A stretch of DNA of 64,000 nucleotides from a virus (taxonomy: Duplodnaviria; Heunggongvirae; Uroviricota; Caudoviricetes), in IMG/VR virus record IMGVR_UViG_3300031963_000024, positions 69,753 to 133,752 of that record. One strand, written 5' to 3'. The position numbers were made by a program, and so were the translations under genes. Shown here piece after piece: positions 1 to 64,000 of this stretch. The notes below the pieces were generated by a model that made no database searches, had not been told where the DNA came from, and saw only the letters and a program-made list of their open reading frames with translations. The number at the start of each line of letters is the position of its first letter. Within the stretch, counting starts at the first letter, position 1.

Positions 1-1
1 T

Positions 2-1024
2 TTGAATCCTGATTATGATAAATCCAATACACTAATCCAAGTTTTAAATAGCTTAGGTATTATTACCGTGATGGATTTAGATGACTATTGGCTACCCACA
101 AAAGAACATCCAGCATATCATTTAGTTGTACAACACAAAATTCATGAAAAAATTTTAGCGAACATCAAGGTCGCAAAATATGTGACGACAACTACATCTA
201 TTTTTGCAGATGAAATTAAAAAGTATAACAAAAATGTATTTGTTTTACCAAACGCTATTAATCCAAATGAACAACAATTTATGGAACCAACAAAACCATC
301 AGAAAAATTACGATTTGGTTGGTTAGGTGGTTCTTCACACTTGCATGATTTGGGATTAATGAAAGGTTTTACAGATGCTATTGGTCAAGAATTTAGAGAT
401 AAGTCACAAATATTTCTTTGTGGTTTTGATACAAGAGGAACAATGACTGAAATTAACGCACAAACTGGTGAACAAAAACAAAGAGCAATTCTACCACAAG
501 AAACTGTGTGGGCGAGATATGAAGAAATTTTTACAAAAAATTATGAATTCACAACACCTGAATACAAGGATTATTTGATGAAATTTAGACAAGACTCTTG
601 GAATGGTAGTGAACAATTTTATAATCGTGTTTGGACTGAACCAGTGACATCTTACGCGAAAAACTACGCTAAATTTGATGTGTCTTTGGCACCAATTATG
701 AATCACACATTTAATAGAGTTAAATCACAATTGAAGGTAATTGAAGCTGGTTTTTATAAAAAAGCAATTGTGGCATCAAATATTGGTCCTTACACAATTG
801 ATTTGAAACATTCATTGGAAAATGGTAACTTTGTTGATGGAAATGCAATCTTAGTTGAGGAAAAAAGAAATCATTCAGATTGGGCTAAAGCAATGAAAAA
901 ACTAATTCAAAACCCAACATGGGCGGCAGATTTAGGTGAAAGATTATACGAAACAGTAAAAGACAAATACGATTTAAATATTGTTACAGACCATAGAGCA
1001 CAACTTTACAAATCATTAAAATAA
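2..1024 (+). CDS. Glycosyltransferase, GT-B fold (GT1/GT4-like), 5'-partial
   Basis: ORF runs off the window's 5' edge. The C-terminal half carries the GT-B group-1 signature (EAGFYKKAIVASNIGPYT...GNAILVEE), which resembles the E-x7-E region of retaining GT4 enzymes. Confidence 0.5.
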   Translation: MNPDYDKSNTLIQVLNSLGIITVMDLDDYWLPTKEHPAYHLVVQHKIHEKILANIKVAKYVTTTTSIFADEIKKYNKNVFVLPNAINPNEQQFMEPTKPSEKLRFGWLGGSSHLHDLGLMKGFTDAIGQEFRDKSQIFLCGFDTRGTMTEINAQTGEQKQRAILPQETVWARYEEIFTKNYEFTTPEYKDYLMKFRQDSWNGSEQFYNRVWTEPVTSYAKNYAKFDVSLAPIMNHTFNRVKSQLKVIEAGFYKKAIVASNIGPYTIDLKHSLENGNFVDGNAILVEEKRNHSDWAKAMKKLIQNPTWAADLGERLYETVKDKYDLNIVTDHRAQLYKSLK

Positions 1025-1025
1025 A

Positions 1026-1733
1026 ATGTTACCATATCCAAAAACCAAATTATTATTCTTTGACTTGGAAACTGTTGGTGGTTATCCAACACTAAAAGAA
1101 TTTGAAAAAAGTAATCCTGAACTTCATAAAGTTTTTATGAAATATCAAGATTGGTTTATTAAAAAATTTCCTGAGGACAAAGACAAAACACCTGAGGAAA
1201 TTTACGAAACAAGAGCCGCTCTTGTTCCTGAATTTGCCAAAATTGTTGTGGCAAGTTTTGCTTTTATTTCACCTGATGGAAAAATGCAAATGCAAACATT
1301 CGCGTTGGACGATGAAAAACAACTACTTAAAAATACAATTCAACTTTTAAATAAGGTTCACAAACTTAATTTTTTTATGTGTGGACATAACATTAAAGGG
1401 TTTGATATTCCAATGTTGGCAAAACGGATGATGATTAATGGTTTTGTACCACCGGCAATTATCCCAACCGCAGATACCAAGCCATGGGAAATTAAAGCCC
1501 TTGATACAAAAGAATTATGGAATGGTACAAACCCATTCACAATCGCGTCGTTAGAATTGATTTCAGTATCAATGGGTTGTGAATCATCAAAAGGTGGACC
1601 TGTTACTGGTGGTGTTGTTCACCACTCTTATTGGGAAGCAGGAATTCTTGATAAAATTGCGGAATACTGTGAAGACGATGTAAAAGCGTTGGTAGACTTA
1701 ATAGAAAAATTTGATAAATTACAATATGTTTAA
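1026..1733 (+). CDS. DEDDh-type 3'-5' exonuclease (DnaQ/RNase T-like)
   Basis: Exo I motif FFDLETVGG; Exo II motif CGHNIKGFDIPML; Exo III-like H...D (HHSYWEAGILD). Length is typical for this family. Confidence 0.65.
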   Translation: MLPYPKTKLLFFDLETVGGYPTLKEFEKSNPELHKVFMKYQDWFIKKFPEDKDKTPEEIYETRAALVPEFAKIVVASFAFISPDGKMQMQTFALDDEKQLLKNTIQLLNKVHKLNFFMCGHNIKGFDIPMLAKRMMINGFVPPAIIPTADTKPWEIKALDTKELWNGTNPFTIASLELISVSMGCESSKGGPVTGGVVHHSYWEAGILDKIAEYCEDDVKALVDLIEKFDKLQYV

Positions 1734-2322
1734 AAATCTAAAACAAATGAATAGTTTAATTTCTGAAATGAAGAAATTAACAAATGACCCAAATGCTTTG
1801 AAAGACCCACAAGCAATGATGGAATCTATGGGTATTGACCAAGATGAAATTGAAAAACAATTATCGGGTTTATTAACCAAAAAAGCAACTTTAAAATTTA
1901 CCAAAATTCATCCTGATTCGGTTGAACCAAAGTATAACTATGAAAGTGATTCAGGATTTGATTTACACTCAACCGAAGATTTGGAAGTTGGTCCATTTGG
2001 TAGAATTTTGGTACCAACAGGATTAAGATTTGATATTCCAATGGGTCATGAAATACAAGTAAGACCAAAGAGCGGTTTAGCTCTTAAACAAGGTTTAACT
2101 GTATTAAACACACCGGGAACAGTAGATGCTGGATATGACGGTGAAGTAAAAGTTATTGTATATAATACAAATAATCACGTTGTAATAATACCAAAAGGTA
2201 TGAAAATTGCACAAGCAGTTTTATGTCCAGTAATAAATGGTAAATTTGTAACACTACACGAAGTAATCGAATTAGATGAAAAAGAACGAGGCTCAAACGG
2301 ATTTGGTTCAACAGGAATCTAA
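1711..2322 (+). CDS. dut: dUTP diphosphatase (trimeric dUTPase) with ~55-aa N-terminal extension
   Basis: All canonical motifs are present: SDSGFDL, PKSGLALK, GTVDAGYDGEVKV, and the C-terminal RGSNGFGSTG. The true start may be a downstream Met, since the 5' end overlaps the preceding ORF by 23 nt. Confidence 0.9.
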   Translation: MINYNMFKNLKQMNSLISEMKKLTNDPNALKDPQAMMESMGIDQDEIEKQLSGLLTKKATLKFTKIHPDSVEPKYNYESDSGFDLHSTEDLEVGPFGRILVPTGLRFDIPMGHEIQVRPKSGLALKQGLTVLNTPGTVDAGYDGEVKVIVYNTNNHVVIIPKGMKIAQAVLCPVINGKFVTLHEVIELDEKERGSNGFGSTGI

Positions 2323-2698
2323 TACTAGTCCTGTGTTGGCAAATGGTGTTAAGAACTATCTAATTGACATTGATGGTACAGTAACTGAAGATGTGCCAAA
2401 TGAAGAATCTGAACGTATGGCAACTTGTTTACCATATGAAGGTTCGGTAGATATGATTAACACTTGGTATGATGATGGACATATTATAACATTCTTCACA
2501 TCGAGGACTGATGAACATGAAATAGTAACCAAACAATGGTTAGATAAACATGGTTTCAAATACCACAACTTGTTACTTAATAAACCAAGAGGTGGAAACT
2601 ATCATTGGATTGATAATCACATTGTACGAGCGACTCGTTATGATGGTAAATGGGGTGAATTAGTTAAAAAAGAACACACAATAGAAGTATTTGAATAA
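2276..2698 (+). CDS. HAD-superfamily phosphatase (nucleotidase / Pnk-phosphatase-like)
   Basis: HAD motif I LIDIDGTVT (DxDGT); motif II FFTSRT; Lys/Asp motifs (NKPRGG, WIDNH). The 5' end overlaps dut by 47 nt in another frame. A TTG near 2335 could be the real start. Confidence 0.55.
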   Translation: MKKNEAQTDLVQQESNTSPVLANGVKNYLIDIDGTVTEDVPNEESERMATCLPYEGSVDMINTWYDDGHIITFFTSRTDEHEIVTKQWLDKHGFKYHNLLLNKPRGGNYHWIDNHIVRATRYDGKWGELVKKEHTIEVFE

Positions 2699-4338
2699 TG
2701 ATTACAATTGGATATAGTACCCGAAGTTCAAAACCTGAACTACAAGAATATTTTAAAAAAACTTGTGGTGTAAAAAATATACAGGTTATTGAAAAAGTTA
2801 ACCCAAATGGTCAGTCGTTGACTGACGTTTATAACGATATTTTAAATGAATCTGAAAATGACATTGTGGTACTTTGTCACGATGACATTTATTTTGATAA
2901 CAAGAGTTGGGGATTTAAGATTTTGGAACACTTTAAAAAGACCGATTATGGTATCTTAGGGGTTGCAGGTTCAACTAACTTACCTAAGTCAGGTATGTGG
3001 TGGGAAGACCGTCGCAAAATGGTTGGTATTGTAAATCACGAACACGAGGGTAAAAAATGGGAATCAAAATATTCAAATGATTTAGGGAACAAAATTCATC
3101 AGACAGTTTTGATTGATGGATTGTTTATGGTTGTGAATAAAAGTAGAATCCAAGAAAATTTTGATACCAATGTTAAAGGTTTTCATTTGTATGATGTTGA
3201 TTTTTGTTTTAGAAATTACATTAAAGATGTAAAAATTGGTGTAATGTTCAATATTAGAATAACCCATAAATCAATTGGAATGACAAATGAACAATGGGAT
3301 TTAAACAGACAAGAATTTTCAAACAAATACCAAGACCAATTACCTATTAAAATCAAAAAAACAAAAGAAGATAAATTAAAAATTCTTTTATCTTGTTTAA
3401 ATTTTAAAACATTTACAGGTTCAGAAGTTTATGTTTATGAATTAGCCAAAGGATTAGTTAAAATGGGTCACGATGTTACAGTTTTATCTGAAATTGGTGG
3501 TCCGTTAACTGATAAAGCAAAAAAGATTGGTATTAAAGTTAGACCATTTAGTGAACCGCCAGGTTTTAAAATGGGTGATGGTAAATGGTCAGTGTCAACA
3601 CCAAACGGTGTTGAGGTTTCTAAAGAAGGTATGCTGTACAAAATACAAGATATTAACTACGATATTATTCACGTTCAACATGAACCAGTTACTAATATGG
3701 TACTACAATTATACCCAAATATTGAAAAAATTGCCACCATTCATTCAGAAGTTATTGATTTAGAAAAACCTGTGAAACATGAATCAATTAAGAGATATAT
3801 CGCAATTAGACCTGAAATTAAGGAACATATTGTTGAGCAAGATGAAATTACTGAATCACTAGTTGATGTTATTTATAACCCAATTGATGATACAAGGTTT
3901 AATGAAAAAGAAACCACAGAAGAAAATGCCGTGTTGTTTGTTGGAACAATAGATTATCTAAGAGAACAAACAATTAAAGATTTGATTGAATATACTAATG
4001 AAAATCAAATGGAATTGTGGATTGTAGGTGAAAACAAATCAGATTATTTAAATGATATTTTATTAAACAAACACGTCAAAAGATTTACACCAACTTGGAA
4101 TACCGAAACATTTATTAGAAAGGCAAAAGAAACTGCTGGTATTCTTTTAGGTAGAACAACAATTGAAAGTTGGATGTGTGGTAAAAAATCTTGGATATAT
4201 AACGTAGACAAATCAGGTGGCATTTTATCAAAAGAATTGGTTTCTCCACCACAAGATATAAATAAATTTTATGGTTCAACAGTTTGTGAAAAATTGGTGG
4301 ACTCTTACCTTAATATTATCAATGAAACTTTTAATTAA
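2698..4338 (+). CDS. Two-domain glycosyltransferase (N-terminal GT-A-like, C-terminal GT-B/GT4-like)
   Basis: N-terminal part has VVLCHDDIYF...ILGVAGS (DxD-like). C-terminal part starts with a GT4 N-domain signature (FTGSEVYVYELAKGLVKMGHDVTVL) and ends with TAGILLGRTTIESWMCGKK. Confidence 0.5.
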   Translation: MITIGYSTRSSKPELQEYFKKTCGVKNIQVIEKVNPNGQSLTDVYNDILNESENDIVVLCHDDIYFDNKSWGFKILEHFKKTDYGILGVAGSTNLPKSGMWWEDRRKMVGIVNHEHEGKKWESKYSNDLGNKIHQTVLIDGLFMVVNKSRIQENFDTNVKGFHLYDVDFCFRNYIKDVKIGVMFNIRITHKSIGMTNEQWDLNRQEFSNKYQDQLPIKIKKTKEDKLKILLSCLNFKTFTGSEVYVYELAKGLVKMGHDVTVLSEIGGPLTDKAKKIGIKVRPFSEPPGFKMGDGKWSVSTPNGVEVSKEGMLYKIQDINYDIIHVQHEPVTNMVLQLYPNIEKIATIHSEVIDLEKPVKHESIKRYIAIRPEIKEHIVEQDEITESLVDVIYNPIDDTRFNEKETTEENAVLFVGTIDYLREQTIKDLIEYTNENQMELWIVGENKSDYLNDILLNKHVKRFTPTWNTETFIRKAKETAGILLGRTTIESWMCGKKSWIYNVDKSGGILSKELVSPPQDINKFYGSTVCEKLVDSYLNIINETFN

Positions 4339-4984
4339 ATTTCCGACAAGGTCCCGTAGAAAACAATTCTTTGAAACCTTTAACAGGTATCAAGAATACA
4401 TAAGTGAACCCACCACAAGGTTTTTAATTACCATAGATGAGGATGACTCAGACATGAACAATGATGAGGTACTGGCAATACTTGAATCATACGATAATGT
4501 ATCTTTTGTAATTGGTCAAAGTAATTCTAAAATTCACGCAATTAACCGTGATATTGATACATCAGAAGATTGGGATATTATCTTATTGGCATCTGATGAT
4601 ATGATACCACAAGTTAAAGGGTTTGATAAAGTTATTAATACTTTGATGAACGCAAATTACCCTGACACAGATGGAATCCTTTTCTTTAATGATGGATTTA
4701 AAGGTCAAGAATTAAACACATTGTGTATTTTGGGTAAGAAATATTATGAAAGATTTAATTACATTTATTATCCTGAATATAAATCAGTTTGGTGTGATAA
4801 TGAGTTTATGTTAGTCGGAAACTTACTAAGAAAACAAAAGTATTTCCCAATGGTTATTATCAAACATGAACACCCTGATTGGGGATATGGTAAACATGAC
4901 GTAATACACAATAAAAATCATTCAGACTTGTCTTTTGATATGAATTTATTTAAAGATAGACAATCCAAAAATTTCTACATATGA
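4322..4984 (+). CDS. Hypothetical protein, possibly nucleotide-sugar transferase-like
   Basis: Start adjusted to the internal ATG at 4322 (MKLLIKFPTRS), giving only a 17-nt overlap. No recognisable catalytic motif. It lies inside the glycan gene cluster. Confidence 0.35.
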   Translation: MKLLIKFPTRSRRKQFFETFNRYQEYISEPTTRFLITIDEDDSDMNNDEVLAILESYDNVSFVIGQSNSKIHAINRDIDTSEDWDIILLASDDMIPQVKGFDKVINTLMNANYPDTDGILFFNDGFKGQELNTLCILGKKYYERFNYIYYPEYKSVWCDNEFMLVGNLLRKQKYFPMVIIKHEHPDWGYGKHDVIHNKNHSDLSFDMNLFKDRQSKNFYI

Positions 4985-5640
4985 AAAAAATCATATCATT
5001 TTGTTTGTGGGGTGATAATCCAAAATACACAATCGGAGCGATTGAAAACGCCAAATTAGCAAAAACAATATATCCTGATTGGACATGTAGATTTTATGTT
5101 GGTACTTCAACACCCGATGAAATTTGGGATGAATTATACGACATGGACAATACCGAAATGATTAATATGGAAATTGATGGTAATTGGTCAGGAATGTTTT
5201 GGAGATTTTATCCAGCGTCTGAAAATGACGTAGATGTTTTTATTGTCAGAGACACTGATTCAAGATTAAGTCAAAGAGAAAAAGAAGCCGTTGATGAATG
5301 GTTATCATCAGATAAAGGATTACATATTATGAGGGACCATCCTTTTCATAATAGTTTAATTATGGGTGGTATGTGGGGAATGAAAAAAGACACGTTTCCT
5401 AAAATGAAGGAACTGATTGACATCTACAAGGGAGGTGATTTTTGGCAAGTTGACCAAAACTTTTTAAATGAAATGGTTTACCCTTTGTGTAAAAATAATA
5501 CCATTATACATGACGAATTCATGAATTTTGAAAGTTGGAAAAAACCATTTCCAAGTGAAAGAAAAGACAAGGAATTTGTTGGTGATGTTTTTGATGAACA
5601 TAATCAAAGACACCCAGAATATTATACATTTATACCATGA
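4981..5640 (+). CDS. Hypothetical protein (glycan-cluster member)
   Basis: ATGA start/stop coupling with the upstream gene. No motif recognised. Confidence 0.4.
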   Translation: MKKIISFCLWGDNPKYTIGAIENAKLAKTIYPDWTCRFYVGTSTPDEIWDELYDMDNTEMINMEIDGNWSGMFWRFYPASENDVDVFIVRDTDSRLSQREKEAVDEWLSSDKGLHIMRDHPFHNSLIMGGMWGMKKDTFPKMKELIDIYKGGDFWQVDQNFLNEMVYPLCKNNTIIHDEFMNFESWKKPFPSERKDKEFVGDVFDEHNQRHPEYYTFIP

Positions 5641-6497
5641 AAATACTAATAATACAAGAAGCCGGAAGAAATGAACCAAACAAAGAATTTAGAGAGGCCA
5701 AAAATTTTCATAGGGGATTTCAAAAATTAGGGATTGATAGCGTCGTATGGGGGTTAAACCATGAAAATTTCAATATCCCTTACAATGAAATATCTAAAGA
5801 TTGTGATGTTATTTTTTTATTAGAAAATTATGAAACAGGTGGATGGGTACCCGATTTATCAAATGAAAAAAAATTAAAATTGTTTTGGTCTATTGATTCT
5901 CATTGTGTACCCACATCACATTTTAACACCGCAAAAAACCATAATATTGATATTGTACTTTATGCGGTATATAATCACGGAAAATTATTTGGTAGTCGTA
6001 AAACAATTTATTTACCTAATGCATATCCAGATGATTTAATTTACCCCATTAATGAAATTGAAAAAATTAATGATGTTGGGTTTTGTGGTTCTATTTTAAA
6101 TCGACAATCACATTTAAATTTATTATCAAAAAATTTTAATTTTAAAAATGATACTTTTGTTTTGGGACAAAAAATGGTTGAGACTATTAACTCATATAAA
6201 ATTCATTTTAATAGAAATTTATCTGATGATATTAATTTTAGAACGTTTGAGACTTTAGGGTGTAAAACGTTTTTAATAACAAACCCAACACCAGGTATTA
6301 ATGAATTATTTGAGATTGATAAACATTTAGTTGTTTATAAAAATAACGATGAATTAATTGAAAAAATAAAATATTATTTAGATAATGAAAATGAAAGAAA
6401 ATTGATTGAAAATCAAGGTTATGAATTTGTTAGAGAAAACCACACTTATTTTCAAAGAGCTAAACAAATTGTAAAAATAATAGAAGAAAATGTTTGA
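5637..6497 (+). CDS. CgeB-like / DUF3880-type glycosyltransferase
   Basis: C-terminal region FETLGCKTFLITNPTPGINELFE...VVYKNNDELIEKIKYY resembles the spore-maturation CgeB glycosyltransferase family. ATGA coupling to the upstream gene. Confidence 0.45.
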   Translation: MKILIIQEAGRNEPNKEFREAKNFHRGFQKLGIDSVVWGLNHENFNIPYNEISKDCDVIFLLENYETGGWVPDLSNEKKLKLFWSIDSHCVPTSHFNTAKNHNIDIVLYAVYNHGKLFGSRKTIYLPNAYPDDLIYPINEIEKINDVGFCGSILNRQSHLNLLSKNFNFKNDTFVLGQKMVETINSYKIHFNRNLSDDINFRTFETLGCKTFLITNPTPGINELFEIDKHLVVYKNNDELIEKIKYYLDNENERKLIENQGYEFVRENHTYFQRAKQIVKIIEENV

Positions 6498-7269
6498 TAG
6501 AATTGTCACAAGTACTAATGAAAATAGTACTTATTTAGGATTTTGGGAGCTTCAAATTTTATCCCATAAAAAGTTTTTCCCTGAAAAAAAAATAACAATA
6601 GCTTTTTTAACCGATAGAACATATGAAGATGAATTAGTTAAAGAAATGATTAGTTATGATATTGACGTACAGATATATAAACCAATTAATGGTATTCCCG
6701 AAGGAAACCATGCTAAAATATTAAGATACCTATGTGCATCACAATATGATAATGAAATTTGTTGTATTACTGATATGGATACAATACCATTGCAAAAAGA
6801 ATATTTAACCAATCAAACTAATCTTAGAGAACCAAATAAATTATTATGTATTGGTGCCGAGGTTTATAAAAACACACCCCACTATGGTAAATTTCCCGCA
6901 CACCACATGACAGCTGAAGGAAAAATATTTAAACAATTATTTAACCCTAATAATTTAAATTATGAAGACAGTGTTAAAGAAATTTCAAATTTTAAAGTTT
7001 TTGATTCAAAAGAAAGCCTTGTTAATTCAAGGGATGGTTTTTCGGATGAATCATTAATTAGAGTTTTAATAGAAAAAAATAGTGTCCCTGTTCAACATAT
7101 AGTAAGAAATGTTGACATATATAATGATTGGATTGATAGAAGTTGGTGGAATATTGATATTGAAAAATTAAAAAATTTAAAATATATAGAGTCAAATTTA
7201 TTAAGACCTTATGATGAAAATAAACAACAAATTGAACCAATTTTACAATTTTTAAAAGATGAATCATAA
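6490..7269 (+). CDS. Hypothetical protein
   Basis: ORF in operon context. No motif recognised. Confidence 0.4.
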   Translation: MFDRIVTSTNENSTYLGFWELQILSHKKFFPEKKITIAFLTDRTYEDELVKEMISYDIDVQIYKPINGIPEGNHAKILRYLCASQYDNEICCITDMDTIPLQKEYLTNQTNLREPNKLLCIGAEVYKNTPHYGKFPAHHMTAEGKIFKQLFNPNNLNYEDSVKEISNFKVFDSKESLVNSRDGFSDESLIRVLIEKNSVPVQHIVRNVDIYNDWIDRSWWNIDIEKLKNLKYIESNLLRPYDENKQQIEPILQFLKDES

Positions 7270-7849
7270 AAAAGCGGTTTTAGAAGGATTGGAAACTGGT
7301 AAACAGTTACCACATAATGATAGATTAACACAAGTATTTAATAACCTACTTAATATTGAAGATGGTTATTGCGTTGAAATAGGTGCGGGATACGGTGAAA
7401 CTACTGTTAAATTATTAAACTCAGTTAAAAACTATAAAATAATCGTTGTTGACCCATTTGAAGATGGTTGGGGTAGTATGCCTGAGTCCTACGGAAAACC
7501 ATATCCATTTTTTCTTTTTCAAAATGCAATTAAACAATTTTCAGATAAAGTAATATTAATTAAAAAATCATCTGATGATTCATCGGTTATTGATGAATTA
7601 TTAAAATACAAACCAATAATTTTTTCATTTGTTGACGGATTACAATATACCGATAATGTATTGTACGATTTAAATATGATGGATAAATTAAATTGTAAAG
7701 TAATATGTGTTGACGATTATAATAGATTAACTAACATTAGTCAGGTCCCTTTAGCAATTGAGGAATTTATAAAAAATAATAAAAATTATGATGTTGTTTA
7801 TCAAAACGACAATAAAGAAATTTATTTAGTTAGAAATGAAAAAAATTAA
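7259..7849 (+). CDS. Class I SAM-dependent methyltransferase (FkbM/TylF-like)
   Basis: Motif I CVEIGAGYGETTVKLL; acidic post-I residue in KIIVVDPFED. Confidence 0.45.
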   Translation: MNHKKAVLEGLETGKQLPHNDRLTQVFNNLLNIEDGYCVEIGAGYGETTVKLLNSVKNYKIIVVDPFEDGWGSMPESYGKPYPFFLFQNAIKQFSDKVILIKKSSDDSSVIDELLKYKPIIFSFVDGLQYTDNVLYDLNMMDKLNCKVICVDDYNRLTNISQVPLAIEEFIKNNKNYDVVYQNDNKEIYLVRNEKN

Positions 7850-8402
7850 ATATTTTAGATTTGATGATGTTTGTATTAATGCTGATATAGATTTGATAAA
7901 CAAAATGACAACATTTATGTTTGAAAAATTTCCAGACTGTGTTGTATTGTACGGAGTATCACCATTAGTTCACGACATGAGTTATGAAAAGAATGATGTT
8001 GAGAAACAAAGAATTTTTCCAAGAATATTAAACGCGTTATCGGATTATAAAAACTTCTATAAGGTTGACATGGCTGGATTGCCTGAGTTTCACCCAAAAG
8101 CAACATTAGCAGCACATGGATTAATACATGTTGACCATAGATTATTACCAAAGTCAGTACAAGAAATTAGTATATTAATTAGTGCTAGTTTAGTTAAATC
8201 AAAAATATTTATTCCACCATTTAATAAATGGAATAAAGATACTGAAGAAATATGTGATGAACATGGAATTGAATTAGTTAAATTTGAAGACGGTTGGTTG
8301 AGTATGGAACATAACAATTTTTCTGATATTCATAATAAATGGTATCTTCATGCTAGAGAATTTGAGTATGAAGATTTTGTTAAATGGTTTGGAAATGTAT
8401 AA
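7836..8402 (+). CDS. Hypothetical protein
   Basis: ORF in operon context. Confidence 0.4.
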   Translation: MKKIKYFRFDDVCINADIDLINKMTTFMFEKFPDCVVLYGVSPLVHDMSYEKNDVEKQRIFPRILNALSDYKNFYKVDMAGLPEFHPKATLAAHGLIHVDHRLLPKSVQEISILISASLVKSKIFIPPFNKWNKDTEEICDEHGIELVKFEDGWLSMEHNNFSDIHNKWYLHAREFEYEDFVKWFGNV

Positions 8403-9177
8403 AGTAGGTATTGTAGGTATGGGATTTGTGGGGAAAGCTGTGTTTCACGGTTTTTCTTTATTTTGTGAAACTAAAGGGTATGATATTGACCCTAAAAAAA
8501 GTACACATACTCTTGATGATGTTTTAAATTCTGATTTTGTTTTTGTTTGTTTGCCAACGCCAGAATCTTCAAATGGCTCAGCAGATTTAACCTACATACA
8601 TGATTTTTTTAATTCGTTAGAAAATAAAAATCCAATTTTTATTTTAAAATCAACAGTACCAATAGGGACAACATCTAATATTGAATCGTTGTATTCGGTT
8701 AAAATTGTTCATAGTCCAGAATTTTTATCCGCCAGAACCGCAGACATTGATTTTATAACATCTAATCGTGTTATTGTTGGTTCTAACAATTTAGAAATTT
8801 CATTAAAAGTTAACGAATTATTCACACAAAGATTTCCAGGTATTAATACTGTCACAACAACCCCAAATGAATCAGAATTAATTAAGTATTTTTTAAATTG
8901 TTTTTTCTCAACAAAAATAACATTCTTTAATGAAATGAGATTATTATCCGATAAACTTAATTTAAGTTGGGATAGTATTATGAATGGTGTATTAAGTGAT
9001 GGTAGAATTGAAAAAATGCACACGGATGTTCCTGGACATGACGGTAAATTTGGATTTGGTGGTGCTTGTTTTCCTAAAGACACAAAAGCCCTTAGAGACG
9101 TGTTTATTCAAAACCAAATTCAACCAATTGTTTTAGATTCAGTTATTAAACAAAATAGTATTATTAGACATGATTGA
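8392..9177 (+). CDS. UDP-glucose/GDP-mannose dehydrogenase family protein (short form)
   Basis: N-terminal Rossmann motif MYKVGIVGMGFVGKAV. Central motif HSPEFLSARTADIDF...RVIVG. Catalytic Cys motif GFGGACFPKDTKAL. The protein ends about 25 aa after the Cys motif, so the usual C-terminal UDP-binding domain is absent. Confidence 0.7.
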   Translation, partial: EMYKVGIVGMGFVGKAVFHGFSLFCETKGYDIDPKKSTHTLDDVLNSDFVFVCLPTPESSNGSADLTYIHDFFNSLENKNPIFILKSTVPIGTTSNIESLYSVKIVHSPEFLSARTADIDFITSNRVIVGSNNLEISLKVNELFTQRFPGINTVTTTPNESELIKYFLNCFFSTKITFFNEMRLLSDKLNLSWDSIMNGVLSDGRIEKMHTDVPGHDGKFGFGGACFPKDTKALRDVFIQNQIQPIVLDSVIKQNSIIRHD

Positions 9178-9649
9178 ATTAAATGATATAAATTGGGGCG
9201 GTTCAGGAATTGAAAAATGTTTATACGATTTTTTAATTAATAAATTTCCTAAAGGAACTAAAATGTTAGAATTTGGTGGAGGTAAAGTATCAACAAATGT
9301 TTTTTCTAATTACTTTAATTTAACAACAGTTGAAGAAGATTTAGAATGGTTAAACATTTTTAAAAATAGGTACATTTATGCACCAATAAAAAATGATTGG
9401 TATGACAATGAAATATTATCTAAAGAATTAGATAATGATTATCAAGTTATTTTTGTTGATGGTCCATTAGGCGAAGGAAATCGTGTTGGATTATTAAATA
9501 ATTTAAATTTATTTAATGAAAATATTACTTGGGTTTTTCATGATACATACAGAGTATCTGAAAAAAATTTAGCGACTGAATTCTCTGAAAAAACAAACAA
9601 AAAAATAACGTTTTATTCTGAGTGTGATTATTGGGCAATTGTAGAATAA
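9170..9649 (+). CDS. Putative SAM-dependent methyltransferase
   Basis: MLEFGGGKVST (motif I-like), TTVEED (post I), FVDGP (motif IV-like). Confidence 0.35.
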   Translation: MIELNDINWGGSGIEKCLYDFLINKFPKGTKMLEFGGGKVSTNVFSNYFNLTTVEEDLEWLNIFKNRYIYAPIKNDWYDNEILSKELDNDYQVIFVDGPLGEGNRVGLLNNLNLFNENITWVFHDTYRVSEKNLATEFSEKTNKKITFYSECDYWAIVE

Positions 9650-9650
9650 T

Positions 9651-10217
9651 ATGAAAATATCTATACACCAACCTAATTTTATGCCTTGGTTACCATTTTT
9701 CAAAAAAATTGAAATTGTTGATAAATTTGTTATTTTACAAAATTGCCAATTTGAAAAAAACAATTTTCAAAATAGATTTAATATTGAAGACAAGTGGTAT
9801 ACCTTAAGTACCAATAGAGGATTAGAACCAATTATAAATAAAAAATATGTTAATCATGTTAAAGATTGGTTAAAAATTAAAAACAATCTTAAAGACTATA
9901 AAGAAGTTTTAGACATGTTTGATGATTGTATTACTGAAAATTTATCAGAAACAAATTCTAAAATTATAAAAAAAGTTTGTAATATGTTAGATATTAAAAC
10001 TGAAATTGTGTTTGATTACCCGACTGATTTAAAATCAACGGAAAGGTTACTTGATATCTGTGTTAAACATGGCGCAACTGAATATGTTGCGGGAAGTAGT
10101 GGAAAAAAATACATGGACATTAAATTATTTGAAGATAGAAACATTAATGTAATTTTTCAGTCAACAAATAAAGAAGATATGATACCAATAGTTGAGGTAT
10201 TAAAAAAACAACTTTAA
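9651..10217 (+). CDS. WbqC-like family protein (LPS/O-antigen biosynthesis-associated)
   Basis: N-terminus MKISIHQPNFMPWLPFFKKIEIVDKFVILQNCQFEKNNFQNRFNI matches the WbqC family signature (IHQPNYLPWLGYF...FQNRN). Confidence 0.55.
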   Translation: MKISIHQPNFMPWLPFFKKIEIVDKFVILQNCQFEKNNFQNRFNIEDKWYTLSTNRGLEPIINKKYVNHVKDWLKIKNNLKDYKEVLDMFDDCITENLSETNSKIIKKVCNMLDIKTEIVFDYPTDLKSTERLLDICVKHGATEYVAGSSGKKYMDIKLFEDRNINVIFQSTNKEDMIPIVEVLKKQL

Positions 10218-10247
10218 TTTTTAAAAAAAAATAATACTTTATATATA

Positions 10248-10994
10248 ATGGATAAAAAACCTAGAAGAACCCCTACAGTATCTGTAGAAGACTCAAACCA
10301 ACAACACAAATCAAAAAAAGAAATTATCGGTACTTTGATTAAGAAAAAAACAAAAGATAAATTTTTATCAGATAGTCAAAAAGAGTATTATGAAATATTA
10401 CAAAACAATCAGATAACAATTTGTTCAGGTCCTGCAGGTGTAGGTAAATCATATATTGCAATGAAAGCCGCAATTGATTTATTAGCCGACCCCAACAATT
10501 CTTACGAAAAATTAATTATTGTAAGACCCGCAGTTGAAGCCGAGGAAAAACTTGGTTCACTACCTGGGAATGTTGAAGAAAAATTAGACCCGTATATTTT
10601 TCCGTCTTACTATCTTTTAAATAAAATTATTGGAAAAGATGTTAGGGAAAAATTAAAAAATATGGAAATTATTGAAGTTTTCGCCTTGGCTTATATGAGA
10701 GGTATGAACATTGATAACTCAATTCTTATTTTTGAAGAAGCACAAAACTGTACACCAAAACAAATGAAACTTCTTTTAACAAGAATTGGTTTTAACAGTA
10801 AATTTTTTATATCTGGTGATTTAGAACAAACTGACCGATATAAGGACAAAACACATTCAGGACTATGGGACGCTTTAGAAAAGTTTAAAAACATTGATGA
10901 TATAGGAACTTTTACATTTAAAGATTCTGACATTGTTAGAAATGCGATAATTACAAAAATATTAAAAAAATACGAAGATGAAGTTCGCTTTTGA
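10248..10994 (+). CDS. phoH: PhoH-like ATPase
   Basis: Walker A motif CSGPAGVGKSYIA; PhoH signature RPAVEAEEKLGSLPG; Walker B motif ILIFEEAQN. Confidence 0.85.
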   Translation: MDKKPRRTPTVSVEDSNQQHKSKKEIIGTLIKKKTKDKFLSDSQKEYYEILQNNQITICSGPAGVGKSYIAMKAAIDLLADPNNSYEKLIIVRPAVEAEEKLGSLPGNVEEKLDPYIFPSYYLLNKIIGKDVREKLKNMEIIEVFALAYMRGMNIDNSILIFEEAQNCTPKQMKLLLTRIGFNSKFFISGDLEQTDRYKDKTHSGLWDALEKFKNIDDIGTFTFKDSDIVRNAIITKILKKYEDEVRF

Positions 10995-11589
10995 TACCGA
11001 TGAAGTTTTAAGAGACACAATCTCTAAAATGAAAGCTACTTATGAAAAGTTTTTTATTGAGGACTATGTTTCTGAAGAAGGTGAAGAAGAGTTTGAGTAT
11101 AAAATAATTGAACCAATTACTTCACACAAATTTTCAGAACATTTTTTATTCCCATCTGAAAGTGACTATATTAATTTTTTATACTTGGATTTCCCAATGA
11201 ATATTTTTGGTCACTCACCATCAATGTCGGCAAATACATTTAACACTTTTTCTGAAATTCAAAAAAATGTTTTATCTAAAAGAGACAAATTAAGTGTTAT
11301 AGGAATGGGTGTGGCAAAAATAAAACCAGCATCATTATTTTTTTACTCAAAATATGGTATGGAAGTAGACAACATACAATTTTACAATAAAAAAACCATC
11401 AAAAAAATATGGTCTAAATTTGATGTTATAGTTACAGCAAACCCAGATTTACTTGAAATTAAACCAAAAAACAAAACATCAATTAAAATAAACACGGATT
11501 ATAACCAAAACTATGAGTCTGATTATTCAATTGATTCTATTGAAGGTTTTACTTCGGTATATAATCAATTAAAATTAAAACATGCTTAA
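10978..11589 (+). CDS. Hypothetical protein
   Basis: ORF with a 17-nt overlap to phoH. Confidence 0.4.
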   Translation: MKFAFDTDEVLRDTISKMKATYEKFFIEDYVSEEGEEEFEYKIIEPITSHKFSEHFLFPSESDYINFLYLDFPMNIFGHSPSMSANTFNTFSEIQKNVLSKRDKLSVIGMGVAKIKPASLFFYSKYGMEVDNIQFYNKKTIKKIWSKFDVIVTANPDLLEIKPKNKTSIKINTDYNQNYESDYSIDSIEGFTSVYNQLKLKHA

Positions 11590-11848
11590 TATATTTGGAG
11601 AAACATATCACATTGATTTTGATAAAATTGAGAATTTAATTTCTATAAAACAAACAGACACTGGTGATACTAAACAAAATGTTAGTATCGTTAAATTTGA
11701 ACTTATTAAAACAATGTTAGATGTTGTTCTTTCAGAGTCGGGTGAAATTGATGAAAAGATGGGTTTAAAAGGTAGTAATGATTTAACTATTCCCTTTAAA
11801 ATTGCTTTTAATACATTATTAAGATACGAAATATTACAAACATTATGA
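11582..11848 (+). CDS. Hypothetical protein
   Basis: Small ORF coupled to its neighbours. Confidence 0.35.
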   Translation: MLNIFGETYHIDFDKIENLISIKQTDTGDTKQNVSIVKFELIKTMLDVVLSESGEIDEKMGLKGSNDLTIPFKIAFNTLLRYEILQTL

Positions 11849-12900
11849 ACACAGAACTTATAACAAAATTAGAATTATCAATTAGTAATTTGGAAGAAAA
11901 AAAATCAAGAATATATTTTTTAGTTCAAGATACTAAAGGTAACGCCAAAGCTTCTATTAGAGTAATTTATGAAATGGCTTACCATTTATTTGAAAATGGT
12001 TACAACGCAATTATTATGCATGAACAAACTGACTATAAAGGTGTTTCATCTTGGTTAGATGAAAAATACATGTCATTACCACACAAACCAATTGAGGGAC
12101 AAAACTTAGAAATTTCACCTGAAGATTTTATGATAATTCCTGAATTATATGGACACGTAATGGAACAAGTTTCAAAATTTCCATGTGGTAAGATTGTATT
12201 ATGTCAATCATATGATTACATAATGGAAACATTAAGTCCCGGTACATCTTGGTCACAATACGGATTTTTAAAGTGTATCACAACTAGCGAAGAACAAAAA
12301 AAATATTTGGAAAAAATAATGAAAAATGTTTCATTTGATGTTATTGAACCAACAATTTCAAATTCATTCGAAAGAAAACCAATACCGTCAAAACCAATAG
12401 TGTCTGTTCACACAAGAGACCAAAGGGACACTATGAAGTTGATTAAAACTTTTTATTTAAAATACCCACAATTTAGATGGATTACTTTTAGAGATATGAG
12501 AGGTTTGAGTGAATTAGAATTTGCAACAATACTAAAAGACTCTTTTGTGTCTATATGGGTTGATGACATTTCAGGTCTTGGGACATATCCATTAGAATCA
12601 ATGAAAACAGGTACACCTGTGATTGGAAAAATACCTAATTTAAAACCTGATTGGATGAATGAACACAATGGTATTTGGACAAATGATACAATAAACATGG
12701 TTGATATATTAGCGGAATTTACACAAAACTGGCTTGAGGATAACATTTCAGAAAAACTTTACGAATCAGGTTATGAAACAGCTGAAAAATTTACAAATAC
12801 TGATGATTTCAAATCAAAAGTTTTAGAACGTTTTTCATCATATATAAACACGAGATTAAGTAATTTTAATTCTCAATTAGAAAAATTAAAAACAAATTAA
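11845..12900 (+). CDS. Glycosyltransferase, GT-B fold (GT4-like)
   Basis: C-terminal motif SFVSIWVDDISGLGTYPLESMKTGTPVIG matches the GT1-family E-x7-E sugar-donor pocket. Confidence 0.45.
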   Translation: MNTELITKLELSISNLEEKKSRIYFLVQDTKGNAKASIRVIYEMAYHLFENGYNAIIMHEQTDYKGVSSWLDEKYMSLPHKPIEGQNLEISPEDFMIIPELYGHVMEQVSKFPCGKIVLCQSYDYIMETLSPGTSWSQYGFLKCITTSEEQKKYLEKIMKNVSFDVIEPTISNSFERKPIPSKPIVSVHTRDQRDTMKLIKTFYLKYPQFRWITFRDMRGLSELEFATILKDSFVSIWVDDISGLGTYPLESMKTGTPVIGKIPNLKPDWMNEHNGIWTNDTINMVDILAEFTQNWLEDNISEKLYESGYETAEKFTNTDDFKSKVLERFSSYINTRLSNFNSQLEKLKTN

Positions 12901-12902
12901 TT

Positions 12903-13712
12903 ATGGAAAATAAAGTAGATATTTCAGTTATATTACCAATCGCATCATCATTTGGAAAAGATTTTGACATTCTTTTTGAAAAAGCGATTGACTCAATAAA
13001 AAAACAACAAGTTTCAATTAATGAACTTATTATTGTTCATTCGGATGAAGAATCATTATGTACTAAATTAAATTCATTTGATTTTGGTGATTTAAATGTT
13101 GTTAAAGTATTAAACACATCAGAACATACTGATTACGCATCACAAGTTAATCTTGGTGTCAAAAACGCATCATCAACATGGGTTAGTTTCTTTGAACACG
13201 ATGATGAATATTCGTTTATATGGTTTAAAAATGTGAATGATTATATTAAATACCACCCTGAGTGTGATGGATTTTTACCAATCGTTGTTGATGTTGATGA
13301 AACAGATGTATTCGCGGGATACACAAATGAAGCAACATTTGCGGCTTCATTCAACACTGAAATTGGTATTCTAACTAATGAATTGTTAAATCAATATCAA
13401 AATTTCCAAACAAGTGGAATGGTTGTTAAAAAATCAATTTTGGATAATTTTGGTGGTTTTAAAAAATCAATGAAACTAACATTTGTTTATGAATTTTTAT
13501 TAAGATTGACATATAACTCAGCAAGAATAATGACTATTCCAAGATTGGGATACAAACATGCTAACATGAGAGAATCATCAATTTTTTGGGGATATAAAAA
13601 CGGAAAAAATGTTTTGACCGACAACGAGGTTAAGTTTTGGATTGATACAGCAAAAAAAGAATATTTTTTTACAAATGACCGTGACATAAAATACGAAGAA
13701 ACCACTAATTAA
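12903..13712 (+). CDS. Glycosyltransferase family 2 (GT-A fold)
   Basis: ISVILPIASS...ELIIVHSDEE...NLGVKNASSTWVSFFEHDDEY follows the GT2 pattern (ss-ViiP...N.G...a.g.yi.flD.DD). Confidence 0.5.
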   Translation: MENKVDISVILPIASSFGKDFDILFEKAIDSIKKQQVSINELIIVHSDEESLCTKLNSFDFGDLNVVKVLNTSEHTDYASQVNLGVKNASSTWVSFFEHDDEYSFIWFKNVNDYIKYHPECDGFLPIVVDVDETDVFAGYTNEATFAASFNTEIGILTNELLNQYQNFQTSGMVVKKSILDNFGGFKKSMKLTFVYEFLLRLTYNSARIMTIPRLGYKHANMRESSIFWGYKNGKNVLTDNEVKFWIDTAKKEYFFTNDRDIKYEETTN

Positions 13713-14467
13713 TGATAGTTTCCGAAACAATTCCAAGCGGGAACACTGAATCCGCAGACTCAAAACGCAGTAAAAAAATTAAGTCAAATAATTATTTTGA
13801 CGTAAGAGAAGAGACTGCGGTTGTTATGTTTTTGGAAGCTGAAACTATGAAAGAAAGAAACGAAATTTATAATGAGTTTCTTAAAAAACCAATAGAAAAA
13901 ATGGTTTCTTCTATAATTAGAAGATACAAATTATATAGAAAGGACATGTCATTTGATGAAATATTAAATGACACCCATTCTTTTTTAATTACAAAATCAG
14001 ACAAGTTCAAACCAGATAAGAACAAAAAAGCATATTCTTATTTTGGTACGATTTGTAAAAATTATTTGATGGGTCAAATTATAAAAGACCAAAAGGATAC
14101 CAATAGAAAAGTATCTTATGAAGATATTTCATCTAGTTTAGAAGAAAGACCTGATTTGGTGTATTACATTGAAGATGACATAATTGAAACTGATAAAATA
14201 ATAATAGATTATATCGCTCAACTAAAAACGTTCATTGACGTATCATCATTAAACGAAAATGAGGTTAAATTAGGTTATGCTTTGTTAGAATTATTTGAAA
14301 ATTATGATTCAATTTTTGTTGGTAATGATAACAAAAAATTTAACAAAAATTTGGTTTTAATGTCAATTCGTGAAATGACAAACCTTTCAACAAAAGAAAT
14401 TAGATTAAGTATGAAAAAATACAAAAAACTATATTTTGATTTTGTTAAAAGTATTGATAACAGATAA
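13712..14467 (+). CDS. T4 gp55-like late-transcription sigma factor (putative)
   Basis: The segment KFKPDKNKKAYSYFGTICKNYLMGQIIKDQK aligns with T4 gp55 [31 protein letters not shown] (sigma region-2-like). Confidence 0.45.
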   Translation: MIVSETIPSGNTESADSKRSKKIKSNNYFDVREETAVVMFLEAETMKERNEIYNEFLKKPIEKMVSSIIRRYKLYRKDMSFDEILNDTHSFLITKSDKFKPDKNKKAYSYFGTICKNYLMGQIIKDQKDTNRKVSYEDISSSLEERPDLVYYIEDDIIETDKIIIDYIAQLKTFIDVSSLNENEVKLGYALLELFENYDSIFVGNDNKKFNKNLVLMSIREMTNLSTKEIRLSMKKYKKLYFDFVKSIDNR

Positions 14468-14492
14468 AATCCGTTGTTAAATATTTATAAGT

Positions 14493-14870
14493 ATGTCTAG
14501 ACCGAAGAAAAAAGAAATATCATTAAATAAAGAATCTGTATTATCATTAATGCAGGAAATATATAATGAGCTTGTTGAACAAAGAGCAACCGCATTAAGA
14601 ATTCAAAACAAAATGTTGGCTTTAATGAAGGATTCTTCAGACATGGCAATCATTGGACCAATTATTAAAGAACAACAAAAAATAATTAATGATACTGTTG
14701 AGAAAAAATTAACATTATCAAAACTACAGTCGACTGTTTGGGAAAAGTCACAACAAAAAAACAATGAAGAAAATTTCTCAATGTCAGATATTGATGACGC
14801 ATTAATTCAAGACTTACTTAAAAAAGACATATCAGACGAAGGTTCAGGCGGATATAAACTTAATAAATAA
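14493..14870 (+). CDS. Hypothetical protein
   Basis: ORF. Confidence 0.4.
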   Translation: MSRPKKKEISLNKESVLSLMQEIYNELVEQRATALRIQNKMLALMKDSSDMAIIGPIIKEQQKIINDTVEKKLTLSKLQSTVWEKSQQKNNEENFSMSDIDDALIQDLLKKDISDEGSGGYKLNK

Positions 14871-14879
14871 TTTAATATT

Positions 14880-17060
14880 ATGGCTGAAGAAACACCTTCC
14901 GAAGGACACGATAAAGTTAGGAAAAAAATTAATGTTTACAAAACCGCTGTAGATGTCAATAAAAAACAAAAAGCGCTCAAGAAAAAAAAGAAAGCTCTTA
15001 ATACAACTGTTGACAATGCTGAAGGTAAGTTTAAATCTAAGATTGAATCTTATAGTCAAAAAACTAAAGACGCACCAAAACAATTTAAAGAGGCCGCGAG
15101 AAATCAATTATCACAATTAATTGAAACTTTCAAAATGTCGGCATCTGACGGTGAAGACCCAAGTTCTAATTCTGAAACTGAAACAATTGATGTAAATAAA
15201 TTAAAAAAGGAAGAAGCAGAATTAGAGGCAGAGTTAAAAGAAGAACAAGCTAAAACACCAAAACCAGACGCAAGAATAGCTGAAATTAAATCACAACTTA
15301 AAGAGTTAGATAAAGAAATTGGTAAGGCAAATTTTAGTCAACTTAAAATAAATACACCAAAAAACGCGACCGAAGCCTTAAGAAATACCTTTATTCAAAC
15401 GGTCAATAGAACCAAAGAAAGATTACAAGAAGTTTTATCTAAGGAAATGGTATCAGCCTTAGGTTGTTCACAAGAACAAAATTACGAAACTAACAAACCA
15501 CTTTACATTAAAGTTTTGTGTATTGATGTGTTTGGTAAAACATTACAAACAGACCCTAATACCTCACCAGGTCAATACATCTATGAGGTTAATCCCTTTA
15601 ACCCCAAAAAACGACCATACTCATTTAACAGAGAATTATATAATAGATTACAAAATCCTGGTAAGAGTTATAAAGAAGAATACAATGTAAATTTTTTGGG
15701 TGCGACAAACCAAGAATTATTTAATATAACGTATGTTAAAGACCCCACACAAATAGATGGAAAACAATTGTATGGTGACTATTATAAAGTTGAATTGTCA
15801 CCAAGAGTAAGTGGTGAAAAAGTAGTTGATTTTTTAAATGATTATTTAAATTCAATAGACATTTTAAACTTTAATGAACTTTACAGTAACGTATTGAACT
15901 TATTAACAGGGTCAATCAATATTAAATTAAAAACAGGTGAAGATGATTTGAGAAGTCAAACTGAGTTTGAAAAAATATTACAAAGAATACTTGGTTTATG
16001 TTTTGACAATAAACAAGAAATTGATGTAAGTGGTTCAGGGAAACTAGACTCTTTAGACCAAATTGACGATAGTTTTTTTGTTTTAAGTCCTCAAGAAATG
16101 GTGGAAGTTGAAAACAAAGTAAAAAATGTCTTGGAAAGTGTGGTTCAATACAGGGATTGTGGTACACTTTTACTACCTGTTAACGCAGACGCTAATTTAG
16201 GTTTGTTAGACAAATTTTTAAATCCTGATGTAAACGCATCAAATGCTGATAGGATTGCTCAAGATTTATTGGATGAACTTTCCAAAAACCCAGATTGGAA
16301 AATTAGATTTCCTCAGTTGGATGTGCCAGACAAGTTAAGGGACATTATCAATACTGAATTTTTAGAATTGATTCCAATTGCTATATTTAATTCATTATTA
16401 TCACCAAAACACTTATTTCCATTAATGGTTATGGCGAAAGCACTTCAAAATGAATATGTCGATAATATTGAAACCCTACAAGATTTCCTACGTGAATTTA
16501 GGAAATTTATCATTAATTTACAGTCCAAAATATCGGGAATATTTGTTGAGGAGTTAGTCAAACAAATTCGTAAAAATATTAAGGATTTGATGCAAACAAT
16601 TGTACAACAAACAACAAATGAATTATTAAATAAAAAAGCGAAAATTATATTAGCAAGTATTAATTTAGCGTTAACATTAGCAACCGCAATTACTGATTAT
16701 AGAAGATGTAAGAGCATTATTGAAGAGTTACAAAGAATGTTATCTTTAACTTTGCAAATTAGGGGTTTAGCGGGAAATAGTGTTCCCACTTTGATTAACT
16801 ATTTGGCAAATTTAAAACCAGGTATGTCACCGACATCGTTACTTACAAGATTTATCGATAAGTTAGAAGAAGCTGGCGTTCCAACAGGTGATTTGCCAGA
16901 TGGAGGTCCAAATTTGAGTTTAATAATTCAACAATCTTTTAACCAATCGTTAATTGATGAGATTGCTGAAAATGGAAAAACAGATGTTACCATAACTGGT
17001 ATTGAAGTTGCTGATTTGTCAGCAAAAGGATTTACCAAAGTATCAGGAAATTTATTATAA
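14880..17060 (+). CDS. Hypothetical protein, N-terminal coiled-coil/lysine-rich (possible virion protein)
   Basis: 726-aa ORF. The N-terminus has a K/E-rich coiled-coil. The gene sits just upstream of the convergent structural block. Confidence 0.45.
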   Translation: MAEETPSEGHDKVRKKINVYKTAVDVNKKQKALKKKKKALNTTVDNAEGKFKSKIESYSQKTKDAPKQFKEAARNQLSQLIETFKMSASDGEDPSSNSETETIDVNKLKKEEAELEAELKEEQAKTPKPDARIAEIKSQLKELDKEIGKANFSQLKINTPKNATEALRNTFIQTVNRTKERLQEVLSKEMVSALGCSQEQNYETNKPLYIKVLCIDVFGKTLQTDPNTSPGQYIYEVNPFNPKKRPYSFNRELYNRLQNPGKSYKEEYNVNFLGATNQELFNITYVKDPTQIDGKQLYGDYYKVELSPRVSGEKVVDFLNDYLNSIDILNFNELYSNVLNLLTGSINIKLKTGEDDLRSQTEFEKILQRILGLCFDNKQEIDVSGSGKLDSLDQIDDSFFVLSPQEMVEVENKVKNVLESVVQYRDCGTLLLPVNADANLGLLDKFLNPDVNASNADRIAQDLLDELSKNPDWKIRFPQLDVPDKLRDIINTEFLELIPIAIFNSLLSPKHLFPLMVMAKALQNEYVDNIETLQDFLREFRKFIINLQSKISGIFVEELVKQIRKNIKDLMQTIVQQTTNELLNKKAKIILASINLALTLATAITDYRRCKSIIEELQRMLSLTLQIRGLAGNSVPTLINYLANLKPGMSPTSLLTRFIDKLEEAGVPTGDLPDGGPNLSLIIQQSFNQSLIDEIAENGKTDVTITGIEVADLSAKGFTKVSGNLL

Positions 17061-17257
17061 TGGAACCGAGTAAAATTAAAGAAATTATCAGTGAACCAAA
17101 AAATCAATCAAATATTGATTTAATGGAATGTATGGATTTTTTATCTAATGAACATGAACAATTAAAAGACACAATTTTAAAATTAACATATCATTTAGAT
17201 GAAGTTGAATTTTCATACAATAAAATTTTAGAAGAATACAAAAATAGAACCAAATGA
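17060..17257 (+). CDS. Hypothetical small protein
   Basis: ATGA-coupled small ORF. Confidence 0.3.
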   Translation: MEPSKIKEIISEPKNQSNIDLMECMDFLSNEHEQLKDTILKLTYHLDEVEFSYNKILEEYKNRTK

Positions 17258-18813
17258 TGGATGATGTAAAACACCACTCTTCTTTACCCAAAAAGTATAC
17301 ACAGGTTGTTAATTACGGAAAAGTAATTAGTAACAATGACCCTATGAACTTGGGTAGGATTAGGGTTGAACCAGTTTCATGGCAAAATGAAGACCTTTAC
17401 AGTGCATTTAAAAGTCCATTTGGAGCTAGACTTGACACAAAGAATTTTTGGACATCACAAGACCCATTTGTGTACATGCCTTTATTACCCTTGTTTATTT
17501 ATCAAGTTCCAAAAGTAGGTGAATATGTTCACGTAGTATATTACAACACTGAGTTTCAAGACAGAAATAAATTTTATATTCAAGGAAGTTTTTCAAGTCC
17601 AAATAATACCAAATTTGAACCATTCGATTCGGCTTTAGCATTTACTGCAAAAGGTGAAAGAAATTCATTACCAAACAATATTAGAAATAGTAATGGTGAA
17701 TATATTAACGTTGACCAAGTTGGTTTATATCCTGATATTAATACTATTGGTTTATTAGGTAGATATAATTCAGATATTTTATTACCTGAAAATGGTTTTG
17801 TTTTAAGGGCAAACACCATATTAGATGGTTCGGACCAATTAAATCCTACCTTCAACAAGAAACATAGTTTTATTTCATTACAAAAATACGATTCGAAAAC
17901 CATTGATAATGGTCCAACAACTTATTTAGAAAACAATAAGGTGGTACAACCAGTCAAATATTTGATTGAATATAACGTATATGGTGGTCTTGGAACATTA
18001 ACGGGTAATTACTCAGCGTATGCCTATGTATATAAAATTTCTGAATACCAACCTGTTTACACAAATAGTGTTGACAAAGGATTCTATGAATTTCCTGAAA
18101 TATCTAAAATTGGTCCAATTTATAAAGAGGACTATACCTTTAAATCTTACGATGAAATTGTAACAGGAATTAATAATTTAATTCAAAAAGTTAATAGTGG
18201 TAAATTCTTAGTGGGTAATACTCTAATCACAGATATATTCCCATTTGTTTTTCAACCTGAAAAACCTCTTTATGACAAATATAGTTTAAATAATATAACA
18301 AATGCAAATGTGGCCATTAATGCTCAAAGATTTATTTCATCTGTTTATCTAAATGAAACCGACACCAACAGAGGGTTGGGATTAGTTTGTAAACAAGGAG
18401 AATTGGGGCCTTTAACTCAATTAACATCATTCGAAGTCCAAAACATTTCGTCTGACCCAACTCCAATAACCTACGGTATTAACGTTTCAGATATATCCTT
18501 TTTTTTATCACATGATTCACAAATACCAGGTACAAATAAGATTGATTTTGATACCGCTGACTTTTCAGGAACTACCATATCACAAAAATTTATTGAGGAA
18601 TCTATAATACCAAATACCGCATCAATGGTACGAGGTGAACAACTTTTGAACTTAATTGAATTGATTGTCAAATACTTAACATCACATGTTCACCCTTATC
18701 ACCAAATGGGTCCAAATCAAGTTTCGTTGGATGGAACACAATCACAAAAAATACTTGCAGAATTATTTAACGCGACAGAAACCGTATTAAATAAAAACTT
18801 ACGAATTAATTGA
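17254..18813 (+). CDS. Hypothetical protein (possible structural)
   Basis: 519-aa ORF. Confidence 0.4.
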   Translation: MMDDVKHHSSLPKKYTQVVNYGKVISNNDPMNLGRIRVEPVSWQNEDLYSAFKSPFGARLDTKNFWTSQDPFVYMPLLPLFIYQVPKVGEYVHVVYYNTEFQDRNKFYIQGSFSSPNNTKFEPFDSALAFTAKGERNSLPNNIRNSNGEYINVDQVGLYPDINTIGLLGRYNSDILLPENGFVLRANTILDGSDQLNPTFNKKHSFISLQKYDSKTIDNGPTTYLENNKVVQPVKYLIEYNVYGGLGTLTGNYSAYAYVYKISEYQPVYTNSVDKGFYEFPEISKIGPIYKEDYTFKSYDEIVTGINNLIQKVNSGKFLVGNTLITDIFPFVFQPEKPLYDKYSLNNITNANVAINAQRFISSVYLNETDTNRGLGLVCKQGELGPLTQLTSFEVQNISSDPTPITYGINVSDISFFLSHDSQIPGTNKIDFDTADFSGTTISQKFIEESIIPNTASMVRGEQLLNLIELIVKYLTSHVHPYHQMGPNQVSLDGTQSQKILAELFNATETVLNKNLRIN

Positions 18814-18825
18814 TATTTATATATA

Positions 18826-20325
18826 ATGTCAATACACAAATCGTATTTTAGCAAAAACAACACCATTATTTTAAGTGGTAATACAAACACTGGTTTAAAT
18901 CCTGTGACAGAACTATTTTTTGGTAGAACTGATAACGTATTATCCACACCTGGCTTCTCAAGATTTATTTTTGATATTGATTTAAGTCAATTACAACAAA
19001 AAATAAGTGATGGTGTGGTTTATACAGGTAGTCCTATGACCCATAAGTTAAAGATGACAAATACAATCATGTTTAATTATGAGTTATTAAATACCACAAC
19101 ATCTGATAACAGAAGAAGGGCTTCAGCATTTGATTTAAGAGTGTTTAATATTCCCAAATTAAATTACACAGGAAGTTCTCAAACTTGGGATGAAGGTGTC
19201 GGTTATGATTATTATGATAACAATACATTAAATTCATCAAACGCCAGTTTGACATCAAGAAATTACAGAGACAATGATAAGTCATACTCCAATAGACCAT
19301 CAAATTGGTTCAATAGAAACCTAATAAACACTTGGAGTACACCTGGTGTATACTTTAATAATAACAGTGGTTCAGGGACGCAAATTAACTATTCAGGACT
19401 AACACAAGTTGGCCTACAACATTTTCAATTCGGAAATGAAAACTTAGATATTGATATTTCTTCAACAATCAATGATATATTAACGGGAGCTACCACAGGT
19501 TCAACAGGTTATATTATGGCATTTTCACCTGAATTAGAAAATATTACGGGTTTAACAGAAAATTATTCTGTTGGTTTCTTTACTAGACATACTCAAACGT
19601 TTTATGAACCTTATTTGGAAACAACATATGATGACCTAATTTTAGATGATAGAACAGCATTTTTTGAAAATAAAGTTAATAAGTTATATCTTTATTCATA
19701 TATTAATGGGACACCAACTAATTTTGATTTTAATCCAAAAGTTAATATTGCCGATTCTAATGGTGATTTAATTTCATCTTTAACAGGTTTAACAACAGTT
19801 AGACGTACTGAAGGAGTTTATGAGTGTACAATACCCGCACTAACGGGTTACACAACACCATGTCAGTTTAGTGATATTTGGAGTGGTGTAACTATTAACG
19901 GTGTGTCATTAGGAGATATAACAAATGATATAATATTAAGACCGGCAACAGAATATTATCAAGTTGGTCCATTGGCTAAAGACCCTGTTTTATATGGTTT
20001 TGAATTTTCAGGTATAAAACAAGATGAAAAAATATTAAATACTGATGTTCGTAAAGTAATTGTTAAAATAAAACAAGCGTATACATCAAATGTTATTTAT
20101 CCAAATTTCAAAGCTTATTATAGATTATATGTCAAAGAAGGTACAACAGAAGTTATTGTACAAGATTGGACAAGAATAAATCAAACACCAAACGAGTATT
20201 ATTTCATCTTTGATACTAAAGATAAAATACCAAATGAATATTATGTTGATATTAAAGTTTTAACTTCGGGAGAAGTAGATACTTATAAAAGAGAATTAAA
20301 ATTTCAAATAGTTAACCAAAAATGA
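18826..20325 (+). CDS. Hypothetical N/T/S/G/Y-rich protein (possible tail fiber/receptor-binding)
   Basis: 499-aa ORF with fibre-like composition. Assignment by composition only. Confidence 0.35.
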   Translation: MSIHKSYFSKNNTIILSGNTNTGLNPVTELFFGRTDNVLSTPGFSRFIFDIDLSQLQQKISDGVVYTGSPMTHKLKMTNTIMFNYELLNTTTSDNRRRASAFDLRVFNIPKLNYTGSSQTWDEGVGYDYYDNNTLNSSNASLTSRNYRDNDKSYSNRPSNWFNRNLINTWSTPGVYFNNNSGSGTQINYSGLTQVGLQHFQFGNENLDIDISSTINDILTGATTGSTGYIMAFSPELENITGLTENYSVGFFTRHTQTFYEPYLETTYDDLILDDRTAFFENKVNKLYLYSYINGTPTNFDFNPKVNIADSNGDLISSLTGLTTVRRTEGVYECTIPALTGYTTPCQFSDIWSGVTINGVSLGDITNDIILRPATEYYQVGPLAKDPVLYGFEFSGIKQDEKILNTDVRKVIVKIKQAYTSNVIYPNFKAYYRLYVKEGTTEVIVQDWTRINQTPNEYYFIFDTKDKIPNEYYVDIKVLTSGEVDTYKRELKFQIVNQK

Positions 20326-21041
20326 AAAATATAAATGAATTAGATGTCGCAAGTTTTATTAAGAACATTGTTGGCGATACAGGAAGAAACGTATTAACAA
20401 GTATTCCAGGTGTGGGAACCGCTGTAGGTGTAGGTGCGTCAATAAAAAACTTTAGTGAATTAAATGATGATTTAGAAAAATACAAACAACTTAAATCTGA
20501 AATAGTTGATGGAGAAGTTATAAAATCAGAAACGTTTGAAAAACTACTTGATGTTCAAGATGAACTCGAAGTTGATTTTATTGATTTACTACAGTCAATT
20601 GCTGGAATTACAAGTATTCCTGGTCTCGGATTTATTGCAAAAGGTTTAGGACCGTTTTTAGTAAAGTTGAGTATTGAAGAAATACTTGAAAAAATTAGTA
20701 GTGTTGTACCTATAGATAAAGAGGCTGAAGAATCATTCATTCCATATTTAGCGGCAATCAAAGATATCGAGGATTTGAAACAAAAGGCTAAGGAACTCGA
20801 ACCTCTTACCAAAGACGCAGACAAATTTATGGACCAAATGCTCGAAAGAAAAAATTTAGAAGAAGCTAAGAAAAACAGAAAAAAAACGGGAACTAAATTA
20901 TGTGCACGTGGAAAAGCGGCCGCTAAAGCAAAATTTGATGTTTATCCATCTGCATATGCTAACGGATACGCAGTACAGGTCTGTCAAGGTCGTATAAAGG
21001 GATTAGACGGAAAGAAAAGGTCCTCAGGGGCATATTCTTAA
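20322..21041 (+). CDS. Hypothetical protein
   Basis: ATGA-coupled. The C-terminus is KAKFDVYPSAYANGYAVQVCQGRIKG. Confidence 0.4.
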   Translation: MKNINELDVASFIKNIVGDTGRNVLTSIPGVGTAVGVGASIKNFSELNDDLEKYKQLKSEIVDGEVIKSETFEKLLDVQDELEVDFIDLLQSIAGITSIPGLGFIAKGLGPFLVKLSIEEILEKISSVVPIDKEAEESFIPYLAAIKDIEDLKQKAKELEPLTKDADKFMDQMLERKNLEEAKKNRKKTGTKLCARGKAAAKAKFDVYPSAYANGYAVQVCQGRIKGLDGKKRSSGAYS

Positions 21042-21053
21042 CAAAATAAAAAA

Positions 21054-21079
21054 AAGGGGTTTTAAGACCCCTTTTTTAA
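21054..21079. terminator. Bidirectional rho-independent terminator
   Basis: AAAAAAAAGGGGT-TTTAAG-ACCCCTTTTTT. A GC-rich stem is flanked by an A-run and a T-run at a convergent gene junction. Confidence 0.75.
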
Positions 21080-21949
21080 TGAATATAGAATTGTGTTAAC
21101 CCATTGTTTGGTTTTGTCACCTCCGAGTAATAAATAATTTAAATCATTGGTTTCTGACTCATTCAAAACATTTTTGTTTAATGATGCATGAAGTTCTGTG
21201 ACCATTTTTTCGGTAAATGGAACTCTGTTGTATAAATTTTTAATTACGGTCAAATTTTCGTTGATACCTTTTTTTTTCATCTCGTATAAAATTTTACCAG
21301 CCAATTTTGCTAAAGTAATTGGTGGTAAATAATTAACTGATTCCTTTGTTGTTTTGTAAGATGAGTAAACAGGTTTTTGTCCTTTACCTGTTTGTGTATC
21401 TGCTTTCTCAGCCTTTCTTTTTTTAGCACAAGCGGCTCTTTTTTGAAAATCACTCATACGTGCAGCAACACCTTTGGCCCTACATTTAGGATATGACTTT
21501 GGGTCTGCTTCGGCTCTTCCACAAGGTGGATGTCCACCACCTTCTTTTTTTCTACAAATATTGACCCAAGGACCTGCGGGTTGTTTAGAACCCTTAGGTT
21601 TTTTCTTAGTACCAAACCAAACCGCTAAATCCTCATTGACAACAGGAACACTATTGACTTCAGTGTTATGTGTACCACCAACATTTTTTTTTAATTCAAC
21701 AATATTTTTTTTGATTATATTTGTTATTTTTTTTTGTTTTTTTTCTTTATCAGTTTGGTCAGAAGGATTTTCAGTAAACGGACCTAATTCTGAATTATTC
21801 CATTTTTTTTCACCAAATACAAGAACTTTATTATAAACACCAGTACCTACTGAAGTTGACGAACTTTCATCAATTGATAAACTATTTTTAGACAAAGACA
21901 TAAAATATTCATTAAGAATATTTTTGATTAGTGCTTTATTGTTGTTCAT
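21062..21949 (-). CDS. Hypothetical basic, Cys-containing protein
   Basis: 295-aa ORF with a K/R-rich centre containing CRKKEGGGHPPCGR...KCRAKG. It has a locally GC-richer core. Confidence 0.4.
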   Translation of the reverse strand: MNNNKALIKNILNEYFMSLSKNSLSIDESSSTSVGTGVYNKVLVFGEKKWNNSELGPFTENPSDQTDKEKKQKKITNIIKKNIVELKKNVGGTHNTEVNSVPVVNEDLAVWFGTKKKPKGSKQPAGPWVNICRKKEGGGHPPCGRAEADPKSYPKCRAKGVAARMSDFQKRAACAKKRKAEKADTQTGKGQKPVYSSYKTTKESVNYLPPITLAKLAGKILYEMKKKGINENLTVIKNLYNRVPFTEKMVTELHASLNKNVLNESETNDLNYLLLGGDKTKQWVNTILYSLKKGS

Positions 21950-21982
21950 TTTTTTACGATTATTATATATAAATATCTTACT

Positions 21983-22204
21983 ATGATTAATAATAACACA
22001 AAACTATTCGATTTTTTACAATATAACTCAAATGACGAGCTTGAAAAAATAATTAATTCTATTGAAAAGGAGCAATCTTTATTTTATTTAATACAATCAG
22101 TAAAATCTGCGTATAAACGAGGTTGTTTTACATTAGAAGAATCTGAAATTATTTCAAAATCATTACGTGTTTTAAGTACACCCGATAAAAAAGATGAAGC
22201 ATAA
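21983..22204 (+). CDS. Hypothetical small protein
   Basis: 73-aa ORF flanked by two terminators. TATAAATA lies about 8 nt upstream of its ATG. Confidence 0.35.
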   Translation: MINNNTKLFDFLQYNSNDELEKIINSIEKEQSLFYLIQSVKSAYKRGCFTLEESEIISKSLRVLSTPDKKDEA

Positions 22205-22232
22205 AAAAAGGGACAATTTCTTGTCCCTTTTT
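22204..22232. terminator. Bidirectional rho-independent terminator
   Basis: AAAAAAGGGACAA-TTTC-TTGTCCCTTTTTT. Confidence 0.75.
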
Positions 22233-22250
22233 TATTTCATTTAGAAAAGA

Positions 22251-24047
22251 TTATCTCAATTCTCTTAAGTCAAATGTTCTAACACCATCAACTGTGATTT
22301 TACCGTAGAAACGGTTGTTCACCATCTTCTTAGCGTATCTTGTCATGATACCTTTGATAGGTGTGAAGTTGAATGGGTTATACATTGTTGGAGTCAATTG
22401 TAATGGTACGTATGGTGCGTACACATAACCTGTGTCTAACAATGAGTTACCTTTGTGACCCAACAATACTGTGTTTGGTGGGAAATAAGGGTCTCTGTAA
22501 ACTTGGTATCTACCAGCCAAAGTACCAACTCTTTCAATACCCATGTTGTATTGGTCTTGCTCAGGAGCTGCGTTTGATACGTGGAAGTATTCCAAATCAT
22601 CAAAGATTGCACTGATTTCTGAAGAAACAACAATCCAGTTAGCTCCACCTCTCAATGTTGATTTGTGGATTTGAGCTGAAAGTTGGTTGATTGCTGTAAT
22701 CAATGTTTGGTTCCAATCTTTTTGTGTGTATTGTGTTAATGGATTTGAAGCAGTTCCTCTCTTCCAACCGTTGTAATCCCATCTCAAAGTCCATGCTGCA
22801 CCTTTTCTCAAATCTCTCAAGATTTCTCTATCAATTTCTGCCGCAACTTGCTCAGACAATAAAGCTGTTAATTCAGCTTCAGCGTCAATGTTGTGGAATG
22901 CTGCAACGTCTTGTGCTAATTCAGGAGACCATTGTGCTCTCAATTTTCTTTCAGTTACAGAAACTGTTACTGATTCCAAATCAAAAGAAACTTCACCGAT
23001 TTCATCTTCAAATTCTAAGTTTTGATAAACTCTATATGTACATTTGAATGCTTGATTATATGCGGTTGTTACAGATGTTGTAACACCTGAGTAACCATCT
23101 AAAGAATCAGCACCGATTGAACAAGGAACTTGAGTATCCACCTCTAAGTAAATAATACCAAGAGCATCACAGATATTGTCATAAGAACCTCCATTACCTG
23201 TACTTGGGAATGATGTTGTTGCTTGTGAACCATATTGTACAATACCTTTACCGTATTTTTGAGTTACAACTCTAAATAATTGGTTACCAGACAATCCTGA
23301 AAAACCATTTGAAGTAGCATCTGTAATTGGTGTTACAGATAAGCTAGACAAAAACTCTTCAGAATCCATTTCGTTACCGTTAGGACCAATTAATTTACCA
23401 GCACCAGCTGTGTTAAATCCTGATAAAGCAATAATAACTTTTCTGTATTCACCAGCACTGTAACCACTTTGGATTAATTCTGAACCACTCCAAACTTGTG
23501 TAGACGCTGTGTATGTTTCAGCACTAAACTTACCTTTAGAATAGTCAAATAACCCTGGAGGGTCTAATGATGCTTCGTTACCTTCGTAGAATCTGTCATA
23601 CAAATTCTTATCGTTTGCGCCATAACCAGCATTTGTTGATGATGGTCCATTAGGTGCTCCAAAAGGTGCGAAGTGTGTACCACCTTCAGTTGGGTCTTGA
23701 CCCATGTCATAACCCTGAATTTTAGGTACGAAGTAGAACAATTTACCGATAGGTAAGTTCATAGCTTGTACAGATACGATGTCGTTAGCCAACAATTTAG
23801 AGAAAACTCTTCTTACGATTGGAAATACAACCGTTTCGAAAGAACCGTCTGATGCTGTGCTAGCAGCTTCGTTAATTAAGTGAGATGCTTGGTTTTCATA
23901 AAGTTGAGCGATGTTTTCTTTAACATGTCCTCTCAAACCTTCCAAGAATCCTAATTTGTCCCATTTGTTAATAGTATCTTCTTTGATAACTTTAAGGTGC
24001 TTAAGACCGATGTTACCAACAAGACCTGATTCTAATAATGCTCCCAT
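22251..24047 (-). CDS. Major capsid protein, T4 gp23-like
   Basis: N-terminus LLESGLVGN...AQLYENQA...VVFPIVRRVFSKLLANDIVSVQAMNLPIGKLFYF matches the conserved gp23-family block. The gene uses host-like high-expression codons (tac, aac, ttc, atc, cgt). Confidence 0.85.
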   Translation of the reverse strand: MGALLESGLVGNIGLKHLKVIKEDTINKWDKLGFLEGLRGHVKENIAQLYENQASHLINEAASTASDGSFETVVFPIVRRVFSKLLANDIVSVQAMNLPIGKLFYFVPKIQGYDMGQDPTEGGTHFAPFGAPNGPSSTNAGYGANDKNLYDRFYEGNEASLDPPGLFDYSKGKFSAETYTASTQVWSGSELIQSGYSAGEYRKVIIALSGFNTAGAGKLIGPNGNEMDSEEFLSSLSVTPITDATSNGFSGLSGNQLFRVVTQKYGKGIVQYGSQATTSFPSTGNGGSYDNICDALGIIYLEVDTQVPCSIGADSLDGYSGVTTSVTTAYNQAFKCTYRVYQNLEFEDEIGEVSFDLESVTVSVTERKLRAQWSPELAQDVAAFHNIDAEAELTALLSEQVAAEIDREILRDLRKGAAWTLRWDYNGWKRGTASNPLTQYTQKDWNQTLITAINQLSAQIHKSTLRGGANWIVVSSEISAIFDDLEYFHVSNAAPEQDQYNMGIERVGTLAGRYQVYRDPYFPPNTVLLGHKGNSLLDTGYVYAPYVPLQLTPTMYNPFNFTPIKGIMTRYAKKMVNNRFYGKITVDGVRTFDLRELR

Positions 24048-24082
24048 TTTTTAAAATATTTAGTTTGTTTTTAGTTTATTTT

Positions 24083-25366
24083 TTATTTATTCATTTTTGA
24101 CATAAGGTCCTTCATTCTTAAGAACTGTGGATTTTCATATGTCTTACTTTCAACCAAATTAGTTGAACCTTTTGATGGTGTTCTATCAATGTTTTCAACG
24201 ATAGATTCTTTAACCATTGGTTTTTCAACTGAACCCAATTCCTCTTTAATAGTTTGATAAAGATTTTTAGATTCTTTGATTGTTTCGACGTTGTCAAAAC
24301 GTCTCATGATATTTATTTTTTCTGATTTTGTAGTTGTATGTTCAGTAAACAATCTTGTAGCGTAAGCTAAGTTAGAATTGAAAACAGCAACTTCATTTAA
24401 TTTTTCTCTGAAAATATTTAATGCTTTTCTGTACTCTTCATTTTTAGCTCTCAACTTTTCAACTTCTTCTTGTAAAGCGTCATTTGTAATAACTTTCATT
24501 TTTGGAAGACCTTTTCTTTTTGGAAAATTTCTACTTCCATTTCCGTAAGTTCTAGCAGCTTCTTTTGTTTCAGTTTCTTTTTCTTCAACATCATGTTCAC
24601 CTTCCTTAAATTCAAATTTCTTAGGACCTTTAAAGTTTTCTTTGTGTTGTGACATGTTAGATTTGAAACCTTGCATGTTTACTTTACCTGAAGATTTTTC
24701 TGATTTAACTTTTCCCATACCCATACCTTTTGGTTTAACCATCATACTAGATTCCGTTACTGTAGAGTCATCTTCATCAACATTATCATCTTCACCTAAT
24801 TCAATTTCGTAAACAATTTCTTCGTCGTATGATTCATTAGTATCATTAGAGTTGTAATAATCTGACTCTTCTAATGATTCCATCATGTCATCGTCTTGGA
24901 AAGTAATTTTGTCTACATCTAAATCTTCACCAGTTTTCTTAATGATAACTCCGTCATTATCGCCCATACCGTTAAGTACTGCCATAATTTCTTCCATAGA
25001 TGCTCCCGTCATGTCTAACGGTTCTAGTTCATCATCATCATCTTCCAATCCCATGTCATCCATGTCATCCATGTCATCCATTTTCATAGAATCTGAATCA
25101 TCGGACATCATATCATCACCCATCATAGGTGTCTTCATGTCCATAGCCATCAATGAATCTTCTTCTTCATCTTCAGTAACATCTTCGTTACTATAAGACT
25201 CATCTACAGCATAAGTGTCAGCCTCTTCAAGAGACTCTTTTACTAACTCTTCGATTTCTTCCTTCATTGTAGAAGCAAGTATTCCTTTTGCGTTTTCGGT
25301 AACAACTTGTTCCAAATTTTTCATTTGTAACAACGCTTCCTCAACTAATGATTTTTTTTCGCTCAT
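24083..25366 (-). CDS. Prohead scaffold/core protein (gp22-like by position), highly acidic
   Basis: Lies immediately upstream of the capsid gene. Extremely D/E-rich, with DDMDDMDDM repeats and coiled-coil segments. Confidence 0.45.
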   Translation of the reverse strand: MSEKKSLVEEALLQMKNLEQVVTENAKGILASTMKEEIEELVKESLEEADTYAVDESYSNEDVTEDEEEDSLMAMDMKTPMMGDDMMSDDSDSMKMDDMDDMDDMGLEDDDDELEPLDMTGASMEEIMAVLNGMGDNDGVIIKKTGEDLDVDKITFQDDDMMESLEESDYYNSNDTNESYDEEIVYEIELGEDDNVDEDDSTVTESSMMVKPKGMGMGKVKSEKSSGKVNMQGFKSNMSQHKENFKGPKKFEFKEGEHDVEEKETETKEAARTYGNGSRNFPKRKGLPKMKVITNDALQEEVEKLRAKNEEYRKALNIFREKLNEVAVFNSNLAYATRLFTEHTTTKSEKINIMRRFDNVETIKESKNLYQTIKEELGSVEKPMVKESIVENIDRTPSKGSTNLVESKTYENPQFLRMKDLMSKMNK

Positions 25367-25447
25367 TTTTTGTGTAATAAAATAGTTTTTATTTACACTA
25401 TAAATATGCCCCTAATCAAAAAAATCTTAAATGGTGATATAATAAAA

Positions 25448-25474
25448 TAAAAAAAACCCGATTTCTCGGGTTTT
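25448..25474 (-). terminator. Rho-independent terminator (minus strand)
   Basis: AAAAAAAACCCGA-TTTC-TCGGGTTTT. The T-run follows the stem on the minus strand. Confidence 0.6.
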
Positions 25475-25477
25475 AAA

Positions 25478-25687
25478 TTATTCAAAAACTTCATCGATTT
25501 TACTTTCACTGACTGCCGTTATTCGCCAATCATGTTGAAATCCTTTGAATTTTTCGGTTACTTTAGCTTCAACATCTGTTACGCTGTAACCTTTAACTAA
25601 TTTTTCTTCTCTAACTTTTTTGATTTTTCCTGTGTTTTCATCAATCAAGTCGTACTGAATTTTTGCTACAAAATATTTTTCGTCCAT
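25478..25687 (-). CDS. Hypothetical small protein (head-module)
   Basis: 69-aa ORF between the protease and scaffold genes. Confidence 0.4.
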   Translation of the reverse strand: MDEKYFVAKIQYDLIDENTGKIKKVREEKLVKGYSVTDVEAKVTEKFKGFQHDWRITAVSESKIDEVFE

Positions 25688-25697
25688 AATAATAATT

Positions 25698-26420
25698 TTA
25701 TCTATATCCCAAAAAATCGTTCAATTTTCCCATTAAGTCAAGCGATTTACCTAAACCACCATCAATTCTTCCATCTTCTTTTGATTTTTTTTCTTCTTCA
25801 AGATTTTCATCGTATTTGTGACGGTCATCCTTATTAAGGAATAGATAAGCGCCGGGTGTAGATGGATTCATAACCAAGTCAAAACAAATCATTTCATAAT
25901 CATTTTGAACTTCATTGTGTTCTCCCTTTTTAGCTAAAGAACCTACACCACGTGAAGATACCCCCATCGTAACACCTTGTCTCATTAAGTTTGCCGCTAC
26001 ATCACCCTTAGATGATACAATACCTCTTTCATGGAAACCTGGTGTTGTTAATAACCTTAGTTTACCCATAAGAACGTTATCATCCCACCATATATCATCA
26101 ATAATGTGTGATACTCTGTCTAAATCAATCAAAGATGATTCAGGGTGATTAAGTTCTGATGTTGCCAAACCTTTAGATATTGTTTGTTTATATTTTTCAG
26201 CTTCTCTTTTAAGAATATTTTCAGGATATACACGACCATTTCTATTAGGTGTACCATACTTTTGTAGAGTTGCGTAAAATACAAATGGTTTAGAGTGGTC
26301 TAATTGTGATTTTTGTTCATTAACTAAATCAGTATCTACGGCATTTTTCATAGATATATGACCTGCATCATATTCTATCAATATTCCTTTACCTATTTCA
26401 TTCGGTTTAAGTATCTTCAT
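25698..26420 (-). CDS. Prohead core serine protease, T4 gp21-like (peptidase S77)
   Basis: The segments SELNHPES (catalytic His) and GVSSRGVGSL (catalytic Ser) resemble the gp21 family. Its position upstream of scaffold and capsid matches T4 synteny. Confidence 0.6.
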   Translation of the reverse strand: MKILKPNEIGKGILIEYDAGHISMKNAVDTDLVNEQKSQLDHSKPFVFYATLQKYGTPNRNGRVYPENILKREAEKYKQTISKGLATSELNHPESSLIDLDRVSHIIDDIWWDDNVLMGKLRLLTTPGFHERGIVSSKGDVAANLMRQGVTMGVSSRGVGSLAKKGEHNEVQNDYEMICFDLVMNPSTPGAYLFLNKDDRHKYDENLEEEKKSKEDGRIDGGLGKSLDLMGKLNDFLGYR

Positions 26421-26443
26421 ATTAAAATATTTATCAATAAATA

Positions 26444-26902
26444 TTAGAATATCTCAAAGTTTTTGTTTTTCAACTTGTTTTTAGAATATTGAATGGTAAA
26501 ATACTTTGATTTCTTTAAAACATTGTCGTGAACTTCTTTTAATACGTGATTTAATTCTGTTGATATATTTTCAGATTTGAACTCAATATTTTCTTTTGTA
26601 AAGAATGTAATTTCAAGATTTAAAAAACTTGCTTTATCTACTTTTATCCCACTTGTTCTTAAATCTAAATCAACAATAAAATGTTCTTTGAATAATGATT
26701 TATTGTAAACTTCTAAAACTTTATGTTTAATAGTTCGAGATATTGTCCCAACTACTCTTTCCCAATTATCCCTTTCTTGTGTGGGTGTTACCCATGTTTG
26801 TAATACTAAATAAATTGATTTTAATTCTGTCGCATCTACACTACCGTAATAGCACTTAGCATCTTGGAATAAATCCAATTTTGATGTTTTTCCTTTTTTC
26901 AT
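26444..26902 (-). CDS. Hypothetical protein (head-module)
   Basis: 152-aa ORF. Confidence 0.4.
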   Translation of the reverse strand: MKKGKTSKLDLFQDAKCYYGSVDATELKSIYLVLQTWVTPTQERDNWERVVGTISRTIKHKVLEVYNKSLFKEHFIVDLDLRTSGIKVDKASFLNLEITFFTKENIEFKSENISTELNHVLKEVHDNVLKKSKYFTIQYSKNKLKNKNFEIF

Positions 26903-27014
26903 TCTTTTTCATTTGTGAAATGTTTATTTGTTGTAGTGAAAAGATAATAAAAAAAAACTTATTAACAAATTTAATTTTATTTGTATATTTATATCAATAA
27001 CACACATTTTTTAT

Positions 27015-27209
27015 ATGATAAAAATAATTTTAGAAAAAGGTGAAAGTTTGGAAAAAGCTTTAAAACGTTACAAACACAAAGTTATCAAAACAAAACAAAT
27101 TGAACAACTTCGTGCAAAACAAGAGTATGTTAAAAAAACAACTTTGAAAAGGGAACAAATAAAAAAAGCAATATACAAACAACAAATCGCCCAAAGTAAC
27201 TTTGACTAA
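27015..27209 (+). CDS. rpsU: Ribosomal protein S21 homolog
   Basis: 64-aa basic protein. IKIILEKGESLEKALKRYKHKVIKTKQIEQLRAKQEYVKKTTLKREQIKKA follows the bS21 pattern (V.V....esie.ALrRFKr..ek.G.l.e.rrR.fYeKPt..rKr...a). Confidence 0.65.
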   Translation: MIKIILEKGESLEKALKRYKHKVIKTKQIEQLRAKQEYVKKTTLKREQIKKAIYKQQIAQSNFD

Positions 27210-27215
27210 TATTTA

Positions 27216-27476
27216 TTGGTAACAAATACCAAGAATATGAAAAACTTTATTATGAATTTACTAGGAAACGGTTCTGACGTTTCATCAAAAAGATTCGCAT
27301 CTTTATTCACTTTATTAAACGTAATTATCTTAGCTTATGTTGCAACATTTACATCTAAAGATGGTGTAACACCTGAGTATATGTTTGATGCACTTTGTTT
27401 AATTGCTGGTGGTGGATTGGGTCTTACAGTTGTTGAGAAGATTTTCTCAAAAGGTTCAGACAAAAAAGCTGAATAA
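27216..27476 (+). CDS. Hypothetical small membrane protein
   Basis: Two predicted TM helices. Followed by a terminator. Confidence 0.4.
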   Translation: MVTNTKNMKNFIMNLLGNGSDVSSKRFASLFTLLNVIILAYVATFTSKDGVTPEYMFDALCLIAGGGLGLTVVEKIFSKGSDKKAE

Positions 27477-27477
27477 C

Positions 27478-27505
27478 AAAAAACCCCTCTTTTGAGGGGT
27501 TTTTA
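27478..27505. terminator. Rho-independent terminator
   Basis: AAAAACCCCTC-TTTT-GAGGGGTTTTT. Confidence 0.75.
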
Positions 27506-27507
27506 TT

Positions 27508-28233
27508 TTAAAGTCCTTCTGACAACTTTTTAAGTTTGTAATATGATAAGGAATCAATCGGTGTTGATTCTATTCTTACCTTTGTTTCATTTAATTTTTT
27601 GTTGGTATCATCATCACTTTCGTTAATACTTGAAAGTTTTCCAAGAACCTCAGTTTTCAATCTTTCAATACCTTCACTCAATTCTTCTTGTGACATTCTT
27701 AAGATTGATTTTAATTCAAACAATTCAGATTCACTTAATTGTGAATATTCTTTTGCGAATGTGTCAGCTGCCACACCAAACATAGATTCTAATGGAATGT
27801 TAACTGATTCTGTGATTGTTGATTCTTCTTTTGTTTCTGACATTAACTTCCACATTTGTTTTCTTGATTCAACCAATTTAGTAAAATCATCGGCGGTTTT
27901 TGCATAAACCATGTTATCTAATAACTCATATTGATTATCAATACTTTCTCCTAAAGTTTCAACCCAGCTGTCGAACTGTTCAAATTCACGTTTGTTACTG
28001 TTAATTGTATTTTTTATGAAATCAACTGAAAGTCCCAAAAATTCTTTCGCAACTTCTTCGTTCAATCCTTTGGTTTTCATTAAGGAACCGTATTCAACAT
28101 ATAGTTCACCAACGGATTTGTTGTCCTTAATAAAATCTCTAAATTCTTTTATAATTTGTTTAAAATCTTCAGTTTTGTATGTTTTAACTAAAGCATTTTC
28201 AACAATACTTTTTAATAATCCAAAATTTCTCAT
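27508..28233 (-). CDS. Hypothetical protein
   Basis: 241-aa ORF. Confidence 0.4.
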   Translation of the reverse strand: MRNFGLLKSIVENALVKTYKTEDFKQIIKEFRDFIKDNKSVGELYVEYGSLMKTKGLNEEVAKEFLGLSVDFIKNTINSNKREFEQFDSWVETLGESIDNQYELLDNMVYAKTADDFTKLVESRKQMWKLMSETKEESTITESVNIPLESMFGVAADTFAKEYSQLSESELFELKSILRMSQEELSEGIERLKTEVLGKLSSINESDDDTNKKLNETKVRIESTPIDSLSYYKLKKLSEGL

Positions 28234-28246
28234 ATCAATAAATATC

Positions 28247-30088
28247 TTAAGTATTTAATAATTCGTTTAATTTGGTTTCAATTTCATTAATTGATGTTCT
28301 ACCTTTAGATAAATCAATTTCATCTCTACCACTAATTAAATCATCTTCCAAAATTAAATTTAAATCGTTCATTTTACTTTCAGGTGTTACTTCACCTCCA
28401 GCCGGTGGTTCAGGGGATTCAGGAATATCAGGTGCTCCACCCATATCTTCAGGTCCTCCACCTATTCCACCTAAACTACCCATATCACCACTTGGTGGTG
28501 CTCCACCCATATCGTCACCCTCAGCAGGTGGCGTGGCTGTTTCACCGGGTTTCTTACCATACAATCTATCAATATTATCAAAAATACCTGTATGAATAAT
28601 TACCTCAGGAGTTTTTTGTAATTCAGCCCCAACTGCTTTTTCAATTCTTTGTTGTTGGATATCCAATTTAATTTCCTCATCAGAGAATCCAAGAATGTGT
28701 TTTTTTGCCCATGTTGTTGATACCGCTTGGATACCGTTACCTGGGTCAGAAACCGCATCTTTATAAAGAAGTATTTTTTCTTTCCAATTCTCAATCTTTA
28801 ATAAATCAGCTTGAGTTGATGGGTTAGTTAATCCTAATGTGAAGTTTGTTAATTCATCTTCAAAACCAAGAATAAACAAGTGAATAATTGCAATCTTATT
28901 TAATTCCTGAATCATTGATTTTTGAATTCTATTAATTGTTCTCGCAAAACGAATATCTTGTAATGCCAAGTTCTTACCATCACCAACAACTTCTTCAAAA
29001 CCTAAGAACGCTTTTGGTACACGAAGAGCGGTTAATAATTTCTTTTGGATATATTCAATATCGGCAATTTCAGAAAGGTTCTGTGCTCCCGCCAATGTTT
29101 CAATAGGACTTGTTTGTGCTGGGTCACGAACAGGAATGAAATAATCTTGGTCAACCGCCATTTGGTTCATTCTTAAGTCAACGTTACCTGTTTTTGAGTC
29201 AACAACTTGGTCTCTCTTAAACTTATTAGCAATTCTTTGAATGTATGGTTCAACGTCCTTATCATCCATGTTACCAACATAAACTTTGAATACACGTCTT
29301 TCAGGTGCTCTTGATGTTCTATACACCAACATTGCATCTTCTGATAATAACAACTGTTTCCAAGTACGTCTTGCTTTTTCCAACATAGCAGTACCATAAG
29401 GAAGTTTTCTATCATCACCTAACAAACGGAAGTGTGCGACCTCCCAAGTATTCATTTCCATATCTTTTACTTTCCATACGAATTTCAAAGATTTTGCATC
29501 CTCAGTTGTATTATGTGATGGTTTGATTTTCATACCACGTTCCAAACGTTCAATTTCAATGTTTGGAAGTTGTTGACAACCCATAATACCTTTTTCAGAA
29601 TCCAATTTTAAGTAAACAAAGTTATCACCATACTTACAAGTGTTTCTTGTCCACATTGGTAAGTTGGTGTTAATATCCAATCTGTTATTAAATAAATCCG
29701 CTAATATTCCCTTAATTCTATTTGATTCTGAATATATTTGTAGGATATATCCATCTTCATTTGTTGTTGTTGATTCCTCAGCGTAGATATCAAGTGCTGC
29801 GGAAATTTCAGGGGTATACTCCATTGACTCATAATCATAGTATGATGCCAATCTTGTTGGTTCGTAATAAATTGCCTGAGAATATAAATTATTTTCTACT
29901 TTACCCCATTGTTGACCAAGATACATTGTCTGTTGAGCTTGGAGTTTTTCCTTCTCAAATTCTTGCTTATCTGTGGTTTTTAATAATTCCTTCTTATCAA
30001 ATTTATAAACTGGAGGCTGTTGACCCAAAGTTGAGTCGGGACCAAAGACTTTGGTAAGTCGTTGCCATATGGTGAAATTGTCTGCCAT
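28247..30088 (-). CDS. Putative portal protein (gp20-like by synteny) with Gly/Pro-rich C-terminal tail
   Basis: 613-aa ORF immediately downstream of the large terminase and upstream of the head-maturation genes. No motif verified. Confidence 0.45.
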   Translation of the reverse strand: MADNFTIWQRLTKVFGPDSTLGQQPPVYKFDKKELLKTTDKQEFEKEKLQAQQTMYLGQQWGKVENNLYSQAIYYEPTRLASYYDYESMEYTPEISAALDIYAEESTTTNEDGYILQIYSESNRIKGILADLFNNRLDINTNLPMWTRNTCKYGDNFVYLKLDSEKGIMGCQQLPNIEIERLERGMKIKPSHNTTEDAKSLKFVWKVKDMEMNTWEVAHFRLLGDDRKLPYGTAMLEKARRTWKQLLLSEDAMLVYRTSRAPERRVFKVYVGNMDDKDVEPYIQRIANKFKRDQVVDSKTGNVDLRMNQMAVDQDYFIPVRDPAQTSPIETLAGAQNLSEIADIEYIQKKLLTALRVPKAFLGFEEVVGDGKNLALQDIRFARTINRIQKSMIQELNKIAIIHLFILGFEDELTNFTLGLTNPSTQADLLKIENWKEKILLYKDAVSDPGNGIQAVSTTWAKKHILGFSDEEIKLDIQQQRIEKAVGAELQKTPEVIIHTGIFDNIDRLYGKKPGETATPPAEGDDMGGAPPSGDMGSLGGIGGGPEDMGGAPDIPESPEPPAGGEVTPESKMNDLNLILEDDLISGRDEIDLSKGRTSINEIETKLNELLNT

Positions 30089-30125
30089 CCCTCTAAATAT
30101 AGTATCTTTTTTTTATGAATAAACT

Positions 30126-31895
30126 TTATCTTCTACCGAATAACCATAAATACTGTTCATAATCCTTTTTTGTTGGATTTGATGAAAAAGCATCGTTATA
30201 TCCTGTTGGTGATAAAACAGGCATTCCCGGATTAAATTGTGTTATTTCTCTATTTGTACTGTCGTCAGCTACGGTCCAAGAGCTTAACATAGCCTTTGTT
30301 TGTTCATTAACCTTTTCAAGTTGATTATATGCGTTTTGTCCAACATATAAAGCCATTGACATTGACATAATTAAATCATCATGTTGCCCTTTCATGTGGT
30401 CAGGTCGTCCGTTTATATAAACATACGTATTCATCTCACCAAGTAATCTAGCAGAATACAATTTAAATCCATGTCTTAACGCTTCCTCAAACGCCGCAAT
30501 AATTTGAACCCTTTTACCATTAAAGTTTATACCCGGTATTTTTTCATTAGACTTAACAGTTGACTCCCAAATATTACCATAATTAATTCCATCAACATAT
30601 AAGTTTTTATAACCCAATTCTTGTAATTTTCTTGATGTTGAAACTCCCATACCACCCGTAATATCAATAACAATAAACGCATCGTAGTAATTTCCCCACT
30701 TATAAGCAATTTCAGCCGCAACATCAGGAGGAAGTTTTCCAACATACTCGGCAACTTGTTCCCTTTCGTCAAAATCGATAACTTGGAATGATGTAAAATC
30801 CTCAGAGTCACCCCTTGATACGTCCATACCCATAATGTATCTGTGACCAACAACTGGTTCTTTCCAAATCCATAATTGATTTTGAACCATCTTTGATTCA
30901 GGTTGACGAACCATTTCAGTTCTAATCTTATCAGTTAATTGTGCATCGAATACGTTATCTCCCGAACCTAAAAAGTTACATTCCAACTCCTGAGAAATTT
31001 TTCTCTTATCAAATTTTAACTTTTTGGCCATAGTTTCAAACCAACCAGAACTTACTTTGTAACCATCATCCATTAATTTTTTGAAATCACCAAAATTTCT
31101 TTGACTTGTTGGTACACCATCAAAACTAATAATCTCAGGGTTGGGGTATTCATCACGATTTAAAAAATAGTGAATTAAATCTTTGACTTTAATAAAGTAT
31201 AAATCTTTAGTATATCTTGGGTCTCTCCACCAATACATTTCAGTAACTTTAAAACTATTCATTCCTTTAATAGCCTGTTCATAGATACTGTAATAGATTG
31301 CATCATATCCGTTTGGTGTTGAAATTACAATAACTTTACCACCTGTTGATAACGATGCCATACAAGCTGCCCAGAAATCGTCATTAGCTTCGATGTACGC
31401 AGCCTCGTCAAATATCAATACGGTAGGGGTATAACCACGAAGTGCATCAGGTGAAGTTGCAACCGCTTTGACTTCACACCCATTTGATAATTTAAAGTGT
31501 CTTTGTGAATTCTTTTCAGATGAAAATGATACCCCCATCCAATTTGGCCACTGTTCCGTAAACCCTCTAATTTTATTAGCAAATTCTACCGCAGTATCTA
31601 ATTTGTTGGCAATTACAAGAATTTTTTCAGGTTTTTGTTTGTTTGCAAAAACTACTTTTTTAGACGCCCAAGCGGCAGTAACTGTTGATACACCGGCTTG
31701 ACGATATTTTAAGGCAATGTTTTCCTCGTAGTTATCATAATCTTCTACTAAGGTTTCTTGGTCAGGAAATAAATCCAACGGAACGTATTTTGACTGTGTG
31801 TTGTCATACGTTTGTAAATAATTTCTTAAAGCGTATGGAGTGTTTTTGACACACTTAGCATATTCTATAAGGGCTTGTTCTTTTGTGATACTCAT
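30126..31895 (-). CDS. Terminase large subunit, T4 gp17-like
   Basis: Walker A-like YRQAGVSTV; Walker B VLIFDEAAYI; C-terminal RNaseH-like nuclease motif MGMDVSRGDSEDFTSFQVIDFD. Confidence 0.8.
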   Translation of the reverse strand: MSITKEQALIEYAKCVKNTPYALRNYLQTYDNTQSKYVPLDLFPDQETLVEDYDNYEENIALKYRQAGVSTVTAAWASKKVVFANKQKPEKILVIANKLDTAVEFANKIRGFTEQWPNWMGVSFSSEKNSQRHFKLSNGCEVKAVATSPDALRGYTPTVLIFDEAAYIEANDDFWAACMASLSTGGKVIVISTPNGYDAIYYSIYEQAIKGMNSFKVTEMYWWRDPRYTKDLYFIKVKDLIHYFLNRDEYPNPEIISFDGVPTSQRNFGDFKKLMDDGYKVSSGWFETMAKKLKFDKRKISQELECNFLGSGDNVFDAQLTDKIRTEMVRQPESKMVQNQLWIWKEPVVGHRYIMGMDVSRGDSEDFTSFQVIDFDEREQVAEYVGKLPPDVAAEIAYKWGNYYDAFIVIDITGGMGVSTSRKLQELGYKNLYVDGINYGNIWESTVKSNEKIPGINFNGKRVQIIAAFEEALRHGFKLYSARLLGEMNTYVYINGRPDHMKGQHDDLIMSMSMALYVGQNAYNQLEKVNEQTKAMLSSWTVADDSTNREITQFNPGMPVLSPTGYNDAFSSNPTKKDYEQYLWLFGRR

Positions 31896-31912
31896 CCCTT
31901 ATAAATACTCCG

Positions 31913-33244
31913 TTACTTGGTTGGCGGAGTATCAATACCTAAATCACTTAAGAAACTCAAGTCAACATCATCGTCATCATCATCGTCAGATGGATAACCC
32001 ATAGTGTCGTCATCGTCATCATCTTCATAGTTTGAACTACCTAAAATTTCTTCTAAATCTTGTTTGTTTAACTCATCGATGATTTGGTCAGCAATACGTT
32101 CCATTTCAGTATACGCAGTTGCATCACCCTTATTAACTCTTTGGGCTAATGATGTGAATTTGTTTTTTGGTAATTTAGAAAACTCTCTGAAAATTAAACT
32201 TTGAACAATCTTCATGTTGTCTTCTAATACTTTTGCAGGATATGTTTCCAACAATTTTTCCCACAAATATGTACCTGTGATAATATCAAATATTTCGTTT
32301 ACTAATGTGTCAGCAGTTTGTTTAACCATTTGAGCTTGAATTGGGTCAGTTGGTAAAGATGCCGCACCTAAAATATCGTAATAACCTTTAATTAATTCAT
32401 GAACCAAAATTGGGAACATAACCGCCTTTGCTCTAACAACAAAATTACCAGTATATTCACCGTCTTCATCTTGTTCCATTTCTACTTCTTCAGAACCACC
32501 CATATTTTGTCCCGCCGCAGCCATTTGTTGTACCATTTCAGGTGGTAATAACCAATACAAGTAATCATTCATTGCCATCAAAGCACCATACTTGTCAGTA
32601 ATACCAGGTTCCATTTCTTCCAATGAATCTCTGATTAATTCAAACATAAAGTGACCCTTTTTAGCGGCACCTTGAATAATTGCGTTCATAAATCTACGTT
32701 TTGCAACCATGTAATCAAAGTTTTCAAACGCATCTACAAATTCTTCTAAATCTTCACCTGAATCTTCAAATGCTAATTCAATATCTTCAGATGAAAACTC
32801 TTCAGGTTCTGCTTGGAAATTTTCATTCCCCGCTTCACCCATTCCAACCAACTTAGGGTCAAATTGTATAAATTCGGCATATTTTGGGTCAACCAATTCA
32901 TTTGATACTAAATCTTTTGCCAATTGTTCAAGTTCTTGTCTTCTTGAACTTTCAAATTGACTAACCTCACCAAACAATCTCATCATCATCATTTGAAGTC
33001 CACCCATATTGTTAGGAACATTCATTCCCAAATATCTTTCAAGTTTTGTCACAACATCTCTAAATCTTTTAGATGCTGCAATTTCTTCAAATGATTGTCT
33101 ATCATCTTCACCCTTTTTAGGAATAAATGGACTATTAGAAAGTGGTGTTTCACCTCTTTCAATTGCCCTTTTTAAATCAGGGTTTATACTAAAACCTGTT
33201 GGCTCATCAATTGGAGCTTCAAATATTTTTCTTTTGTTTTTCAT
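31913..33244 (-). CDS. Hypothetical protein with poly-Asp C-terminus
   Basis: 443-aa ORF. C-terminus is DDDDDDTMGYPSDDDDDDDVDLSF. Confidence 0.4.
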   Translation of the reverse strand: MKNKRKIFEAPIDEPTGFSINPDLKRAIERGETPLSNSPFIPKKGEDDRQSFEEIAASKRFRDVVTKLERYLGMNVPNNMGGLQMMMMRLFGEVSQFESSRRQELEQLAKDLVSNELVDPKYAEFIQFDPKLVGMGEAGNENFQAEPEEFSSEDIELAFEDSGEDLEEFVDAFENFDYMVAKRRFMNAIIQGAAKKGHFMFELIRDSLEEMEPGITDKYGALMAMNDYLYWLLPPEMVQQMAAAGQNMGGSEEVEMEQDEDGEYTGNFVVRAKAVMFPILVHELIKGYYDILGAASLPTDPIQAQMVKQTADTLVNEIFDIITGTYLWEKLLETYPAKVLEDNMKIVQSLIFREFSKLPKNKFTSLAQRVNKGDATAYTEMERIADQIIDELNKQDLEEILGSSNYEDDDDDDTMGYPSDDDDDDDVDLSFLSDLGIDTPPTK

Positions 33245-34188
33245 TATTTTAACTTGTAACCCATTGAGGTGAATGTATTATAGCTCAACCATTTTGGACC
33301 TTTAGCTTTTGGATTTGGTTTTTGTGCCGGTTCAATCTTGAAAGGATTTTTCTTACCAGGTGCTTTACTTGGTGTTTTTGTTGGTGTCTTAACAGGTGCT
33401 TTTGTTGGAGCTGGTGCTCCAACTCCCGCTTCAGTCATCTCAGCTTTTGGATTTGGTTTTTGCGCAGGTTCAATTTTAAAAGGGTTCTTCTTACCAGGTT
33501 GTTTTACTTTTTCACCTGGTTTTACAGTTGGTACCTTTGCAGGTGCCGGTGCCGATTTAGTTGAACCTTCAAACATTTTCATTAATTGACCTTTAGTGAT
33601 ATGTTCAGGTATATGCTTTTCAATTAACTTAGTCAAGCTTTCCTCCAATTCTTGCATATCTTTCTTCTTTTTTTCAGGTAATTTACTGAAATCAGTATCA
33701 TCTGAAAATTCTTTAGCCCATTTACACCATTTTCTTTTGGCTTTCTCAGTTCTTGAGTTTTCACATTTTGCCCAAAATAATCTTTGTTGTGATTTTGATT
33801 GAAACTTTTCGGTTACTTCAGTTTCACCTACCATTTTTCTATCATTATTTTGTGGTGATGTATCATCATCCATACCATCATCGGCAGATTGGCTCTCACC
33901 GTGAGCACCTAATTGTCCTGTATAATCTTGGTCAGCGTCTAATCCAAAATCATCTTCATCAATATTTTTTTCGGCTAAACCTAATTTTTTCATTTTTAAC
34001 TCAACATCGGTTAATTTTCTATTCAATAAATCCAATCCCTGAATGTTTTTTTCTAAGTTAGGATTTGTTGGTTGTTCAACCAATCTTGTATATAATAACC
34101 CAATCTGAGATTCATTCAAACCTCTTAGGGTGTTGTAAGTAAAACCATTACTTATCAATTTTTCTATTTTTTCACCAATGTTAGACAT
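33244..34188 (-). CDS. Hypothetical lysine/proline-rich protein with internal duplicated 19-aa segment
   Basis: PGKKNPFKIEPAQKPNPKA occurs twice. This is encoded by ~60-nt direct repeats about 138 nt apart. Confidence 0.4.
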   Translation of the reverse strand: MSNIGEKIEKLISNGFTYNTLRGLNESQIGLLYTRLVEQPTNPNLEKNIQGLDLLNRKLTDVELKMKKLGLAEKNIDEDDFGLDADQDYTGQLGAHGESQSADDGMDDDTSPQNNDRKMVGETEVTEKFQSKSQQRLFWAKCENSRTEKAKRKWCKWAKEFSDDTDFSKLPEKKKKDMQELEESLTKLIEKHIPEHITKGQLMKMFEGSTKSAPAPAKVPTVKPGEKVKQPGKKNPFKIEPAQKPNPKAEMTEAGVGAPAPTKAPVKTPTKTPSKAPGKKNPFKIEPAQKPNPKAKGPKWLSYNTFTSMGYKLK

Positions 34189-34585
34189 GTGTTAAATTTT
34201 TTTCAAATGTTAATATAATATCCCTCTCGTATAGTTTTGACATAACATCTTGTTCACTATCACCATAATGAAATACCAATCTTGTATCTTCTTCATTATA
34301 GTATTCATTTTCAATGTCTTCCCACGATAATGCAATCACTTTATCAACTGCGTCGTAGAAAGAAAAAAAGTCAGAGTTCTGAATAACGTTAAGTTTTATT
34401 TTATCGTTTTTTAGAACTCCAACTTTTGTTATGTAGTCTATATGAGGGGGTTGTGGATTTCCACCAGCTGGTGATGATTCCCAATCTTCCCCGCTTACGT
34501 CTTCGTTGTCTGAGAATATAAACTCATAAAGGTTGTCGCCTCTAAAGTTTGGTCCTAACTCATTTACGAAAACTAAACGGTTCAT
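34181..34585 (-). CDS. Hypothetical protein
   Basis: 134-aa ORF. Confidence 0.35.
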   Translation of the reverse strand: MNRLVFVNELGPNFRGDNLYEFIFSDNEDVSGEDWESSPAGGNPQPPHIDYITKVGVLKNDKIKLNVIQNSDFFSFYDAVDKVIALSWEDIENEYYNEEDTRLVFHYGDSEQDVMSKLYERDIILTFEKNLTHV

Positions 34586-35811
34586 AGAATTTCACCTTTT
34601 GGAGAAACCTTAATTTGTTTTCCCTCGTTTTCAAATACTAAGTTTTTCAAGTTAGTTTTACCAATAAATTTAGCACCTTCATTTTCCCTTAAAATAAATT
34701 CAGATGTTAATTCTTGTTCAATTGTTTCTGAAAGATTTTTAACTTCTTCCATAACACTAACTTTGTTTATTTTTTTCTTAATATAAGTTTGTACTTTTTT
34801 TGATTCGTTAAGTTCTTTTTCTTCAGGTGTTTCAACAAAATACTTAGATAATATTTTATCAACTTTAGACTCAGTAAACATACCGTCCATAATTGCATTT
34901 ATCTTAGAATTGTAACTATTACCTTCACCTACTTCAGGTTCAGCAGTAATTTCATCACCCATGTCCAAATCAGAAGTATCAGGTTCAGTTGGTTCCATAC
35001 CGATTTCGTCATAACTAGAACCATCTTCACCACCTTCCTCTCCTTCAAATCTTGATAAGATATCCTCCTTATCAGTTTCGTCCAATAAATTCAAATCAAC
35101 AGCTGATAAGATAGAATTAAGAACATACTTAACATCTTCAGAAGTCATTTCTTGTTCAGATGCGTAAGCTCTTAATTTTTGCCCCAATTTACCGGTTAAC
35201 TTTTGAACTTGTTTCAATGTCACAGGACCTTCATCTCCTTCACCACCCATATCATCTGGCATCATATCATCACTTGGTGGTTCTTCCATACCCATATCAT
35301 CCGGCATCATATCATCACTTGGTGGTTCAGGCATTGCCTCATCTCCCATAGGAGCAGGTGCTGGTTCAGGTGATGGTGCTGCCGGCATTTCAGGTGCGGG
35401 TGCAACGGGTGCAGGTGCGGGAACATCAGATTTTGGTGTTTTTAAAACAAACTTTTTTTGTTCACCAAACAATGCAGTACCTTGTTCATTTTCATTCAAT
35501 CTATTTAATTCACCTGCAATTAAATTTAATTTCTTTAATGCTTGTGAATAAGATGAATGATATTTTCTATTTTTCATTGGGTCAATGTAATCCAAAGTAG
35601 ATTCATCAATACCTTTTTTAACGATATATCCGTTTCTTTCTTTTACAATACCGTACACATTGCCATCGGCAAGTACTCTTGTATAATCGGTTGTTTCATT
35701 TACATTGATTTCTTGTTTAGGTGCTTCACCGTATCTTGCAATTTCCATTATTCTTGCAATCTTCTCGGCTCCTTGAAGTTTTTCACTACCTATTGGTTTT
35801 AAATCTGCCAT
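34582..35811 (-). CDS. Hypothetical protein with Pro/Ala linker and acidic tandem repeats
   Basis: Contains PAPAPVAPAPEMPAAPSPEPAPAP and a duplicated EPPSDDMMPDDMG segment. Confidence 0.4.
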   Translation of the reverse strand: MADLKPIGSEKLQGAEKIARIMEIARYGEAPKQEINVNETTDYTRVLADGNVYGIVKERNGYIVKKGIDESTLDYIDPMKNRKYHSSYSQALKKLNLIAGELNRLNENEQGTALFGEQKKFVLKTPKSDVPAPAPVAPAPEMPAAPSPEPAPAPMGDEAMPEPPSDDMMPDDMGMEEPPSDDMMPDDMGGEGDEGPVTLKQVQKLTGKLGQKLRAYASEQEMTSEDVKYVLNSILSAVDLNLLDETDKEDILSRFEGEEGGEDGSSYDEIGMEPTEPDTSDLDMGDEITAEPEVGEGNSYNSKINAIMDGMFTESKVDKILSKYFVETPEEKELNESKKVQTYIKKKINKVSVMEEVKNLSETIEQELTSEFILRENEGAKFIGKTNLKNLVFENEGKQIKVSPKGEIL

Positions 35812-35837
35812 TTTATATGTTGTTTAATTTTTATCTT

Positions 35838-36029
35838 TTATGAGTTTAGTCCATTAAATCCACCCAATGTTATTGCACTACATTGGATTGCGATTGATGT
35901 ATTATCGGTTTCGGTCCATACAGGGTGTGGTGTGTTGAACGTAACAATTTCACCAACGGTATTTCCTGTACCAGGTACGTAACCTACTACGACTGCGGTA
36001 TTATTAGAAGTACATGCTGTTGTCGCCAT
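35838..36029 (-). CDS. Hypothetical small protein
   Basis: 63-aa ORF. Confidence 0.3.
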   Translation of the reverse strand: MATTACTSNNTAVVVGYVPGTGNTVGEIVTFNTPHPVWTETDNTSIAIQCSAITLGGFNGLNS

Positions 36030-36057
36030 AATTTTTCTTTATAAATATGTTATTACA

Positions 36058-36813
36058 TCAAAATAATTCATCATCTTCCAAAGAAAGACGTTTATCCATC
36101 AAATCATTTTCAAAGTCAAAAAGTTTTTGAAGATATCCATTTCTTCTTAAAACTTTAAAAGTTAAATTTTCATACGAGTATTCACCTTCTTTTTCTAACC
36201 CACTTGTTCTGTATTTTTTTATTTTATCTTTAACTTTTTTAATCATTTCTTTAGCGTCATCCAATTCTTCTTCCTCAGCATTATCAATGACAGTGTCTAT
36301 CATATCTTGTAATTGTCCTACCTTTTGAACTAAAATGTCTTTATCAATATTGACATCTTCTTCTTTCTTTGGGACGGTGTCCCACTCATCGTTCATGATG
36401 GAATATACACCCGATGAAAAGTGTGCTTCGTTTGAATCTTGGATATACAATTCAACTTCAAATCCTTTGATTGTGATATTGTGTGATGAGTTAAATAATG
36501 TTTTCTTTAATTTGAACAATTCAGAATACAATTCTTTTTGTTCCCCAAAATCTTCAAAGTTTACAATGATGTGTAAATCAACATCAGAATATTCAGACCA
36601 GTTGTAATTACACAATGAACCTGTCATGATAATGTCTTGAACAAACATATCAACATTAACGAATTTAATAAACTCTTCAGCGATTTCATTAAGTTGGTCT
36701 CTAATTTCCAACTTCATGTGTGACTTAGACGCATCGTCAGGATTTACCCATATTTCAGGATTTAATTCTTCTTGAACACCAAAACTAGAAATAATTTTTT
36801 GCAAGTCTTTCAC
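36058..36813 (-). CDS. Nucleotidyltransferase-fold protein (minimal NTase/Pol-beta superfamily)
   Basis: TGSLCNYNWSEYSDVDLHII matches the G[SG]-x9-13-DxD NTase signature. Confidence 0.45.
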   Translation of the reverse strand: MKDLQKIISSFGVQEELNPEIWVNPDDASKSHMKLEIRDQLNEIAEEFIKFVNVDMFVQDIIMTGSLCNYNWSEYSDVDLHIIVNFEDFGEQKELYSELFKLKKTLFNSSHNITIKGFEVELYIQDSNEAHFSSGVYSIMNDEWDTVPKKEEDVNIDKDILVQKVGQLQDMIDTVIDNAEEEELDDAKEMIKKVKDKIKKYRTSGLEKEGEYSYENLTFKVLRRNGYLQKLFDFENDLMDKRLSLEDDELF

Positions 36814-36833
36814 AATGATAAATACAAAGAACT

Positions 36834-37076
36834 TTACAATTTTTTGTATTTATAATTTTTACTGATTTCAGTGGTGAAAAACTTACCTTGTGATTCTGAT
36901 AATCTGAACTTAGCGTAAACTTTGTGTGGTACATTTTCATATTCATACTTTGTACCGTTTTTAAATGTAACAACCATATTTTCGGTTGACATATCATACT
37001 GTGATTCTGTGATGTTGGATGATTCAATTACATTATAAATCATCATACCTTTAATTTCTTCTCTTAAAATTGCCAT
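36834..37076 (-). CDS. KTSC domain-containing protein
   Basis: 80-aa protein. VVTFKNGTKYEYENVPHKVYAKFRLSESQGKFF fits the KTSC pattern (Y.Y..VP..v...F..A.S.G..F). Confidence 0.45.
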   Translation of the reverse strand: MAILREEIKGMMIYNVIESSNITESQYDMSTENMVVTFKNGTKYEYENVPHKVYAKFRLSESQGKFFTTEISKNYKYKKL

Positions 37077-37087
37077 ACTAATAAATA

Positions 37088-37118
37088 CAAAAAAACCCCT
37101 ACTTTGTGTAGGGGTTTT
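37088..37118. terminator. Bidirectional rho-independent terminator
   Basis: AAAAAAACCCCTAC-TTTGT-GTAGGGGTTTTT. Confidence 0.75.
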
Positions 37119-37121
37119 TCT

Positions 37122-37577
37122 TTAGGACTTCATTTTATTTATTTTGTCTCGTAATTTAATTGCCGATTCAAAGTCTTGTTTACTTATAACCTCGTCCAAT
37201 TCGGTTTGTAGTTTTTTGACTTCATCTTTGTTCTTTTCAAGTTTTTTGATTTTATCTCTAACTTCGGCAGCCTTTTCAAATTCTTGATTTTCAACATAAT
37301 TTTCAATCTCTTTTTTAAGTAGAGAAATTTCATCAGTTTCTTTAGGAGACTTTTTGTTTGGAGTTCCATAAGTCGTTGTAATCACGTACCTAAACATTCC
37401 ATTTGGTGATGTATACGTTTCTGTTTTCCATTCACCATTTTCATTAGAACCTTCTTTAATTTCAGATTCATCATGTGAGATAGATGAAAATTCTTGGTTT
37501 AATGAACCAATCATCTCATCCAATTCACTCATCATTTCTTTTAAACTTTTTCTGTTTCTTCCAAATAATTCAAACAT
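37122..37577 (-). CDS. UVR-motif protein (two UvrB/UvrC-like motifs)
   Basis: Two UVR-like motifs, EFEKAAEVRDKIKKLEKN and DFESAIKLRDKINKMK. The gene is divergent from the ClpC-like gene. Confidence 0.45.
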   Translation of the reverse strand: MFELFGRNRKSLKEMMSELDEMIGSLNQEFSSISHDESEIKEGSNENGEWKTETYTSPNGMFRYVITTTYGTPNKKSPKETDEISLLKKEIENYVENQEFEKAAEVRDKIKKLEKNKDEVKKLQTELDEVISKQDFESAIKLRDKINKMKS

Positions 37578-37602
37578 ATTTTTTTTCTTAATTTTTTTAG
37601 TT

Positions 37603-37610
37603 TATCTTTG
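37603..37610 (+). promoter_or_regulatory. Bacteroidetes sigma-A-type -7 element (TATCTTTG) upstream of clpC-like gene
   Basis: TTTATCTTTGTAA matches the TAnnTTTG consensus. This is one of 8 copies of a conserved TATCTTTGTAT motif at gene 5' ends. Confidence 0.55.
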
Positions 37611-37721
37611 TAAAACCAATTATACAAAAATATGCCAAACAAGTAAACCTGACAATATGTCATATTTGTATGTCATTTTGACATTATTGATAATTTAGAA
37701 TAAAAACTTATACTTTAACAT

Positions 37722-39806
37722 ATGATTGAATCACAAGACCAAAACGAAAAGATGGGTGGAAACCGAAAAGGTAAAACAGATACAATTAACTCCAAAACAC
37801 CTGTTTTGGACAATTTTTCTCGTGACCTTATTAAACTAGCAAAAGAAGGCAAACTTGACCCTGTAATTGGTAGGGAACATGAGATTGAAAGATTGGCACA
37901 GATTATTTCAAGAAGAAAGAAAAACAACCCTATTTTGATTGGTGAACCAGGTTGTGGTAAAACCGCAATTGTTGAAGGTTTAGCTATGAAAATATTTCAA
38001 GGAGACTGTCCTCAAAACTTAATTGATAAAAGAATTGTTAGTTTAGATATGACATCAATTGTTGCCGGTACAAAATATCGTGGACAGTTTGAAGAACGTA
38101 TTAAAGTAATACTTGATGAGTTGAGTGATAACCATGATGTTGTCATATTCATTGATGAAATTCACACAATCATTGGTGCTGGAAATTCATCAGGTTCGTT
38201 GGACGCTTCTAATATCTTTAAGCCAGCACTTGCTCGTGGTGAACTCCAGTGTATTGGTGCGACAACCTTAGATGAATACCGTGAACATATTGAAAAGGAT
38301 GGTGCGTTAGAGCGTCGTTTCCAAAAAGTACATGTTGATGCAACATCTATTGAGGACACAATTATAATTATGAATCGTGCCAAAGAAAACTACGAAAAAC
38401 ATCACAAGGTTCATTTTAGTAATGAAGTTATTAAAACTTGTGTAATGTTGGCGGACCGATACATCACTGACCGTGAGTTTCCTGATAAAGCAATTGATAT
38501 TATGGATGAGGTAGGTGCAAGATGTCAAATCAACGTAACCGTTCCTGAAATTATTGAAAAACTTAAAGAGGAAGCAAACCAAATTAAGGACCGTAAAGTT
38601 GAAGTTGTTAGAAGTCAAAAGTACGAAGAAGCTGCGGAATTACGAGATATGGAACGTAAAGTTTTAGCTCGTCTTCAAGAAGAAAAAGAGAAGTTTGAAA
38701 AAGACCGACTAACAAATAAAAAAGAAGTTACCGAAGAAATGGTTTATGAAGTTGTTTCCCAAATGACCAAAATCCCAATTTCAAAACTTTCACAATCAGA
38801 ATCAGATTCGTTAATTAATTTAGAAGAAAGTTTAACCAAAGCGGTTATTGGACAAGAAGATGCGGTATCTAAAATTTCAAAAGCAATCCGTAGGAATCGT
38901 GTAGGTATTAAAGACCCGAATAAACCAATTGGTTCATTTATTTTCTTGGGTTCAACAGGTATTGGTAAAACACATTTGGCTAAACAATTAGCCAAAGAAA
39001 TCTTTGGAAGTTCAGATGCTTTGATTCGTGTAGATATGTCTGAGTATCAAGAAAAATTTACAATGACAAGATTGGTTGGTTCGCCTCCAGGTTATGTTGG
39101 TCACCAAGAAGGTGGACAATTAACTGAACAAGTTAAAAACAAACCTTATTGTGTAATCTTGTTTGATGAAATTGAAAAGGCACACAAAGACGTTTATTCA
39201 CTTTTGCTACAAGCGATGGATGAGGGACATTTGACTGACGGTCTTGGTAGAAAAATCAACTTTAAAAATACCTTGATTATTATGACATCTAACATTGGTG
39301 CTAGAAAAGTACAAGACTTTGGTACTGGAGTTGGATTTGGAACTCGTTCTAAAAATGAAAAAGAAACTGAAATCAAACAAATGATGATTGAGGATGAACT
39401 TAAAAAGTTTTTTCCACCTGAATTTTTGAATCGTGTTGATGATGTTGTTTTCTTTAATTCATTAAAAGAAAATGAAATTAAACAAATTGTTACTTTGGAA
39501 ATTTCTAAATTAATTTTACGATTACGTTCTATGAACTATAACATTGTTATTGATGAAAGTTTGGTTAGTAGAATTTGTGAAGTTGGGTTTGATGAAAAAT
39601 TTGGGGCTCGTCCAATCAAAAGAGCTATCCAAAATCAAATTGAGGATTTTATCTCAGATGAGATTCTTAAGAAGAATATTGTTAATGATTCAGTATATAT
39701 ATTGGAGTTTGTTGATGACAAAGTTCGTATAAAAGAAAAAACATCAGAAATTACTGATGTTTCAGAAAAACCAAAAAGGGGTAGAACAAAAAAAGGGGTC
39801 AATTAA
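37722..39806 (+). CDS. ClpC/ClpB-like double-ring AAA+ unfoldase lacking Clp_N domain
   Basis: D1 module: [15 protein letters not shown], Walker [20 protein letters not shown]. Middle UVR motif [14 protein letters not shown] (ClpC-type). D2 module: [28 protein letters not shown], sensor [11 protein letters not shown] candidate VGF loop (GTGVGFGTR) is present. Confidence 0.85.
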
Positions 39807-39822
39807 GACCCCTTTTTTTTAA
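39788..39822. terminator. Bidirectional rho-independent terminator
   Basis: AAAAAAGGGGTC-AATTAA-GACCCCTTTTTTTT at a convergent junction. Confidence 0.75.
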
Positions 39823-40661
39823 TCCCATAACATCCATCGTTCCGTTTTTGGTTTGTGTTCGTGGAATGTGTGACCCAAACTTTCAATCATTTGTTTTACC
39901 ATCTCAATCGCTGTGAACACATCCTCAATAACAACATACTCATTGGCTGTGTGGTAGTTGTAATAACCACAAGATACATTTAAACAAGCAATGTTGAATT
40001 TTGATGCAATTTGTGAAACGTCAGTGTACGGGTGTTTCATCAATTCATGTTTTTCACCAAAATGTTCATTAAGAAGTGGTCCAACCTTTTCAAAGAAAGG
40101 AGAGTTACGGTCAAAAAGTTTTACACCCCAACAATATTCAGTTACCATCCAAGATTCGGGAGCATCAAACTGAATACAGTAACCAACATTAGAGAAAAAC
40201 TCAGGACTTGCTTTTCGTGAACCGTGACAACCTGTTTCTTCAGATACAAAGAAAGCCGCTTTAATAACGGGGAGTTGTTCAAGGACATCTAAACATGAAT
40301 AGACACCACATTTGTCATCACCACCAATTCCAACAGGGTTACCTGTAACTGCGTGATAAGCCTTAAAGGAATCTTTTAGTTCCCCATGTACGTTTGGGAG
40401 TTGTTCTTCCTCTACAACCATTTCAGTGATTGAGTGGACGGTGTCAGTATGTGCAATAACACATGGATAGACATCTGCCTCACCTTTTGTAACATAAACG
40501 TTACCATACTGGTCAATTGTGTGGTCGTATCCTTTTTCAGTAAAATACTTGTCAAGATACTCAATCATAAGAGTTTCTTGGTAAGTTTTAGTCGGAATAG
40601 AAAGGACTTCTTTTAGGTGTTGAATTTTTTCTGGAGTCATTTGACTACAAAGATACAACAA
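39819..40661 (-). CDS. M20/M28/M42-family zinc metallopeptidase-like protein
   Basis: Metal-ligand motifs VIAHTDTVH, GGDDKCGV and SEETGCHG. Confidence 0.45.
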   Translation of the reverse strand: MLYLCSQMTPEKIQHLKEVLSIPTKTYQETLMIEYLDKYFTEKGYDHTIDQYGNVYVTKGEADVYPCVIAHTDTVHSITEMVVEEEQLPNVHGELKDSFKAYHAVTGNPVGIGGDDKCGVYSCLDVLEQLPVIKAAFFVSEETGCHGSRKASPEFFSNVGYCIQFDAPESWMVTEYCWGVKLFDRNSPFFEKVGPLLNEHFGEKHELMKHPYTDVSQIASKFNIACLNVSCGYYNYHTANEYVVIEDVFTAIEMVKQMIESLGHTFHEHKPKTERWMLWD

Positions 40662-40666
40662 ATATT

Positions 40667-42817
40667 TTAAATTTCAAAAAGTTGATAATTTTTTAACAAA
40701 GAAATTAGTTGTTCAAAAGTTAATGTATATTTTTTAACTTTTGCCGAGTATCCAATATTTTTTTGTATTTTCACGGTTATTGTATTATCAGGTTCCACAC
40801 CAACAATTATAATCTGTGTGTCTTTTAAAGTTGGTATGTCTTTTTTAACATTAAAACCAATCTTATCAACAATGTATGATACTATTTTTTGATATTCTTG
40901 GATATCATCAAATGCGCCATCTTCTTCATCAAATAAGTTTTCATATAATTCATCTAACAATTTTTCGGATTCAGAATTAAACCTTGCGTCAAAAGTATCA
41001 TCATCTTTGTATTCATAATAATTATCAAAAATATCACTTACCGAGATTTCTTCATCAATCGCAGCAGTAATAACGGCTCTAATTGATTTTTGTGGTGAAC
41101 CATATTTTTCATAAAGTGACAACATATTGTCAACCGATGTATAATATTTACGAAAACAAACTTTAGATTCAACACCAATTGGTTCTAAAACATTACAATA
41201 TTCATCATTAACCGCAGCTTCAATTCCAACTGTATACGCATCATTAGTAGCATATTCATATTCTTCCGTCATTTTTTCTTTAAACCAATTGTGTGCGTTT
41301 AAAATTTCAGCACATTTAGAATAATAATCACTCCTATAATTTTTCATCAATTCATCTTTTTGTTGAAATAATTGTGGTGAAATGAGAGTGATAATATTAT
41401 CTAATTTTTCTTTATTTTCTTGATTTAAAGATGTTAAAACATAACCTTCCTTCCAATCTTCCTCGGCAGTATATGAATCAACCCATTCAGTTTGTCTACC
41501 ATAACTATTACCCGCAAATGACTCTAACTGTGATATTGTGTATTCGTATAGTTGATGTTTAAATAATTTAAAATAATCTTCAGGGTCAAAAAATAACATA
41601 ACATTTCCATCAACAATTTCAAAAGTTTCTTCACCACTTGTAATATTAAACGATGCGTCAATTTTATCTTTTTTATAGTTAAGTAATGTTTGATAATCAG
41701 TTCCACCAATGTTTAAAATGTTACTTAATATTTCGTCCATTCCTGGCATTGATGCGTATAACACATCAAAATTTGAACGATTGTCTTGTTGGTCCCATAC
41801 TTCAGGTTTTCCACTTTCAGGTATTCTAATGGCAAATTTTGAATTTCTAATGTTGGTTCCTTTTTTATTGATTACATAAACAAATTTTGAATTTCTAGTG
41901 TAATCGTCAAAGTATCTTGAACTATCTCTTGATGAAACACACCATTTTGTTTCCGCACCATAAACACAAGATGCTTGGTAAGTCATTGGTTGAACAATCA
42001 AATATTTTTGGTCTTCGTATAATTTTCTTGACTCATTCTTGGCTTTTTTAATTTCATCTGTTGTATATGTTCTATTTTTGATTTGACGAAAAAACTCTCT
42101 CATCGCATTTATATCTGGATATGCGTTGATGTCTTTTGGTGATTTAACAATTTTATTATACGACGAACCAAAATTTTCTAAATCACCTCTCTTCAATCTA
42201 TTTGCAAATTCTTCGGTGTCTTTTTTGGAAACTCTTCTATCAATAAAAATCATTATGTCACTAACCTGAGACATTGAATTTAACAAATTAATCCAATCAA
42301 GTTTTTTAATTTCTCTTGCCTGTGATATTACCCAAGGCAAATACTTTTTTGTTGAACTTTCATCACGAGCCCAAAGTGAATCAAATATTTCTTTTTTTAA
42401 ATTTTCATTATCAACATCTTTTCCCCAATCAATATCCAAACTTTTAAAGTCATTATATAAATCAGTTTGTTTATCTTCTCTTAATAACCCCTCAAATAAC
42501 GTTCTTAGGTCCTCTGAAGGACCGTTAAGCATCACGTCAATATAATGTGACGTTTCCTCAGGTTTATCTTCAACACTACCAAGATATTCACTTTTACCAT
42601 TATACTCACAATAAATTCCACCTTCAGGTGTTATGGTTAATGTAAATGTTAATCCGTCACCTTCAATAACATATTGTTCAGTTCCAACATCAGTGTTATC
42701 ATCATATGTACAAGTAATTCTTTCTGTTGGGAAATCAAATTTTCCCAAAATCTCTTGTATTTTAGTAATATAAGAAAAATATGAAGCTGGTTGTCCGAAA
42801 TAACTTATTTGTTCCAT
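40667..42817 (-). CDS. Hypothetical large protein
   Basis: 716-aa ORF. Confidence 0.4.
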   Translation of the reverse strand: MEQISYFGQPASYFSYITKIQEILGKFDFPTERITCTYDDNTDVGTEQYVIEGDGLTFTLTITPEGGIYCEYNGKSEYLGSVEDKPEETSHYIDVMLNGPSEDLRTLFEGLLREDKQTDLYNDFKSLDIDWGKDVDNENLKKEIFDSLWARDESSTKKYLPWVISQAREIKKLDWINLLNSMSQVSDIMIFIDRRVSKKDTEEFANRLKRGDLENFGSSYNKIVKSPKDINAYPDINAMREFFRQIKNRTYTTDEIKKAKNESRKLYEDQKYLIVQPMTYQASCVYGAETKWCVSSRDSSRYFDDYTRNSKFVYVINKKGTNIRNSKFAIRIPESGKPEVWDQQDNRSNFDVLYASMPGMDEILSNILNIGGTDYQTLLNYKKDKIDASFNITSGEETFEIVDGNVMLFFDPEDYFKLFKHQLYEYTISQLESFAGNSYGRQTEWVDSYTAEEDWKEGYVLTSLNQENKEKLDNIITLISPQLFQQKDELMKNYRSDYYSKCAEILNAHNWFKEKMTEEYEYATNDAYTVGIEAAVNDEYCNVLEPIGVESKVCFRKYYTSVDNMLSLYEKYGSPQKSIRAVITAAIDEEISVSDIFDNYYEYKDDDTFDARFNSESEKLLDELYENLFDEEDGAFDDIQEYQKIVSYIVDKIGFNVKKDIPTLKDTQIIIVGVEPDNTITVKIQKNIGYSAKVKKYTLTFEQLISLLKNYQLFEI

Positions 42818-42858
42818 TATAAATAAATACTTTGATTTGGCACTTTGAGATAATATTT

Positions 42859-42866
42859 ATATCTTT
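42859..42866 (+). promoter_or_regulatory. Sigma-A-type -7 element (TATCTTTGTAT) driving the ncRNA candidate
   Basis: TTTATATCTTTGTATAAC, a match to the recurrent motif. Confidence 0.55.
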
Positions 42867-42871
42867 GTATA

Positions 42872-43404
42872 ACAAATCACGGGTGACTCCCTTAATAGTT
42901 AAGGCTGACCTTAAGCATCTGACGCAAGTCTATACAGGGGGCGAAAGTGATTTTAATGTTCTTTGAAAATATGGGGGTGAAATAGAATCGATTGGCGTGG
43001 CTAGTCAATGGATGCACGTATGAGCTGAGTTAACTCATTAAAAACTGATTTAAAAAATTAAACGGCAACGTTTTGAACAAAATGGCAGCTATCGGTTTAA
43101 TCCGTGAAGATGCTTCTGTATTAGCTTAATTGTTAATACAACACAGGTCGGGAGACATATAACCTAGGAACAGAAGTCTTGAAAGATGTGGTTTCTATCT
43201 TAAAAGGAACAAACAGGGTGTAGGACATCCTTTAAGTTCTACCACCGTGGCTGAACGGTGTGAAAATTCAGATATTTTGGATTGTTAGAAAACAATAACC
43301 TAAACGTGTAGTATCTTTTGGTTGGGACGAACAAGACCGCAGGGCGGTACTGCGCACTTCCACTAAACAAATTAAAGTGGTCTAATTTGACCACTTTTTT
43401 TTTT
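42872..43404 (+). ncRNA. Large structured ncRNA candidate (~530 nt), unclassified
   Basis: No ORF of 60 aa or more on either strand over ~600 nt in an otherwise tightly packed genome. GC content is visibly higher than the flanks. Multiple local and long-range helices are present (AAATCAC...GTGATTT; CACCG-TGGCTGAA-CGGTG; CGCAG-GGCGGTA-CTGCG). It is bounded by an upstream promoter motif and a strong terminator. Confidence 0.5.
43376..43404 (+). terminator. Rho-independent terminator
   Basis: GTGGTC-TAATTT-GACCAC followed by T10. Confidence 0.75.
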
Positions 43405-43424
43405 GTAAATTAAAAAAATTGTCG

Positions 43425-43432
43425 TATCTTTG
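43425..43432 (+). promoter_or_regulatory. Sigma-A-type -7 element (TATCTTTGTAT), TTTG about 20 nt upstream as a possible -33
   Basis: GTCGTATCTTTGTATTG. A TTTG at ~43402 gives the Bacteroidetes -33/-7 spacing. Confidence 0.55.
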
Positions 43433-43452
43433 TATTGTTAATCACTACCACT

Positions 43453-44193
43453 ATGACAAACACAACCACTAAACTCAACGCCAAAATCAGAAACTACAAC
43501 GGTCAAAATGACTTCGTTCGCAAAATGAAACAAGTAGTATTCCAATACGGAGGACTAACTGAAAAACAAGCCCAAGCAGCTGAAAAAGCATTGGCCGAAC
43601 CAACAAAAGTTGAGACACGTTTCCTACCTGACAATATGAGAAAAATCGCTGACTACTCAGGTGAAAACACCTTCGTGTTGGATGTAAAAGGTAAGTTCCT
43701 TAAATACGGTACTTTGTCAGACGCACAAGTATCTGCAGCAAACAAACAAATCCAAAAAGAAAATGACGACAAAAACCGAATGGACGTGAACATTGACGTA
43801 ATCGGTGAAACAATCGTGGTAGGTCGTAACACAGGTGAGGACTTGAAAAAACAAAAAGGTTTGAACTTCAACCCACTTTTGTTGGACATCACTGAGGTTG
43901 TTACCTTGACTGCAAAAGCGGTAAAATTCAAAGGTAAATTGACAACCAAAAACTGTGGTGTCTGCAAATCATGTGGTCGTACCTTGACCGATGAGTTCTC
44001 TCGTCTAACAGGATACGGTAAGACATGTGCAAAACACTTGAGAGTTGAGTACATCAAAGACAAGTCTGAAGTTGAACGTTTCAACCAAGATGTACTTGCA
44101 AGAATTGAAGAGATTGGTGAAATGGAATTTTGGGTTCCTCGTCGTCAAATCAAAGTGTGGAACGGAGTTTCAGCAATGTTGTTGAAATTCTAA
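43453..44193 (+). CDS. Hypothetical highly-expressed early protein with internal duplication and C-terminal CxxC...CxxC/H zinc ribbon
   Basis: The ORF track starts at 43435, but the -7 element ends at 43432, so the start is more likely the ATG at 43453 (near-leaderless). Codon usage is sharply different from its neighbours (ttc, aac, gac, tac, atc, cgt), like the capsid gene. Duplicated ~27-aa module (FVRKMKQVVFQYGGLTEKQAQAAEKAL / FVLDVKGKFLKYGTLSDAQVSAANKQI). Zinc-ribbon motif CGVCKSCGR...CAKH. Confidence 0.55.
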   Translation: MTNTTTKLNAKIRNYNGQNDFVRKMKQVVFQYGGLTEKQAQAAEKALAEPTKVETRFLPDNMRKIADYSGENTFVLDVKGKFLKYGTLSDAQVSAANKQIQKENDDKNRMDVNIDVIGETIVVGRNTGEDLKKQKGLNFNPLLLDITEVVTLTAKAVKFKGKLTTKNCGVCKSCGRTLTDEFSRLTGYGKTCAKHLRVEYIKDKSEVERFNQDVLARIEEIGEMEFWVPRRQIKVWNGVSAMLLKF

Positions 44194-44205
44194 TAAACAA
44201 AAACC

Positions 44206-44241
44206 GATAAGTGTTTGATACTTCGGTATCAAATACTTATC
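44206..44241 (+). other. Perfect 16-bp stem-loop with UUCG tetraloop (processing/stability element or U-tract-less terminator)
   Basis: GATAAGTGTTTGATAC-TTCG-GTATCAAATACTTATC with one G.U pair. No trailing U-tract. Confidence 0.5.
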
Positions 44242-44255
44242 ATTACACAAAGTAT

Positions 44256-44765
44256 ATGGAAAAAGTATTAGTATTAAACAGCGATTACACACCCTTGAAC
44301 GTAACAACAATGCGTAGAGGATTTGTATTGGTTGATAAAGGTAAAGCTGAGGTATTGAAGAAGGATGAGAATCCCATTATTACCACTATTGGTAACTTTG
44401 TAAGACCTATCATCATTAGATTGCTCAGTTATATCAGAATTAAGAAAAACGCTAAAGATATCAAGATTTCCCGTTCACGAGTTTATCAAAGGGACGATTA
44501 TGCTTGTGTATATTGTGGAGGATTAAAGAAATTAACGATTGACCATGTCATACCAAAATCTCGTGGTGGTGATAACACTTGGGAAAACATGGTCACTTGT
44601 TGTTTTGATTGTAACTCAAGGAAGGGGAGTAAGACACCTGAAGAGGCTGGTCTGAAATTTAGGGTTCGTCCTTATAGACCCTCCGTTTTTTCTGAATTGG
44701 TTGCAGGTCGTGCCGCACATATTTGGGAAGAGTTTCAACAAGACTTCTTTAGTTATCCAAAATAA
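44256..44765 (+). CDS. HNH endonuclease (McrA-like)
   Basis: Start moved to MEKVLVLN (ATG at 44256), downstream of the hairpin. HNH motif YACVYCGG...LTIDHVIPKSRGGDNTWENMVTCCFDCNSRKG. Confidence 0.85.
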   Translation: MEKVLVLNSDYTPLNVTTMRRGFVLVDKGKAEVLKKDENPIITTIGNFVRPIIIRLLSYIRIKKNAKDIKISRSRVYQRDDYACVYCGGLKKLTIDHVIPKSRGGDNTWENMVTCCFDCNSRKGSKTPEEAGLKFRVRPYRPSVFSELVAGRAAHIWEEFQQDFFSYPK

Positions 44766-44770
44766 TTTCT

Positions 44771-44778
44771 TATCTTTG
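44771..44778 (+). promoter_or_regulatory. Sigma-A-type -7 element (TATCTTTGTAT) upstream of tRNA-Leu
   Basis: TTCTTATCTTTGTATAAG. The predicted TSS falls a few nt before the tRNA 5' end. Confidence 0.55.
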
Positions 44779-44792
44779 TATAAGAAATAATT

Positions 44793-44878
44793 GCTTGGGT
44801 GGCGGAATAGGTAGACGCGCTGGACTTAAAATCCAGTGAACAGTAATGTTCGTACGGGTTCGATTCCCGTCTCAAGTA
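44793..44878 (+). tRNA. tRNA-Leu (anticodon UAA), type II with long variable arm
   Basis: Acceptor GCTTGGG/CTCAAGT (two G.U pairs). D-arm GCGG-AATAGGTAGA-CGC. Anticodon arm CTGGA-CTTAAAA-TCCAG. Long variable arm. T-arm ACGGG-TTCGATT-CCCGT. Discriminator A. No encoded CCA. Confidence 0.8.
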
Positions 44879-44887
44879 CTAAAAGAA

Positions 44888-44910
44888 AAAGGTGTCTCAC
44901 GACACCTTTT
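44888..44910 (+). terminator. Rho-independent terminator after tRNA
   Basis: AAGGTGTC-TCAC-GACACCTTTTCTT. Confidence 0.7.
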
Positions 44911-44949
44911 CTTAGATTTAGGACCCCTCCTTTCAATTAAATGTTTATC

Positions 44950-45588
44950 CTATATGGAATTCCGAATCTCTTCGGCTTTAGCATCCATTTTATCGGACAC
45001 CTTTTTGAGTTCTGAACAAATTTCTCCCATCATTTTATCTTGTAAATCTCTGTGGAAATTATCATCACCCATGATTGTTTGAACTGAAGATTTAAATACC
45101 TGACCTGTTTTTGACCCTAATTCGGTATCAATCCCTGTTGCCAAGATATTATCACCAAAACCTTGTATCATTCCTTTAGACACTTTGTCTGTTAAAAATC
45201 TACAATCAGAAAAAAGTTTTGGAACATCTTCATCACTTACATTTTCAATTTCTACTTTTACTGCATTTCTTACCCAACCATCAAATTCCATTTTATCTGA
45301 AATCCAATCGGCCAATCTTGATTTAACTGTTCCAAAAAACTCACTATCAAAATCACCAAACAAACCTTGTAACATATTGAACAAAGATTCGTTAATTAGT
45401 TTATTTGAAAAGTTTTTGTTTTGGAATGTATTAACTTTATGTATGGTAGTCTCAATTAGAGAATCTATATCAGAACAATTTTTTAAAGTTCCAAAATGAC
45501 CATCAAGTATTTTACTCTCAATCACCAAAGAATTTTTGTTCTGTTTTTCTTCTAATAAAGCCCCACGCAATTTATTTCTAAGATTCAT
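44950..45588 (-). CDS. Hypothetical protein
   Basis: 212-aa ORF. Confidence 0.4.
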   Translation of the reverse strand: MNLRNKLRGALLEEKQNKNSLVIESKILDGHFGTLKNCSDIDSLIETTIHKVNTFQNKNFSNKLINESLFNMLQGLFGDFDSEFFGTVKSRLADWISDKMEFDGWVRNAVKVEIENVSDEDVPKLFSDCRFLTDKVSKGMIQGFGDNILATGIDTELGSKTGQVFKSSVQTIMGDDNFHRDLQDKMMGEICSELKKVSDKMDAKAEEIRNSI

Positions 45589-45610
45589 AACTATAAATAT
45601 ATGGTTGTAA

Positions 45611-46915
45611 TTAAATATCCAAATAATATGGACTATCTTTATCTTGTTGGATTCTAAATCTCTGTGAAATTAATGTATCTAACTTAGCTCTGTCTTTTAA
45701 ATCAGAAGATTTCTGACAATATAATATTTTGTCTTTAATTGGTCTTAATTGTGCGTCAGTTATATTTGGCGCTTGGTTTACCTTTTTCAATCTTCTGTAA
45801 TTTAATGCTTGTTCGGAATAATAATCAAACAATGATTTACAAGTTGCGTAAGCAGGTATACCAGTACCAACAGCATTTGCGTAATCATTTAAATACTTTA
45901 ACTCAATTGGTGTTGATGTTGTAGTATTTGTTGGTGGTGCAGTTGTTTTTTGTCCCGAAGATGAGACACACAACTTTTTGTATTGTTCAATACTACATAT
46001 TAATTCTTTACTGATATTACCATTGGTATTATCTAATCCGTTTTTACCTTTATAATCAATTATAAACTTATCAAAATCATCAGTAAAATAAGGTGTACTA
46101 TCTTTTGTATAACCTAAAGCTTTTTTAATTCTGGCAACTGTATCGCTTTTTTCTCCCCTTATTACTTCATCACCACCACCAATTACTGATGTAATTATTT
46201 TACCTGAAGCGTTTTTGTAGTTGTCATCTTCAGTTTGTTTTTTTGGAATGCCATTAACAACATTAACAACAACTATTTTTGATGCTTGTTCTAAAATTTG
46301 TGATAAACCACTACTTCTTTTTAATTGAATTCCCTCATATAATGTTAAGTAGTTTTGTAGACTTGGTAAATGAAGGTCAATTTTACTTTGTATATCTTCA
46401 TCTGTTTTATATTTAGAAATATTTTTACCATATAACGATAAAATTGCTCCAACATATGAAGTTTCTTCATTAAAGTTTTTACTTAAAAAATGTTTAATTT
46501 TATTACTTACTTGTTGATTGTATTCTAAATTGAATTTTTCATTATTAACTGATAAAAAATTTACTGATTCATTAAATTTATCAAATATTTCTTTTGCTTT
46601 GTCTACGGTTTCTGATTGTTGTGCTGCACCACCACCTGACGTTAAAGATTGTTGATACTCATTACCATACTTTTGGTATGCAGTTCTAATTGTATTATTG
46701 TTAAATGGTCCTGTCGCTGATAAATTTATTTGCGTTGCATATGCCGCATCAGTTTGTCTAACCCACGCTCTAAACGCATCACCTTCAGCTTGTGTTTTAA
46801 ACGGTGTTGAAGGTAATTGGGTACCTCCTGAATTCTCACCTGTGTTAGTGTTAGTTTTTTGAGGTTTACCAGTTTTTTTTGGTTTGTCTTCTAATAATAT
46901 TTTTTCTAATCCCAT
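45611..46915 (-). CDS. Hypothetical protein (possible virion component)
   Basis: 434-aa ORF in a block of large minus-strand ORFs. Confidence 0.4.
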   Translation of the reverse strand: MGLEKILLEDKPKKTGKPQKTNTNTGENSGGTQLPSTPFKTQAEGDAFRAWVRQTDAAYATQINLSATGPFNNNTIRTAYQKYGNEYQQSLTSGGGAAQQSETVDKAKEIFDKFNESVNFLSVNNEKFNLEYNQQVSNKIKHFLSKNFNEETSYVGAILSLYGKNISKYKTDEDIQSKIDLHLPSLQNYLTLYEGIQLKRSSGLSQILEQASKIVVVNVVNGIPKKQTEDDNYKNASGKIITSVIGGGDEVIRGEKSDTVARIKKALGYTKDSTPYFTDDFDKFIIDYKGKNGLDNTNGNISKELICSIEQYKKLCVSSSGQKTTAPPTNTTTSTPIELKYLNDYANAVGTGIPAYATCKSLFDYYSEQALNYRRLKKVNQAPNITDAQLRPIKDKILYCQKSSDLKDRAKLDTLISQRFRIQQDKDSPYYLDI

Positions 46916-46920
46916 GATAA

Positions 46921-48243
46921 TTATTGTTCAAGATATTTAAAACTGTTGCCGTCCTCAGTGTATTTATAATCAACACCATTTACATCTGTTACAATATAAA
47001 CATTACCTTCTTTATTGAATTTTTCTTTACCAGTGTAGTCAGCTCCCCAATCTTTTTTAATAAATTCTTTAAAATTAAATAATGGGTCAACCTTCTGTAT
47101 TTGTTTTTTACCTTTATCCCACAATTTATTAGCCGATTCCATTGAAATGTTTTCAGATAGCATATCTTTGGTATCCGATAAGAATGTTGCTGGTAACCAA
47201 AGTGGTGTGTAAAAAAACTTCATACCAATTTTACTTATAAAGTATTCTTGCCATTCAGTTAAAGCAACTTCTTTTTGGGTGTCAGTCATTGTTTCCCATT
47301 CAGGATACTTGGTGTTAACCCATTTTGTAAAAAGTGCATCTTTAATTCTTAAACTCTGAATTATTGAGTATCCGCTAATTACTAACCCGATTGTAAAATA
47401 CCACTGTAGTACTCCTGTCAATTTATTACCTTCAAATTTATAATTTTTCAAAAACTTAGTTATCCATGATGTTTTATAATTTGCTGGTAACTCATCATAA
47501 ATTTTTTGAATATCATTGGTTAAATATGTTAAAACATTTTCATATGTGGGTTCGTTAACATTTTTAACAATTTTATTATATAAACCATCTAAAAACTCTT
47601 GAGCATTTCTTTTTTTAGTTATTGCATTAAATTGGTCTTTTGTATTTGGGTCGGTAAGTAATTCAACTAAAGCATCATCTGCGTTTTTAGTTATTGTATT
47701 TTTACCAACTTTGATTTCTTCGTATACCCAATTAAATATTTTTTTCTGTGTTAGAATAGATGGGTCAGTTAAAAGTGAGTTTGTAATTTTTTTAATATTT
47801 ACTATGTCTTCTATACCTACTTTTTTCAAAAATAATTTAAAGTCATCGTATTCTAGAGCTCCTAAATCTTTAAGTAATGGTTTGTTTATTAATAAATTAT
47901 CAACAAAAGTTTTTTCTAATTTAGTATTGCTATTTATTAATTTTAAAAATTTTGATATTGCGTCTTCTTTAGTTGAAGTAGCTAATTCAGAAACTATTTT
48001 ACTAGCTCTTGCAAATTCATCATCAACATTTGTTATATTTTTACCTAAATTAGGAAACTCAGTCAAAAAATCATCAATTGAATTTGCGAACACATTTTTT
48101 TCGGCTCTTGAAAATGTTTTAATTCCTGATAGTACGTTATCTAATACACTTAAAACTGTTGGGAGTAATCCTTCAGCTTCCGTTATCAACATCAATTCTC
48201 TATATCTTTTGATTTCACTAATAATATTTTGTTTCATAATCAT
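46921..48243 (-). CDS. Hypothetical protein
   Basis: 440-aa ORF. Confidence 0.4.
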   Translation of the reverse strand: MIMKQNIISEIKRYRELMLITEAEGLLPTVLSVLDNVLSGIKTFSRAEKNVFANSIDDFLTEFPNLGKNITNVDDEFARASKIVSELATSTKEDAISKFLKLINSNTKLEKTFVDNLLINKPLLKDLGALEYDDFKLFLKKVGIEDIVNIKKITNSLLTDPSILTQKKIFNWVYEEIKVGKNTITKNADDALVELLTDPNTKDQFNAITKKRNAQEFLDGLYNKIVKNVNEPTYENVLTYLTNDIQKIYDELPANYKTSWITKFLKNYKFEGNKLTGVLQWYFTIGLVISGYSIIQSLRIKDALFTKWVNTKYPEWETMTDTQKEVALTEWQEYFISKIGMKFFYTPLWLPATFLSDTKDMLSENISMESANKLWDKGKKQIQKVDPLFNFKEFIKKDWGADYTGKEKFNKEGNVYIVTDVNGVDYKYTEDGNSFKYLEQ

Positions 48244-48261
48244 ATAAATATATTGTAAAAG

Positions 48262-50199
48262 TTATTTATTTGTTTGTGTAGTATCAGCATTGATAAATAA
48301 ATTCTTTTCATCTGGTTTTAATTCAACATCAAACATACCTGATAAATCAATTTCATTATCCATATTATTAATTGTTGTGTCTAAACCATTTGTAATTTTT
48401 TCTAAGAAAGTATTATATTCATTTTTAGCGGTGTTTTCTTTTATCTTATTAATAATCTTTCTTTTTTCCTTAATATCATCAAGAATTTCTTTAGCGTTAT
48501 TGAATTTTTTTTCGGTAAATAACTTTTCAAAATTTGTTTTTAATTGATTTTGTTCATTTTCTGTTAGGGTCTGGTCCGCAGACAATGAGTTAAAGATTAA
48601 ATCAAACATTTCCAATCTAGTTTTAGATTGTATTTCTGCATCATCCAATGTATCCCAAAGAGAATATAAGGCTAATCCTGTTACACCAAGTTCAGCACCT
48701 ATTTTTTGACCAATTATGTTAGATTTAACAGGACTTGATTTTACAAGTTCTTTAATTTTATTCTGTGCGTTTATATTTTTTACTGAATTTATTACCTTTT
48801 CTAAATTACCTGTTTTTGATAACGCATCCATTATTTTTAACTCTTCGTCAGTCAATGTTTTGAATACATTTGCAACATCACTTTTTGTAGCGTTTGCAAA
48901 CTTTTTGGCCAAGTTTGTGGCCTCCGAAGGACTAACTTTAATACCAAATGATGCAAATGGTGTAAATGCAAGTATGGTACTTAACAAAGCTCCCGCAGAA
49001 TCACCTGAATCTGATTGTATTTTTGCTGCAACTAAATCTAAACCAAGAGATGCTAAATAAGCAATTAAATTACCTTTACCAAGTACGCTAACAATTATGG
49101 AAACCCCATTTAGTATTAAAGGACCATATTCTTCAATAAATGATGCATTACCATATCTTAATTTATCGTAAGGAATTAATTTATCATTTGATTTGAAATA
49201 ATATTTTTTTGATATTTCGTAATTTCCTTCGTTATTTACATATAAATTTTTTTTCCAAACATATTCATCATATGGTGGTGGTAGTATAAAATCTTTTACA
49301 GTATCTTTAATTTTACTAAATATCAATTGATATAAATCACCATTTTTAGGTGCGTTACCTGATTGATAAAGTCCTTTAGGTGAATTTGTAAAACGTCTTA
49401 ATTCATCATCTGTCAATTTGGTTATAAATGATTTTTTAATTGAGTCTACCGAATTAAAATCTTCGTAAGTAAAATAACTAACTTTACTATTTTTTGGTAG
49501 GTCAACATCACCATATTCATTAAAGGATGCAAATTTTGTTTTACCATATTTATCATTCAATTTTTTAACCTCTTGGCAGTACTCGGGATAGTACGCACAG
49601 CTACCCGAATTTTTTTGATATTGTATAATATAATCATCCAATTCTTTTCCTGATAAACCACTCCCATATGGTGAAACCATTTTTTTGGTACCAACACCAA
49701 ATTGTTTTTTTAGTTCGGCTAATTCTCTTTGATATAAAGATTCAATATTTTTAAGTTGTTCTTTTTGTTTTAAAACCGGTGTTAATTTTTCTTGTTGTTT
49801 TGGGTCATACTCAGGAAATTGTTGTTGGAATCTTCCACCTGGTCCTAAGTAGTCTGATTGAGGTATTTGAGGCTTTTCAAATTTTGGAATTTGAGTTGTT
49901 TGTGTTTTTGGCATCTGAGAAACAATTTTATTAATGTTTCTTCCTGCCAATGCTGTTTGAATTTTATTAAAATCAGCGGTTTGTGGGTATTGATTATTTG
50001 TAATGTTTGGGTATATATCTTTTGCTGGTATGTTTGAGTTGTTAGTTCCAGGATACCCAACCAATTTACCTGATGGTGTGTAATAATATCCACCTTGTTC
50101 CAATATTATTTCTCTGTTTTCAGAAAGCGTTTTTGAAGAATCATACCTCATACAAAGTAAAATTTCATTTAATATGTCTTGTGGATTCTGATTACTCAT
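48262..50199 (-). CDS. Hypothetical large protein
   Basis: 645-aa ORF. Confidence 0.4.
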   Translation of the reverse strand: MSNQNPQDILNEILLCMRYDSSKTLSENREIILEQGGYYYTPSGKLVGYPGTNNSNIPAKDIYPNITNNQYPQTADFNKIQTALAGRNINKIVSQMPKTQTTQIPKFEKPQIPQSDYLGPGGRFQQQFPEYDPKQQEKLTPVLKQKEQLKNIESLYQRELAELKKQFGVGTKKMVSPYGSGLSGKELDDYIIQYQKNSGSCAYYPEYCQEVKKLNDKYGKTKFASFNEYGDVDLPKNSKVSYFTYEDFNSVDSIKKSFITKLTDDELRRFTNSPKGLYQSGNAPKNGDLYQLIFSKIKDTVKDFILPPPYDEYVWKKNLYVNNEGNYEISKKYYFKSNDKLIPYDKLRYGNASFIEEYGPLILNGVSIIVSVLGKGNLIAYLASLGLDLVAAKIQSDSGDSAGALLSTILAFTPFASFGIKVSPSEATNLAKKFANATKSDVANVFKTLTDEELKIMDALSKTGNLEKVINSVKNINAQNKIKELVKSSPVKSNIIGQKIGAELGVTGLALYSLWDTLDDAEIQSKTRLEMFDLIFNSLSADQTLTENEQNQLKTNFEKLFTEKKFNNAKEILDDIKEKRKIINKIKENTAKNEYNTFLEKITNGLDTTINNMDNEIDLSGMFDVELKPDEKNLFINADTTQTNK

Positions 50200-50543
50200 T
50201 ATAGTAATGTATTACCTTTACCTCTTTTAGTTCCTGATTCCCATTTGGTAACACCAATTTGATTAGATTTACTTCTTGTTAATCCTGATTCCCATTTAGT
50301 GGTTCCAACAGGATTTGCTTTACCTCTTGACACACCTGATTCCCATTTGGTTACTGATGGGTATCCTTTTCCACCTTCCGCTCCTCCCGATGAACTTGAA
50401 GATGAAGAACTTGACGAAGGTGTTGATGGTTCTGATGGTGTAGAAGCCGCAGCTGGTTCAGCGGCAGGTTCTTCATCCTCTACCATCATCAGTTGTTTAA
50501 TTCTTTTCAATTCCTCGTTAAGCATTACCAATAAATACAACAA
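50199..50543 (-). CDS. Hypothetical protein with poly-Ser linker and three tandem 17-aa TKWESG repeats
   Basis: Three tandem repeats: VTKWESGVSRGKANPVG / TTKWESGLTRSKSNQIG / VTKWESGTKRGKGNTLL. Preceded by an S10 run. Confidence 0.4.
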   Translation of the reverse strand: MLYLLVMLNEELKRIKQLMMVEDEEPAAEPAAASTPSEPSTPSSSSSSSSSSGGAEGGKGYPSVTKWESGVSRGKANPVGTTKWESGLTRSKSNQIGVTKWESGTKRGKGNTLL

Positions 50544-50552
50544 TATTGTATA

Positions 50553-50885
50553 TTATTCGTATTCTGCGGGTGGAATTTTGTCAGGGTAAACAATATAAAA
50601 TTCATTTAGAAATGACATAAGTTCATCTTCATCCAAATATTCAGGGAACTCGTTGTTAATTTCTAATGAATCTTCTTCAAATAACCAGTCAGTAACTGGC
50701 GCTAAGTAATCGTATCCAAACTCTTCAAAGAAGTTGTTTTCAATTACATCTGTCCTAACCATGTCTTCTTCATCATTCATTAATCTAAAGGTGACTTCAG
50801 TAATGTTTTCGGATTGGTGGTAGGAAATAATTTCTACTATTTCCATTTTGTTTTGTTGTAAAAAATATTTATCTTTGCTTATCAA
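50553..50885 (-). CDS. Hypothetical acidic protein
   Basis: 110-aa ORF. Confidence 0.4.
   Translation of the reverse strand: MISKDKYFLQQNKMEIVEIISYHQSENITEVTFRLMNDEEDMVRTDVIENNFFEEFGYDYLAPVTDWLFEEDSLEINNEFPEYLDEDELMSFLNEFYIVYPDKIPPAEYE
50870..50877 (+). promoter_or_regulatory. Sigma-A-type -7 element (TATCTTTG)
   Basis: ATATTTATCTTTGCTTATC, about 50 nt upstream of the + ORF at 50929. Confidence 0.45.
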
Positions 50886-50928
50886 AATATCTTAATAATT
50901 TACAAAAGACACATTAAACCAAAAAAAT

Positions 50929-51141
50929 ATGTTATTTAAAAAAACTAAAACCGAACCAAATTTGATTGAATTTCGTAAAGCTTGTGTTGTTATTAACTCT
51001 TGTAAGACCTATGCTCAATTAAAAATTGCAATTAATTATGCAAATCTTTATTACGTCAAAAATAAAGATTTTACCACCCACCAACATTTAATGAAATTGG
51101 TGTCCAAAAAACTTCAAGAAACGAAATTAGTTAAAGTTTGA
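50929..51141 (+). CDS. Hypothetical small protein
   Basis: 70-aa ORF downstream of the promoter motif. Confidence 0.35.
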   Translation: MLFKKTKTEPNLIEFRKACVVINSCKTYAQLKIAINYANLYYVKNKDFTTHQHLMKLVSKKLQETKLVKV

Positions 51142-51831
51142 GAATCTCTTGAACCAATTCAAAGATTCTTTAATTGAATCTTTAACTTTTTCAGGATTTT
51201 CAACACCCTCAAAAGTATTTGTTGCGCCATAAGGACCTGGTGAATCAAATTCGTATGCTGGTTTTTCTTCAGGGTACATTTCTTTACCATCTTCCATGTC
51301 GCCGTTGAGTTTTACCATTCCTAAAAAATTTCCATCAGAATCATAAGAAGGAAATAATTCCTCACCACCAGCTTGCATGTCTTCATCTTCAAATTGTTCA
51401 GGTCCTTTTGAATCAAAATCATAATTAGAAAAATCAATTTCAGAATAAGGTTCAGTAATATCTTCATTCATGTAACTTTCACCACACACTTCGCAAACAT
51501 CTTCTTGAATAGAACCACCACACGCTTCACACATTTTGTTCTCAACGTAATCAAACGAACCGTAGTGTGGTTCAGCAACATCACTATTCATTGATTCATT
51601 AATACCCACATTGGTATATCGTTTAACTTCACCTTTGTTATTAACAGTGATTCCCGCTTTATCACCAGCAGGGTCATAAGTATGAATTCTATTGTCAGGT
51701 TCAGGGAATCTTAATGTTTGATAACCATCATATGGTCTGCTATGTTGGTTTAATAGGGCTTGTTTTTCTTCATCAGAAATGTTTAACATGTATCTCATAC
51801 ACAATAAATATCTTATTTGTTTAAAATCCAC
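51127..51831 (-). CDS. Hypothetical protein with CxxC...CxxC zinc ribbon
   Basis: Contains CEACGGSIQEDVCEVCG. Confidence 0.4.
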   Translation of the reverse strand: MDFKQIRYLLCMRYMLNISDEEKQALLNQHSRPYDGYQTLRFPEPDNRIHTYDPAGDKAGITVNNKGEVKRYTNVGINESMNSDVAEPHYGSFDYVENKMCEACGGSIQEDVCEVCGESYMNEDITEPYSEIDFSNYDFDSKGPEQFEDEDMQAGGEELFPSYDSDGNFLGMVKLNGDMEDGKEMYPEEKPAYEFDSPGPYGATNTFEGVENPEKVKDSIKESLNWFKRFSNFN

Positions 51832-51963
51832 TTGATTATAATTTTAATCTTTATTACAATTTCACTACAGGGTAAGGAAATGGTGATTTGAGTCTAAAAG
51901 CATCTTGGTAATTTGTAAAAGCCCTAAATTCCATTTCCCCCTTTTTTTGACCGAAAAAAACAA

Positions 51964-52359
51964 ATGAAAAATATATTTCTATCCCTATTATTGTTGTTAT
52001 CAACAAGTCTATTTGGTCAATACACGACCACACAAATCCGAACAAATACGGTATCAACATCAAAAATGATATTCAACTATCAAACTGATAAATGGGATTT
52101 TGTATCAAACAATGATTACACATCATTTGTTAGTGATTGGACTTTCAACATAACTGATGAAAACACAGGAATGATTTCAAATGGTGGTGTCAATTATGAT
52201 ATCTTATCATATTCAAAAGTTGATGATGCCGCTTACGTCAAAGTATTCAACACTAGAGCTCAAAGAGTCATGGAAATAGTTATAAGAAAAACTGAAAATG
52301 GTCTTGGTATTGTTGTATTTGATAAGGAACAAAGAATATCATATTATTTTTTCCCATGA
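51964..52359 (+). CDS. Hypothetical secreted protein
   Basis: N-terminal signal peptide MKNIFLSLLLLLSTSLFGQ. Confidence 0.4.
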   Translation: MKNIFLSLLLLLSTSLFGQYTTTQIRTNTVSTSKMIFNYQTDKWDFVSNNDYTSFVSDWTFNITDENTGMISNGGVNYDILSYSKVDDAAYVKVFNTRAQRVMEIVIRKTENGLGIVVFDKEQRISYYFFP

Positions 52360-52652
52360 GTTTTACAATAGATTTAGATGAATATGCCGAAGGTGCCATT
52401 TTGTTAGATGGACTTGAGGAGGCAATTATTGGAATTGTTGAGGAATTTGGAAATGGTAGACGAATCTTATATTCTAAACCAAAAATACTATCAATATTAT
52501 GTGAAAGAGATTTGATGACAATGGGTGAGGCCGAAGAATTTTACGATTATAACATTTTAGGTTTACATGCTGGTGAACAAAATGCGGTATTCCTTGATGT
52601 TGATGTGTCCGTAAAAAAAACAGGAGAAGGTTACAAGTATTTGGTTAGTTAA
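52356..52652 (+). CDS. Hypothetical protein
   Basis: ATGA-coupled ORF. Confidence 0.35.
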   Translation: MSFTIDLDEYAEGAILLDGLEEAIIGIVEEFGNGRRILYSKPKILSILCERDLMTMGEAEEFYDYNILGLHAGEQNAVFLDVDVSVKKTGEGYKYLVS

Positions 52653-52663
52653 AATTTTAATAC

Positions 52664-52671
52664 TATCTTTG
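52664..52671 (+). promoter_or_regulatory. Sigma-A-type -7 element (TATCTTTG), leaderless configuration
   Basis: ACTATCTTTGTGGTATG. The ATG at 52676 is about 5 nt after the motif. Confidence 0.5.
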
Positions 52672-52675
52672 TGGT

Positions 52676-53326
52676 ATGAAATTGATTTTAGAAAAAGGTC
52701 AGCAGTTATTTTTCACGAGTGATACACATTATTCTCACTCTAATATCTGCCGTGCAACAACTCGTTGGGCTGGTTCTGAAAACTTAACCCGTGATTTCAA
52801 GTCTCTTGACCACATGAATGACACATTGGTAAATAACATCAACGAAATGGTTGGTGAAAATGATGTTTTGATTCACTTAGGTGACTGGTCTTTTGGCGGG
52901 TTTGAACAAATTGAAGAGTTTCGTAACAGAATTTTATGTAAAAATGTTCACTTGGTTTATGGAAACCACGACCATCACATTCGTAGAAACAAAGAGAATG
53001 TTCAAAGTTTGTTCACATCAACTCAAGATTATATCCACTTGGATTTAAGAATCCCAAACGGAAAAGAAATGGACAAACTTTCAATTGTATGTATGCACTA
53101 CCCAATTGCAAGTTGGAACGGAATGAACGATGGTGTAATTCACTTACACGGTCACGTTCACTTACCTCCACACCTTAGAATTAACGATGGTAAGGCAATG
53201 GACGTGGGTGTTGATGGTAACAACTTGTATCCAATTAACATCAAAGAAATTCGTTCAATTATGAAAGACCGACCACACAAAAAATTGACATTACCTAAAG
53301 ACCATCACGAAAAAAGAATTGACTAA
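52676..53326 (+). CDS. Calcineurin-like metallophosphoesterase (candidate RNA 2',3'-cyclic/3'-phosphatase)
   Basis: MPE motifs: TSDTHYSH, LGDWSFGG, GNHDHH, MHYP, GHVH. Confidence 0.65.
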   Translation: MKLILEKGQQLFFTSDTHYSHSNICRATTRWAGSENLTRDFKSLDHMNDTLVNNINEMVGENDVLIHLGDWSFGGFEQIEEFRNRILCKNVHLVYGNHDHHIRRNKENVQSLFTSTQDYIHLDLRIPNGKEMDKLSIVCMHYPIASWNGMNDGVIHLHGHVHLPPHLRINDGKAMDVGVDGNNLYPINIKEIRSIMKDRPHKKLTLPKDHHEKRID

Positions 53327-53759
53327 TATGACAACTTATACATCAGCAGGAAAAAACCTTTATCTATTACGTGGAATACCAGGGGCTGGTAAATCCACCT
53401 TGGCAAAACAACTTGGTTGTACTCATTTTGAGACCGATAAATATTTTACGGATATTCATGGAAACTACAATTTTGATGGATTAAAATTAAAACAAGCACA
53501 TGAGTGGTGTCAATCTCAAGTTGAGATGGCAATGATTCAAAATCATATTACAAGTGGTTTGGATTCATCTGACATTGTTGTTTCCAACACATTTACACAA
53601 GAGTGGGAAATGAAACATTACTATGATTTGGCAAGTCAATATGGGTATAAGGTATTCAGTATAATTGTGGAAAACAGGCATGGTGGTGTTAATGAACACG
53701 GAGTACCTGAGGACAAATTACAGGCAATGAAAGACCGATTTGAAGTTAAATTAGTTTAA
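53319..53759 (+). CDS. P-loop kinase, T4 polynucleotide-kinase-like
   Basis: Walker A motif GIPGAGKSTLAKQL is similar to the T4 Pnk GCPGSGKST. 146 aa. The start overlaps the MPE gene by 8 nt. Confidence 0.55.
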   Translation: MTNMTTYTSAGKNLYLLRGIPGAGKSTLAKQLGCTHFETDKYFTDIHGNYNFDGLKLKQAHEWCQSQVEMAMIQNHITSGLDSSDIVVSNTFTQEWEMKHYYDLASQYGYKVFSIIVENRHGGVNEHGVPEDKLQAMKDRFEVKLV

Positions 53760-53775
53760 TAAAAATAACTATTTA

Positions 53776-53807
53776 AAATCCCCATCAAAAGTGGGGATTT
53801 TTTTTAC
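53776..53807 (+). terminator. Rho-independent terminator
   Basis: AAAATCCCCAT-CAAAAG-TGGGGATTTTTTTT. Confidence 0.7.
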
Positions 53808-53853
53808 ACTCAGAATACCTTTTTGTACATAATATTGTCTATACTTATAAGAT

Positions 53854-56800
53854 ATGAAAAAATTATTACTTTTAATGATGTTCTTGTTCAGTTTTTTAAC
53901 TGTTCAGGCAACCCACATGATGGGTGCAGATGTTTCCTACAAATGTTTAGGAAATGGAAAGTACAAAATAATTGCTAAAGTTTACCGAGATTGTAGAGGT
54001 GTGTCTATGGGTACACCGTCATTTGGCACTTATGCAGGATTAAATGGTGGAAATGGATGTGGTAGTTACACATTAAGTGGACTATCAAGGGTTTCAATTA
54101 AAGACGTAACAACAAGATGTTCAACAAGTAGTAATCCATGTGGTACCGCAAATTCCGCCTTTGCGAATAAAGGTGTTGAAGAACACACATTTGAAGCCAC
54201 GATTGATTTTAATACGTCACCATTAAACAATTTTGTAAATAAATCAACATGTTGTGAGGTTACATTTTATGTGAATGAGTGCTGTAGAAATGGTGGTATT
54301 ACAACAGGACAGTCAAATCAAAACTTTTACGCCACGGCAATGGTTAACATTTGTAACCTTCAAAAAATGAAGAACAAGTGTAACAGTTCACCACAATTAT
54401 CTAACCCACCTATTGCCTTTTTATGTTGTAATCAACCTTGGTATTACAATAATGGTGCGACTGACACAATAGATTATGATTCAATTTCATATAAGTTAGT
54501 AAATGGGCTTCAGGGTATTCCTAACAGTTCAGTTTCATATTCATCACCATTTACTGCTAGAGTGCCTATGACACCGTATTGTGTACCACCAACGACAATT
54601 AACTGTACACCAAACCCAAAAACAAACCCACCAAGAGGTTTTTATTTTGATACAACAAATGGTGATATTATTACAACACCAACCAAATGTGATGAATCTG
54701 CGGTTATATGTGTTGAACAAACTGAATGGAGAAAAGACACGTCTGGTGTATGGCGTGTAATTGGTAGAACAAGACGTGACATGCAGGTATGGGTTAGGGA
54801 TGATTGTGGATATAACAAAGCACCGACTTTGGGTCCCAAGTTTACTTACAAAGTATGTGAGGGTGAAACTTTGAAGTTTAAGGTTGAATCTGATGATGAA
54901 ACTTTTACACCATATCAGACAACTCCTGATACAACAACAATGAAATGGAACAACGGTATTCCTGGCGCGAAGTTTACATTGGCGAATAAGAGTGATTGGC
55001 CAGAAAAAAGAAAGTCTTACGCAAACTTTGAATGGACACCGCCAATTGGTTCGGCTTCTGATATATCATATTCATTTACAGTTACCGTTAGTGACGAACA
55101 CTGTGAACCACCAGCAACATCAATTCGTTCATTTAAGATTAAGGTAAATCCAAAACCTACATCAAAACGTAGATATACCCAATTAAAATGTGGAAGGTTC
55201 GCCATGGAAGCGTATGAGTTATATGCCGCAACAAGTTATTCATGGAGTGTTAGAGATACTTTGGCGAACGAGTTATTTTACTCTTCAAAGAAAACCGATA
55301 CCATGAATTACTATTATGAAGGTAAGTATATTATCATTCATAAATTAACAAGTGCCCAATCATGTGTTACGATTTATAGTGATACCGTTTATTTAACCCA
55401 ACCACCAAAAGTTGTATTGGCAGATGCTGATAGTTTTGCTTGTAAAGAAACTACATTTACATTGAAGGCTAAAGTAATTGCTGGTAAACCTACTTTGAAA
55501 TACAAATGGAATAATGGTGATACCACCGATTTCACAACGATTAAAAACTTCAAATCTGATTCAACGTTGATGTTGGAAGTAACTGATGGTGATGGTTGTA
55601 AGTTCCGTGATACCACATTAACATTTGTTAAACCACTACCTGTTATTACTTTCGGTTCAGATAAGGTTATCTGTACGTATGAAACTAATACATTTGATGG
55701 TCAAAACAATGACACGGTAAAATACTTGTGGAGTACGGGTGATACAACTCGTTACATGACAACAAACCTAAAAGGTAGTTATTGGGTTAGAATTACTGAT
55801 ACGACATATCAGTGTGTGAAGTATGACACGGCAATACTTGTTGTGAATGATACTGTCATATCTAATGCTGGACCTAACCAATCAATATGTGATAAAGATA
55901 CATTCACCTTGACTGCCAATCATAAACCAACATCATTGACTCCTACATATACTTGGGGTGGATTAGGGAATTTATCAACCTATAAGTTAAAATCTGATAT
56001 TACAAAGTTAACTTATATGTTTACATTGAAGACGGTGTTGACTCAAAACGGGCACACTTGTGAAGATATGGATACAATTTTTGTAAGGGTTAAACCATTA
56101 CCAAAAATTGGTTGGGACCCAAAACCATTGAAACCTCAATGTTATTCTTATGGTAGTGTATGGATGGAACCATTCTTGGTTAAACCTCATAACTTTGGAA
56201 CATATGAAATATGGAGCGGAAACAAAAATAAAATAGGAAACATTGTTACGAATCCATCTAACGGAAGGTTCCTATTCAACACAATATCAGTAGATAATAG
56301 TAAATTACAAGGAGGTAATAACTTTACTACAAAAGTTTATGTTAAGTTTAACGATACAAATGGTTGTTCAAACATGGATTCAACAACACAAACAATATAT
56401 GGTACACCCATTATCCAATTAAGAAAGGCGACAGTATGTCAAGATATTGGGTCAATGATGATGGACAATTTGAGAGTAAGACCAGCAACCAAAAATGGTG
56501 TGAACATGTTATGGGAAGTTGTTAGAGCACCTAATGGTGTGGACACATCTAAACTACTTTATAATATTTCTACGAACTCAATTCCAAACATTAGATTTAA
56601 CTTTGGTGCACCTTCACAGGATTATTACAAAGGTTTGTACACTTTCAAACTTACCGTTAAAGATTTAATTACGGGTTGTCAAAGTACCGACACTGTTGAT
56701 GTAAATATCATTACAGAACCTAAAGTTGAATTGACAACCATACCTCTTTATTGTGAAAATTCAGGTGTGAGTATTAATTTATTTGATTACATTTTGGTGG

Positions 56801-58389
56801 ATGGTGTTAAACCTACTCAAGGTACCATCTTTATTCAGGATAGGAATGGTGATAGAAATGACCCTAAAGTATCTACAGATATATCAACAGGTATATTCAA
56901 AACTAGTATAGGTGTAGGTAATTATAACATTAAGTTTGTAAGTAACCTTATAGCTCCTGACCATTCAGTTACTTGTTCAAGAGTGGATAGTTTTGATGTG
57001 ATTATTAGTTATAAACCTGACCTGAAAGTAATAGGTATGGGTTTTTGTTCAACATATCCTTGGCCATATGAATTGAAAAATGTAATAACCGATGGTAGTT
57101 GGGGTGTGACAAAAATCACTTACCCTGATGGGGGACTTTTTACACCAACACCGAAGGCTAAAGGATATATCGGAGGTTTTAATAATCCTTACAAACTTAT
57201 GATGGTTGGTGAAAGTCAATATGGTTGTAAAGATACTGAGATATTAAAACTAACAGTAATGAACCAACCTGAAATTAAGTTTGTTCCACCATTTGTGAGT
57301 TGTGGTAAAGATACTTGGACTCTAAAATTAGACACTGCAAACATTGACTCCGCAGTTAAATTCAGATGGGTAGTTAATACTAATCTTTATGATACTCTAA
57401 CACCTCCTGGTGGTCAAATGATTGGTAACAAAAGAGGTTTTGGTAAAAAACAATACGTACCATCTGATAATGATACTGCAAGAGGATACTTTACGGTTAA
57501 ATTCAAATCTTGGGACGCACCACTTTGTGCTAGAGTAATTGACAGTGTCAAGATTTTAATCACACCTTATCCTGAACCTGACTTCACCACAACAAATGGA
57601 TGTCAACCACATTTTTCAACATTCACACCGACTGAAAAACGCGGAATTAAATCAATTGAGTATTCGTGGGTTGTAAATGATACATTCTTACTAAGAGATA
57701 ATTTTAGTTGGTCAAAAACTTTTAATAACTTTGGTTATTATAGAACATCATTAACAGCGGTTAATAACACGTTCTTTCCTGAAAAGATATGTGGAACATC
57801 TATAACAAAAACATTTGAAGTTTATCCAAAACCAAGTGTTGTGTTTACTACTGACCCATTGTACAAAACAACGGTGGCATTACCTAAGTTTAAAACTATT
57901 AATACATCAAGTGTTAGTCAGAATCCATTTGTGACTAATATGAAGTACAATTGGACTTGGGGTAAATTATTTAAGATTGGTAGTGATACATTTAAGAATT
58001 CAAACATTGTATTTGGTAAAGATACGGGAACTTATTGGATTAAGTTAGTTGTTACAACAGATAAAGGATGTAAAGACTCAACAATTAGTAGAGTACTAAT
58101 TGGGCCTGACATAATTGTGTTTGTTCCTGACGCTTTCACACCTGACAATGCAGGTCCAAATGAAAACAATACATTCAAACCATTCGTTATTAATAATAAA
58201 ACATACGAAATGTTAATCTTTAACCGTTGGGGAGAAAAAATGTTTGAAACAACTGACCTTTCAAAAGGATGGGATGGAAACTATTTGGGTAAACCAGCAC
58301 CCGATGGTGTATATGTGTATAAGATGATTGTAACTTCATTGGAAGATAAGGTTTTCCAATATAATGGAACTTTTACATTATTAAGATAA
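53854..58389 (+). CDS. SprB-repeat adhesin-like protein with signal peptide and T9SS type-B (gliding motility-associated) C-terminal sorting domain
   Basis: Signal peptide MKKLLLLMMFLFSFLTVQA. Cys-rich N-terminal domain. Several degenerate SprB-like repeats (KYKWNNGDTTDFTTIKNFKSDSTLMLEVTDGDGCKF; KYLWSTGDTTRYMTTNLKGSYWVRITDTTYQCVKY; KYNWTWGK...TYWIKLVVTTDKGCKD). C-terminal 90 aa VPDAFTPDNAGPNENNTFKPF...IFNRWGEKMFETTDLSKGWDGNYLGKPAPDGVYVYKMIV matches the TIGR04131/CHU_C T9SS CTD-B consensus. Confidence 0.8.
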   Translation: MKKLLLLMMFLFSFLTVQATHMMGADVSYKCLGNGKYKIIAKVYRDCRGVSMGTPSFGTYAGLNGGNGCGSYTLSGLSRVSIKDVTTRCSTSSNPCGTANSAFANKGVEEHTFEATIDFNTSPLNNFVNKSTCCEVTFYVNECCRNGGITTGQSNQNFYATAMVNICNLQKMKNKCNSSPQLSNPPIAFLCCNQPWYYNNGATDTIDYDSISYKLVNGLQGIPNSSVSYSSPFTARVPMTPYCVPPTTINCTPNPKTNPPRGFYFDTTNGDIITTPTKCDESAVICVEQTEWRKDTSGVWRVIGRTRRDMQVWVRDDCGYNKAPTLGPKFTYKVCEGETLKFKVESDDETFTPYQTTPDTTTMKWNNGIPGAKFTLANKSDWPEKRKSYANFEWTPPIGSASDISYSFTVTVSDEHCEPPATSIRSFKIKVNPKPTSKRRYTQLKCGRFAMEAYELYAATSYSWSVRDTLANELFYSSKKTDTMNYYYEGKYIIIHKLTSAQSCVTIYSDTVYLTQPPKVVLADADSFACKETTFTLKAKVIAGKPTLKYKWNNGDTTDFTTIKNFKSDSTLMLEVTDGDGCKFRDTTLTFVKPLPVITFGSDKVICTYETNTFDGQNNDTVKYLWSTGDTTRYMTTNLKGSYWVRITDTTYQCVKYDTAILVVNDTVISNAGPNQSICDKDTFTLTANHKPTSLTPTYTWGGLGNLSTYKLKSDITKLTYMFTLKTVLTQNGHTCEDMDTIFVRVKPLPKIGWDPKPLKPQCYSYGSVWMEPFLVKPHNFGTYEIWSGNKNKIGNIVTNPSNGRFLFNTISVDNSKLQGGNNFTTKVYVKFNDTNGCSNMDSTTQTIYGTPIIQLRKATVCQDIGSMMMDNLRVRPATKNGVNMLWEVVRAPNGVDTSKLLYNISTNSIPNIRFNFGAPSQDYYKGLYTFKLTVKDLITGCQSTDTVDVNIITEPKVELTTIPLYCENSGVSINLFDYILVDGVKPTQGTIFIQDRNGDRNDPKVSTDISTGIFKTSIGVGNYNIKFVSNLIAPDHSVTCSRVDSFDVIISYKPDLKVIGMGFCSTYPWPYELKNVITDGSWGVTKITYPDGGLFTPTPKAKGYIGGFNNPYKLMMVGESQYGCKDTEILKLTVMNQPEIKFVPPFVSCGKDTWTLKLDTANIDSAVKFRWVVNTNLYDTLTPPGGQMIGNKRGFGKKQYVPSDNDTARGYFTVKFKSWDAPLCARVIDSVKILITPYPEPDFTTTNGCQPHFSTFTPTEKRGIKSIEYSWVVNDTFLLRDNFSWSKTFNNFGYYRTSLTAVNNTFFPEKICGTSITKTFEVYPKPSVVFTTDPLYKTTVALPKFKTINTSSVSQNPFVTNMKYNWTWGKLFKIGSDTFKNSNIVFGKDTGTYWIKLVVTTDKGCKDSTISRVLIGPDIIVFVPDAFTPDNAGPNENNTFKPFVINNKTYEMLIFNRWGEKMFETTDLSKGWDGNYLGKPAPDGVYVYKMIVTSLEDKVFQYNGTFTLLR

Positions 58390-58390
58390 T

Positions 58391-58597
58391 ATGAAGCTAC
58401 ATAAAATAATTTTGGCATGTATTTTATTAGTAGGGTGTGAAAAAGAACCAATACAAATAAACCCACCTAAAATTTTAAATAATTACCAAAATGAAGTTAA
58501 AACAATTTCTAAACCTAATTCAAAAAAGCGTAAATTGGGTAAAAGAACATTCCGTATTCCAAAAATTCTAAAAACAAAAACTAAAAACTATTTATAA
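58391..58597 (+). CDS. Small basic lipoprotein
   Basis: Lipobox ILLVGC followed by EKEPI. 68 aa, K/R-rich. Confidence 0.45.
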   Translation: MKLHKIILACILLVGCEKEPIQINPPKILNNYQNEVKTISKPNSKKRKLGKRTFRIPKILKTKTKNYL

Positions 58598-58607
58598 ATA
58601 AAAAAAC

Positions 58608-59333
58608 ATGAAAAAAATAATATTATCGCTCGTTTTAGTTGGTATGATTGGTTTTATGGGTTGTGAAAAAGAACCTATACCAACACCAAACCCAACAGTT
58701 AATCTTTTGGTAGATGAAGAACCAAACGCTGTAGTAGATTCTATGGGTACCGTTATCTTTGATAACCCAATGACATCTGACATAACACCAACAACTGATG
58801 CAACAATAATGGATTATCCATTATTTTTGGATTACGACCCATTTACAATGGTTACATCAAGAACTGGTAAAATTGATTCTTGTGTAAAAGGTATTGAAGT
58901 TACAAAGGCCGAAAAAGAACTTTTAACTAAGGCTCATTTAAATAAAGTTGAATGTCAAAAACAAAACAAAATAATTGTTGCAAGAATTAATAGAGAAATT
59001 GAAGGTTGGGCTAAAACACAAAAATATAATTATTATGTAAATTGGTATATGGTTGAAAAATCAAAATTAGATTATGATTTAAAAATGGGTGTAATAACTG
59101 AATCCCAATATAAAGAAAAACTTACCACTTTAGAAAAAACATGGAAAAGTAAAATGTCCTATTTAAATAATCAGGTAAAAGAAAAAATCAAAACAAGTTT
59201 GGATAGAGCAACTGCGTGTGGTAAAATAAAAGATTGTGAAAAGGAGTATCTACATAAGGTGTTAGATATACTTGGTAAATCAAGATATAAGAAATGGATG
59301 GAGTGTCACAAACATAACTACAAAAAGAAATAA
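58608..59333 (+). CDS. Lipoprotein, paralogous N-terminus to preceding gene
   Basis: Lipobox GFMGC followed by the same EKEPIP motif. 241 aa. TATAAATA lies about 8 nt upstream. Confidence 0.5.
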   Translation: MKKIILSLVLVGMIGFMGCEKEPIPTPNPTVNLLVDEEPNAVVDSMGTVIFDNPMTSDITPTTDATIMDYPLFLDYDPFTMVTSRTGKIDSCVKGIEVTKAEKELLTKAHLNKVECQKQNKIIVARINREIEGWAKTQKYNYYVNWYMVEKSKLDYDLKMGVITESQYKEKLTTLEKTWKSKMSYLNNQVKEKIKTSLDRATACGKIKDCEKEYLHKVLDILGKSRYKKWMECHKHNYKKK

Positions 59334-59337
59334 AAAT

Positions 59338-59371
59338 AAGACCCAAGATTTGATTATCTTGGGTTTTTTTA
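59338..59371 (+). terminator. Rho-independent terminator
   Basis: AAGACCCAAGAT-TTGATT-ATCTTGGGTTTTTTT. Confidence 0.75.
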
Positions 59372-59384
59372 TTATTATGCGGTT

Positions 59385-60065
59385 ATGAAAAAAAATATAA
59401 TAGGAATTATCCTTTTAATTATTCTAATAATTTTAAGTTTTATAGGTATTAGTTCAACCCTATATTCAAAACCCAATTTACCAAATGATACAATCATTGT
59501 AATACCAAAAGTTCAAGATACCGTTGTTAATATTAACGGAAAATATGGAACTTTTATTGGTGATTCACACACATCAAATCATAATTCAGGATGGCAAGTT
59601 GTTGTTTGTAAAAAAACAGGTCTAAGAATGAATAATCTATCAGTTTCAGGTAAGACAACAGGTTGGATGCTTGAAACCGCAAAAACATCACTACATAAGG
59701 GTATTGATTATTGTTTTGTTTATGGTGGTGCCAACGATATGTTCACAAAATCAATAACACCTAAACGAGCAGTTTCTAATATTCAACAAATTGTTGACTT
59801 ATGTCATACATATAACATTCGTTGTGTGGTTTTAACAGGTTTTGACCCTGTTAAATGTACAAGGACATCAAATCCCGCTTATGGTCCAAGATACGCTCAG
59901 TTTCAAAAAATGTTAATGGATTCAATATCAGGTGCAACTGTTGTTGATACACGTGTAATTGATAGAACAGGATGTTGGGACGAATTATGTCATATGAACC
60001 CTGAAGGTCACAAAAAAATTGGAATGAAAGTAATTCATGACATGAAATTTCATATTATCAGATAA
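59385..60065 (+). CDS. SGNH/GDSL hydrolase (esterase) with N-terminal membrane anchor
   Basis: N-terminal TM helix IIGIILLIILIILSFIGI. Block I GTFIGDSHT (GDSx). Block III YGGANDM (GxND). Block V DELCHMNPEGH (DxxH). Confidence 0.65.
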   Translation: MKKNIIGIILLIILIILSFIGISSTLYSKPNLPNDTIIVIPKVQDTVVNINGKYGTFIGDSHTSNHNSGWQVVVCKKTGLRMNNLSVSGKTTGWMLETAKTSLHKGIDYCFVYGGANDMFTKSITPKRAVSNIQQIVDLCHTYNIRCVVLTGFDPVKCTRTSNPAYGPRYAQFQKMLMDSISGATVVDTRVIDRTGCWDELCHMNPEGHKKIGMKVIHDMKFHIIR

Positions 60066-60071
60066 TTTTAT

Positions 60072-60079
60072 TATCTTTG
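60072..60079 (+). promoter_or_regulatory. Sigma-A-type -7 element (TATCTTTGTAT), leaderless configuration
   Basis: TTTATTATCTTTGTATTGTG. The CDS appears to start at a GTG at 60084. Confidence 0.5.
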
Positions 60080-60083
60080 TATT

Positions 60084-61115
60084 GTGTTACCTAAATTAAA
60101 CAAATATCACAATGATGGACTGTTATATAAACAGACACATCCTACATTACCGTTAACCATATGGAATTATACACCAGCGGTTCAATACGGTGAAAAGTGG
60201 GATGAAGTAACTTTACAGTGCCGTGGTTTAGTGACTGGTACTGAAGGTAATGTAGTTGCAAGACCATTTAAAAAATTCTTCAACATAGAAGAAAACAAAC
60301 ACACACCTACCCAAGATTTTGAGGTATTTGATAAGATGGATGGTTCATTGGGAATCATATTCAAGTACAATGGTGAAATGATATGTGCCACTCGTGGTTC
60401 TTTTACCTCAGACCAATCAAAGTGGATGAGTGAGTTCGCTCAAAAGTACAATTACCAAGACATCATAGTTGAAGGGTTCACTTATTTGTTTGAAATCATC
60501 TACCCTGAAAATAGAATAGTTGTTAATTATGATGGTCAAGAAAGATTGGTATTGTTAGGTATCATCAATACTGAGACAGGTGAAGAACTTCCACACAATG
60601 AGTTGTTTGAAGGGTTTGACGTTGTCAAAAAATACGATGGAGTTCGGGATTATTCCGAATTAAAGGGTAAAGTTGAGCAAAACTCTGAAGGATTTGTTGT
60701 TCGTTTTTCTAACGGAGACCGAATGAAAATTAAAGGTGAGGAATATCTACGACTTCATAAGATAATGACAAATGTATCAACCACTGGTGTTTGGGAATTG
60801 TTATCTAATGGTGGCGACATCAATGAGTTCTTAAAGGACGTACCTGATGAATTTTATAAGAAAGTAAAAGATTATGCGGATTTATTGAAGTATGGGTTTT
60901 ACCGAGTATCTGAAGATTGTGGAAAGGCACACTATTACTTCAGATATGGAAAATATAGTGATAAAGAAATTGAACCAACTAAAAAACAGTTCGCAGAACA
61001 TGTTATGAATCATGGACATCCACCATACAGAGCGGTGATGTTCGCCATGTGGGATGGAAAACCTTATGATAAATTGATATGGAACATAATAAAACCAGAA
61101 TGGAAGAAACTGTAA
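60084..61115 (+). CDS. RNA ligase, T4 Rnl1 family
   Basis: LQCRGLVTGTEGNVVARPFKKFFNIEENKH...VFDKMDGSLGIIFKYNGEMICATRGSF aligns with T4 RnlA [31 protein letters not shown]...[25 protein letters not shown]. This covers motif I (KxDGS) and the KS.GS block. The start is inferred as a GTG. Confidence 0.75.
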   Translation: MLPKLNKYHNDGLLYKQTHPTLPLTIWNYTPAVQYGEKWDEVTLQCRGLVTGTEGNVVARPFKKFFNIEENKHTPTQDFEVFDKMDGSLGIIFKYNGEMICATRGSFTSDQSKWMSEFAQKYNYQDIIVEGFTYLFEIIYPENRIVVNYDGQERLVLLGIINTETGEELPHNELFEGFDVVKKYDGVRDYSELKGKVEQNSEGFVVRFSNGDRMKIKGEEYLRLHKIMTNVSTTGVWELLSNGGDINEFLKDVPDEFYKKVKDYADLLKYGFYRVSEDCGKAHYYFRYGKYSDKEIEPTKKQFAEHVMNHGHPPYRAVMFAMWDGKPYDKLIWNIIKPEWKKL

Positions 61116-61312
61116 CCCGTGAAGAAATGGTTTCATTGGTCAAATCACGTGGATGGTATTCTATGTGGAATGAAAACAATTGGAATAGTCCTGAGACTGA
61201 TAATTTAGATTGGGGTGGGCGGTCTTTGAAAGCCGCCTACCAACAATGTCTTGATGATATTGAAATGGAAGAACGAGTTAAACAAGGAAAAACAATAAAA
61301 ATTAAAATATAA
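61079..61312 (+). CDS. Hypothetical small protein
   Basis: 77-aa ORF overlapping the ligase 3' end by 37 nt. Confidence 0.3.
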   Translation: MEHNKTRMEETVTREEMVSLVKSRGWYSMWNENNWNSPETDNLDWGGRSLKAAYQQCLDDIEMEERVKQGKTIKIKI

Positions 61313-61316
61313 AGTT

Positions 61317-61586
61317 ATGCCAGATTTTAGTACGGAAATCGACATTGATGTTGATGAATTTTGGGATGAATGCTCAAGAAGTGAAAAAAAAGAGTTAATC
61401 GACCTTTTGGTTGAGGAAGGACATGTTACAAGAGTTCCTAACAGTAGTATCAATGATGAAATTCAAAAACCGTCTTTGATAGAAATTGAGTGGAATGATA
61501 TGATTGATAAATTATCTTTATTAAGACAGAGATTGTCAATTGAAGAGGAAGATACCATAAAGGCTCTGGTTGAAAAATACTCATGA
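61317..61586 (+). CDS. Hypothetical small acidic protein
   Basis: 89-aa ORF. Confidence 0.35.
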   Translation: MPDFSTEIDIDVDEFWDECSRSEKKELIDLLVEEGHVTRVPNSSINDEIQKPSLIEIEWNDMIDKLSLLRQRLSIEEEDTIKALVEKYS

Positions 61587-61960
61587 AAAACAAAAAAATC
61601 TACTACTCATCTAAAAATGAAAAACACGAAATTTTAGAAATTTATTGGATAAAAAATAAATTTATTAATAAAGGATATCATGAGCTAACTGTTAACCTTA
61701 ATGGTGCACATCACTCATATGATATAAATGATTTAAATAGATATACAATCAATTCTATTGCAGGTGCTTATATTAAGAATATAACTCTTGGTTTCAAATG
61801 GGTTCGTGATGATGATTTTATGGATAGATTCATTCAAACACTAACACCAATTGTTGAGGAATTTAAAAAAGACGTTGAATATCATCATTCAATTGATGGT
61901 TGGATTGGAAGAGTTTTTATTGAACCTATTGAAAACCTTGTTGATTGGTTAAAAAAATAA
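61583..61960 (+). CDS. Hypothetical protein
   Basis: ATGA-coupled, 125 aa. Confidence 0.35.
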   Translation: MKNKKIYYSSKNEKHEILEIYWIKNKFINKGYHELTVNLNGAHHSYDINDLNRYTINSIAGAYIKNITLGFKWVRDDDFMDRFIQTLTPIVEEFKKDVEYHHSIDGWIGRVFIEPIENLVDWLKK

Positions 61961-61975
61961 AACTATATTTAAAAC

Positions 61976-62233
61976 ATGTTTAACAAATTTTATAAATTAG
62001 ATTTTGGACTACAAATGATTATCACTTGTCTTGTCCTATTTTTTTCAAACCAACTTGTGTCATACACATTGAGTATGGCTAACGTTCCTAGTACAGTATC
62101 ATTTAACGTGGGTGTTGTACTAACATTTATATTGTTTTTACTCCAAACAATATCAATTTATCTTGGAGCAATGGGAATTATTAACTACATAAAACAAACA
62201 AAAACAAAAAATAAAGATGAGCAATCTAACTAA
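61976..62233 (+). CDS. Small two-TM membrane protein with charged C-terminus (holin-like topology)
   Basis: Two hydrophobic helices followed by a KQTKTKNKDEQSN tail. Topology only; no homology claimed. Confidence 0.3.
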   Translation: MFNKFYKLDFGLQMIITCLVLFFSNQLVSYTLSMANVPSTVSFNVGVVLTFILFLLQTISIYLGAMGIINYIKQTKTKNKDEQSN

Positions 62234-63071
62234 ACTTCTAATCGGAGTATCGGTACTGGTACTTTTGATTTTCGGGTTCACGGGATGTGAACGAATTGAC
62301 GCAGGACACGTAGGTGTTAAAGTAAATCTTTACGGTGATGGTAAAGGTGTTGATGATGTAACTGAGGTTACAGGATGGGTATTGTATAACCCGATTTCAA
62401 CCAAAATTGTTGAATTCCCAACTTATGTTCAACATAAAGAATATAAAAAAACTGAAGACGGTGTTGATGAATCTTTTGTGGTAAACTCTAAAGACGGTTC
62501 CGAGTTCCATTGTTCACCAATGGTAAACTACGCAGTAAAACGTGAAAAGGTTCCTTATATATTTGCAAAATATCGTGTTGAGTTGGACCGAATTGAAGAA
62601 GGTTTCTTAAAGACATCTATCTTTGATGCGTTCCGTGTGGTAGCAAATAGTTACACAGCAGACGCTCTTATATCTAATAGACAAGAGTTTGAAATCAAAG
62701 TCCGACAGGTATTGGAAAAACAATTATCACCTGAAGGATTTGTATTACAACAATTTACATCAAACTTAGTTTACCCTGAAACATTTAAGAAAGCGATTGA
62801 GGCTAAGAACAACGCTGTACAATCGGCACTTATGGCGGAAAATCAAGTTAAAACCGCTGAAGCACAAGCAAGAATTAAAATTGCAACCGCTGAAGGTAAT
62901 GCACAGGCTTTGTTGACAAACGCAAGGGCTGAGGCGGAATCTAACAAATTGAGACAACAAACTTTAACACCGTTGTTGCTTCAACAAATGTGGATTGAAA
63001 AATGGGAAGGTAATGTTCCAAGTACTGTTCTCGGAAGTAACCAAAACCTAATGTTTGGATTAAATAAGTAA
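62217..63071 (+). CDS. SPFH/band-7 (prohibitin/HflK-like) lipoprotein
   Basis: N-terminal LLIFGFTGC lipobox-like signal. SPFH core. C-terminal Ala/Glu-rich heptads (AIEAKNNAVQSALMAENQVKTAEAQARIKIATAEGNAQALL). Confidence 0.55.
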   Translation: MSNLTKLLIGVSVLVLLIFGFTGCERIDAGHVGVKVNLYGDGKGVDDVTEVTGWVLYNPISTKIVEFPTYVQHKEYKKTEDGVDESFVVNSKDGSEFHCSPMVNYAVKREKVPYIFAKYRVELDRIEEGFLKTSIFDAFRVVANSYTADALISNRQEFEIKVRQVLEKQLSPEGFVLQQFTSNLVYPETFKKAIEAKNNAVQSALMAENQVKTAEAQARIKIATAEGNAQALLTNARAEAESNKLRQQTLTPLLLQQMWIEKWEGNVPSTVLGSNQNLMFGLNK

Positions 63072-63079
63072 AAAAAAAT

Positions 63080-63110
63080 AACCCGGGATGTAAAAGTCTC
63101 GGGTTTTTTG
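63080..63110 (+). terminator. Rho-independent terminator
   Basis: AAAAAAAATAACCCGGGATG-TAAAAGT-CTCGGGTTTTTTG. Confidence 0.65.
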
Positions 63111-63112
63111 TT

Positions 63113-63120
63113 TATCTTTG
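63113..63120 (+). promoter_or_regulatory. Sigma-A-type -7 element (TATCTTTGTAA)
   Basis: GTTTATCTTTGTAACAT. The ATG is about 10 nt downstream. Confidence 0.5.
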
Positions 63121-63129
63121 TAACATATT

Positions 63130-63306
63130 ATGGAACTACTATATATTGTATTCGGCATGTGGATTGGGGTAATTTTTACTTATTTCCAATGGTACAGACC
63201 AATGGCACAAAAAATTGAAGACCTTGAAGAAGGTATGAAAGATTGTATTAAATCAGGATTAAATGGACCAATAAATTACGGTTCAATAGAAAAAGACATG
63301 GACTAA
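63130..63306 (+). CDS. Small membrane protein (58 aa), not in the supplied ORF track
   Basis: MELLYIVFGMWIGVIFTYFQWYRP... One TM helix. Sits between the promoter motif and the CYTH gene. Confidence 0.35.
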   Translation: MELLYIVFGMWIGVIFTYFQWYRPMAQKIEDLEEGMKDCIKSGLNGPINYGSIEKDMD

Positions 63307-63322
63307 AAAAAAAATAAACGAT

Positions 63323-63784
63323 ATGATAACATTTCAGGAAATTGAACGTAAATTTTTATTGAAGAGATTCCCACGTCTCGCCAAAATCAATACTGTATAC
63401 CAAATTGAACAATGGTATCATGCCGATGGTTTTAGATATAGATATCAAGTTGAAATTCCTACAGGTGAAATCCATATTTTTAAAACCAAAAAAACAAATA
63501 TTTCCAAAGGTATTAATACTGAGGAAGAAACAACTTTAACATCTGAGGAGTTCCAACAACTTGATTTGGCAAATTCACTTCATATTAAAAAAACCCGAAC
63601 TGTTGTAAAACATAAGGGTCATAAATTGGAAATTGACAAATATGAAGGTTTAAATATTGTCATCATGGAGATTGAACTTGGTGATATTAATGAAAAATAT
63701 TCATTACCGAAATATATTGAAAAAGAAGTCCTTTATGAAGTAACGGGTATAAAAGAATTTAGTAATAAAAATTTAGCGGAATGA
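63323..63784 (+). CDS. CYTH-domain protein (triphosphate tunnel metalloenzyme; CyaB/ThTPase-like)
   Basis: N-terminal EIERKFLL (ExExK signature). Length 153 aa. Later acidic motifs (MEIEL). Confidence 0.6.
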   Translation: MITFQEIERKFLLKRFPRLAKINTVYQIEQWYHADGFRYRYQVEIPTGEIHIFKTKKTNISKGINTEEETTLTSEEFQQLDLANSLHIKKTRTVVKHKGHKLEIDKYEGLNIVIMEIELGDINEKYSLPKYIEKEVLYEVTGIKEFSNKNLAE

Positions 63785-63884
63785 GAAAAATAGTGGACAA
63801 AGTTATTATTTTTTTCTTATGTTTAATACCAGGACCGATAATCATGCGGTTTATTAGAAACGACAAAAAAGACAATTGGTTAAT

Positions 63885-64000
63885 ATGACAAACGAAGAAT
63901 GGATTGAGGAATTGTATCACCTATCTCATGAGATTGGTAAGTACAATGAAATGCATGGTAAAGTAAATGAGTGTAGAAAAAAACACCCTGACTTAAATAC
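63885..64000 (+). CDS. Hypothetical protein, 3'-partial
   Basis: ORF begins MTNEEWIEELYHLSHEIGKYNEMHGKVNECRKKHPDLN and runs off the window. ATGA overlap with a 35-aa ORF (63781-63888) that is itself ATGA-coupled to the CYTH gene. Confidence 0.3.
   Translation, partial: MTNEEWIEELYHLSHEIGKYNEMHGKVNECRKKHPDLN

Follow-up and report, generated by a model that had tools for sequence, protein, structure and literature searches.

The octamer TATCTTTG recurs in front of genes across the window, by which we mean the whole 64,000-nucleotide stretch analysed here, and its sequence poses the question of whether a phage has distributed promoters of its host's own type ahead of a distinct, early and partly leaderless set of genes. 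The promoter feature is real and conserved, and it is of an already known type. The motif, its enrichment, architecture, orientation and conservation, and its geometry relative to start codons are directly observed; from them we infer the acting polymerase, the exact transcript start, leaderless translation and the timing of expression.

Across both strands of the window (roughly 31% G+C), TATCTTTG matches 13 times, with 11 copies on the + strand and two on the − strand. Dinucleotide shuffles yield 4.38 ± 2.26 copies and none of 100 shuffles reaches 13, so the motif is enriched against shuffled sequence, and the shuffle mean over both strands agrees with the two to three copies per strand estimated in an earlier sequence-only reading of this DNA. 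That reading listed eight + strand copies as the full count and placed every copy between genes. All eight exist, although the one given as 42859 starts at 42860, but three further + strand copies (47163..47170, 58754–58761 and 62618–62625) lie inside open reading frames (ORFs), as does one on the − strand (20759–20766), so that 4 of the 13 are not intergenic. An intergenic copy on the − strand (40655..40648), overlooked previously, brings the intergenic set to nine. These nine fall within 2,041 intergenic bases, or 3.2% of the window (P ~2e-11 by both binomial and Fisher tests), and each is co-oriented with the next gene or RNA.

The four coding copies match the number expected by chance from the shuffles, and each lacks a GT flank, a −33 element and a downstream gene start; the next bases of the three + strand examples are GG or GA rather than GT. 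The bases 3′ of the nine intergenic copies are GT in eight, GTA in seven and GTAT in four, so the conserved flank TTTATCTTTGTAT described before holds for its first bases only; the − strand copy at 40655..40648 is followed by TAG. The degenerate form TAnnTTTG shows no enrichment over the whole window (136 observed versus 116.5 ± 11 expected).

A −33 TTTG paired with a −7 TAnnTTTG is the published consensus for Bacteroidota sigma-A, defined for the primary sigma factor (sigma-ABfr) of Bacteroides fragilis and found to hold also in Flavobacterium johnsoniae, F. psychrophilum and B. thetaiotaomicron (PMC6847099, PMC9723704, PMC7366714). Five of the nine intergenic boxes carry an exact TTTG upstream at a spacer of 19–20 nt, and four do not. 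A profile built from 361 unique gene-proximal sites of related loci reveals, at the same spacing, three upstream positions that are 57–81% T and a fourth that is 41–62% G, with an A-rich spacer. All nine boxes recur at the orthologous places of related phage contigs in IMG/VR, where the TA/TTTG core and the spacing are fixed while the NN and flanking bases drift. A T9SS CHU_C domain encoded in the window points to a Bacteroidota host, as does a Shine–Dalgarno core before only 2 of 68 genes, and the nearest cultured terminase comes from a Flavobacterium phage. In keeping with such a host, promoters of the sigma-70 type are not enriched at 37–52 kb (63 found versus 72 expected), although weak matches to them show a modest excess at 52–64 kb (81 versus 58.2 ± 8.5). 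A point against host-type promoters is that Flavobacterium phage immuto, the nearest cultured relative, shows no gene-proximal boxes of this kind (class A) in its first 50 kb.

Together, the −33 element, the 361-site profile, the orthologous conservation and the signs of a Bacteroidota host support the proposal of a host-type sigma-A promoter. The boxes are thus probably −7 elements belonging to primary-sigma promoters of Bacteroidota (sigma-A, sigma-ABfr) with the form TTTG-N19/20-TATCTTTG(TA), read by the host polymerase and heading short accessory units. Under this model, the host RNA polymerase holoenzyme would recognise the boxes without a phage factor, and each box would be the head of one short accessory transcription unit. 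Several units would be bounded by an intrinsic terminator, whose T-run and G could double as the −33 element.

The first box (37603..37610, +) resides 111 nt 5′ of the ATG of a Clp/Hsp100-type AAA+ gene (37722–39806), with TTTT in place of the exact −33 TTTG. This box is kept in relatives L342–L344 and L351, and in its place L346, L348 and L352 have a proximal box 6 nt 5′ of the Clp ATG. Opposed to it is a variant class A box, TATTTTTG (37625..37632, −), with TTG at a 20-nt spacer, which lies 47 nt 5′ of a leftward gene (37577..37122) that is directly followed by a strong terminator (37121..37089, −); relatives keep the variant as TATTTTTG, TAATTTTG or TATATTTG. The − strand promoter (40648..40678) comprises TTTG (40678..40675), a 19-nt spacer and TATCTTTG, 7 nt 5′ of the ATG at 40640 of an M20-peptidase-like gene (40640..39819), and the box and its 7-nt gap are kept in six diverse relatives.

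A promoter at 42836..42867 (+; TTTG 42836–42839, 20-nt spacer, TATCTTTG 42860–42867) precedes a leader of roughly 100 nt and then an RNA gene (42973..43365, +). Formerly labelled only a large ncRNA, this gene is a tmRNA as judged by Rfam RF00023 (53.6 bits, above the gathering score of 47, with relatives scoring up to 100.8 bits); ARAGORN made no tmRNA call at this position. Its box is kept in four relatives, and an intrinsic terminator follows (43374–43397, +). The end of that terminator's T-run provides the TTTG (43402–43405) of the next promoter (43402..43432, +), which has a 19-nt spacer and TATCTTTG at 43425–43432. The gene served encodes a DUF6011 protein (43453–44193, +) and likely starts at ATG 43453, 20 nt past the box; TTG 43435 is no more than the first start codon that a mechanical ORF call meets. 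An HNH endonuclease gene comes next (44211–44765). For the DUF6011 gene, TAnnTTTG occurs 17–29 nt 5′ of the ATG in all 79 related loci with upstream sequence, as TATCTTTG itself in 63, and boxes remain in orthologous places even where protein identity has fallen to 47%.

The box at 44771..44778 (+) lies 14 nt 5′ of tRNA-Leu(TAA) (44793–44879), which is followed by a terminator (44887–44910); for the orthologous tRNA, L004 has TATATTTG 22 nt upstream and L007 has no box. At 50847..50877 (+), TTTG (50847–50850), a 19-nt spacer and TATCTTTG (50870–50877) stand 51 nt 5′ of a 70-aa ORF (50929–51141), and both box and leader sequence are kept in four relatives. The promoter at 52640..52671 (+; TTTG 52640–52643, 20-nt spacer, TATCTTTG 52664–52671) ends exactly 4 nt 5′ of ATG 52676, where a metallophosphoesterase gene (52676–53326) and an AAA_33 kinase gene (53319–53759) form one unit, followed before 53854 by a hairpin and T-run. 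An identical 4-nt gap separates the box at 60072..60079 (+) from GTG 60084, the sole possible start upstream of the KxDG motif for a T4 Rnl1-type RNA ligase (60084–61115), whose unit probably extends to a terminator at 63080–63105. The last box (63113..63120, +) comes directly 3′ of that terminator and 9 nt 5′ of ATG 63130 of a 58-aa ORF, with a weak CYTH-domain gene downstream (63323–63784); four relatives keep the terminator–box–ATG order with gaps of 7–9 nt.

This punctuation by terminator and promoter, evident at 43374–97|43425, 63080–105|63113, 44887–910 and after 53759, also fits moron-like cassettes (terminator, promoter, one or more genes, terminator) that are expressed constitutively or throughout infection, in which case the box would label mobile accessory units instead of a temporal class. 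The accessory content (tmRNA, tRNA, RNA repair, Clp and HNH) and the variable surroundings among relatives, such as tRNA arrays, GOLLD RNA and SmpB, suit such cassettes as well. Even so, cassettes of this kind are compatible with early expression, and sequence cannot separate constitutive from early-only units. We regard this alternative as a real possibility that falls short of being probable.

A different polymerase partner is also conceivable, namely a phage sigma or specificity factor that would direct the host polymerase to TATCTTTGTA, making the class phage-controlled rather than purely host-driven and early. The NN of TAnnTTTG is TC in all nine intergenic boxes, with TA next in seven, and no other NN occurs in an intergenic TAnnTTTG at short range before a gene, except at 37632 (−). 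Because sigma-A does not need TC, which averages only 41–59% in the related-phage profile, this uniformity leaves room for an extra specificity factor. However, orthologous promoters in relatives interchange TATC, TATA, TACC, TAAC and TATT, as the unconstrained ‘nn’ of sigma-A would, and the full TTTG-N19/20 architecture is that of the host consensus. No sigma-like gene was detected among 50 window proteins compared with PHROGs or 10 box-downstream proteins compared with Pfam, in a scan that covered all but about 20 mostly small ORFs of a window that is itself only part of the genome. On balance, a phage-encoded factor is unlikely.

Returning to host-type promoters, the distance from the final G of the box to the start codon is 4 nt for the phosphoesterase (ATG) and the RNA ligase (GTG), 7 nt for the M20-like gene, 9 nt for the 58-aa ORF and 20 nt to the likely ATG of the DUF6011 gene. 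Transcripts of F. johnsoniae begin 4–5 nt past the −7 element, with G at −5 (PMC6847099). A Bacteroidota polymerase that starts 4–5 nt past the box G is thus predicted to make leaderless phosphoesterase and RNA ligase mRNAs. Specifically, the first nucleotide of these two mRNAs would be that of the start codon itself, leaving no leader at all, whereas those of the M20-like gene and the 58-aa ORF would carry leaders of about 2–5 nt.

The 4-nt geometry is preserved for the phosphoesterase in 12 close relatives and in 20 of the 25 unique box-bearing contexts of its family, and for the RNA ligase in about 59 of 77 related loci, where the start is usually ATG, while the NN and spacer bases vary. 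Across 306 related loci, the box-to-ORF-start distance peaks sharply at 4 nt (130 of 734 sites versus 2 for a control motif; 131 of 570 sites after filtering). This arrangement spans 51 protein clusters and dominates 36 of 187 families, or 19 of the 69 with at least two contexts. The conserved box–N4–start, the 4-nt spike and the published start position lend support to the leaderless or near-leaderless mRNAs proposed previously, and for the phosphoesterase and RNA ligase the geometry favours leaderless transcripts. One point against this reading is that the RNA ligase start in the window is GTG. In Escherichia coli, leaderless mRNAs with a 5′-GUG are poorly translated.

The same GTG would be less awkward if a start-abutting box were a translation-initiation or mRNA-processing signal within a longer transcript, in which case the mRNAs would not be leaderless. 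The RNA ligase gene begins only 18 nt past a co-directional gene, and the absence of an intervening terminator makes read-through transcripts probable; in addition, Bacteroidota have no Shine–Dalgarno sequences and use AT-rich upstream signals instead (PMC6847099). Nevertheless, sites with leaderless geometry share with leadered ones a −33 TTTG at 19–20 nt that translation does not need, their fixed 4-nt gap equals the published distance from box to transcription start (PMC6847099), and in relatives many 4-nt sites come directly after terminators. We consider a translational or processing role quite improbable. The notion that the recurrence is a functionless by-product of AT-rich intergenic composition, to which the low G+C content and the near-chance total of TAnnTTTG might lend credence, is effectively refuted by the shuffles, the intergenic enrichment, the strict orientation, the retention of orthologous boxes at 47% protein identity and the absence of a start-distance spike for the control motif.

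The genes driven by the sigma-A-type boxes form a coherent set that is disjoint from those preceded by TATTTAT(A), a motif that stands before terminase, portal, head protease and other structural genes. This second motif (class B), (A/G)TATTTAT(A/T), is an A/T-only octamer located mostly 3–4 nt from the ATG, with no conserved −33 element. Class A and class B sites number 35 and 91 around terminase genes versus 134 and 52 around RNA-repair genes (P=9e-15). In Flavobacterium phage immuto, the second motif is also found after terminators in a non-structural region. Since the host enzyme would suffice for class A and a different motif stands before the structural genes, class A expression most likely begins at the start of infection (early or pre-late), and the designation of the box set as an early class is plausible. 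The nucleotide-metabolism operon at 1–14 kb, whose content is typical of early or middle genes, carries no box within the window, so the early class as a whole is not defined by the box.

The phage boxes share with Bacteroidota sigma-A promoters a −7 octamer that obeys the refined TAHHTTTG rule, a −33 TTTG at 19–20 nt and an A/T-rich spacer, but they are phage-borne, and every one of the nine window copies has TC as its NN. The commonest box–start distance in the phage group corresponds to a 5′ UTR of about 16–19 nt, near the mode of about 23 nt reported for Bacteroides. A start codon falls at the predicted +1 in about 19–28% of box-proximal gene families of the phage group, compared with 3.7% of host mRNAs in B. 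thetaiotaomicron (UTR <10 nt) and 5.5% in F. psychrophilum, a rough comparison because the methods differ. Leaderless mRNAs such as lambda cI from PRM are translated from a 5′-terminal AUG (Brock et al. 2008, as cited in PMC5312081, PMC7366714). As with lambda cI, the promoter here is placed such that the A of the start codon would be the first transcribed base, and there is no Shine–Dalgarno sequence; unlike lambda cI, the case is drawn from geometry, concerns a phylum with reportedly few leaderless mRNAs and includes one mRNA that would begin with GUG.

For the second motif alone, the comparator is the T4 late promoter TATAAATA, which is read with the gp55 sigma and has no −35 element. Both are A/T-only octamers without a −33-type element, and the phage motif precedes terminase, portal and head-protease genes, but the two differ in sequence, the phage motif being the T4 box in reverse complement. 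A gp55-like gene was not identified, and no homologues of gp55, gp33, AsiA or MotA were found in the window. In T4, the tRNA, polynucleotide kinase (pnk) and RNA ligase (rnl) genes are transcribed early. The one sign of relatedness to T4 is a gp17-type terminase of about 25% identity, and early timing is proposed here by analogy. The early promoters of T4 and T4-like cyanophages are strong host-sigma sites that serve until phage factors redirect the polymerase (PMC2984593), and the arrangement in the window resembles theirs in that host-type consensus promoters head many short accessory units while a separate motif, without a −35-type element, stands before the structural genes.

The octamer TATCTTTG, which we read as the −7 element of a Bacteroidota sigma-A (sigma-ABfr) promoter and call the class A box, occurs 13 times on the two strands of the window, compared with 4.38 ± 2.26 copies in dinucleotide shuffles; none of 100 shuffles reaches 13. 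This enrichment agrees with the sequence-only reading, which had proposed eight + strand copies, all of them intergenic, as host-type early promoters. All eight listed copies exist, the one placed at 42859 lying really at 42860, but the + strand holds 11 copies rather than eight, and three of these (47163, 58754 and 62618) sit within ORFs. Together with a − strand copy at 20766..20759, these ORF-internal copies lack the GT flank, the upstream TTTG and a downstream gene start, and the four amount to the chance rate for coding DNA. A ninth intergenic copy, overlooked in the sequence-only reading, lies on the − strand at 40655..40648, 7 nt ahead of the ATG of an M20-peptidase-like gene. Intergenic DNA, which by our own gene map makes up 2,041 bases (3.2% of the window), holds nine of the 13 copies (P = 2e-11), so that coding and intergenic frequencies are unequal, as the earlier claim had supposed. 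The loose form TAnnTTTG is not enriched window-wide (136 observed versus 116.5 expected). Thus, only the TC variant, and only between genes, gives the enrichment signal.

Promoters of Bacteroidota sigma-A combine a −33 TTTG with a −7 TAnnTTTG (PMC6847099, PMC9723704, PMC7366714). We applied as criteria the −7 TAnnTTTG, refined to TAHHTTTG, and a −33 TTTG roughly 19–21 nt upstream of the −7 element. In the window, the nine intergenic copies of TATCTTTG and one of TATTTTTG fit the −7 element, and the consensus match noted earlier extends to an exact −33 TTTG with a 19–20-nt spacer in five of the nine; the other four carry TTTA, TTTC, TTTT or nothing at this position. We profiled TAHHTTTG sites near genes in 306 related loci (361 unique sites); the profile has a sharp peak in spacer length at 19–20 nt and an A-rich spacer. 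Its −33 element has T at 57–81% in the three T positions and G at 41–62% in the G position, and the base after the final G is T in 74–81% of sites. The variable middle bases (NN) are TC in 41–59% of these related sites, and all nine window boxes have TC while relatives vary. This uniformity could reflect a strength optimum, lineage-specific homogenization or a phage specificity factor; no sigma or gp55-like gene was found among 50 window proteins searched against PHROGs or 10 searched against Pfam. Judged by sequence, the boxes work like, and qualify as, Bacteroidota sigma-A promoters, with both start site and polymerase predicted. Promoters of the sigma-70 type were rejected as an explanation, because a −35/−10 scan of 37–52 kb gives 63 sites versus 72 expected and therefore no enrichment, with a modest excess of weak matches at 52–64 kb (81 versus 58 expected). 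A full-text literature search for the octamer returned only primer noise.

Class A boxes precede a two-AAA+ Clp/Hsp100 protein, the M20-like peptidase (ATG 40640, − strand), a tmRNA (42973–43365, + strand), a DUF6011 protein followed by an HNH endonuclease, tRNA-Leu(TAA) (44793–44879), a 70-aa ORF, a metallophosphoesterase with an AAA_33 kinase (52676–53759), a T4 Rnl1-type RNA ligase (60084–61115), and a 58-aa ORF (ATG 63130) followed by a weakly matched CYTH-domain protein. Intrinsic terminators at 43374–43397, 44887–44910 and 63080–63105, and a hairpin with a T-run after 53759, punctuate these units.

All nine boxes are present at orthologous positions in relatives. For the DUF6011 gene, TAnnTTTG stands 17–29 nt before the ATG in 79 of the 79 loci with upstream sequence, down to 47% protein identity; 63 of them read exactly TATCTTTG. 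Among the related IMG/VR phage loci, numbered with the prefix L, the tmRNA box is kept in L001, L002, L004 and L007, and the Clp box in L342–L344 and L351, with a proximal box instead in other relatives. The boxes of the M20 gene, the 58-aa ORF and the 70-aa ORF are all kept in relatives as well. Because the core TA..TTTG and its spacing stay fixed while NN, flanks and neighbouring sequence drift, the boxes behave as a functional element. Upstream of the phosphoesterase orthologues of distant relatives (L195, L197, L200 and L184–L194), TATATTTA, in which A replaces the final G, follows a terminator and precedes the ATG by 4 nt or roughly 17 nt. Possibly this is a −7 variant belonging to phages with other hosts.

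The spacing between box and start codon bears on the suggestion that several of these genes are leaderless. In Flavobacterium johnsoniae, the −7 element spans −12 to −5 and transcription starts 4–5 nt after it (PMC6847099). We took as leaderless a 5′ end at the start codon or a leader shorter than about 5–10 nt, the absence of a Shine-Dalgarno sequence and a 5′-terminal AUG. The gap is exactly 4 nt for the phosphoesterase (ATG 52676) and for the RNA ligase (GTG 60084), 7 nt for the M20 gene (ATG 40640) and 9 nt for the 58-aa ORF (ATG 63130); the start codon is ATG at 52676, 40640 and 63130 and GTG at the ligase. This GTG is the sole possible ligase start upstream of the KxDG motif. The start codon at the predicted +1 is GTG in this phage and its closest relatives and ATG in most other relatives, and the box-N4-start arrangement is kept in around 59 of 77 related ligase loci while the four spacer bases and the form of the box differ between loci. 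The same arrangement at the phosphoesterase is kept in close relatives, and the short gaps at the M20 gene and the 58-aa ORF are conserved in relatives as well. Leaderless mRNAs that begin with GUG are poorly translated in E. coli, and the predicted 5′-GUG ligase message should likewise be translated poorly; transcripts reading through from the gene upstream may provide a ligase message with a leader.

Box-to-start distances, measured to the first long-ORF ATG and pooled over all related loci, spike at 4 nt (130 of 734 sites, with a further 30 at 5 nt, versus 2 for a control motif), and the spike persists after filtering (131 of 570 sites). It lends indirect support to the predicted start of transcription 4–5 nt past the box. 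Box-N4 sites span 51 protein clusters, including SmpB-like and CCA-adding-enzyme-like genes, and the 4–5-nt class dominates 36 of 187 families, or 19 of the 69 with at least two independent contexts. A box so close to the start codon might be read as a translation signal. Sites with leaderless geometry, however, carry the same −33 element as leadered sites, which argues that the box is a promoter there too. Short or absent leaders account for 3.7% of Bacteroides thetaiotaomicron mRNAs (PMC7366714) and 5.5% of F. psychrophilum mRNAs (PMC9723704), and of the transcripts predicted in F. johnsoniae, 87% carry more than 10 nt of leader (PMC6847099). An excess of short leaders in these phages over the host figures is suggestive only, as the methods differ. 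The literature searched yielded nothing relevant on leaderless transcripts of Bacteroidota or of crAss phages.

A second motif, (A/G)TATTTAT(A/T), here called class B, lies just upstream of terminase, portal, head-protease and scaffold/capsid-operon genes. It precedes + strand gene starts at 14493, 18826, 27015 and 58608 and − strand starts at 21949, 25366, 26420, 28233, 30088, 31895, 36029, 36813, 37076, 42817, 45588 and 48243, the last three belonging to unannotated genes. Its distance to the ATG is 3–4 nt or 10–33 nt in the window; in 307 sequences (306 related loci and the window) it spikes at 3–4 nt, with a second peak at about 12–15 nt. No −33 TTTG accompanies class B sites, and the motif before the terminase gene is kept in relatives of at least 78% identity.

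A T4-type late promoter is defined by a TATAAATA box read by gp55, without a −35 element and upstream of late genes. Class B shares with it the association with structural genes and the lack of a −33 element, but its motif TATTTAT(A) is the reverse complement of TATAAATA, and we rejected this assignment. The T4 late box itself gives 18 matches versus 10.4 expected, most intergenic matches lie on the ‘wrong’ strand, and sense-orientation TATAAATA yields no spike in distance to start codons. It was these wrong-strand matches that exposed TATTTAT(A) on the coding strand as the real motif. Class B is a candidate phage-specific, perhaps late, promoter that would likewise give leaderless mRNAs.

Whether class A marks an early programme is a separate matter. 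The gene sets behind the two motifs are disjoint. Class A and class B sites stand at 35:91 around terminase genes and 134:52 around RNA-repair genes (P = 9e-15), and this partition by module supports the view that the TATCTTTG boxes form a distinct, non-structural class. By analogy with T4-type phages (PMC2984593), it also supports putative early expression of class A genes. An equally valid description places the boxes at the head of autonomous, moron-like accessory cassettes. Within the window, no class A box accompanies the nucleotide-metabolism operon at 1–14 kb, and class B motifs also occur behind terminators in a non-structural part of Flavobacterium phage immuto. The box therefore misses part of the early class, and late expression of class B is itself putative.

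Several observations concern the RNAs and leaders themselves. The element previously described as a large ncRNA is a tmRNA (Rfam RF00023, 53.6 bits, with relatives up to 100.8 bits), for which ARAGORN makes no call at 42973–43365. Its acceptor stem has a G3:U pair, its predicted tag ends in ...ASVLA, and an SmpB-like gene is also present in relatives. In this phage, L001 and L002, box and tmRNA 5′ end (42868–42972) are separated by an insert of about 85 nt, with a different sequence in L002; L004 and L007 are without it, their box lying 22 nt from the tmRNA. The insert forms a closed stem (−22.6 kcal/mol, z = −1.4) without an Rfam match, and a relaxed-threshold Rfam search of the tmRNA leader and of 4300–5000 found nothing credible. 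Folding of the three long leaders gave no significant z-score (−1.4 to +0.3). For the 70-aa ORF, the 51-nt leader (50878–50928) is kept in sequence in L002, L161, L005 and L006 and is predicted to be unstructured (MFE 0 kcal/mol). The 642 nt at 4339–4980 have no ORF in the gene set and no credible Rfam match and are coding-like; a gene whose start is unusual, or one with a frameshift, may lie here. In relatives, the DUF6011 gene has as neighbours a GOLLD RNA (304.8 bits) and around 25 tRNA genes in an array (L016 5187–5597; L030 3740–9931). PHROG scans of the − strand genes at 44950–51831 gave no functional matches.

The Clp control region (37603–37721) contains two conserved palindromes, TGACAATATGTCA (37650–37662) and TGTCATTTTGACA (37671–37683). 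Both fall within the 105-nt leader of the Clp gene and cover the −33 region of a promoter that reads leftward, TATTTTTG (37632..37625). This promoter and the rightward one face each other, their predicted starts some 5 nt apart, and the region looks like an operator-controlled switch. The metallophosphoesterase, AAA_33 kinase, T4 Rnl1-type ligase and tRNA-Leu constitute an RNA-repair toolkit that resembles the Pnkp/Rnl1 defence of T4 against anticodon nucleases; a second polynucleotide-kinase-like ORF lies at 2276–2698.

The window belongs to a large phage, with genes for a gp17-type large terminase, portal, major head protein and head protease and nucleotide-metabolism genes at 1–14 kb. Related contigs in IMG/VR number in the hundreds, some reaching about 335 kb; two of them, IMGVR_UViG_3300032328_001047 and 3300033076_000972, share 91–98% protein identity with this phage. 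Megablast of 37–61 kb against INPHARED phages gave no match, and an exact 46-mer of the tmRNA was not found in IMG/VR. The nearest cultured terminase, at 28% identity, is from a Flavobacterium phage. We dropped the label ‘T4-like phage’ except for the terminase, as the replication genes of Flavobacterium phage immuto are not T4-like; class A boxes close to genes are absent from the first 50 kb of that phage. Pointers to a Bacteroidota host are a CHU_C domain, scarce Shine-Dalgarno sequences (a Shine-Dalgarno-like core in only 2 of 68 genes, with upstream regions 47% A and 8% G), the lack of sigma-70-type enrichment in 37–52 kb and the promoters themselves. The best match to the Clp protein in a genome collection is a 327-kb contig of a Flavobacteriales MAG; other matches come from many phyla and are uninformative for host. 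The CHU_C domain is the C-terminal T9SS sorting signal of a 1,511-aa protein with PKD domains (53854–58389, + strand), apparently addressed to the type IX secretion system of the host. The sole box-like sequence upstream of its gene, an off-register TA-N3-TTTG (TACCTTTTTG), follows a terminator.

The resulting promoter map, conserved among uncultured large Bacteroidota phages, comprises nine transcription units with their terminators. It corrects annotation (the tmRNA identity, a DUF6011 start at 43453 and the GTG ligase start) and offers candidate promoters, compact and strong, as parts for genetic work in Bacteroidota. By the box-N4-ATG rule, about 36–51 gene families of this phage group would have leaderless messages; this makes leaderless translation directly testable in a phylum without Shine-Dalgarno sequences, and the second motif provides a handle on the switch to structural-gene expression. 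More broadly, a widespread clade of large freshwater Bacteroidota phages (IMG/VR contigs to about 335 kb) might combine a host sigma-A class, TTTG-N19/20-TAnnTTTG, with a phage-specific −10-only TATTTAT(A) class, with much of the gene set in both classes transcribed as truly leaderless mRNAs and the octamer fixed 3–4 nt before the ATG; we advance this tentatively and lean somewhat against it as a whole. If it is true, these phages would seem to exploit alternative, 70S-type translation initiation in a phylum that lacks Shine-Dalgarno initiation and where leaderless mRNAs are otherwise rare, and TATTTAT(A) would define a new late-promoter specificity. Host-type promoters and leaderless mRNAs are both already known in phages; what is new here is the promoter map of an uncultured clade, the strict and widespread box-N4-ATG rule and the second motif.

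Follow-up and report, generated by a model that had tools for sequence, protein, structure and literature searches.

The gene at positions 43453..44193 (+) of the window, by which we mean the whole 64,000-nt stretch of viral DNA that was analysed, displays the strongest codon bias in that window and encodes a protein of 246 aa (27.9 kDa, pI 9.4) that starts with ATG. This protein, hereafter the target protein, represents a new uncultured subfamily of the catalogued and uncharacterised DUF6011/phrog_4046 family and not a new type of system. Our best explanation of the data taken as a whole, which we put forward tentatively, is that the gene constitutes an early single-gene cassette of an uncultured T4-like myophage infecting Bacteroidota and that its product would be abundant and would bind nucleic acids.

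The window has a G+C content of 31.5% and contains a 598-aa ORF (22251..24047, -) for a gp23-type major capsid protein. The best matches of the latter, at 42–44% identity, are to an uncultured 484-kb phage, Microcystis phage Mel-JY01 and the Flavobacterium "immuto" phages, with T4-like cyanophages coming next. Bacteroidota-type promoters found in the sequence point to a member of this phylum as the probable host. No near-identical DNA around the target gene was present in 50,697 cultured phage records. The exact target protein was found in many metagenome samples, the longest contig with it being 120 kb.

The start of the gene had originally been placed at 43435, where the mechanically defined ORF (43435..44193, +) opens at a TTG codon. 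The true start is almost certainly the ATG at 43453, because all homologues begin there (MTNTTT or MNTTT), because the gene callers used on the metagenomes picked the same ATG, and because the predicted transcription start (∼43437) falls 3' of the TTG. The coordinates were therefore corrected to 43453.

Codon usage was assessed for 64 non-overlapping ORFs of the window, each at least 80 aa long, with an index that measures the share of C in C/T-ending two-fold codons (Phe, Asn, Asp, Tyr, His, Cys and the AGY codons of Ser) together with ATC versus ATT for Ile. The target gene ranked first among the 64: C-ending codons made up 51 of its 64 two-fold pyrimidine codons (0.80), compared with 0.26 for the other 63 ORFs pooled (Fisher p=7e-19; z=6.0; mean of the other ORFs 0.26, SD 0.09). 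The capsid gene came second, with 0.58. Thus, the abrupt switch to C-ending codons, shared with the capsid gene, that had been predicted initially was confirmed, as was the preference for AT-ending synonyms in the remainder of the genome. An S-like index, calculated for Phe, Tyr, Ile and Asn relative to the genome, gave 2.60 for the target gene, 1.54 for the capsid gene and -0.02 +/- 0.51 for the remaining ORFs. The C-ending preference for these four amino acids is reportedly the criterion behind the S index of Sharp et al. 2005, and by this criterion the target gene belongs to the class of translationally optimised genes.

Other codon families are affected as well. None of the 20 Leu codons in the target gene is TTA, which accounts for 54% in the genome (p=2e-7), whereas TTG makes up 65% of them; ATA is likewise missing among the 11 Ile codons. 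CGT represents 54% of the Arg codons versus 16% in the genome, and in the capsid gene 96% of the Arg codons are AGA. Although GC3 of the target gene is elevated (0.40 versus about 0.21 elsewhere in the window), the bias does not reflect a shift in G+C content, because the share of G-ending codons for Lys, Glu and Gln is no different (0.16 versus 0.15); there is also no increase in GGC, CCC or TCC among the four-fold codons. The bias is limited to the wobble classes that are open to tRNA-driven selection and therefore fits translational selection rather than base composition.

In order to examine the same preferences in related phages, homologue-encoding loci were collected, five through look-up of the exact protein and 80 from IMG/VR, and the orthologue could be placed in 83 of these 85 loci. 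Its codon index was usually the first or the second among the local genes of the 83 loci, and it ranked at the top in 32 of the 68 distinct loci. The pooled orthologues of the 67 loci other than the window favour TTC, AAC, GAC, TAC, CAC, ATC, CGT, TTG and GGT and shun TTA, ATA and AGA; the differences from the background are considerable for CGT (0.59 versus 0.14), TTG (0.43 versus 0.19) and ATC (0.62 versus 0.17). Orthologues at 50–60% identity keep the same codon preferences. There are exceptions: the syntenic orthologues in L002, L003 and L008 (79% identity) reach an index of only 0.27, and that in L052 an index of 0.18, which is lower than in its flanks. The lineage of L002 and L008 may have lost the bias, for example in a different host where translational selection is weak.

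It could be argued that the codon pattern stems from a recent transfer from a host, an origin that the original prediction had also entertained, or from a local mutational or strand effect, instead of selection on expression. The target gene does form a lone plus-strand island amid genes of the minus strand, and its higher GC3 would be expected under such a reading. However, the adjoining HNH endonuclease gene (44256..44765, +) is located on the same strand and has ordinary codon use (index of 0.30), and neither the G-ending codons nor the four-fold GGC, CCC and TCC are elevated in the target gene. The target gene is syntenic within the clade of the window and diverges in step with its neighbours: the protein is 97.5%, 94%, 79% and 61% identical to its counterparts in L006, L007, L002 and L012, respectively, and the neighbouring Clp-type ATPase 95%, 94%, 79% and 72%. 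Furthermore, the preferred codons are common to orthologues of distant phages, and a motif-seeded scan of 185,579 bacterial and archaeal species (one genome each), the sensitivity of which is bounded by the motif patterns, returned no homologue. All long contigs bearing the gene (38–320 kb) are phage-like. Recent host origin is rejected because the gene diverges together with its neighbours and has no homologue in the bacterial scan; more generally, the data contradict both a host and a mutational source for the bias, and we consider either extremely improbable. The simplest reading is that translational selection has been maintained throughout the family.

The region upstream of the gene contains a Bacteroidota primary-sigma promoter (43402..43432, +), composed of a -33 TTTG element (43402..43405), a 19-nt spacer and a -7 box, TATCTTTG (43425..43432). 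The -33/-7 consensus of Bacteroidota promoters has been described, with the G of the -7 box corresponding to position -5 (PMC6847099). The arrangement in the window, TTTG-N19-TATCTTTG, is an exact match to TTTG-N18-21-TANNTTTG and also conforms to the sigma-ABfr pattern, i.e. a -7 box TAnnTTTG in which n is never G and a TTTG at -33, ∼19 nt further upstream. The early promoter predicted for this gene was accordingly recovered, as a perfect match to the host type. Nearly all of 60 distinct homologue loci place a -7 box 20–29 nt ahead of the ATG, and 45 of the 60 additionally have the -33 TTTG.

If the G of this box marks position -5, transcription is expected to start near 43437, and the leader (43437..43452, +) would therefore be 16 nt long; the near-leaderless start proposed earlier has to be revised to a leader that is short and yet not absent. 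A distance of 20 nt separates the end of the -7 box from the ATG, and the transcript is thus not predicted to be of the leaderless class. The leader is devoid of a Shine-Dalgarno sequence and carries A at positions -3, -6, -12 and -13; in Flavobacterium johnsoniae, A at these four positions promotes initiation (PMC6847099). Among the family loci, A is found at -12 and -13 in 80% and 84%, respectively, compared with 50% for other genes. The Thr-rich N-terminus that follows (TNTTTKLNA; 43456..43482, +) is encoded by A/C-rich, G-poor codons, which keep the start region unstructured. Residues 2–10 contain 3.5 Thr on average across the family, and the mean folding energy of the region from -20 to +43 is -0.84 kcal/mol versus -4.58 +/- 3.37 kcal/mol for other genes.

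The gene is delimited by hairpins on both sides. Downstream, a perfect 16-bp hairpin with a UUCG loop (44206..44241, +) is located 13 nt past the stop codon; it has a folding energy of -21.1 kcal/mol (z=-7.3), is not followed by a T-run and probably represents the 3' end of the transcript or a stabiliser. Strong hairpins no more than 70 nt past the stop codon were found in 51 of 57 distinct homologue loci, many of them being classical terminators. Upstream, the terminator hairpin of a tmRNA gene (43374..43397, +), a terminator-like site with a T-run, insulates the target gene from upstream transcription; the same hairpin is kept in L002, L003 and L006, where it also precedes the orthologue. 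Judging from these sequence features, we infer that the target gene is a self-contained single-gene cassette for high and early expression by the host RNA polymerase. Selection for very high expression, which had been suggested from codon choice, is supported indirectly by the bias in wobble classes, the bias of distant orthologues, the promoter, the open start region and the 3' hairpin, and very high expression of the gene is what we infer from them.

The following sequence of events may be envisaged. The host RNA polymerase with its primary sigma factor would read the TTTG/TATCTTTG promoter once the phage DNA has entered the cell. The A-rich leader of 16 nt and the unstructured, Thr-coding 5' end would favour initiation on the Shine-Dalgarno-blind ribosomes of Bacteroidota, and the gene body, written in what would be fast codons of the host (NNC, ATC, CGT, TTG and GGT) with TTA, ATA and AGA avoided, would then be translated. 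The strong hairpin would close the expression unit. The product would be made early and in very large amounts and could act stoichiometrically on an abundant target, the likeliest mode being binding of nucleic acids, either phage or host DNA, or RNA and ribosomes.

A product made in such quantities might also be a structural one. We considered the possibility that the protein is a bulk structural or scaffolding component, for instance one that coats or compacts the phage DNA ahead of packaging or from which a replication compartment is built; the high expression would then meet a demand for material and not serve host takeover. Even the capsid gene is less biased in its codons, and a basic protein is kept in phages of both ∼110 kb and ∼300 kb, as might be expected of such a component. 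Nevertheless, the promoter is of the host type and not a T4-like late promoter motif, the gene is located among early-looking genes outside of the structural block (22–36 kb), and searches of PHROGs revealed no similarity to any virion protein family; a structural role is hence quite improbable.

The neighbourhood of the gene was described in the original prediction as lying between an ncRNA and an HNH/tRNA unit, and this description holds. The ncRNA is a full-length tmRNA (42973..43365, +; Rfam RF00023, 53.6 bits versus a cut-off of 47) with its own promoter at 42836..42867, whereas the HNH endonuclease gene and a tRNA-Leu(UAA) gene (44793..44879, +), the cognate TTA codons of which are absent from the target gene, are found downstream. 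Such a setting raises the possibility that the target protein is dedicated to the phage tmRNA, as an RNA chaperone or a counterpart of SmpB, or else to the translation apparatus, and that it forms a functional unit with the tmRNA and tRNA-Leu. The gene is positioned 88 nt downstream of the tmRNA and upstream of the tRNA, and its product is basic and is predicted to possess a small barrel with a weak resemblance to those of Sm/Hfq. Moreover, the tmRNA immediately precedes the orthologue in L002, L003, L006 and L008; the Rfam gathering threshold missed the tmRNA in L002 and L003, both of which were recovered by nhmmer. The arrangement is looser in L007 and L009–L012, where as much as about 540 nt can separate the upstream tmRNA from the orthologue, with another gene intervening in the case of L007 and L009. 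In the jumbo contigs L071 and L073, however, the tmRNA is ∼5 kb off on the opposite strand, and in most orthologue loci no tmRNA was detected within +/-8 kb by nhmmer with the tmRNA of the window as a query, a search that divergent copies could escape. Adjacency to tmRNA is limited to the clade of the window and there is therefore no conserved physical link between the two genes. The target gene also has a promoter and a terminator of its own, and neither an SmpB model nor an SmpB structure was matched, so that assignment to the SmpB proteins is not indicated. Taken together, a dedicated partnership with the tmRNA appears very improbable. Clustering of the gene neighbourhoods in the 68 distinct loci disclosed no conserved annotated neighbour of the target gene.

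A confident structural model of the target protein was obtained with AlphaFold from 30 homologues (pLDDT 86, pTM 0.61). The model shows helical repeats and a small beta-barrel, which may be of the SH3/Sm-like type, with a three-cysteine DUF6011 knuckle inserted in the barrel. Read from the N-terminus, the model opens with a single helix and the two repeat modules of two helices each, continues through a beta-hairpin, a further helix and a pair of strands to the cysteine knuckle, which bears two short helices, and closes with a long helix, another pair of strands and the capping helix.

The first repeat (aa 11–48; 43483..43596, +) is a two-helix module with the motif NY.G.N.F...K......YG.LT.KQ..A..K, the helices of the model spanning residues 20–32 and 37–47; K26, G33, L35, T36, Q39 and K45 are invariant. 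The second copy (aa 64–101; 43642..43755, +) lies within the conserved core of the wider family. Across 60 diverse members, Q92 is invariant and Y68, G70 and L88 are conserved in at least 90%. Comparison of aa 11–48 with aa 64–101 by BLASTP gave E=3e-9 at 34% identity, and alignment of the family sub-alignments of the two repeats with hhalign gave a probability of 98.6% (E=6e-16). The internal duplication that had been predicted is thus real, although the repeats are longer than the ∼27 aa originally assigned to them. Conserved Lys, Gln and aromatic residues are found in the repeats.

The first part of the beta-barrel (aa 110–163; 43780..43941, +) comprises strands 110–123, 143–152 and 156–163 and a helix at 125–135, and includes an invariant FNP motif. 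It is followed by the DUF6011 cysteine motif (aa 169–197; 43957..44043, +), with C171, C174, C192 and H195 (...CGRTLTDEFSRLTGYGKTCAKH), and by the C-terminal part (44062..44187, +), which contains a helix (aa 204–221), barrel strands 224–229 and 233–237, the capping helix and the invariant residues E220, G222, W227 and P229.

A C-terminal zinc ribbon of the CxxC-x17-CxxH type had been assigned to the protein. The motif itself (C171-x2-C174-x17-C192-x2-H195) is present, but it is not at the extreme C-terminus, 51 residues following H195, and the His is not conserved. C171, C174 and C192, along with G189, L178 and S183, are invariant in 60 members, down to about 21% identity. Among 238 homologues with CxxC-x17-C, H195 is found in 121, C173 in 145 and neither in 60. 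We considered swapping between C173 and H195 as the fourth metal ligand and rejected it, the pattern being unclean in view of the 60 of 238 homologues with neither residue. The cysteine motif probably binds zinc, although conservation does not extend to the fourth ligand.

The cysteine motif is what links the target protein to a described family: Pfam DUF6011 (PF19474) matches aa 169–197 with 32.5 bits versus a cut-off of 26.6 (E=6e-8). Matches to DUF6011 at E<=1 were obtained for all 30 aligned homologues, several of them under the cut-off. A word-indexed search retrieved 360 homologues at E<=1e-3, all of which are unnamed or spuriously named, and an exhaustive search of representatives yielded 216 clusters with a common core (aa ∼65–235) and variable N- and C-terminal additions. 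Distant homologues that are longer (310–500 aa) contain no additional Pfam domain. One sequence, P0129, carries NqrA domains and looks like a chimeric or read-through gene call. Among cultured phages, tblastn produced only weak matches, namely hypothetical proteins encoded by Bacillus phage G and by Lysinibacillus phages, and INPHARED contains no cultured-phage member of the ∼245-aa subfamily. No match to the target protein was found in NCBIfam or PADLOC, and a full-text literature search for DUF6011 retrieved no papers. It appears from these searches that the protein is conserved in hundreds of uncultured large phages and, as far as the limited motif-based scan of bacteria extends, is specific to phages.

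The uncharacterised phage proteins of DUF6011 and PHROG 4046, 6032, 25989 and 636 have in common with the target protein the CxxC-x17-C knuckle and the ...LTD..S...G.G..C signature. The core made up of barrel and knuckle recurs in gp639 of Bacillus phage G and in an uncultured Caudovirales protein, as seen both in structure (Foldseek E=4e-8 and 4e-15, respectively) and in sequence. DUF6011 is a model of a 37-residue motif, whereas the target protein adds the duplicated N-terminal two-helix module; its ∼245-aa subfamily is distinct within DUF6011 and includes only metagenomic phages with Bacteroidota-type promoters.

Searches for more distant relatives were largely negative. Sequence searches of the PDB, run with the protein alone and with two profiles, gave no meaningful match, and Foldseek comparison with the PDB revealed no solved structural match beyond weak hits to Sm/Hfq-like barrels; in BFVD, Foldseek retrieved uncharacterised phage proteins only, gp639 of Bacillus phage G among them. 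The Sm/Hfq (LSm) fold is characterised by an N-terminal helix and a five-stranded bent barrel, and these proteins are, together with other small SH3-like barrels that bind nucleic acids, among the known systems to which the target protein would be closest. The helix-hairpin-helix, Hfq/LSM, SmpB and gp32 models were not matched by the target protein. The LTD..S...G.G..CA segment was also considered as a helix-hairpin-helix, and none of eight diverse segments matched such a family at E<=10.

Two known proteins bear some resemblance to the target. The C4 zinc finger of DksA/TraR (CxxC-x17-CxxC) has the same cysteine spacing and the same CxxCG start. Nevertheless, the target protein does not qualify as such a finger: there is no match to zf-dskA_traR in Pfam at E<=1, the target protein lacks the fourth Cys, and it has neither the coiled coil nor the acidic tip, its model displaying a beta-barrel before the motif instead. 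The second is the single-stranded DNA-binding protein (SSB) of the T4 gp32 type, which the target gene resembles in being a non-structural gene of a T4-like phage with predicted high expression and in encoding a beta-barrel together with a Cys3(+His) motif. However, no match to gp32 or SSB was obtained in Pfam, PHROGs, or the sequence and fold searches of the PDB, the target protein is devoid of the acidic C-terminal tail, and the order of ligands and the type of barrel differ. Among the ten suitably sized ORFs of the window no gp32-type SSB was found, an absence that carries no weight because the window seems to be without a replication module.

Our best guess is that the target protein is an abundant early nucleic-acid-binding factor. 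This mode of action is favoured because the protein is basic (29 Lys and 13 Arg versus 31 acidic residues), combines a small barrel with a cysteine knuckle, and holds the conserved Lys, Gln and aromatic residues in the repeats. It could entail the coating or protection of DNA, or else the targeting of RNA or ribosomes. Among jumbo phages, PhiKZ014 of Pseudomonas phage PhiKZ is an abundant immediate-early protein that sits on the 50S subunit and clamps the 5S rRNA, its abundance being explained by the ribosome as a target (PMC10914614). PhiKZ014 would provide a precedent for targeting of RNA or ribosomes, although no similarity in sequence or fold to the target protein was detected and both the host phylum and the phage lineage differ. 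By extension, the target protein could belong to an unrecognised class of takeover factors, i.e. immediate-early, abundant binders of RNA or ribosomes with an Sm-like barrel and a Cys3 knuckle that reprogram translation on Shine-Dalgarno-blind ribosomes. We regard this more specific possibility as rather unlikely; by analogy with PhiKZ014, such a factor might cooperate with the tmRNA and tRNAs of the phage.

Abundance would equally suit an anti-defence protein that is made first and in bulk, such as an ArdC-like anti-restriction factor that binds ssDNA or DNA, a decoy or a sponge for the signalling molecules of defence, since large amounts would be needed to saturate a defence before it fires. 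The consensus immediate-early promoter and the extreme translational optimisation are consistent with this alternative, as is the wide distribution of a phage-specific family. Weak matches to the ssDNA-binding N-terminal domain of ArdC (PF08401) were obtained over repeat 2 in 10 of 30 members (best E=5e-4), and Foldseek gave low-probability matches to the c-di-GMP-binding barrels of PilZ. However, the ArdC-N matches are sub-threshold, the best members scoring 14.7–17.8 bits versus a cut-off of 22.6, and the protein of the window itself has no match; the similarity is a lead and not a match, and an anti-defence function is unlikely. The preferred reading is still that of an abundant early factor that binds nucleic acids.

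Large Bacteroidota phages of fresh waters are, to our knowledge, almost entirely uncultured. Judged from its codon usage and expression signals, the target gene probably ranks near the top of the early genes in expression strength in hundreds of related phages, the genomes of which measure 100–320 kb. It may therefore serve as a conserved signpost for this group of large Bacteroidota phages, in which it is a well-marked candidate for one of the main early proteins, and it is a sensible first choice for biochemistry. Its promoter, leader and 5' codon design would offer a ready-made strong expression cassette for Bacteroidota. Finally, codon bias can flag candidate abundant early proteins in uncultured phages from sequence alone.

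The strong preference of the DUF6011 gene (43453..44193, plus strand) for C-ending codons is not shared by all of its relatives. In the metagenomic phage loci L002, L003 and L008, syntenic orthologues (6001-6738 / 7998-8735) encode proteins 79% identical to the window protein and retain the consensus promoter. Their codon bias is nearly gone, with an index (the share of C-ending codons at pyrimidine-ending choices) of 0.27 versus 0.19-0.21 in the flanking genes. However, the orthologues in L009-L011, which are just as distant, have retained it (0.68-0.70), and comparison of these sequences therefore points to lineage-specific relaxation in L002, L003 and L008, perhaps in a host with weak translational selection. 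Near the orthologues in related loci, we found two further families of small genes with a strong C-ending bias. The first (152 aa; e.g. L007 7444-7905) has a Thr-rich, MTTT-type N-terminus and a mean index of 0.71, and is located one to three genes upstream of the orthologue; in the second (91 aa; e.g. L004 1129-1404), the index averages 0.54. Both families lack a Pfam match and are absent from the window. The members of these families may belong to a set of abundant early proteins that are expressed together.

In P0029, a homologous protein with 58% overall identity, the final ~57 residues match the window protein exactly, while the remainder resembles another subgroup; P0029 is either a recombinant or the product of a chimeric metagenome assembly. 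The metagenome contig L087 encodes a protein identical to that of the window, and no HNH gene was called between its gene and the next one (1742-2460); L086 and L088 do have an HNH gene. The HNH gene may be degraded or variably present among contigs, as expected for a homing endonuclease.

After the DUF6011 gene, the highest codon index among non-structural genes (0.52) belongs to a phosphoesterase gene (52676..53326, in the region 52640-53326; phrog_547). Only 4 nt separate the end of its TATCTTTG -7 box from the ATG, and with this spacing the rule that puts the G of the -7 box at position -5 (PMC6847099) predicts a truly leaderless mRNA. The peptidase gene at 39819..40640 (phrog_4191) would have a leader of ~3 nt. 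A 1511-aa ORF (53854-58389) had no PHROG match at E<=1e-5, and several more large minus-strand ORFs (45611..50199) likewise matched no family.

In the region 37722-42817, the peptidase gene is paired with one for a ClpB/ClpC-like AAA+ ATPase (37722..39806; phrog_4871, E=1e-241), and a single 716-aa gene without known function stands between this pair and a phage-encoded tmRNA (42973..43365). The tmRNA was recovered at full length by Rfam (53.6 bits) and was not detected by ARAGORN; it possesses its own TTTG/TATCTTTG promoter (42836..42867) and terminator (43374..43397). If translation resumes at the position indicated by the Rfam alignment, its predicted tag is (A)GNVLNKMAAIGLIREDASVLA*, an unusually long peptide with VLA at its end. 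The tmRNA is also kept in related phage contigs, among them two jumbo contigs of ~304 kb. Together, the Clp-like ATPase, peptidase and tmRNA look like a phage cluster for proteostasis, or tagging and degradation.

A phage-encoded tRNA-Leu(UAA) (44793..44879) is located 600 nt downstream of the DUF6011 gene. TTA accounts for 54% of Leu codons in the genome, 43% in the major capsid gene and none of the 20 in the DUF6011 gene. This pattern fits an early gene whose codons suit the tRNAs of the host; genes expressed later could rely on the phage tRNA.

Follow-up and report, generated by a model that had tools for sequence, protein, structure and literature searches.

In bacteriophage T4, Pnkp (pseT) and the RNA ligase Rnl1 (gp63) repair tRNA and in this way counter the anticodon nuclease PrrC. 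The chemistry of the Rnl1 family, in which a lysine is adenylylated, AMP is transferred to the 5′-phosphate and the break is sealed, is established. The Rhodothermus phage RM378 also encodes an Rnl1, and its Pnk is a kinase fused to an HD-family phosphohydrolase; an HD-Pnk is likewise known from Runella. In the bacterial Pnkp/Hen1 systems, the Pnkp of Clostridium thermocellum is a kinase-metallophosphoesterase-ligase fusion and Capnocytophaga possesses a Pnkp1-Rnl-Hen1 complex (PMC3675462, PMC4411300). For jumbo phages, it was described that polynucleotide kinases and phosphoesterases, which are occasionally calcineurin-like, go along with the presence of Rnl1/Rnl2 ligases and with the tRNA sets of the phages (Iyer et al., 2021; PMC7824862, section 3.4.9).

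The DNA analysed here, referred to as the window, is a stretch of 64,000 nucleotides of a Caudoviricetes virus, a Flavobacterium-type phage, and contains genes for a metallophosphoesterase (MPE), a Pnk-like kinase and an Rnl1-family ligase (Table 1). The original prediction interpreted these genes as a split toolkit for healing and sealing RNA ends, and this core reading is the best-supported explanation of the locus; three details attached to it, namely an HAD phosphatase as a further component, an 8-nt gene overlap and a homology of the MPE to that of bacterial Pnkp, did not hold. From comparative genomics, which provides the functional link between the genes, we consider it rather likely that the phage encodes a three-protein heal-and-seal pathway for the repair of RNA breaks, most likely in tRNA. 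In this pathway, a host or competitor ribonuclease would cut the RNA by transesterification, leaving one end with a 2′,3′-cyclic phosphate and another with a 5′-OH. The MPE, whose role is deduced from the gene neighbourhood only, would then remove the cyclic or 3′-phosphate to give a 3′-OH, and the kinase, with D37 as the general base and the P-loop holding the NTP, would phosphorylate the 5′-OH. Finally, K84 of the ligase would be adenylylated, AMP would be passed to the 5′-phosphate and the break would be sealed.

Organisation of the locus

Table 1. Features of the predicted repair locus and of neighbouring candidate genes (positions refer to the window).
Feature	Position	Strand	Remarks
HAD-fold protein	2276-2698		DIDGT motif
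tRNA-Leu(UAA)	44793-44879		TATCTTTG box 14 nt before the tRNA
-7 promoter box, Bacteroidetes-type, TATCTTTG	52664-52671	+	4 nt before the MPE ATG
MPE, stand-alone, 216 aa, aq_1665/cd07390 clade	52676-53326	+	predicted end-healing enzyme
Kinase-like P-loop protein, minimal, stand-alone, 143 aa	53328-53759	+	predicted RNA 5′-OH kinase
Intrinsic terminator, hairpin of 11 bp (53775-53801) with a U run behind it	53775-53805	+	3′ of the kinase, ends the MPE-kinase unit
-7 promoter box TATCTTTG, second copy	60072-60079	+	4 nt before the ligase GTG
Rnl1-family (T4) ATP-dependent RNA ligase, 343 aa	60084-61115	+	predicted end-sealing enzyme
Hydrophobic small protein, 58 aa	63130-63306	+	own TATCTTTG box at 63113
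CYTH/triphosphate-tunnel-like protein, 153 aa	63323-63784	+	Pfam CYTH, phrog_6660

All three ORFs were found on the plus strand where they had been predicted. The sequence TATCTTTG fits the Bacteroidetes -7 box TAnnTTTG and occurs in 13 copies as opposed to 4.4 expected, a number reached in none of 100 shuffles. At the MPE gene, the geometry TAnnTTTG-N4-ATG is kept in five related loci (L011, L013, L016, L020, L022) despite differing flanks. The spacing also recurs at the ligase gene, as motif-N4-ATG in L011, L013 and L020 and as motif-N4-GTG in L022; L008 and L010 have an in-frame ATG 4 nt past the motif. The terminator folds as RNA with a dG of -14.1 kcal/mol (z -4.66), and none of 200 shuffles folded equally well. 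MPE and kinase appear to form one promoter-to-terminator unit, which opens with the box at 52664 and closes with the terminator at 53775; its transcript is predicted to be leaderless or near-leaderless. The kinase is probably co-transcribed with the MPE and has no promoter of its own, and a separate promoter, likewise of this host-type class, seems to drive the ligase. The expectation that all three genes share one promoter type, two of them being leaderless, is supported for the MPE and the ligase and had to be corrected for the kinase.

The overlap of 8 nt previously proposed between MPE and kinase requires TTG 53319 as the kinase start, and is probably an artefact of taking this first TTG as the start codon. 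The ATG at 53328 lies 1 nt past the MPE stop codon, and since the resulting junction TAA-T-ATG is conserved in L022, L008, L011 and L013, the start is placed at this ATG. The junction also suggests that the translation of the two genes is coupled. The stand-alone, Pnk-like character of the kinase agrees with the prediction, but its length is 143 aa from this start instead of 146 aa. The distance from the kinase to the ligase gene is 6.3 kb, filled by surface-protein genes; the intervening adhesin represents an accessory cassette.

The tRNA-Leu(UAA) gene, expected about 8 kb away with its own promoter, was found by ARAGORN and Rfam 7.8 kb upstream of the MPE, preceded by a TATCTTTG box. The early timing, the targeting of this tRNA and the host anticodon nuclease put forward in the original prediction are speculative. 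Two small genes downstream of the ligase are further candidates. Homologues of the 58-aa protein are located between Rnl1 and kinase in L008 (71% identity) and between MPE and kinase in L013 and L020 (38%), and the gene precedes the CYTH-like gene both in the window and in L022, so that this protein may travel with the repair module. The CYTH-like protein scores slightly below the Pfam CYTH cutoff (2.6e-4; 21.3 bits, cutoff 23.2) and matches phrog_6660 with 1.3e-16, and its N-terminal EIERK fits the ExExK signature. The syntenic relatives L011-L016 and L020 carry the CYTH-like gene directly behind the ligase gene, whose 3′ end it overlaps; the CYTH-like protein is a possible ligase accessory.

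The RNA ligase

Each of the three ORFs matches the Pfam family expected for it (RNA_lig_T4_1, Metallophos and AAA_33, respectively). The ligase matches RNA_lig_T4_1 (PF09511) with 8.8e-20 and 72 bits, the gathering cutoff being 28.3, and phrog_562 with 1.4e-73, where residues 10-341 of the query cover positions 20-365 of the 377 in the profile. The T4 Rnl1 structures 2c5u, 9do4 and 5tt6 are matched at about 1e-19. Against NCBIfam TIGR02308, the “T4 RnlA family” equivalog, it reaches 85.5 bits and remains below the cutoff of 242; it is therefore a member of the family and not a close equivalog of the T4 enzyme. The motifs on which the assignment had been based are present (CRG at 46-48, KFFN at 64-67, K-DGS at 84-88). 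The adenylylation lysine could also be located, as K84-M-D86-G87 aligns with K99-E-D101-G102 of T4, and it does not vary among the 46 sequences aligned. The refutation named in the original prediction, a ligase that lacks this lysine in the alignment, hence does not apply. The residues R47, K64, F66, K84, D86, G87, E137, E202, G203, K215 and K217 are identical to essential residues of T4 Rnl1, for which E159, E227-G228, K240 and K242 (motifs III, IV and V) and the Rnl1-specific R54, K75, F77 and K119 served as further reference; R104 is a conservative replacement of K119. As regards the C-terminal helical domain responsible for the tRNA specificity of T4 Rnl1, the pairwise alignment to the T4 enzyme ends at query residue 265, and the phrog_562 match runs to residue 341.

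The kinase and the metallophosphoesterase

The open frame of the kinase from TTG 53319 to 53759 matches Pfam AAA_33 with 9e-12, phrog_2071 with 2.9e-38 and phrog_505, annotated as “polynucleotide kinase”, with 6e-9; its best PHROG family bears the label “ATPase” only. Both the P-loop GxxGxGK(S/T) and a Pnk-type fold are present. A profile search against the sequences of the PDB had its longest matches in T4 Pnk, Pnkp1 and CthPnk. The fold is nearest to that of T4 Pnk, and polynucleotide and tRNA kinases are the best structural matches, while AvrRxo1 (an NAD kinase) and gluconate/APS kinases are weaker ones. D37, which is shared by all 29 sequences compared, aligns with the general-base aspartate D35 of T4 (D38 of Cth). 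The arginine that contacts the acceptor phosphate three positions further on (R38 in T4, R41 in Cth) is F40 in the window kinase and is an arginine in no sequence of the family alignment. The invariant R15 or R117 might stand in for it. R117 belongs to the invariant E115-N116-R117-H118, which is followed by “VP” and by eye resembles “KRGTKAVP” of T4 with the lid arginines R122/R126, a region beyond the end of the T4 Pnk profile alignment. Taken together, the fold, the conserved residues and the neighbourhood of the gene suggest an RNA 5′-OH kinase.

The MPE exceeds the cutoff of Pfam Metallophos (3.4e-7) and matches phrog_547 “phosphoesterase” with 1.6e-42. Its binuclear-metal motifs are invariant (D16-x-H18, G69-D70, G96-N97-H98-D99, H141 and G159-H160-x-H162), and these motifs (DxH, GD, GNH(D/E), H, GHxH) are evidence of superfamily membership only. 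Nearest in both sequence and structure is Aquifex aq_1665 (PDB 1xm7), for which a literature search on its function found no paper, followed in structure by LpxH, MJ0936 and YfcE, which are small-molecule phosphodiesterases and pyrophosphatases; the AF2 models used were built on shallow alignments (pLDDT 79 and 74). The phosphatase module of Pnkp is characterised by the motif II GDxxDR with its phosphate-binding arginine and by a close structural likeness to Pnkp/lambda phosphatases, and neither was found in the window MPE. A homology to bacterial Pnkp is therefore not upheld, the closest relatives being those of the aq_1665 clade. From the gene neighbourhood only, we infer that the MPE heals 2′,3′-cyclic-phosphate or 3′-phosphate ends of RNA.

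The HAD ORF, which had been counted among the repair genes, does contain the DxDxT motif (D31-I-D33-G-T35), a motif generic to the HAD superfamily. As a PNK phosphatase it was rejected: its score against Pfam HAD_PNKP is 19.8 bits (cutoff 27.6), LNS2 scores higher, and a PDB search returned an LNS2 domain, a “capsule biosynthesis protein” and 1xpj, with T4 Pnk not matched. Among the PHROGs, weak “polynucleotide kinase” families rank behind phrog_1238. No HAD homologue was found near the kinase in about 100 loci examined, and in the window the stop codon of the ORF overlaps the start of a glycosyltransferase gene.

Gene neighbourhood in other phages

The survey comprised 80 IMG/VR loci anchored on kinase homologues of 57-70% identity (42 clusters at 80% identity), a sample of contigs that are phylogenetically non-independent. 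Within 10 kb of the kinase, an MPE was present at 54 loci; an Rnl1 or Rnl2-like ligase occurred at 46, and 36 had both. The genes are arranged in 12 orders, such as M-K-L1, L1-M-K, K-M-L2 and K-L2 (M, MPE; K, kinase; L1 and L2, Rnl1 and Rnl2-like ligase), and this shuffling argues against mere inherited synteny. Aeromonas phage phiA047 has the consecutive genes MPE-Rnl1-kinase. Pseudomonas phage Amme-3 has HD-MPE-x-x-Rnl1-kinase, with NAD-salvage-type genes after the kinase and a DNA ligase upstream of the cluster. In the E. coli Vequintavirus ECML-10, kinase-MPE is found together with a divergent, unannotated Rnl1 gene and a tRNA cluster 3.5 kb away. Among the close relatives, L008 shows the order Rnl1-58aa-kinase, and L004 has a kinase and, further along, a Rnl2-like ligase followed by a Thg1-like gene. 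Several loci adjoin arrays of 13-23 tRNA genes, and the kinase of L023 starts directly after an array of 14. No fusion of the MPE to kinase or ligase domains was seen among about 100 loci examined. The three window proteins are matched by phrog_8238, a fused “RNA ligase” family of 737 aa, with the kinase first, then the MPE and the ligase.

The kit thus appears to be modular, with the kinase-MPE pair combined with an Rnl1 or an Rnl2-like ligase, often beside tRNA arrays. The trio recurs across many unrelated phages and is therefore regarded as a genuine, rather commonplace and still putative variant of the heal-and-seal repair already known.

Alternative explanations

The MPE copies are tightly linked to the kinase: 49 of the 55 lie within 1.1 kb of it, on either side and often abutting or overlapping, where about 11% would be expected if they were uniformly placed. 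This linkage speaks against an explanation in which kinase and ligase alone form a repair pair and the MPE acts on nucleotides, cyclic-nucleotide signals or DNA ends; the 3′ end would then be healed by the HAD protein at 2276, by a gene outside the window or by a host enzyme, or would need no healing. Such a division of labour would suit an enzyme of the aq_1665 clade, whose neighbours LpxH, MJ0936 and YfcE act on small molecules. It would also account for the 26 of 80 kinase loci without an MPE in reach, 10 of which still carry a ligase, and for phages in which the MPE family occurs without the other two genes, i.e., Cellulophaga phage phi17:2, where it lies among replication genes (DNA polymerase, primase, methylase) with no kinase or ligase nearby, and Flavobacterium phage immuto, where neither was found in 69 kb examined around the MPE. 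In addition, a role in the degradation of signalling nucleotides has been suggested for calcineurin-like phage phosphodiesterases (PMC7824862). However, MPE and kinase are paired again and again, in phages of the Flavobacterium type and in those of E. coli, Aeromonas and Pseudomonas, the two genes of the window share promoter, terminator and a coupled stop/start junction, and the HAD alternative finds no support in its context, so that we regard this explanation as unlikely, though not negligible.

The active site for nucleotidyl transfer is fully kept in all 46 aligned ligases, which would be needless for a purely structural protein. The second activity of T4 gp63 is tail-fibre attachment, and phrog_562 is annotated as “RNA ligase and tail fiber protein attachment catalyst”; the three genes could accordingly be functionally unrelated, the ligase being mainly a tail-fibre attachment factor, the kinase a nucleotide or NAD kinase and the MPE a generic phosphatase, with their proximity a by-product of early-region organisation. 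The AvrRxo1 and gluconate/APS kinase matches, the NAD-salvage-type genes in Amme-3 and the 6.3 kb of surface-protein genes in the window would fit this, but the best structural matches of the kinase are polynucleotide and tRNA kinases, RNA ligases of two families co-localise with it, joined in one lineage by a Thg1-like enzyme of tRNA 5′-end repair, and the many shuffled gene orders also argue otherwise, making the explanation very improbable. Least credible is a kit for DNA or RNA-DNA hybrids that cleans 3′-phosphate/5′-OH nicks set in the phage DNA by host nucleases before sealing: T4 Pnk and CthPnk accept DNA besides RNA, one phage has the MPE family among replication genes and a DNA ligase lies upstream of the Amme-3 cluster, but the co-occurring sealing enzymes always belong to RNA-ligase families (Rnl1 or the Pfam RNA_ligase/PHA02142 type) and the modules repeatedly adjoin tRNA arrays, with a Thg1-like gene as a further neighbour in one lineage.

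The three-protein repair pathway is the reading we retain. Counting against it are the arginine missing from the kinase, the “ATPase” label of the best PHROG family of this protein, the distance between kinase and ligase with their separate transcription, and the phages in which the MPE family occurs on its own. A wider claim can be attached to it, for which we see about even chances: the MPE, a structural-genomics orphan (aq_1665/cd07390), and the kinase of about 135 aa may constitute an uncharacterised two-protein healing unit that is widespread in phages (among them rV5-like coliphages and Aeromonas, Pseudomonas, Vibrio, Campylobacter and Flavobacterium-type phages) and works with interchangeable Rnl1 or Rnl2-like ligases, with the CYTH-like protein and the 58-aa membrane peptide as possible partners. 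If this is true, tRNA repair as a phage counter-defence would be far commoner than the T4 paradigm suggests, and the orphan enzyme family aq_1665 would gain a function.

Comparison with known repair systems

The predicted pathway follows the same logic as that of T4, in which Pnkp and Rnl1 heal the 2′,3′-cyclic phosphate end and the 5′-OH end and then seal them. The ligase is of the same family with all essential residues kept, and the kinase has the T4 Pnk fold, the P-loop and the general-base aspartate. In contrast, T4 fuses its kinase to an HAD (DxDxT) 3′-phosphatase, whereas the window encodes a stand-alone kinase of 143 aa and a separate binuclear MPE; R38 of T4 has no counterpart in the window kinase, and the ligase scores 85.5 bits against the 242 of the RnlA equivalog.

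With Pnkp/Hen1, the locus shares the three chemistries, i.e., a P-loop 5′ kinase, a 2′,3′ phosphatase of the metallophosphoesterase superfamily and an ATP-dependent ligase, and the fused phage family phrog_8238 matches the window proteins in the kinase-MPE-ligase order of Pnkp. In Pnkp1-Rnl the ligase is already a separate polypeptide, while in the window all three are separate. The Pnkp ligase is of the Rnl4 type and that of the window of the Rnl1 type, and the neighbourhoods examined showed no Hen1 methyltransferase. Phage RM378, whose host is related to the Bacteroidota, combines an Rnl1-type ligase with a Pnk kinase and with a 3′ phosphoesterase that is not of the HAD type, as is predicted for the window; there, this phosphoesterase forms an HD domain on the kinase polypeptide instead of a separate MPE. 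This phage shows that the phosphatase module can be exchanged.

The variant was anticipated by surveys of jumbo phages; that of Iyer et al. gives no anatomy, clade assignment or biochemistry of the calcineurin-like enzyme (PMC7824862). Compared with that survey, the kinase-MPE pair is found here to be common and tightly linked, and to occur also in non-jumbo phages such as the rV5-like coliphages.

The phage genome and its relatives

The window, whose G+C content is about 31%, belongs to a large phage genome and encodes a major head protein and a terminase. A megablast search of positions 52000-62000 against the GenBank phages returned no match and no near-identical DNA, so that relatives had to be found by protein comparison. 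The nearest cultured relative is Flavobacterium phage immuto, whose metallophosphoesterase (MPE) is 70% identical to that of the window, and synteny with the window extends to metagenomic contigs as long as 226 kb. An ORF check confirmed the three genes on which the original prediction of a split RNA repair kit was based (see table). Elsewhere in the window, a 694-aa protein is a candidate AAA+ protease of the phage, perhaps of the FtsH or Lon type.

Features of the window with their coordinates, profile matches and homologues
Feature	Position	Strand	Matches and characteristics
HAD ORF	2276-2698	+	DIDGT motif
694-aa protein	37722-39806	+	phrog_4871 'ATP-dependent protease', E ~1e-241
Phage tmRNA gene	42973-43365	+	Rfam RF00023, 53.6 bits (gathering score 47)
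Calcineurin-type metallophosphoesterase, 216 aa	52676-53326	+	Pfam Metallophos 3.4e-7; phrog_547 1.6e-42
Small P-loop kinase ORF	53319-53759	+	AAA_33 9e-12; phrog_2071 2.9e-38; phrog_505 'polynucleotide kinase' 6e-9
Hairpin and U run after kinase	53775-53805		dG -14.1, z -4.7
1511-aa protein	53854-58389	+	Signal-peptide-like N-terminus, PKD-like repeats, C-terminal CHU_C type IX secretion sorting domain
T4 Rnl1-family RNA ligase, 343 aa	60084-61115	+	PF09511 8.8e-20; phrog_562 1.4e-73; T4 Rnl1 structures ~1e-19
58-aa protein, one hydrophobic N-terminal helix	63130-63306	+	Homologues L008 7823-7999, L013 10651-10803
CYTH/triphosphate-tunnel-like protein	63323-63784	+	Pfam CYTH 2.6e-4 (below threshold); phrog_6660 1.3e-16; homologues L011 15399-15872, L013 15044-15517, L020 14240-14713

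Ligase, kinase and phosphoesterase

The profile searches assigned the ligase to the T4 Rnl1 family, as had been predicted. It was aligned with 44 homologues from related loci and with T4 Rnl1 (374 aa). In this alignment R47, K64, F66, K84, D86, G87, E137, E202, G203, K215 and K217 are kept and R104 occupies the position of T4 K119; together these are the positions found essential in mutational analyses of T4 Rnl1, and K84 is the adenylylation lysine, corresponding to T4 K99. The lysine whose absence would have counted against the ligase is therefore in place. With 85.5 bits against the NCBIfam model TIGR02308 (cutoff 242), the protein is a member of the Rnl1 family but not a close equivalog of the T4 enzyme.

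The Pnk-like character of the kinase was likewise borne out by its profile matches, and some GenBank records name its homologues 'polynucleotide kinase'; NCBIfam gave only a trivial match. A PDB search with the single sequence found no match; the family profile has its best full-length match in T4 Pnk, followed by Pnkp1 and CthPnk, and places D37 on the general base D35 of T4 Pnk. Among the homologues from Flavobacterium-type, Pseudomonas, Aeromonas, E. coli and Vibrio phages, which mostly comprise 134-135 aa, the P-loop residues K22 and T24, D37, S86-N87-T88 and R117-H118 are invariant and S23 is nearly so. The 8-nt overlap of the MPE and kinase genes that had been described requires a TTG start. 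Since the junction TAA-T-ATG is conserved in the window and in the related loci L022, L008, L011 and L013, the kinase more likely starts at ATG 53328, 1 nt past the MPE stop codon, and would have 143 aa; the overlap is thus not upheld.

For the MPE, the predicted calcineurin-type fold was recovered with Pfam, and NCBIfam gave no match. The comparison with bacterial Pnkp holds in part: the protein shares its superfamily with the Pnkp phosphatase but lies outside the Pnkp clade, falling instead into the aq_1665/cd07390 clade, for whose function (aq_1665, PDB 1XM7) nothing was found in the literature. A less likely reading is that the kinase and the ligase form a repair pair by themselves, with the MPE doing something else. 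In phage immuto four tRNA genes immediately precede the MPE gene, and the 69 kb examined around it contain neither a kinase nor a ligase, and in Cellulophaga phage phi17:2 it sits among DNA polymerase, primase and methylase genes. For this reason, a role of the MPE in RNA 3'-end healing is proposed on the basis of gene association rather than of homology to an RNA phosphatase of known activity.

The small, stand-alone HAD ORF, which had been counted among the toolkit, was rejected as its 3' phosphatase, as it has neither specific similarity nor genomic context in favour of this function. It remained below the cutoff of Pfam HAD_PNKP, its PDB matches are an LNS2 domain, a 'capsule biosynthesis protein' and 1xpj, not T4 Pnk, and no homologue occurs near the kinase in the loci examined. 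Its stop codon overlaps the start of a gene for a 546-aa fused GT2/GT4 glycosyltransferase, and this neighbourhood has the appearance of a module for glycans or sugar phosphates and not of one for RNA repair. Upstream of these two genes, the same region (2-4338) also encodes a further glycosyltransferase, a PolB-exonuclease-like protein and a dUTPase.

Gene neighbourhood

The main evidence that MPE, kinase and ligase work together is their gene neighbourhood, and it is here that the MPE is drawn into the set. Six-frame ORFs of 80 IMG/VR loci anchored on kinase homologues were searched with iterated HMMs. An MPE was present within 10 kb in 54 of the 80 loci, and 49 of 55 MPE copies lay at most 1.1 kb from the kinase (33 of 55 at most 300 nt). 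An RNA ligase was found in 46 of the 80 (32 Rnl1, 19 Rnl2-like) and both partners in 36. After clustering of the kinases at 80% identity, the MPE was adjacent in 25 of 42 clusters and a ligase was located within 3 kb in 24, with both in 16. These counts are not independent events, because the loci come from related phages. Despite this kinship, the existence of twelve different gene orders and the fact that one ligase family can replace the other point to a functional rather than an inherited linkage. Fourteen loci of the survey carry tRNA genes, several as arrays of 13-23, and in locus L023 the kinase gene begins directly at the end of a 14-tRNA array, with Rnl1 behind it.

Individual phages show the same association. 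MPE, Rnl1 and kinase are three consecutive genes in Aeromonas phage phiA047, and the order in Pseudomonas phage Amme-3 is HD-MPE-x-x-Rnl1-kinase. In the E. coli Vequintavirus ECML-10, a kinase-MPE pair adjoins a tRNA cluster, and an unannotated 311-aa Rnl1-family ORF (L017 2968-3903, minus strand; OL631479.1 ~67095-68030; hmmsearch 1.5e-77) lies in an annotation gap, divergent from the pair annotated as 'AAA family ATPase' (the kinase homologue) and 'metallophosphoesterase'. The same trio is therefore present in a genetically tractable group of coliphages. A 169-aa ORF after the kinase of Vibrio phage 1.170.O was rejected as an MPE. Fusions of kinase and MPE or of kinase and ligase were absent from about 100 loci; the fused phage family phrog_8238 (737 aa) matches kinase (profile positions 2-109), MPE (195-252) and ligase (435-676) in the domain order of bacterial Pnkp.

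Among the close relatives, L008 contains Rnl1, the 58-aa protein and the kinase plus a second, Rnl2-like ligase. In one lineage of relatives, represented by L004 (ENA metagenome scaffold, 9348-11236), three small ORFs and a distance of ~1 kb separate the kinase from a downstream ligase of the Pfam RNA_ligase/PHA02142 type (Rnl2-like), and a gene for a Thg1-like 3'-5' nucleotidyl-transferase comes immediately after this ligase. Repair of tRNA 5' ends is a known activity of Thg1-like enzymes. Neither an Rnl2-like ligase nor a Thg1-like gene was found within the 64 kb of the window. Directly 3' of the Rnl1-kinase pair of Amme-3 (L002 4405-7118) lie ribose-phosphate pyrophosphokinase-like and nicotinamide phosphoribosyltransferase-like genes, a pairing that resembles recently described phage NAD+ reconstitution pathways.

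Transcription units and the intervening cassette

A sigma-70 promoter scan (84 sites versus 62 expected) is uninformative for a Bacteroidetes-type phage, and its terminator search missed the hairpin at 53775; promoters and terminator were assessed by a search for the motif TAnnTTTG, the Bacteroidetes -7 promoter consensus, and by direct folding, which revealed the hairpin. The box TATCTTTG, which fits this consensus, occurs in 13 copies as opposed to 4.4 expected. It precedes the ATG of the MPE and the GTG of the ligase by 4 nt each and tRNA-Leu by 14 nt, in agreement with the promoter predicted for the tRNA, and is also present before several other genes. Because the TAnnTTTG-N4-start geometry upstream of MPE and ligase is kept in relatives with diverged flanks, both transcripts are predicted to be leaderless or near-leaderless. 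The kinase has no promoter of its own and would be transcribed with the MPE; together with the strong hairpin and U run after the kinase, this makes MPE and kinase one discrete unit.

Another TATCTTTG box at 42860 lies ~105 nt upstream of the tmRNA gene. The Rfam match is full-length, including the 5' GGGGGUGA and 3' CCAC(U)A ends, and was not reported by ARAGORN. The tmRNA gene and tRNA-Leu, which follows 1.4 kb downstream, make up a small gene block connected with translation rescue.

The interval between the kinase and the ligase, where an adhesin cassette had been described, is occupied by the genes of the 1511-aa CHU_C/PKD protein and of a GDSL hydrolase and by small lipoprotein-like ORFs. 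The 1511-aa gene has the same position in the closest relative L022 (85% identity), with further homologues in L008 (62% identity) and L004 (C-terminal match), and is absent from the kinase-ligase interval of L011-L020, which spans only ~2.8 kb. It is thus an accessory cassette inserted in a conserved MPE-kinase...GDSL-ligase backbone. A phage gene that employs the type IX secretion system of the host is unusual. A PHROG scan of the 1511-aa protein and ten flanking ORFs gave no family.

Possible further components

The CYTH-like protein, whose N-terminal EIERK fits the ExExK signature, had no match among the PDB sequences. In syntenic relatives its gene directly follows that of the Rnl1 ligase and overlaps its end; in the window and L022 a 2.2-kb block including an SPFH/Band-7 gene lies between them. 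The CYTH-like protein is a possible fourth member of the repair kit. The 58-aa protein, for which no family was matched, recurs beside repair genes: between Rnl1 and kinase in L008 (71% identity), between MPE and kinase in L013 and L020 (38% identity), and ahead of the CYTH-like gene in both L022 and the window.

Comparison with known RNA repair systems

Of the kit originally proposed, the HAD component is not supported; evidence for a repair role is strong in the case of the ligase and good in that of the kinase, and for the MPE it is purely associative. We consider it rather probable that the three proteins constitute a heal-and-seal RNA repair pathway, and, as a separate estimate of our own, distinctly more probable that the kinase and ligase pair alone does so. 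Defences that cleave tRNA or other RNA are common, such as PrrC, RloC, retron- and PARIS-type effectors, Cas13 and OLD-family tRNases, and T4 Pnkp with Rnl1 is, to our knowledge, the only experimentally established phage repair answer. If the trio functions as proposed, phages would possess in RNA repair a widespread and modular counter-defence, a first function could be assigned to the uncharacterised aq_1665/cd07390 phosphoesterase family, and a very small polynucleotide kinase without one canonical substrate-binding arginine would be defined. As the trio is present in rV5-like coliphages, the kit is open to direct genetics in E. coli.

According to a comparative survey of jumbo phages, the presence of kinases and phosphoesterases follows that of RNA ligases, and calcineurin-like enzymes serve this step in a few phages (PMC7824862). 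Given this survey and the existing GenBank labels, the concept of a phage kinase/phosphoesterase/ligase repair set is already anticipated; new here, as read from sequence, are the specific kinase-MPE pairing, its breadth and its anatomy. The pathway logic is common with T4 Pnkp and Rnl1 and with the bacterial Pnkp/Hen1 and Pnkp1-Rnl-Hen1 systems (PMC3592404; PMC3675462; PMC4411300). The trio differs from these systems in that each of the three activities has a polypeptide of its own, the clade of the phosphoesterase is uncharacterised, and the kinase is of minimal size and without one canonical arginine.
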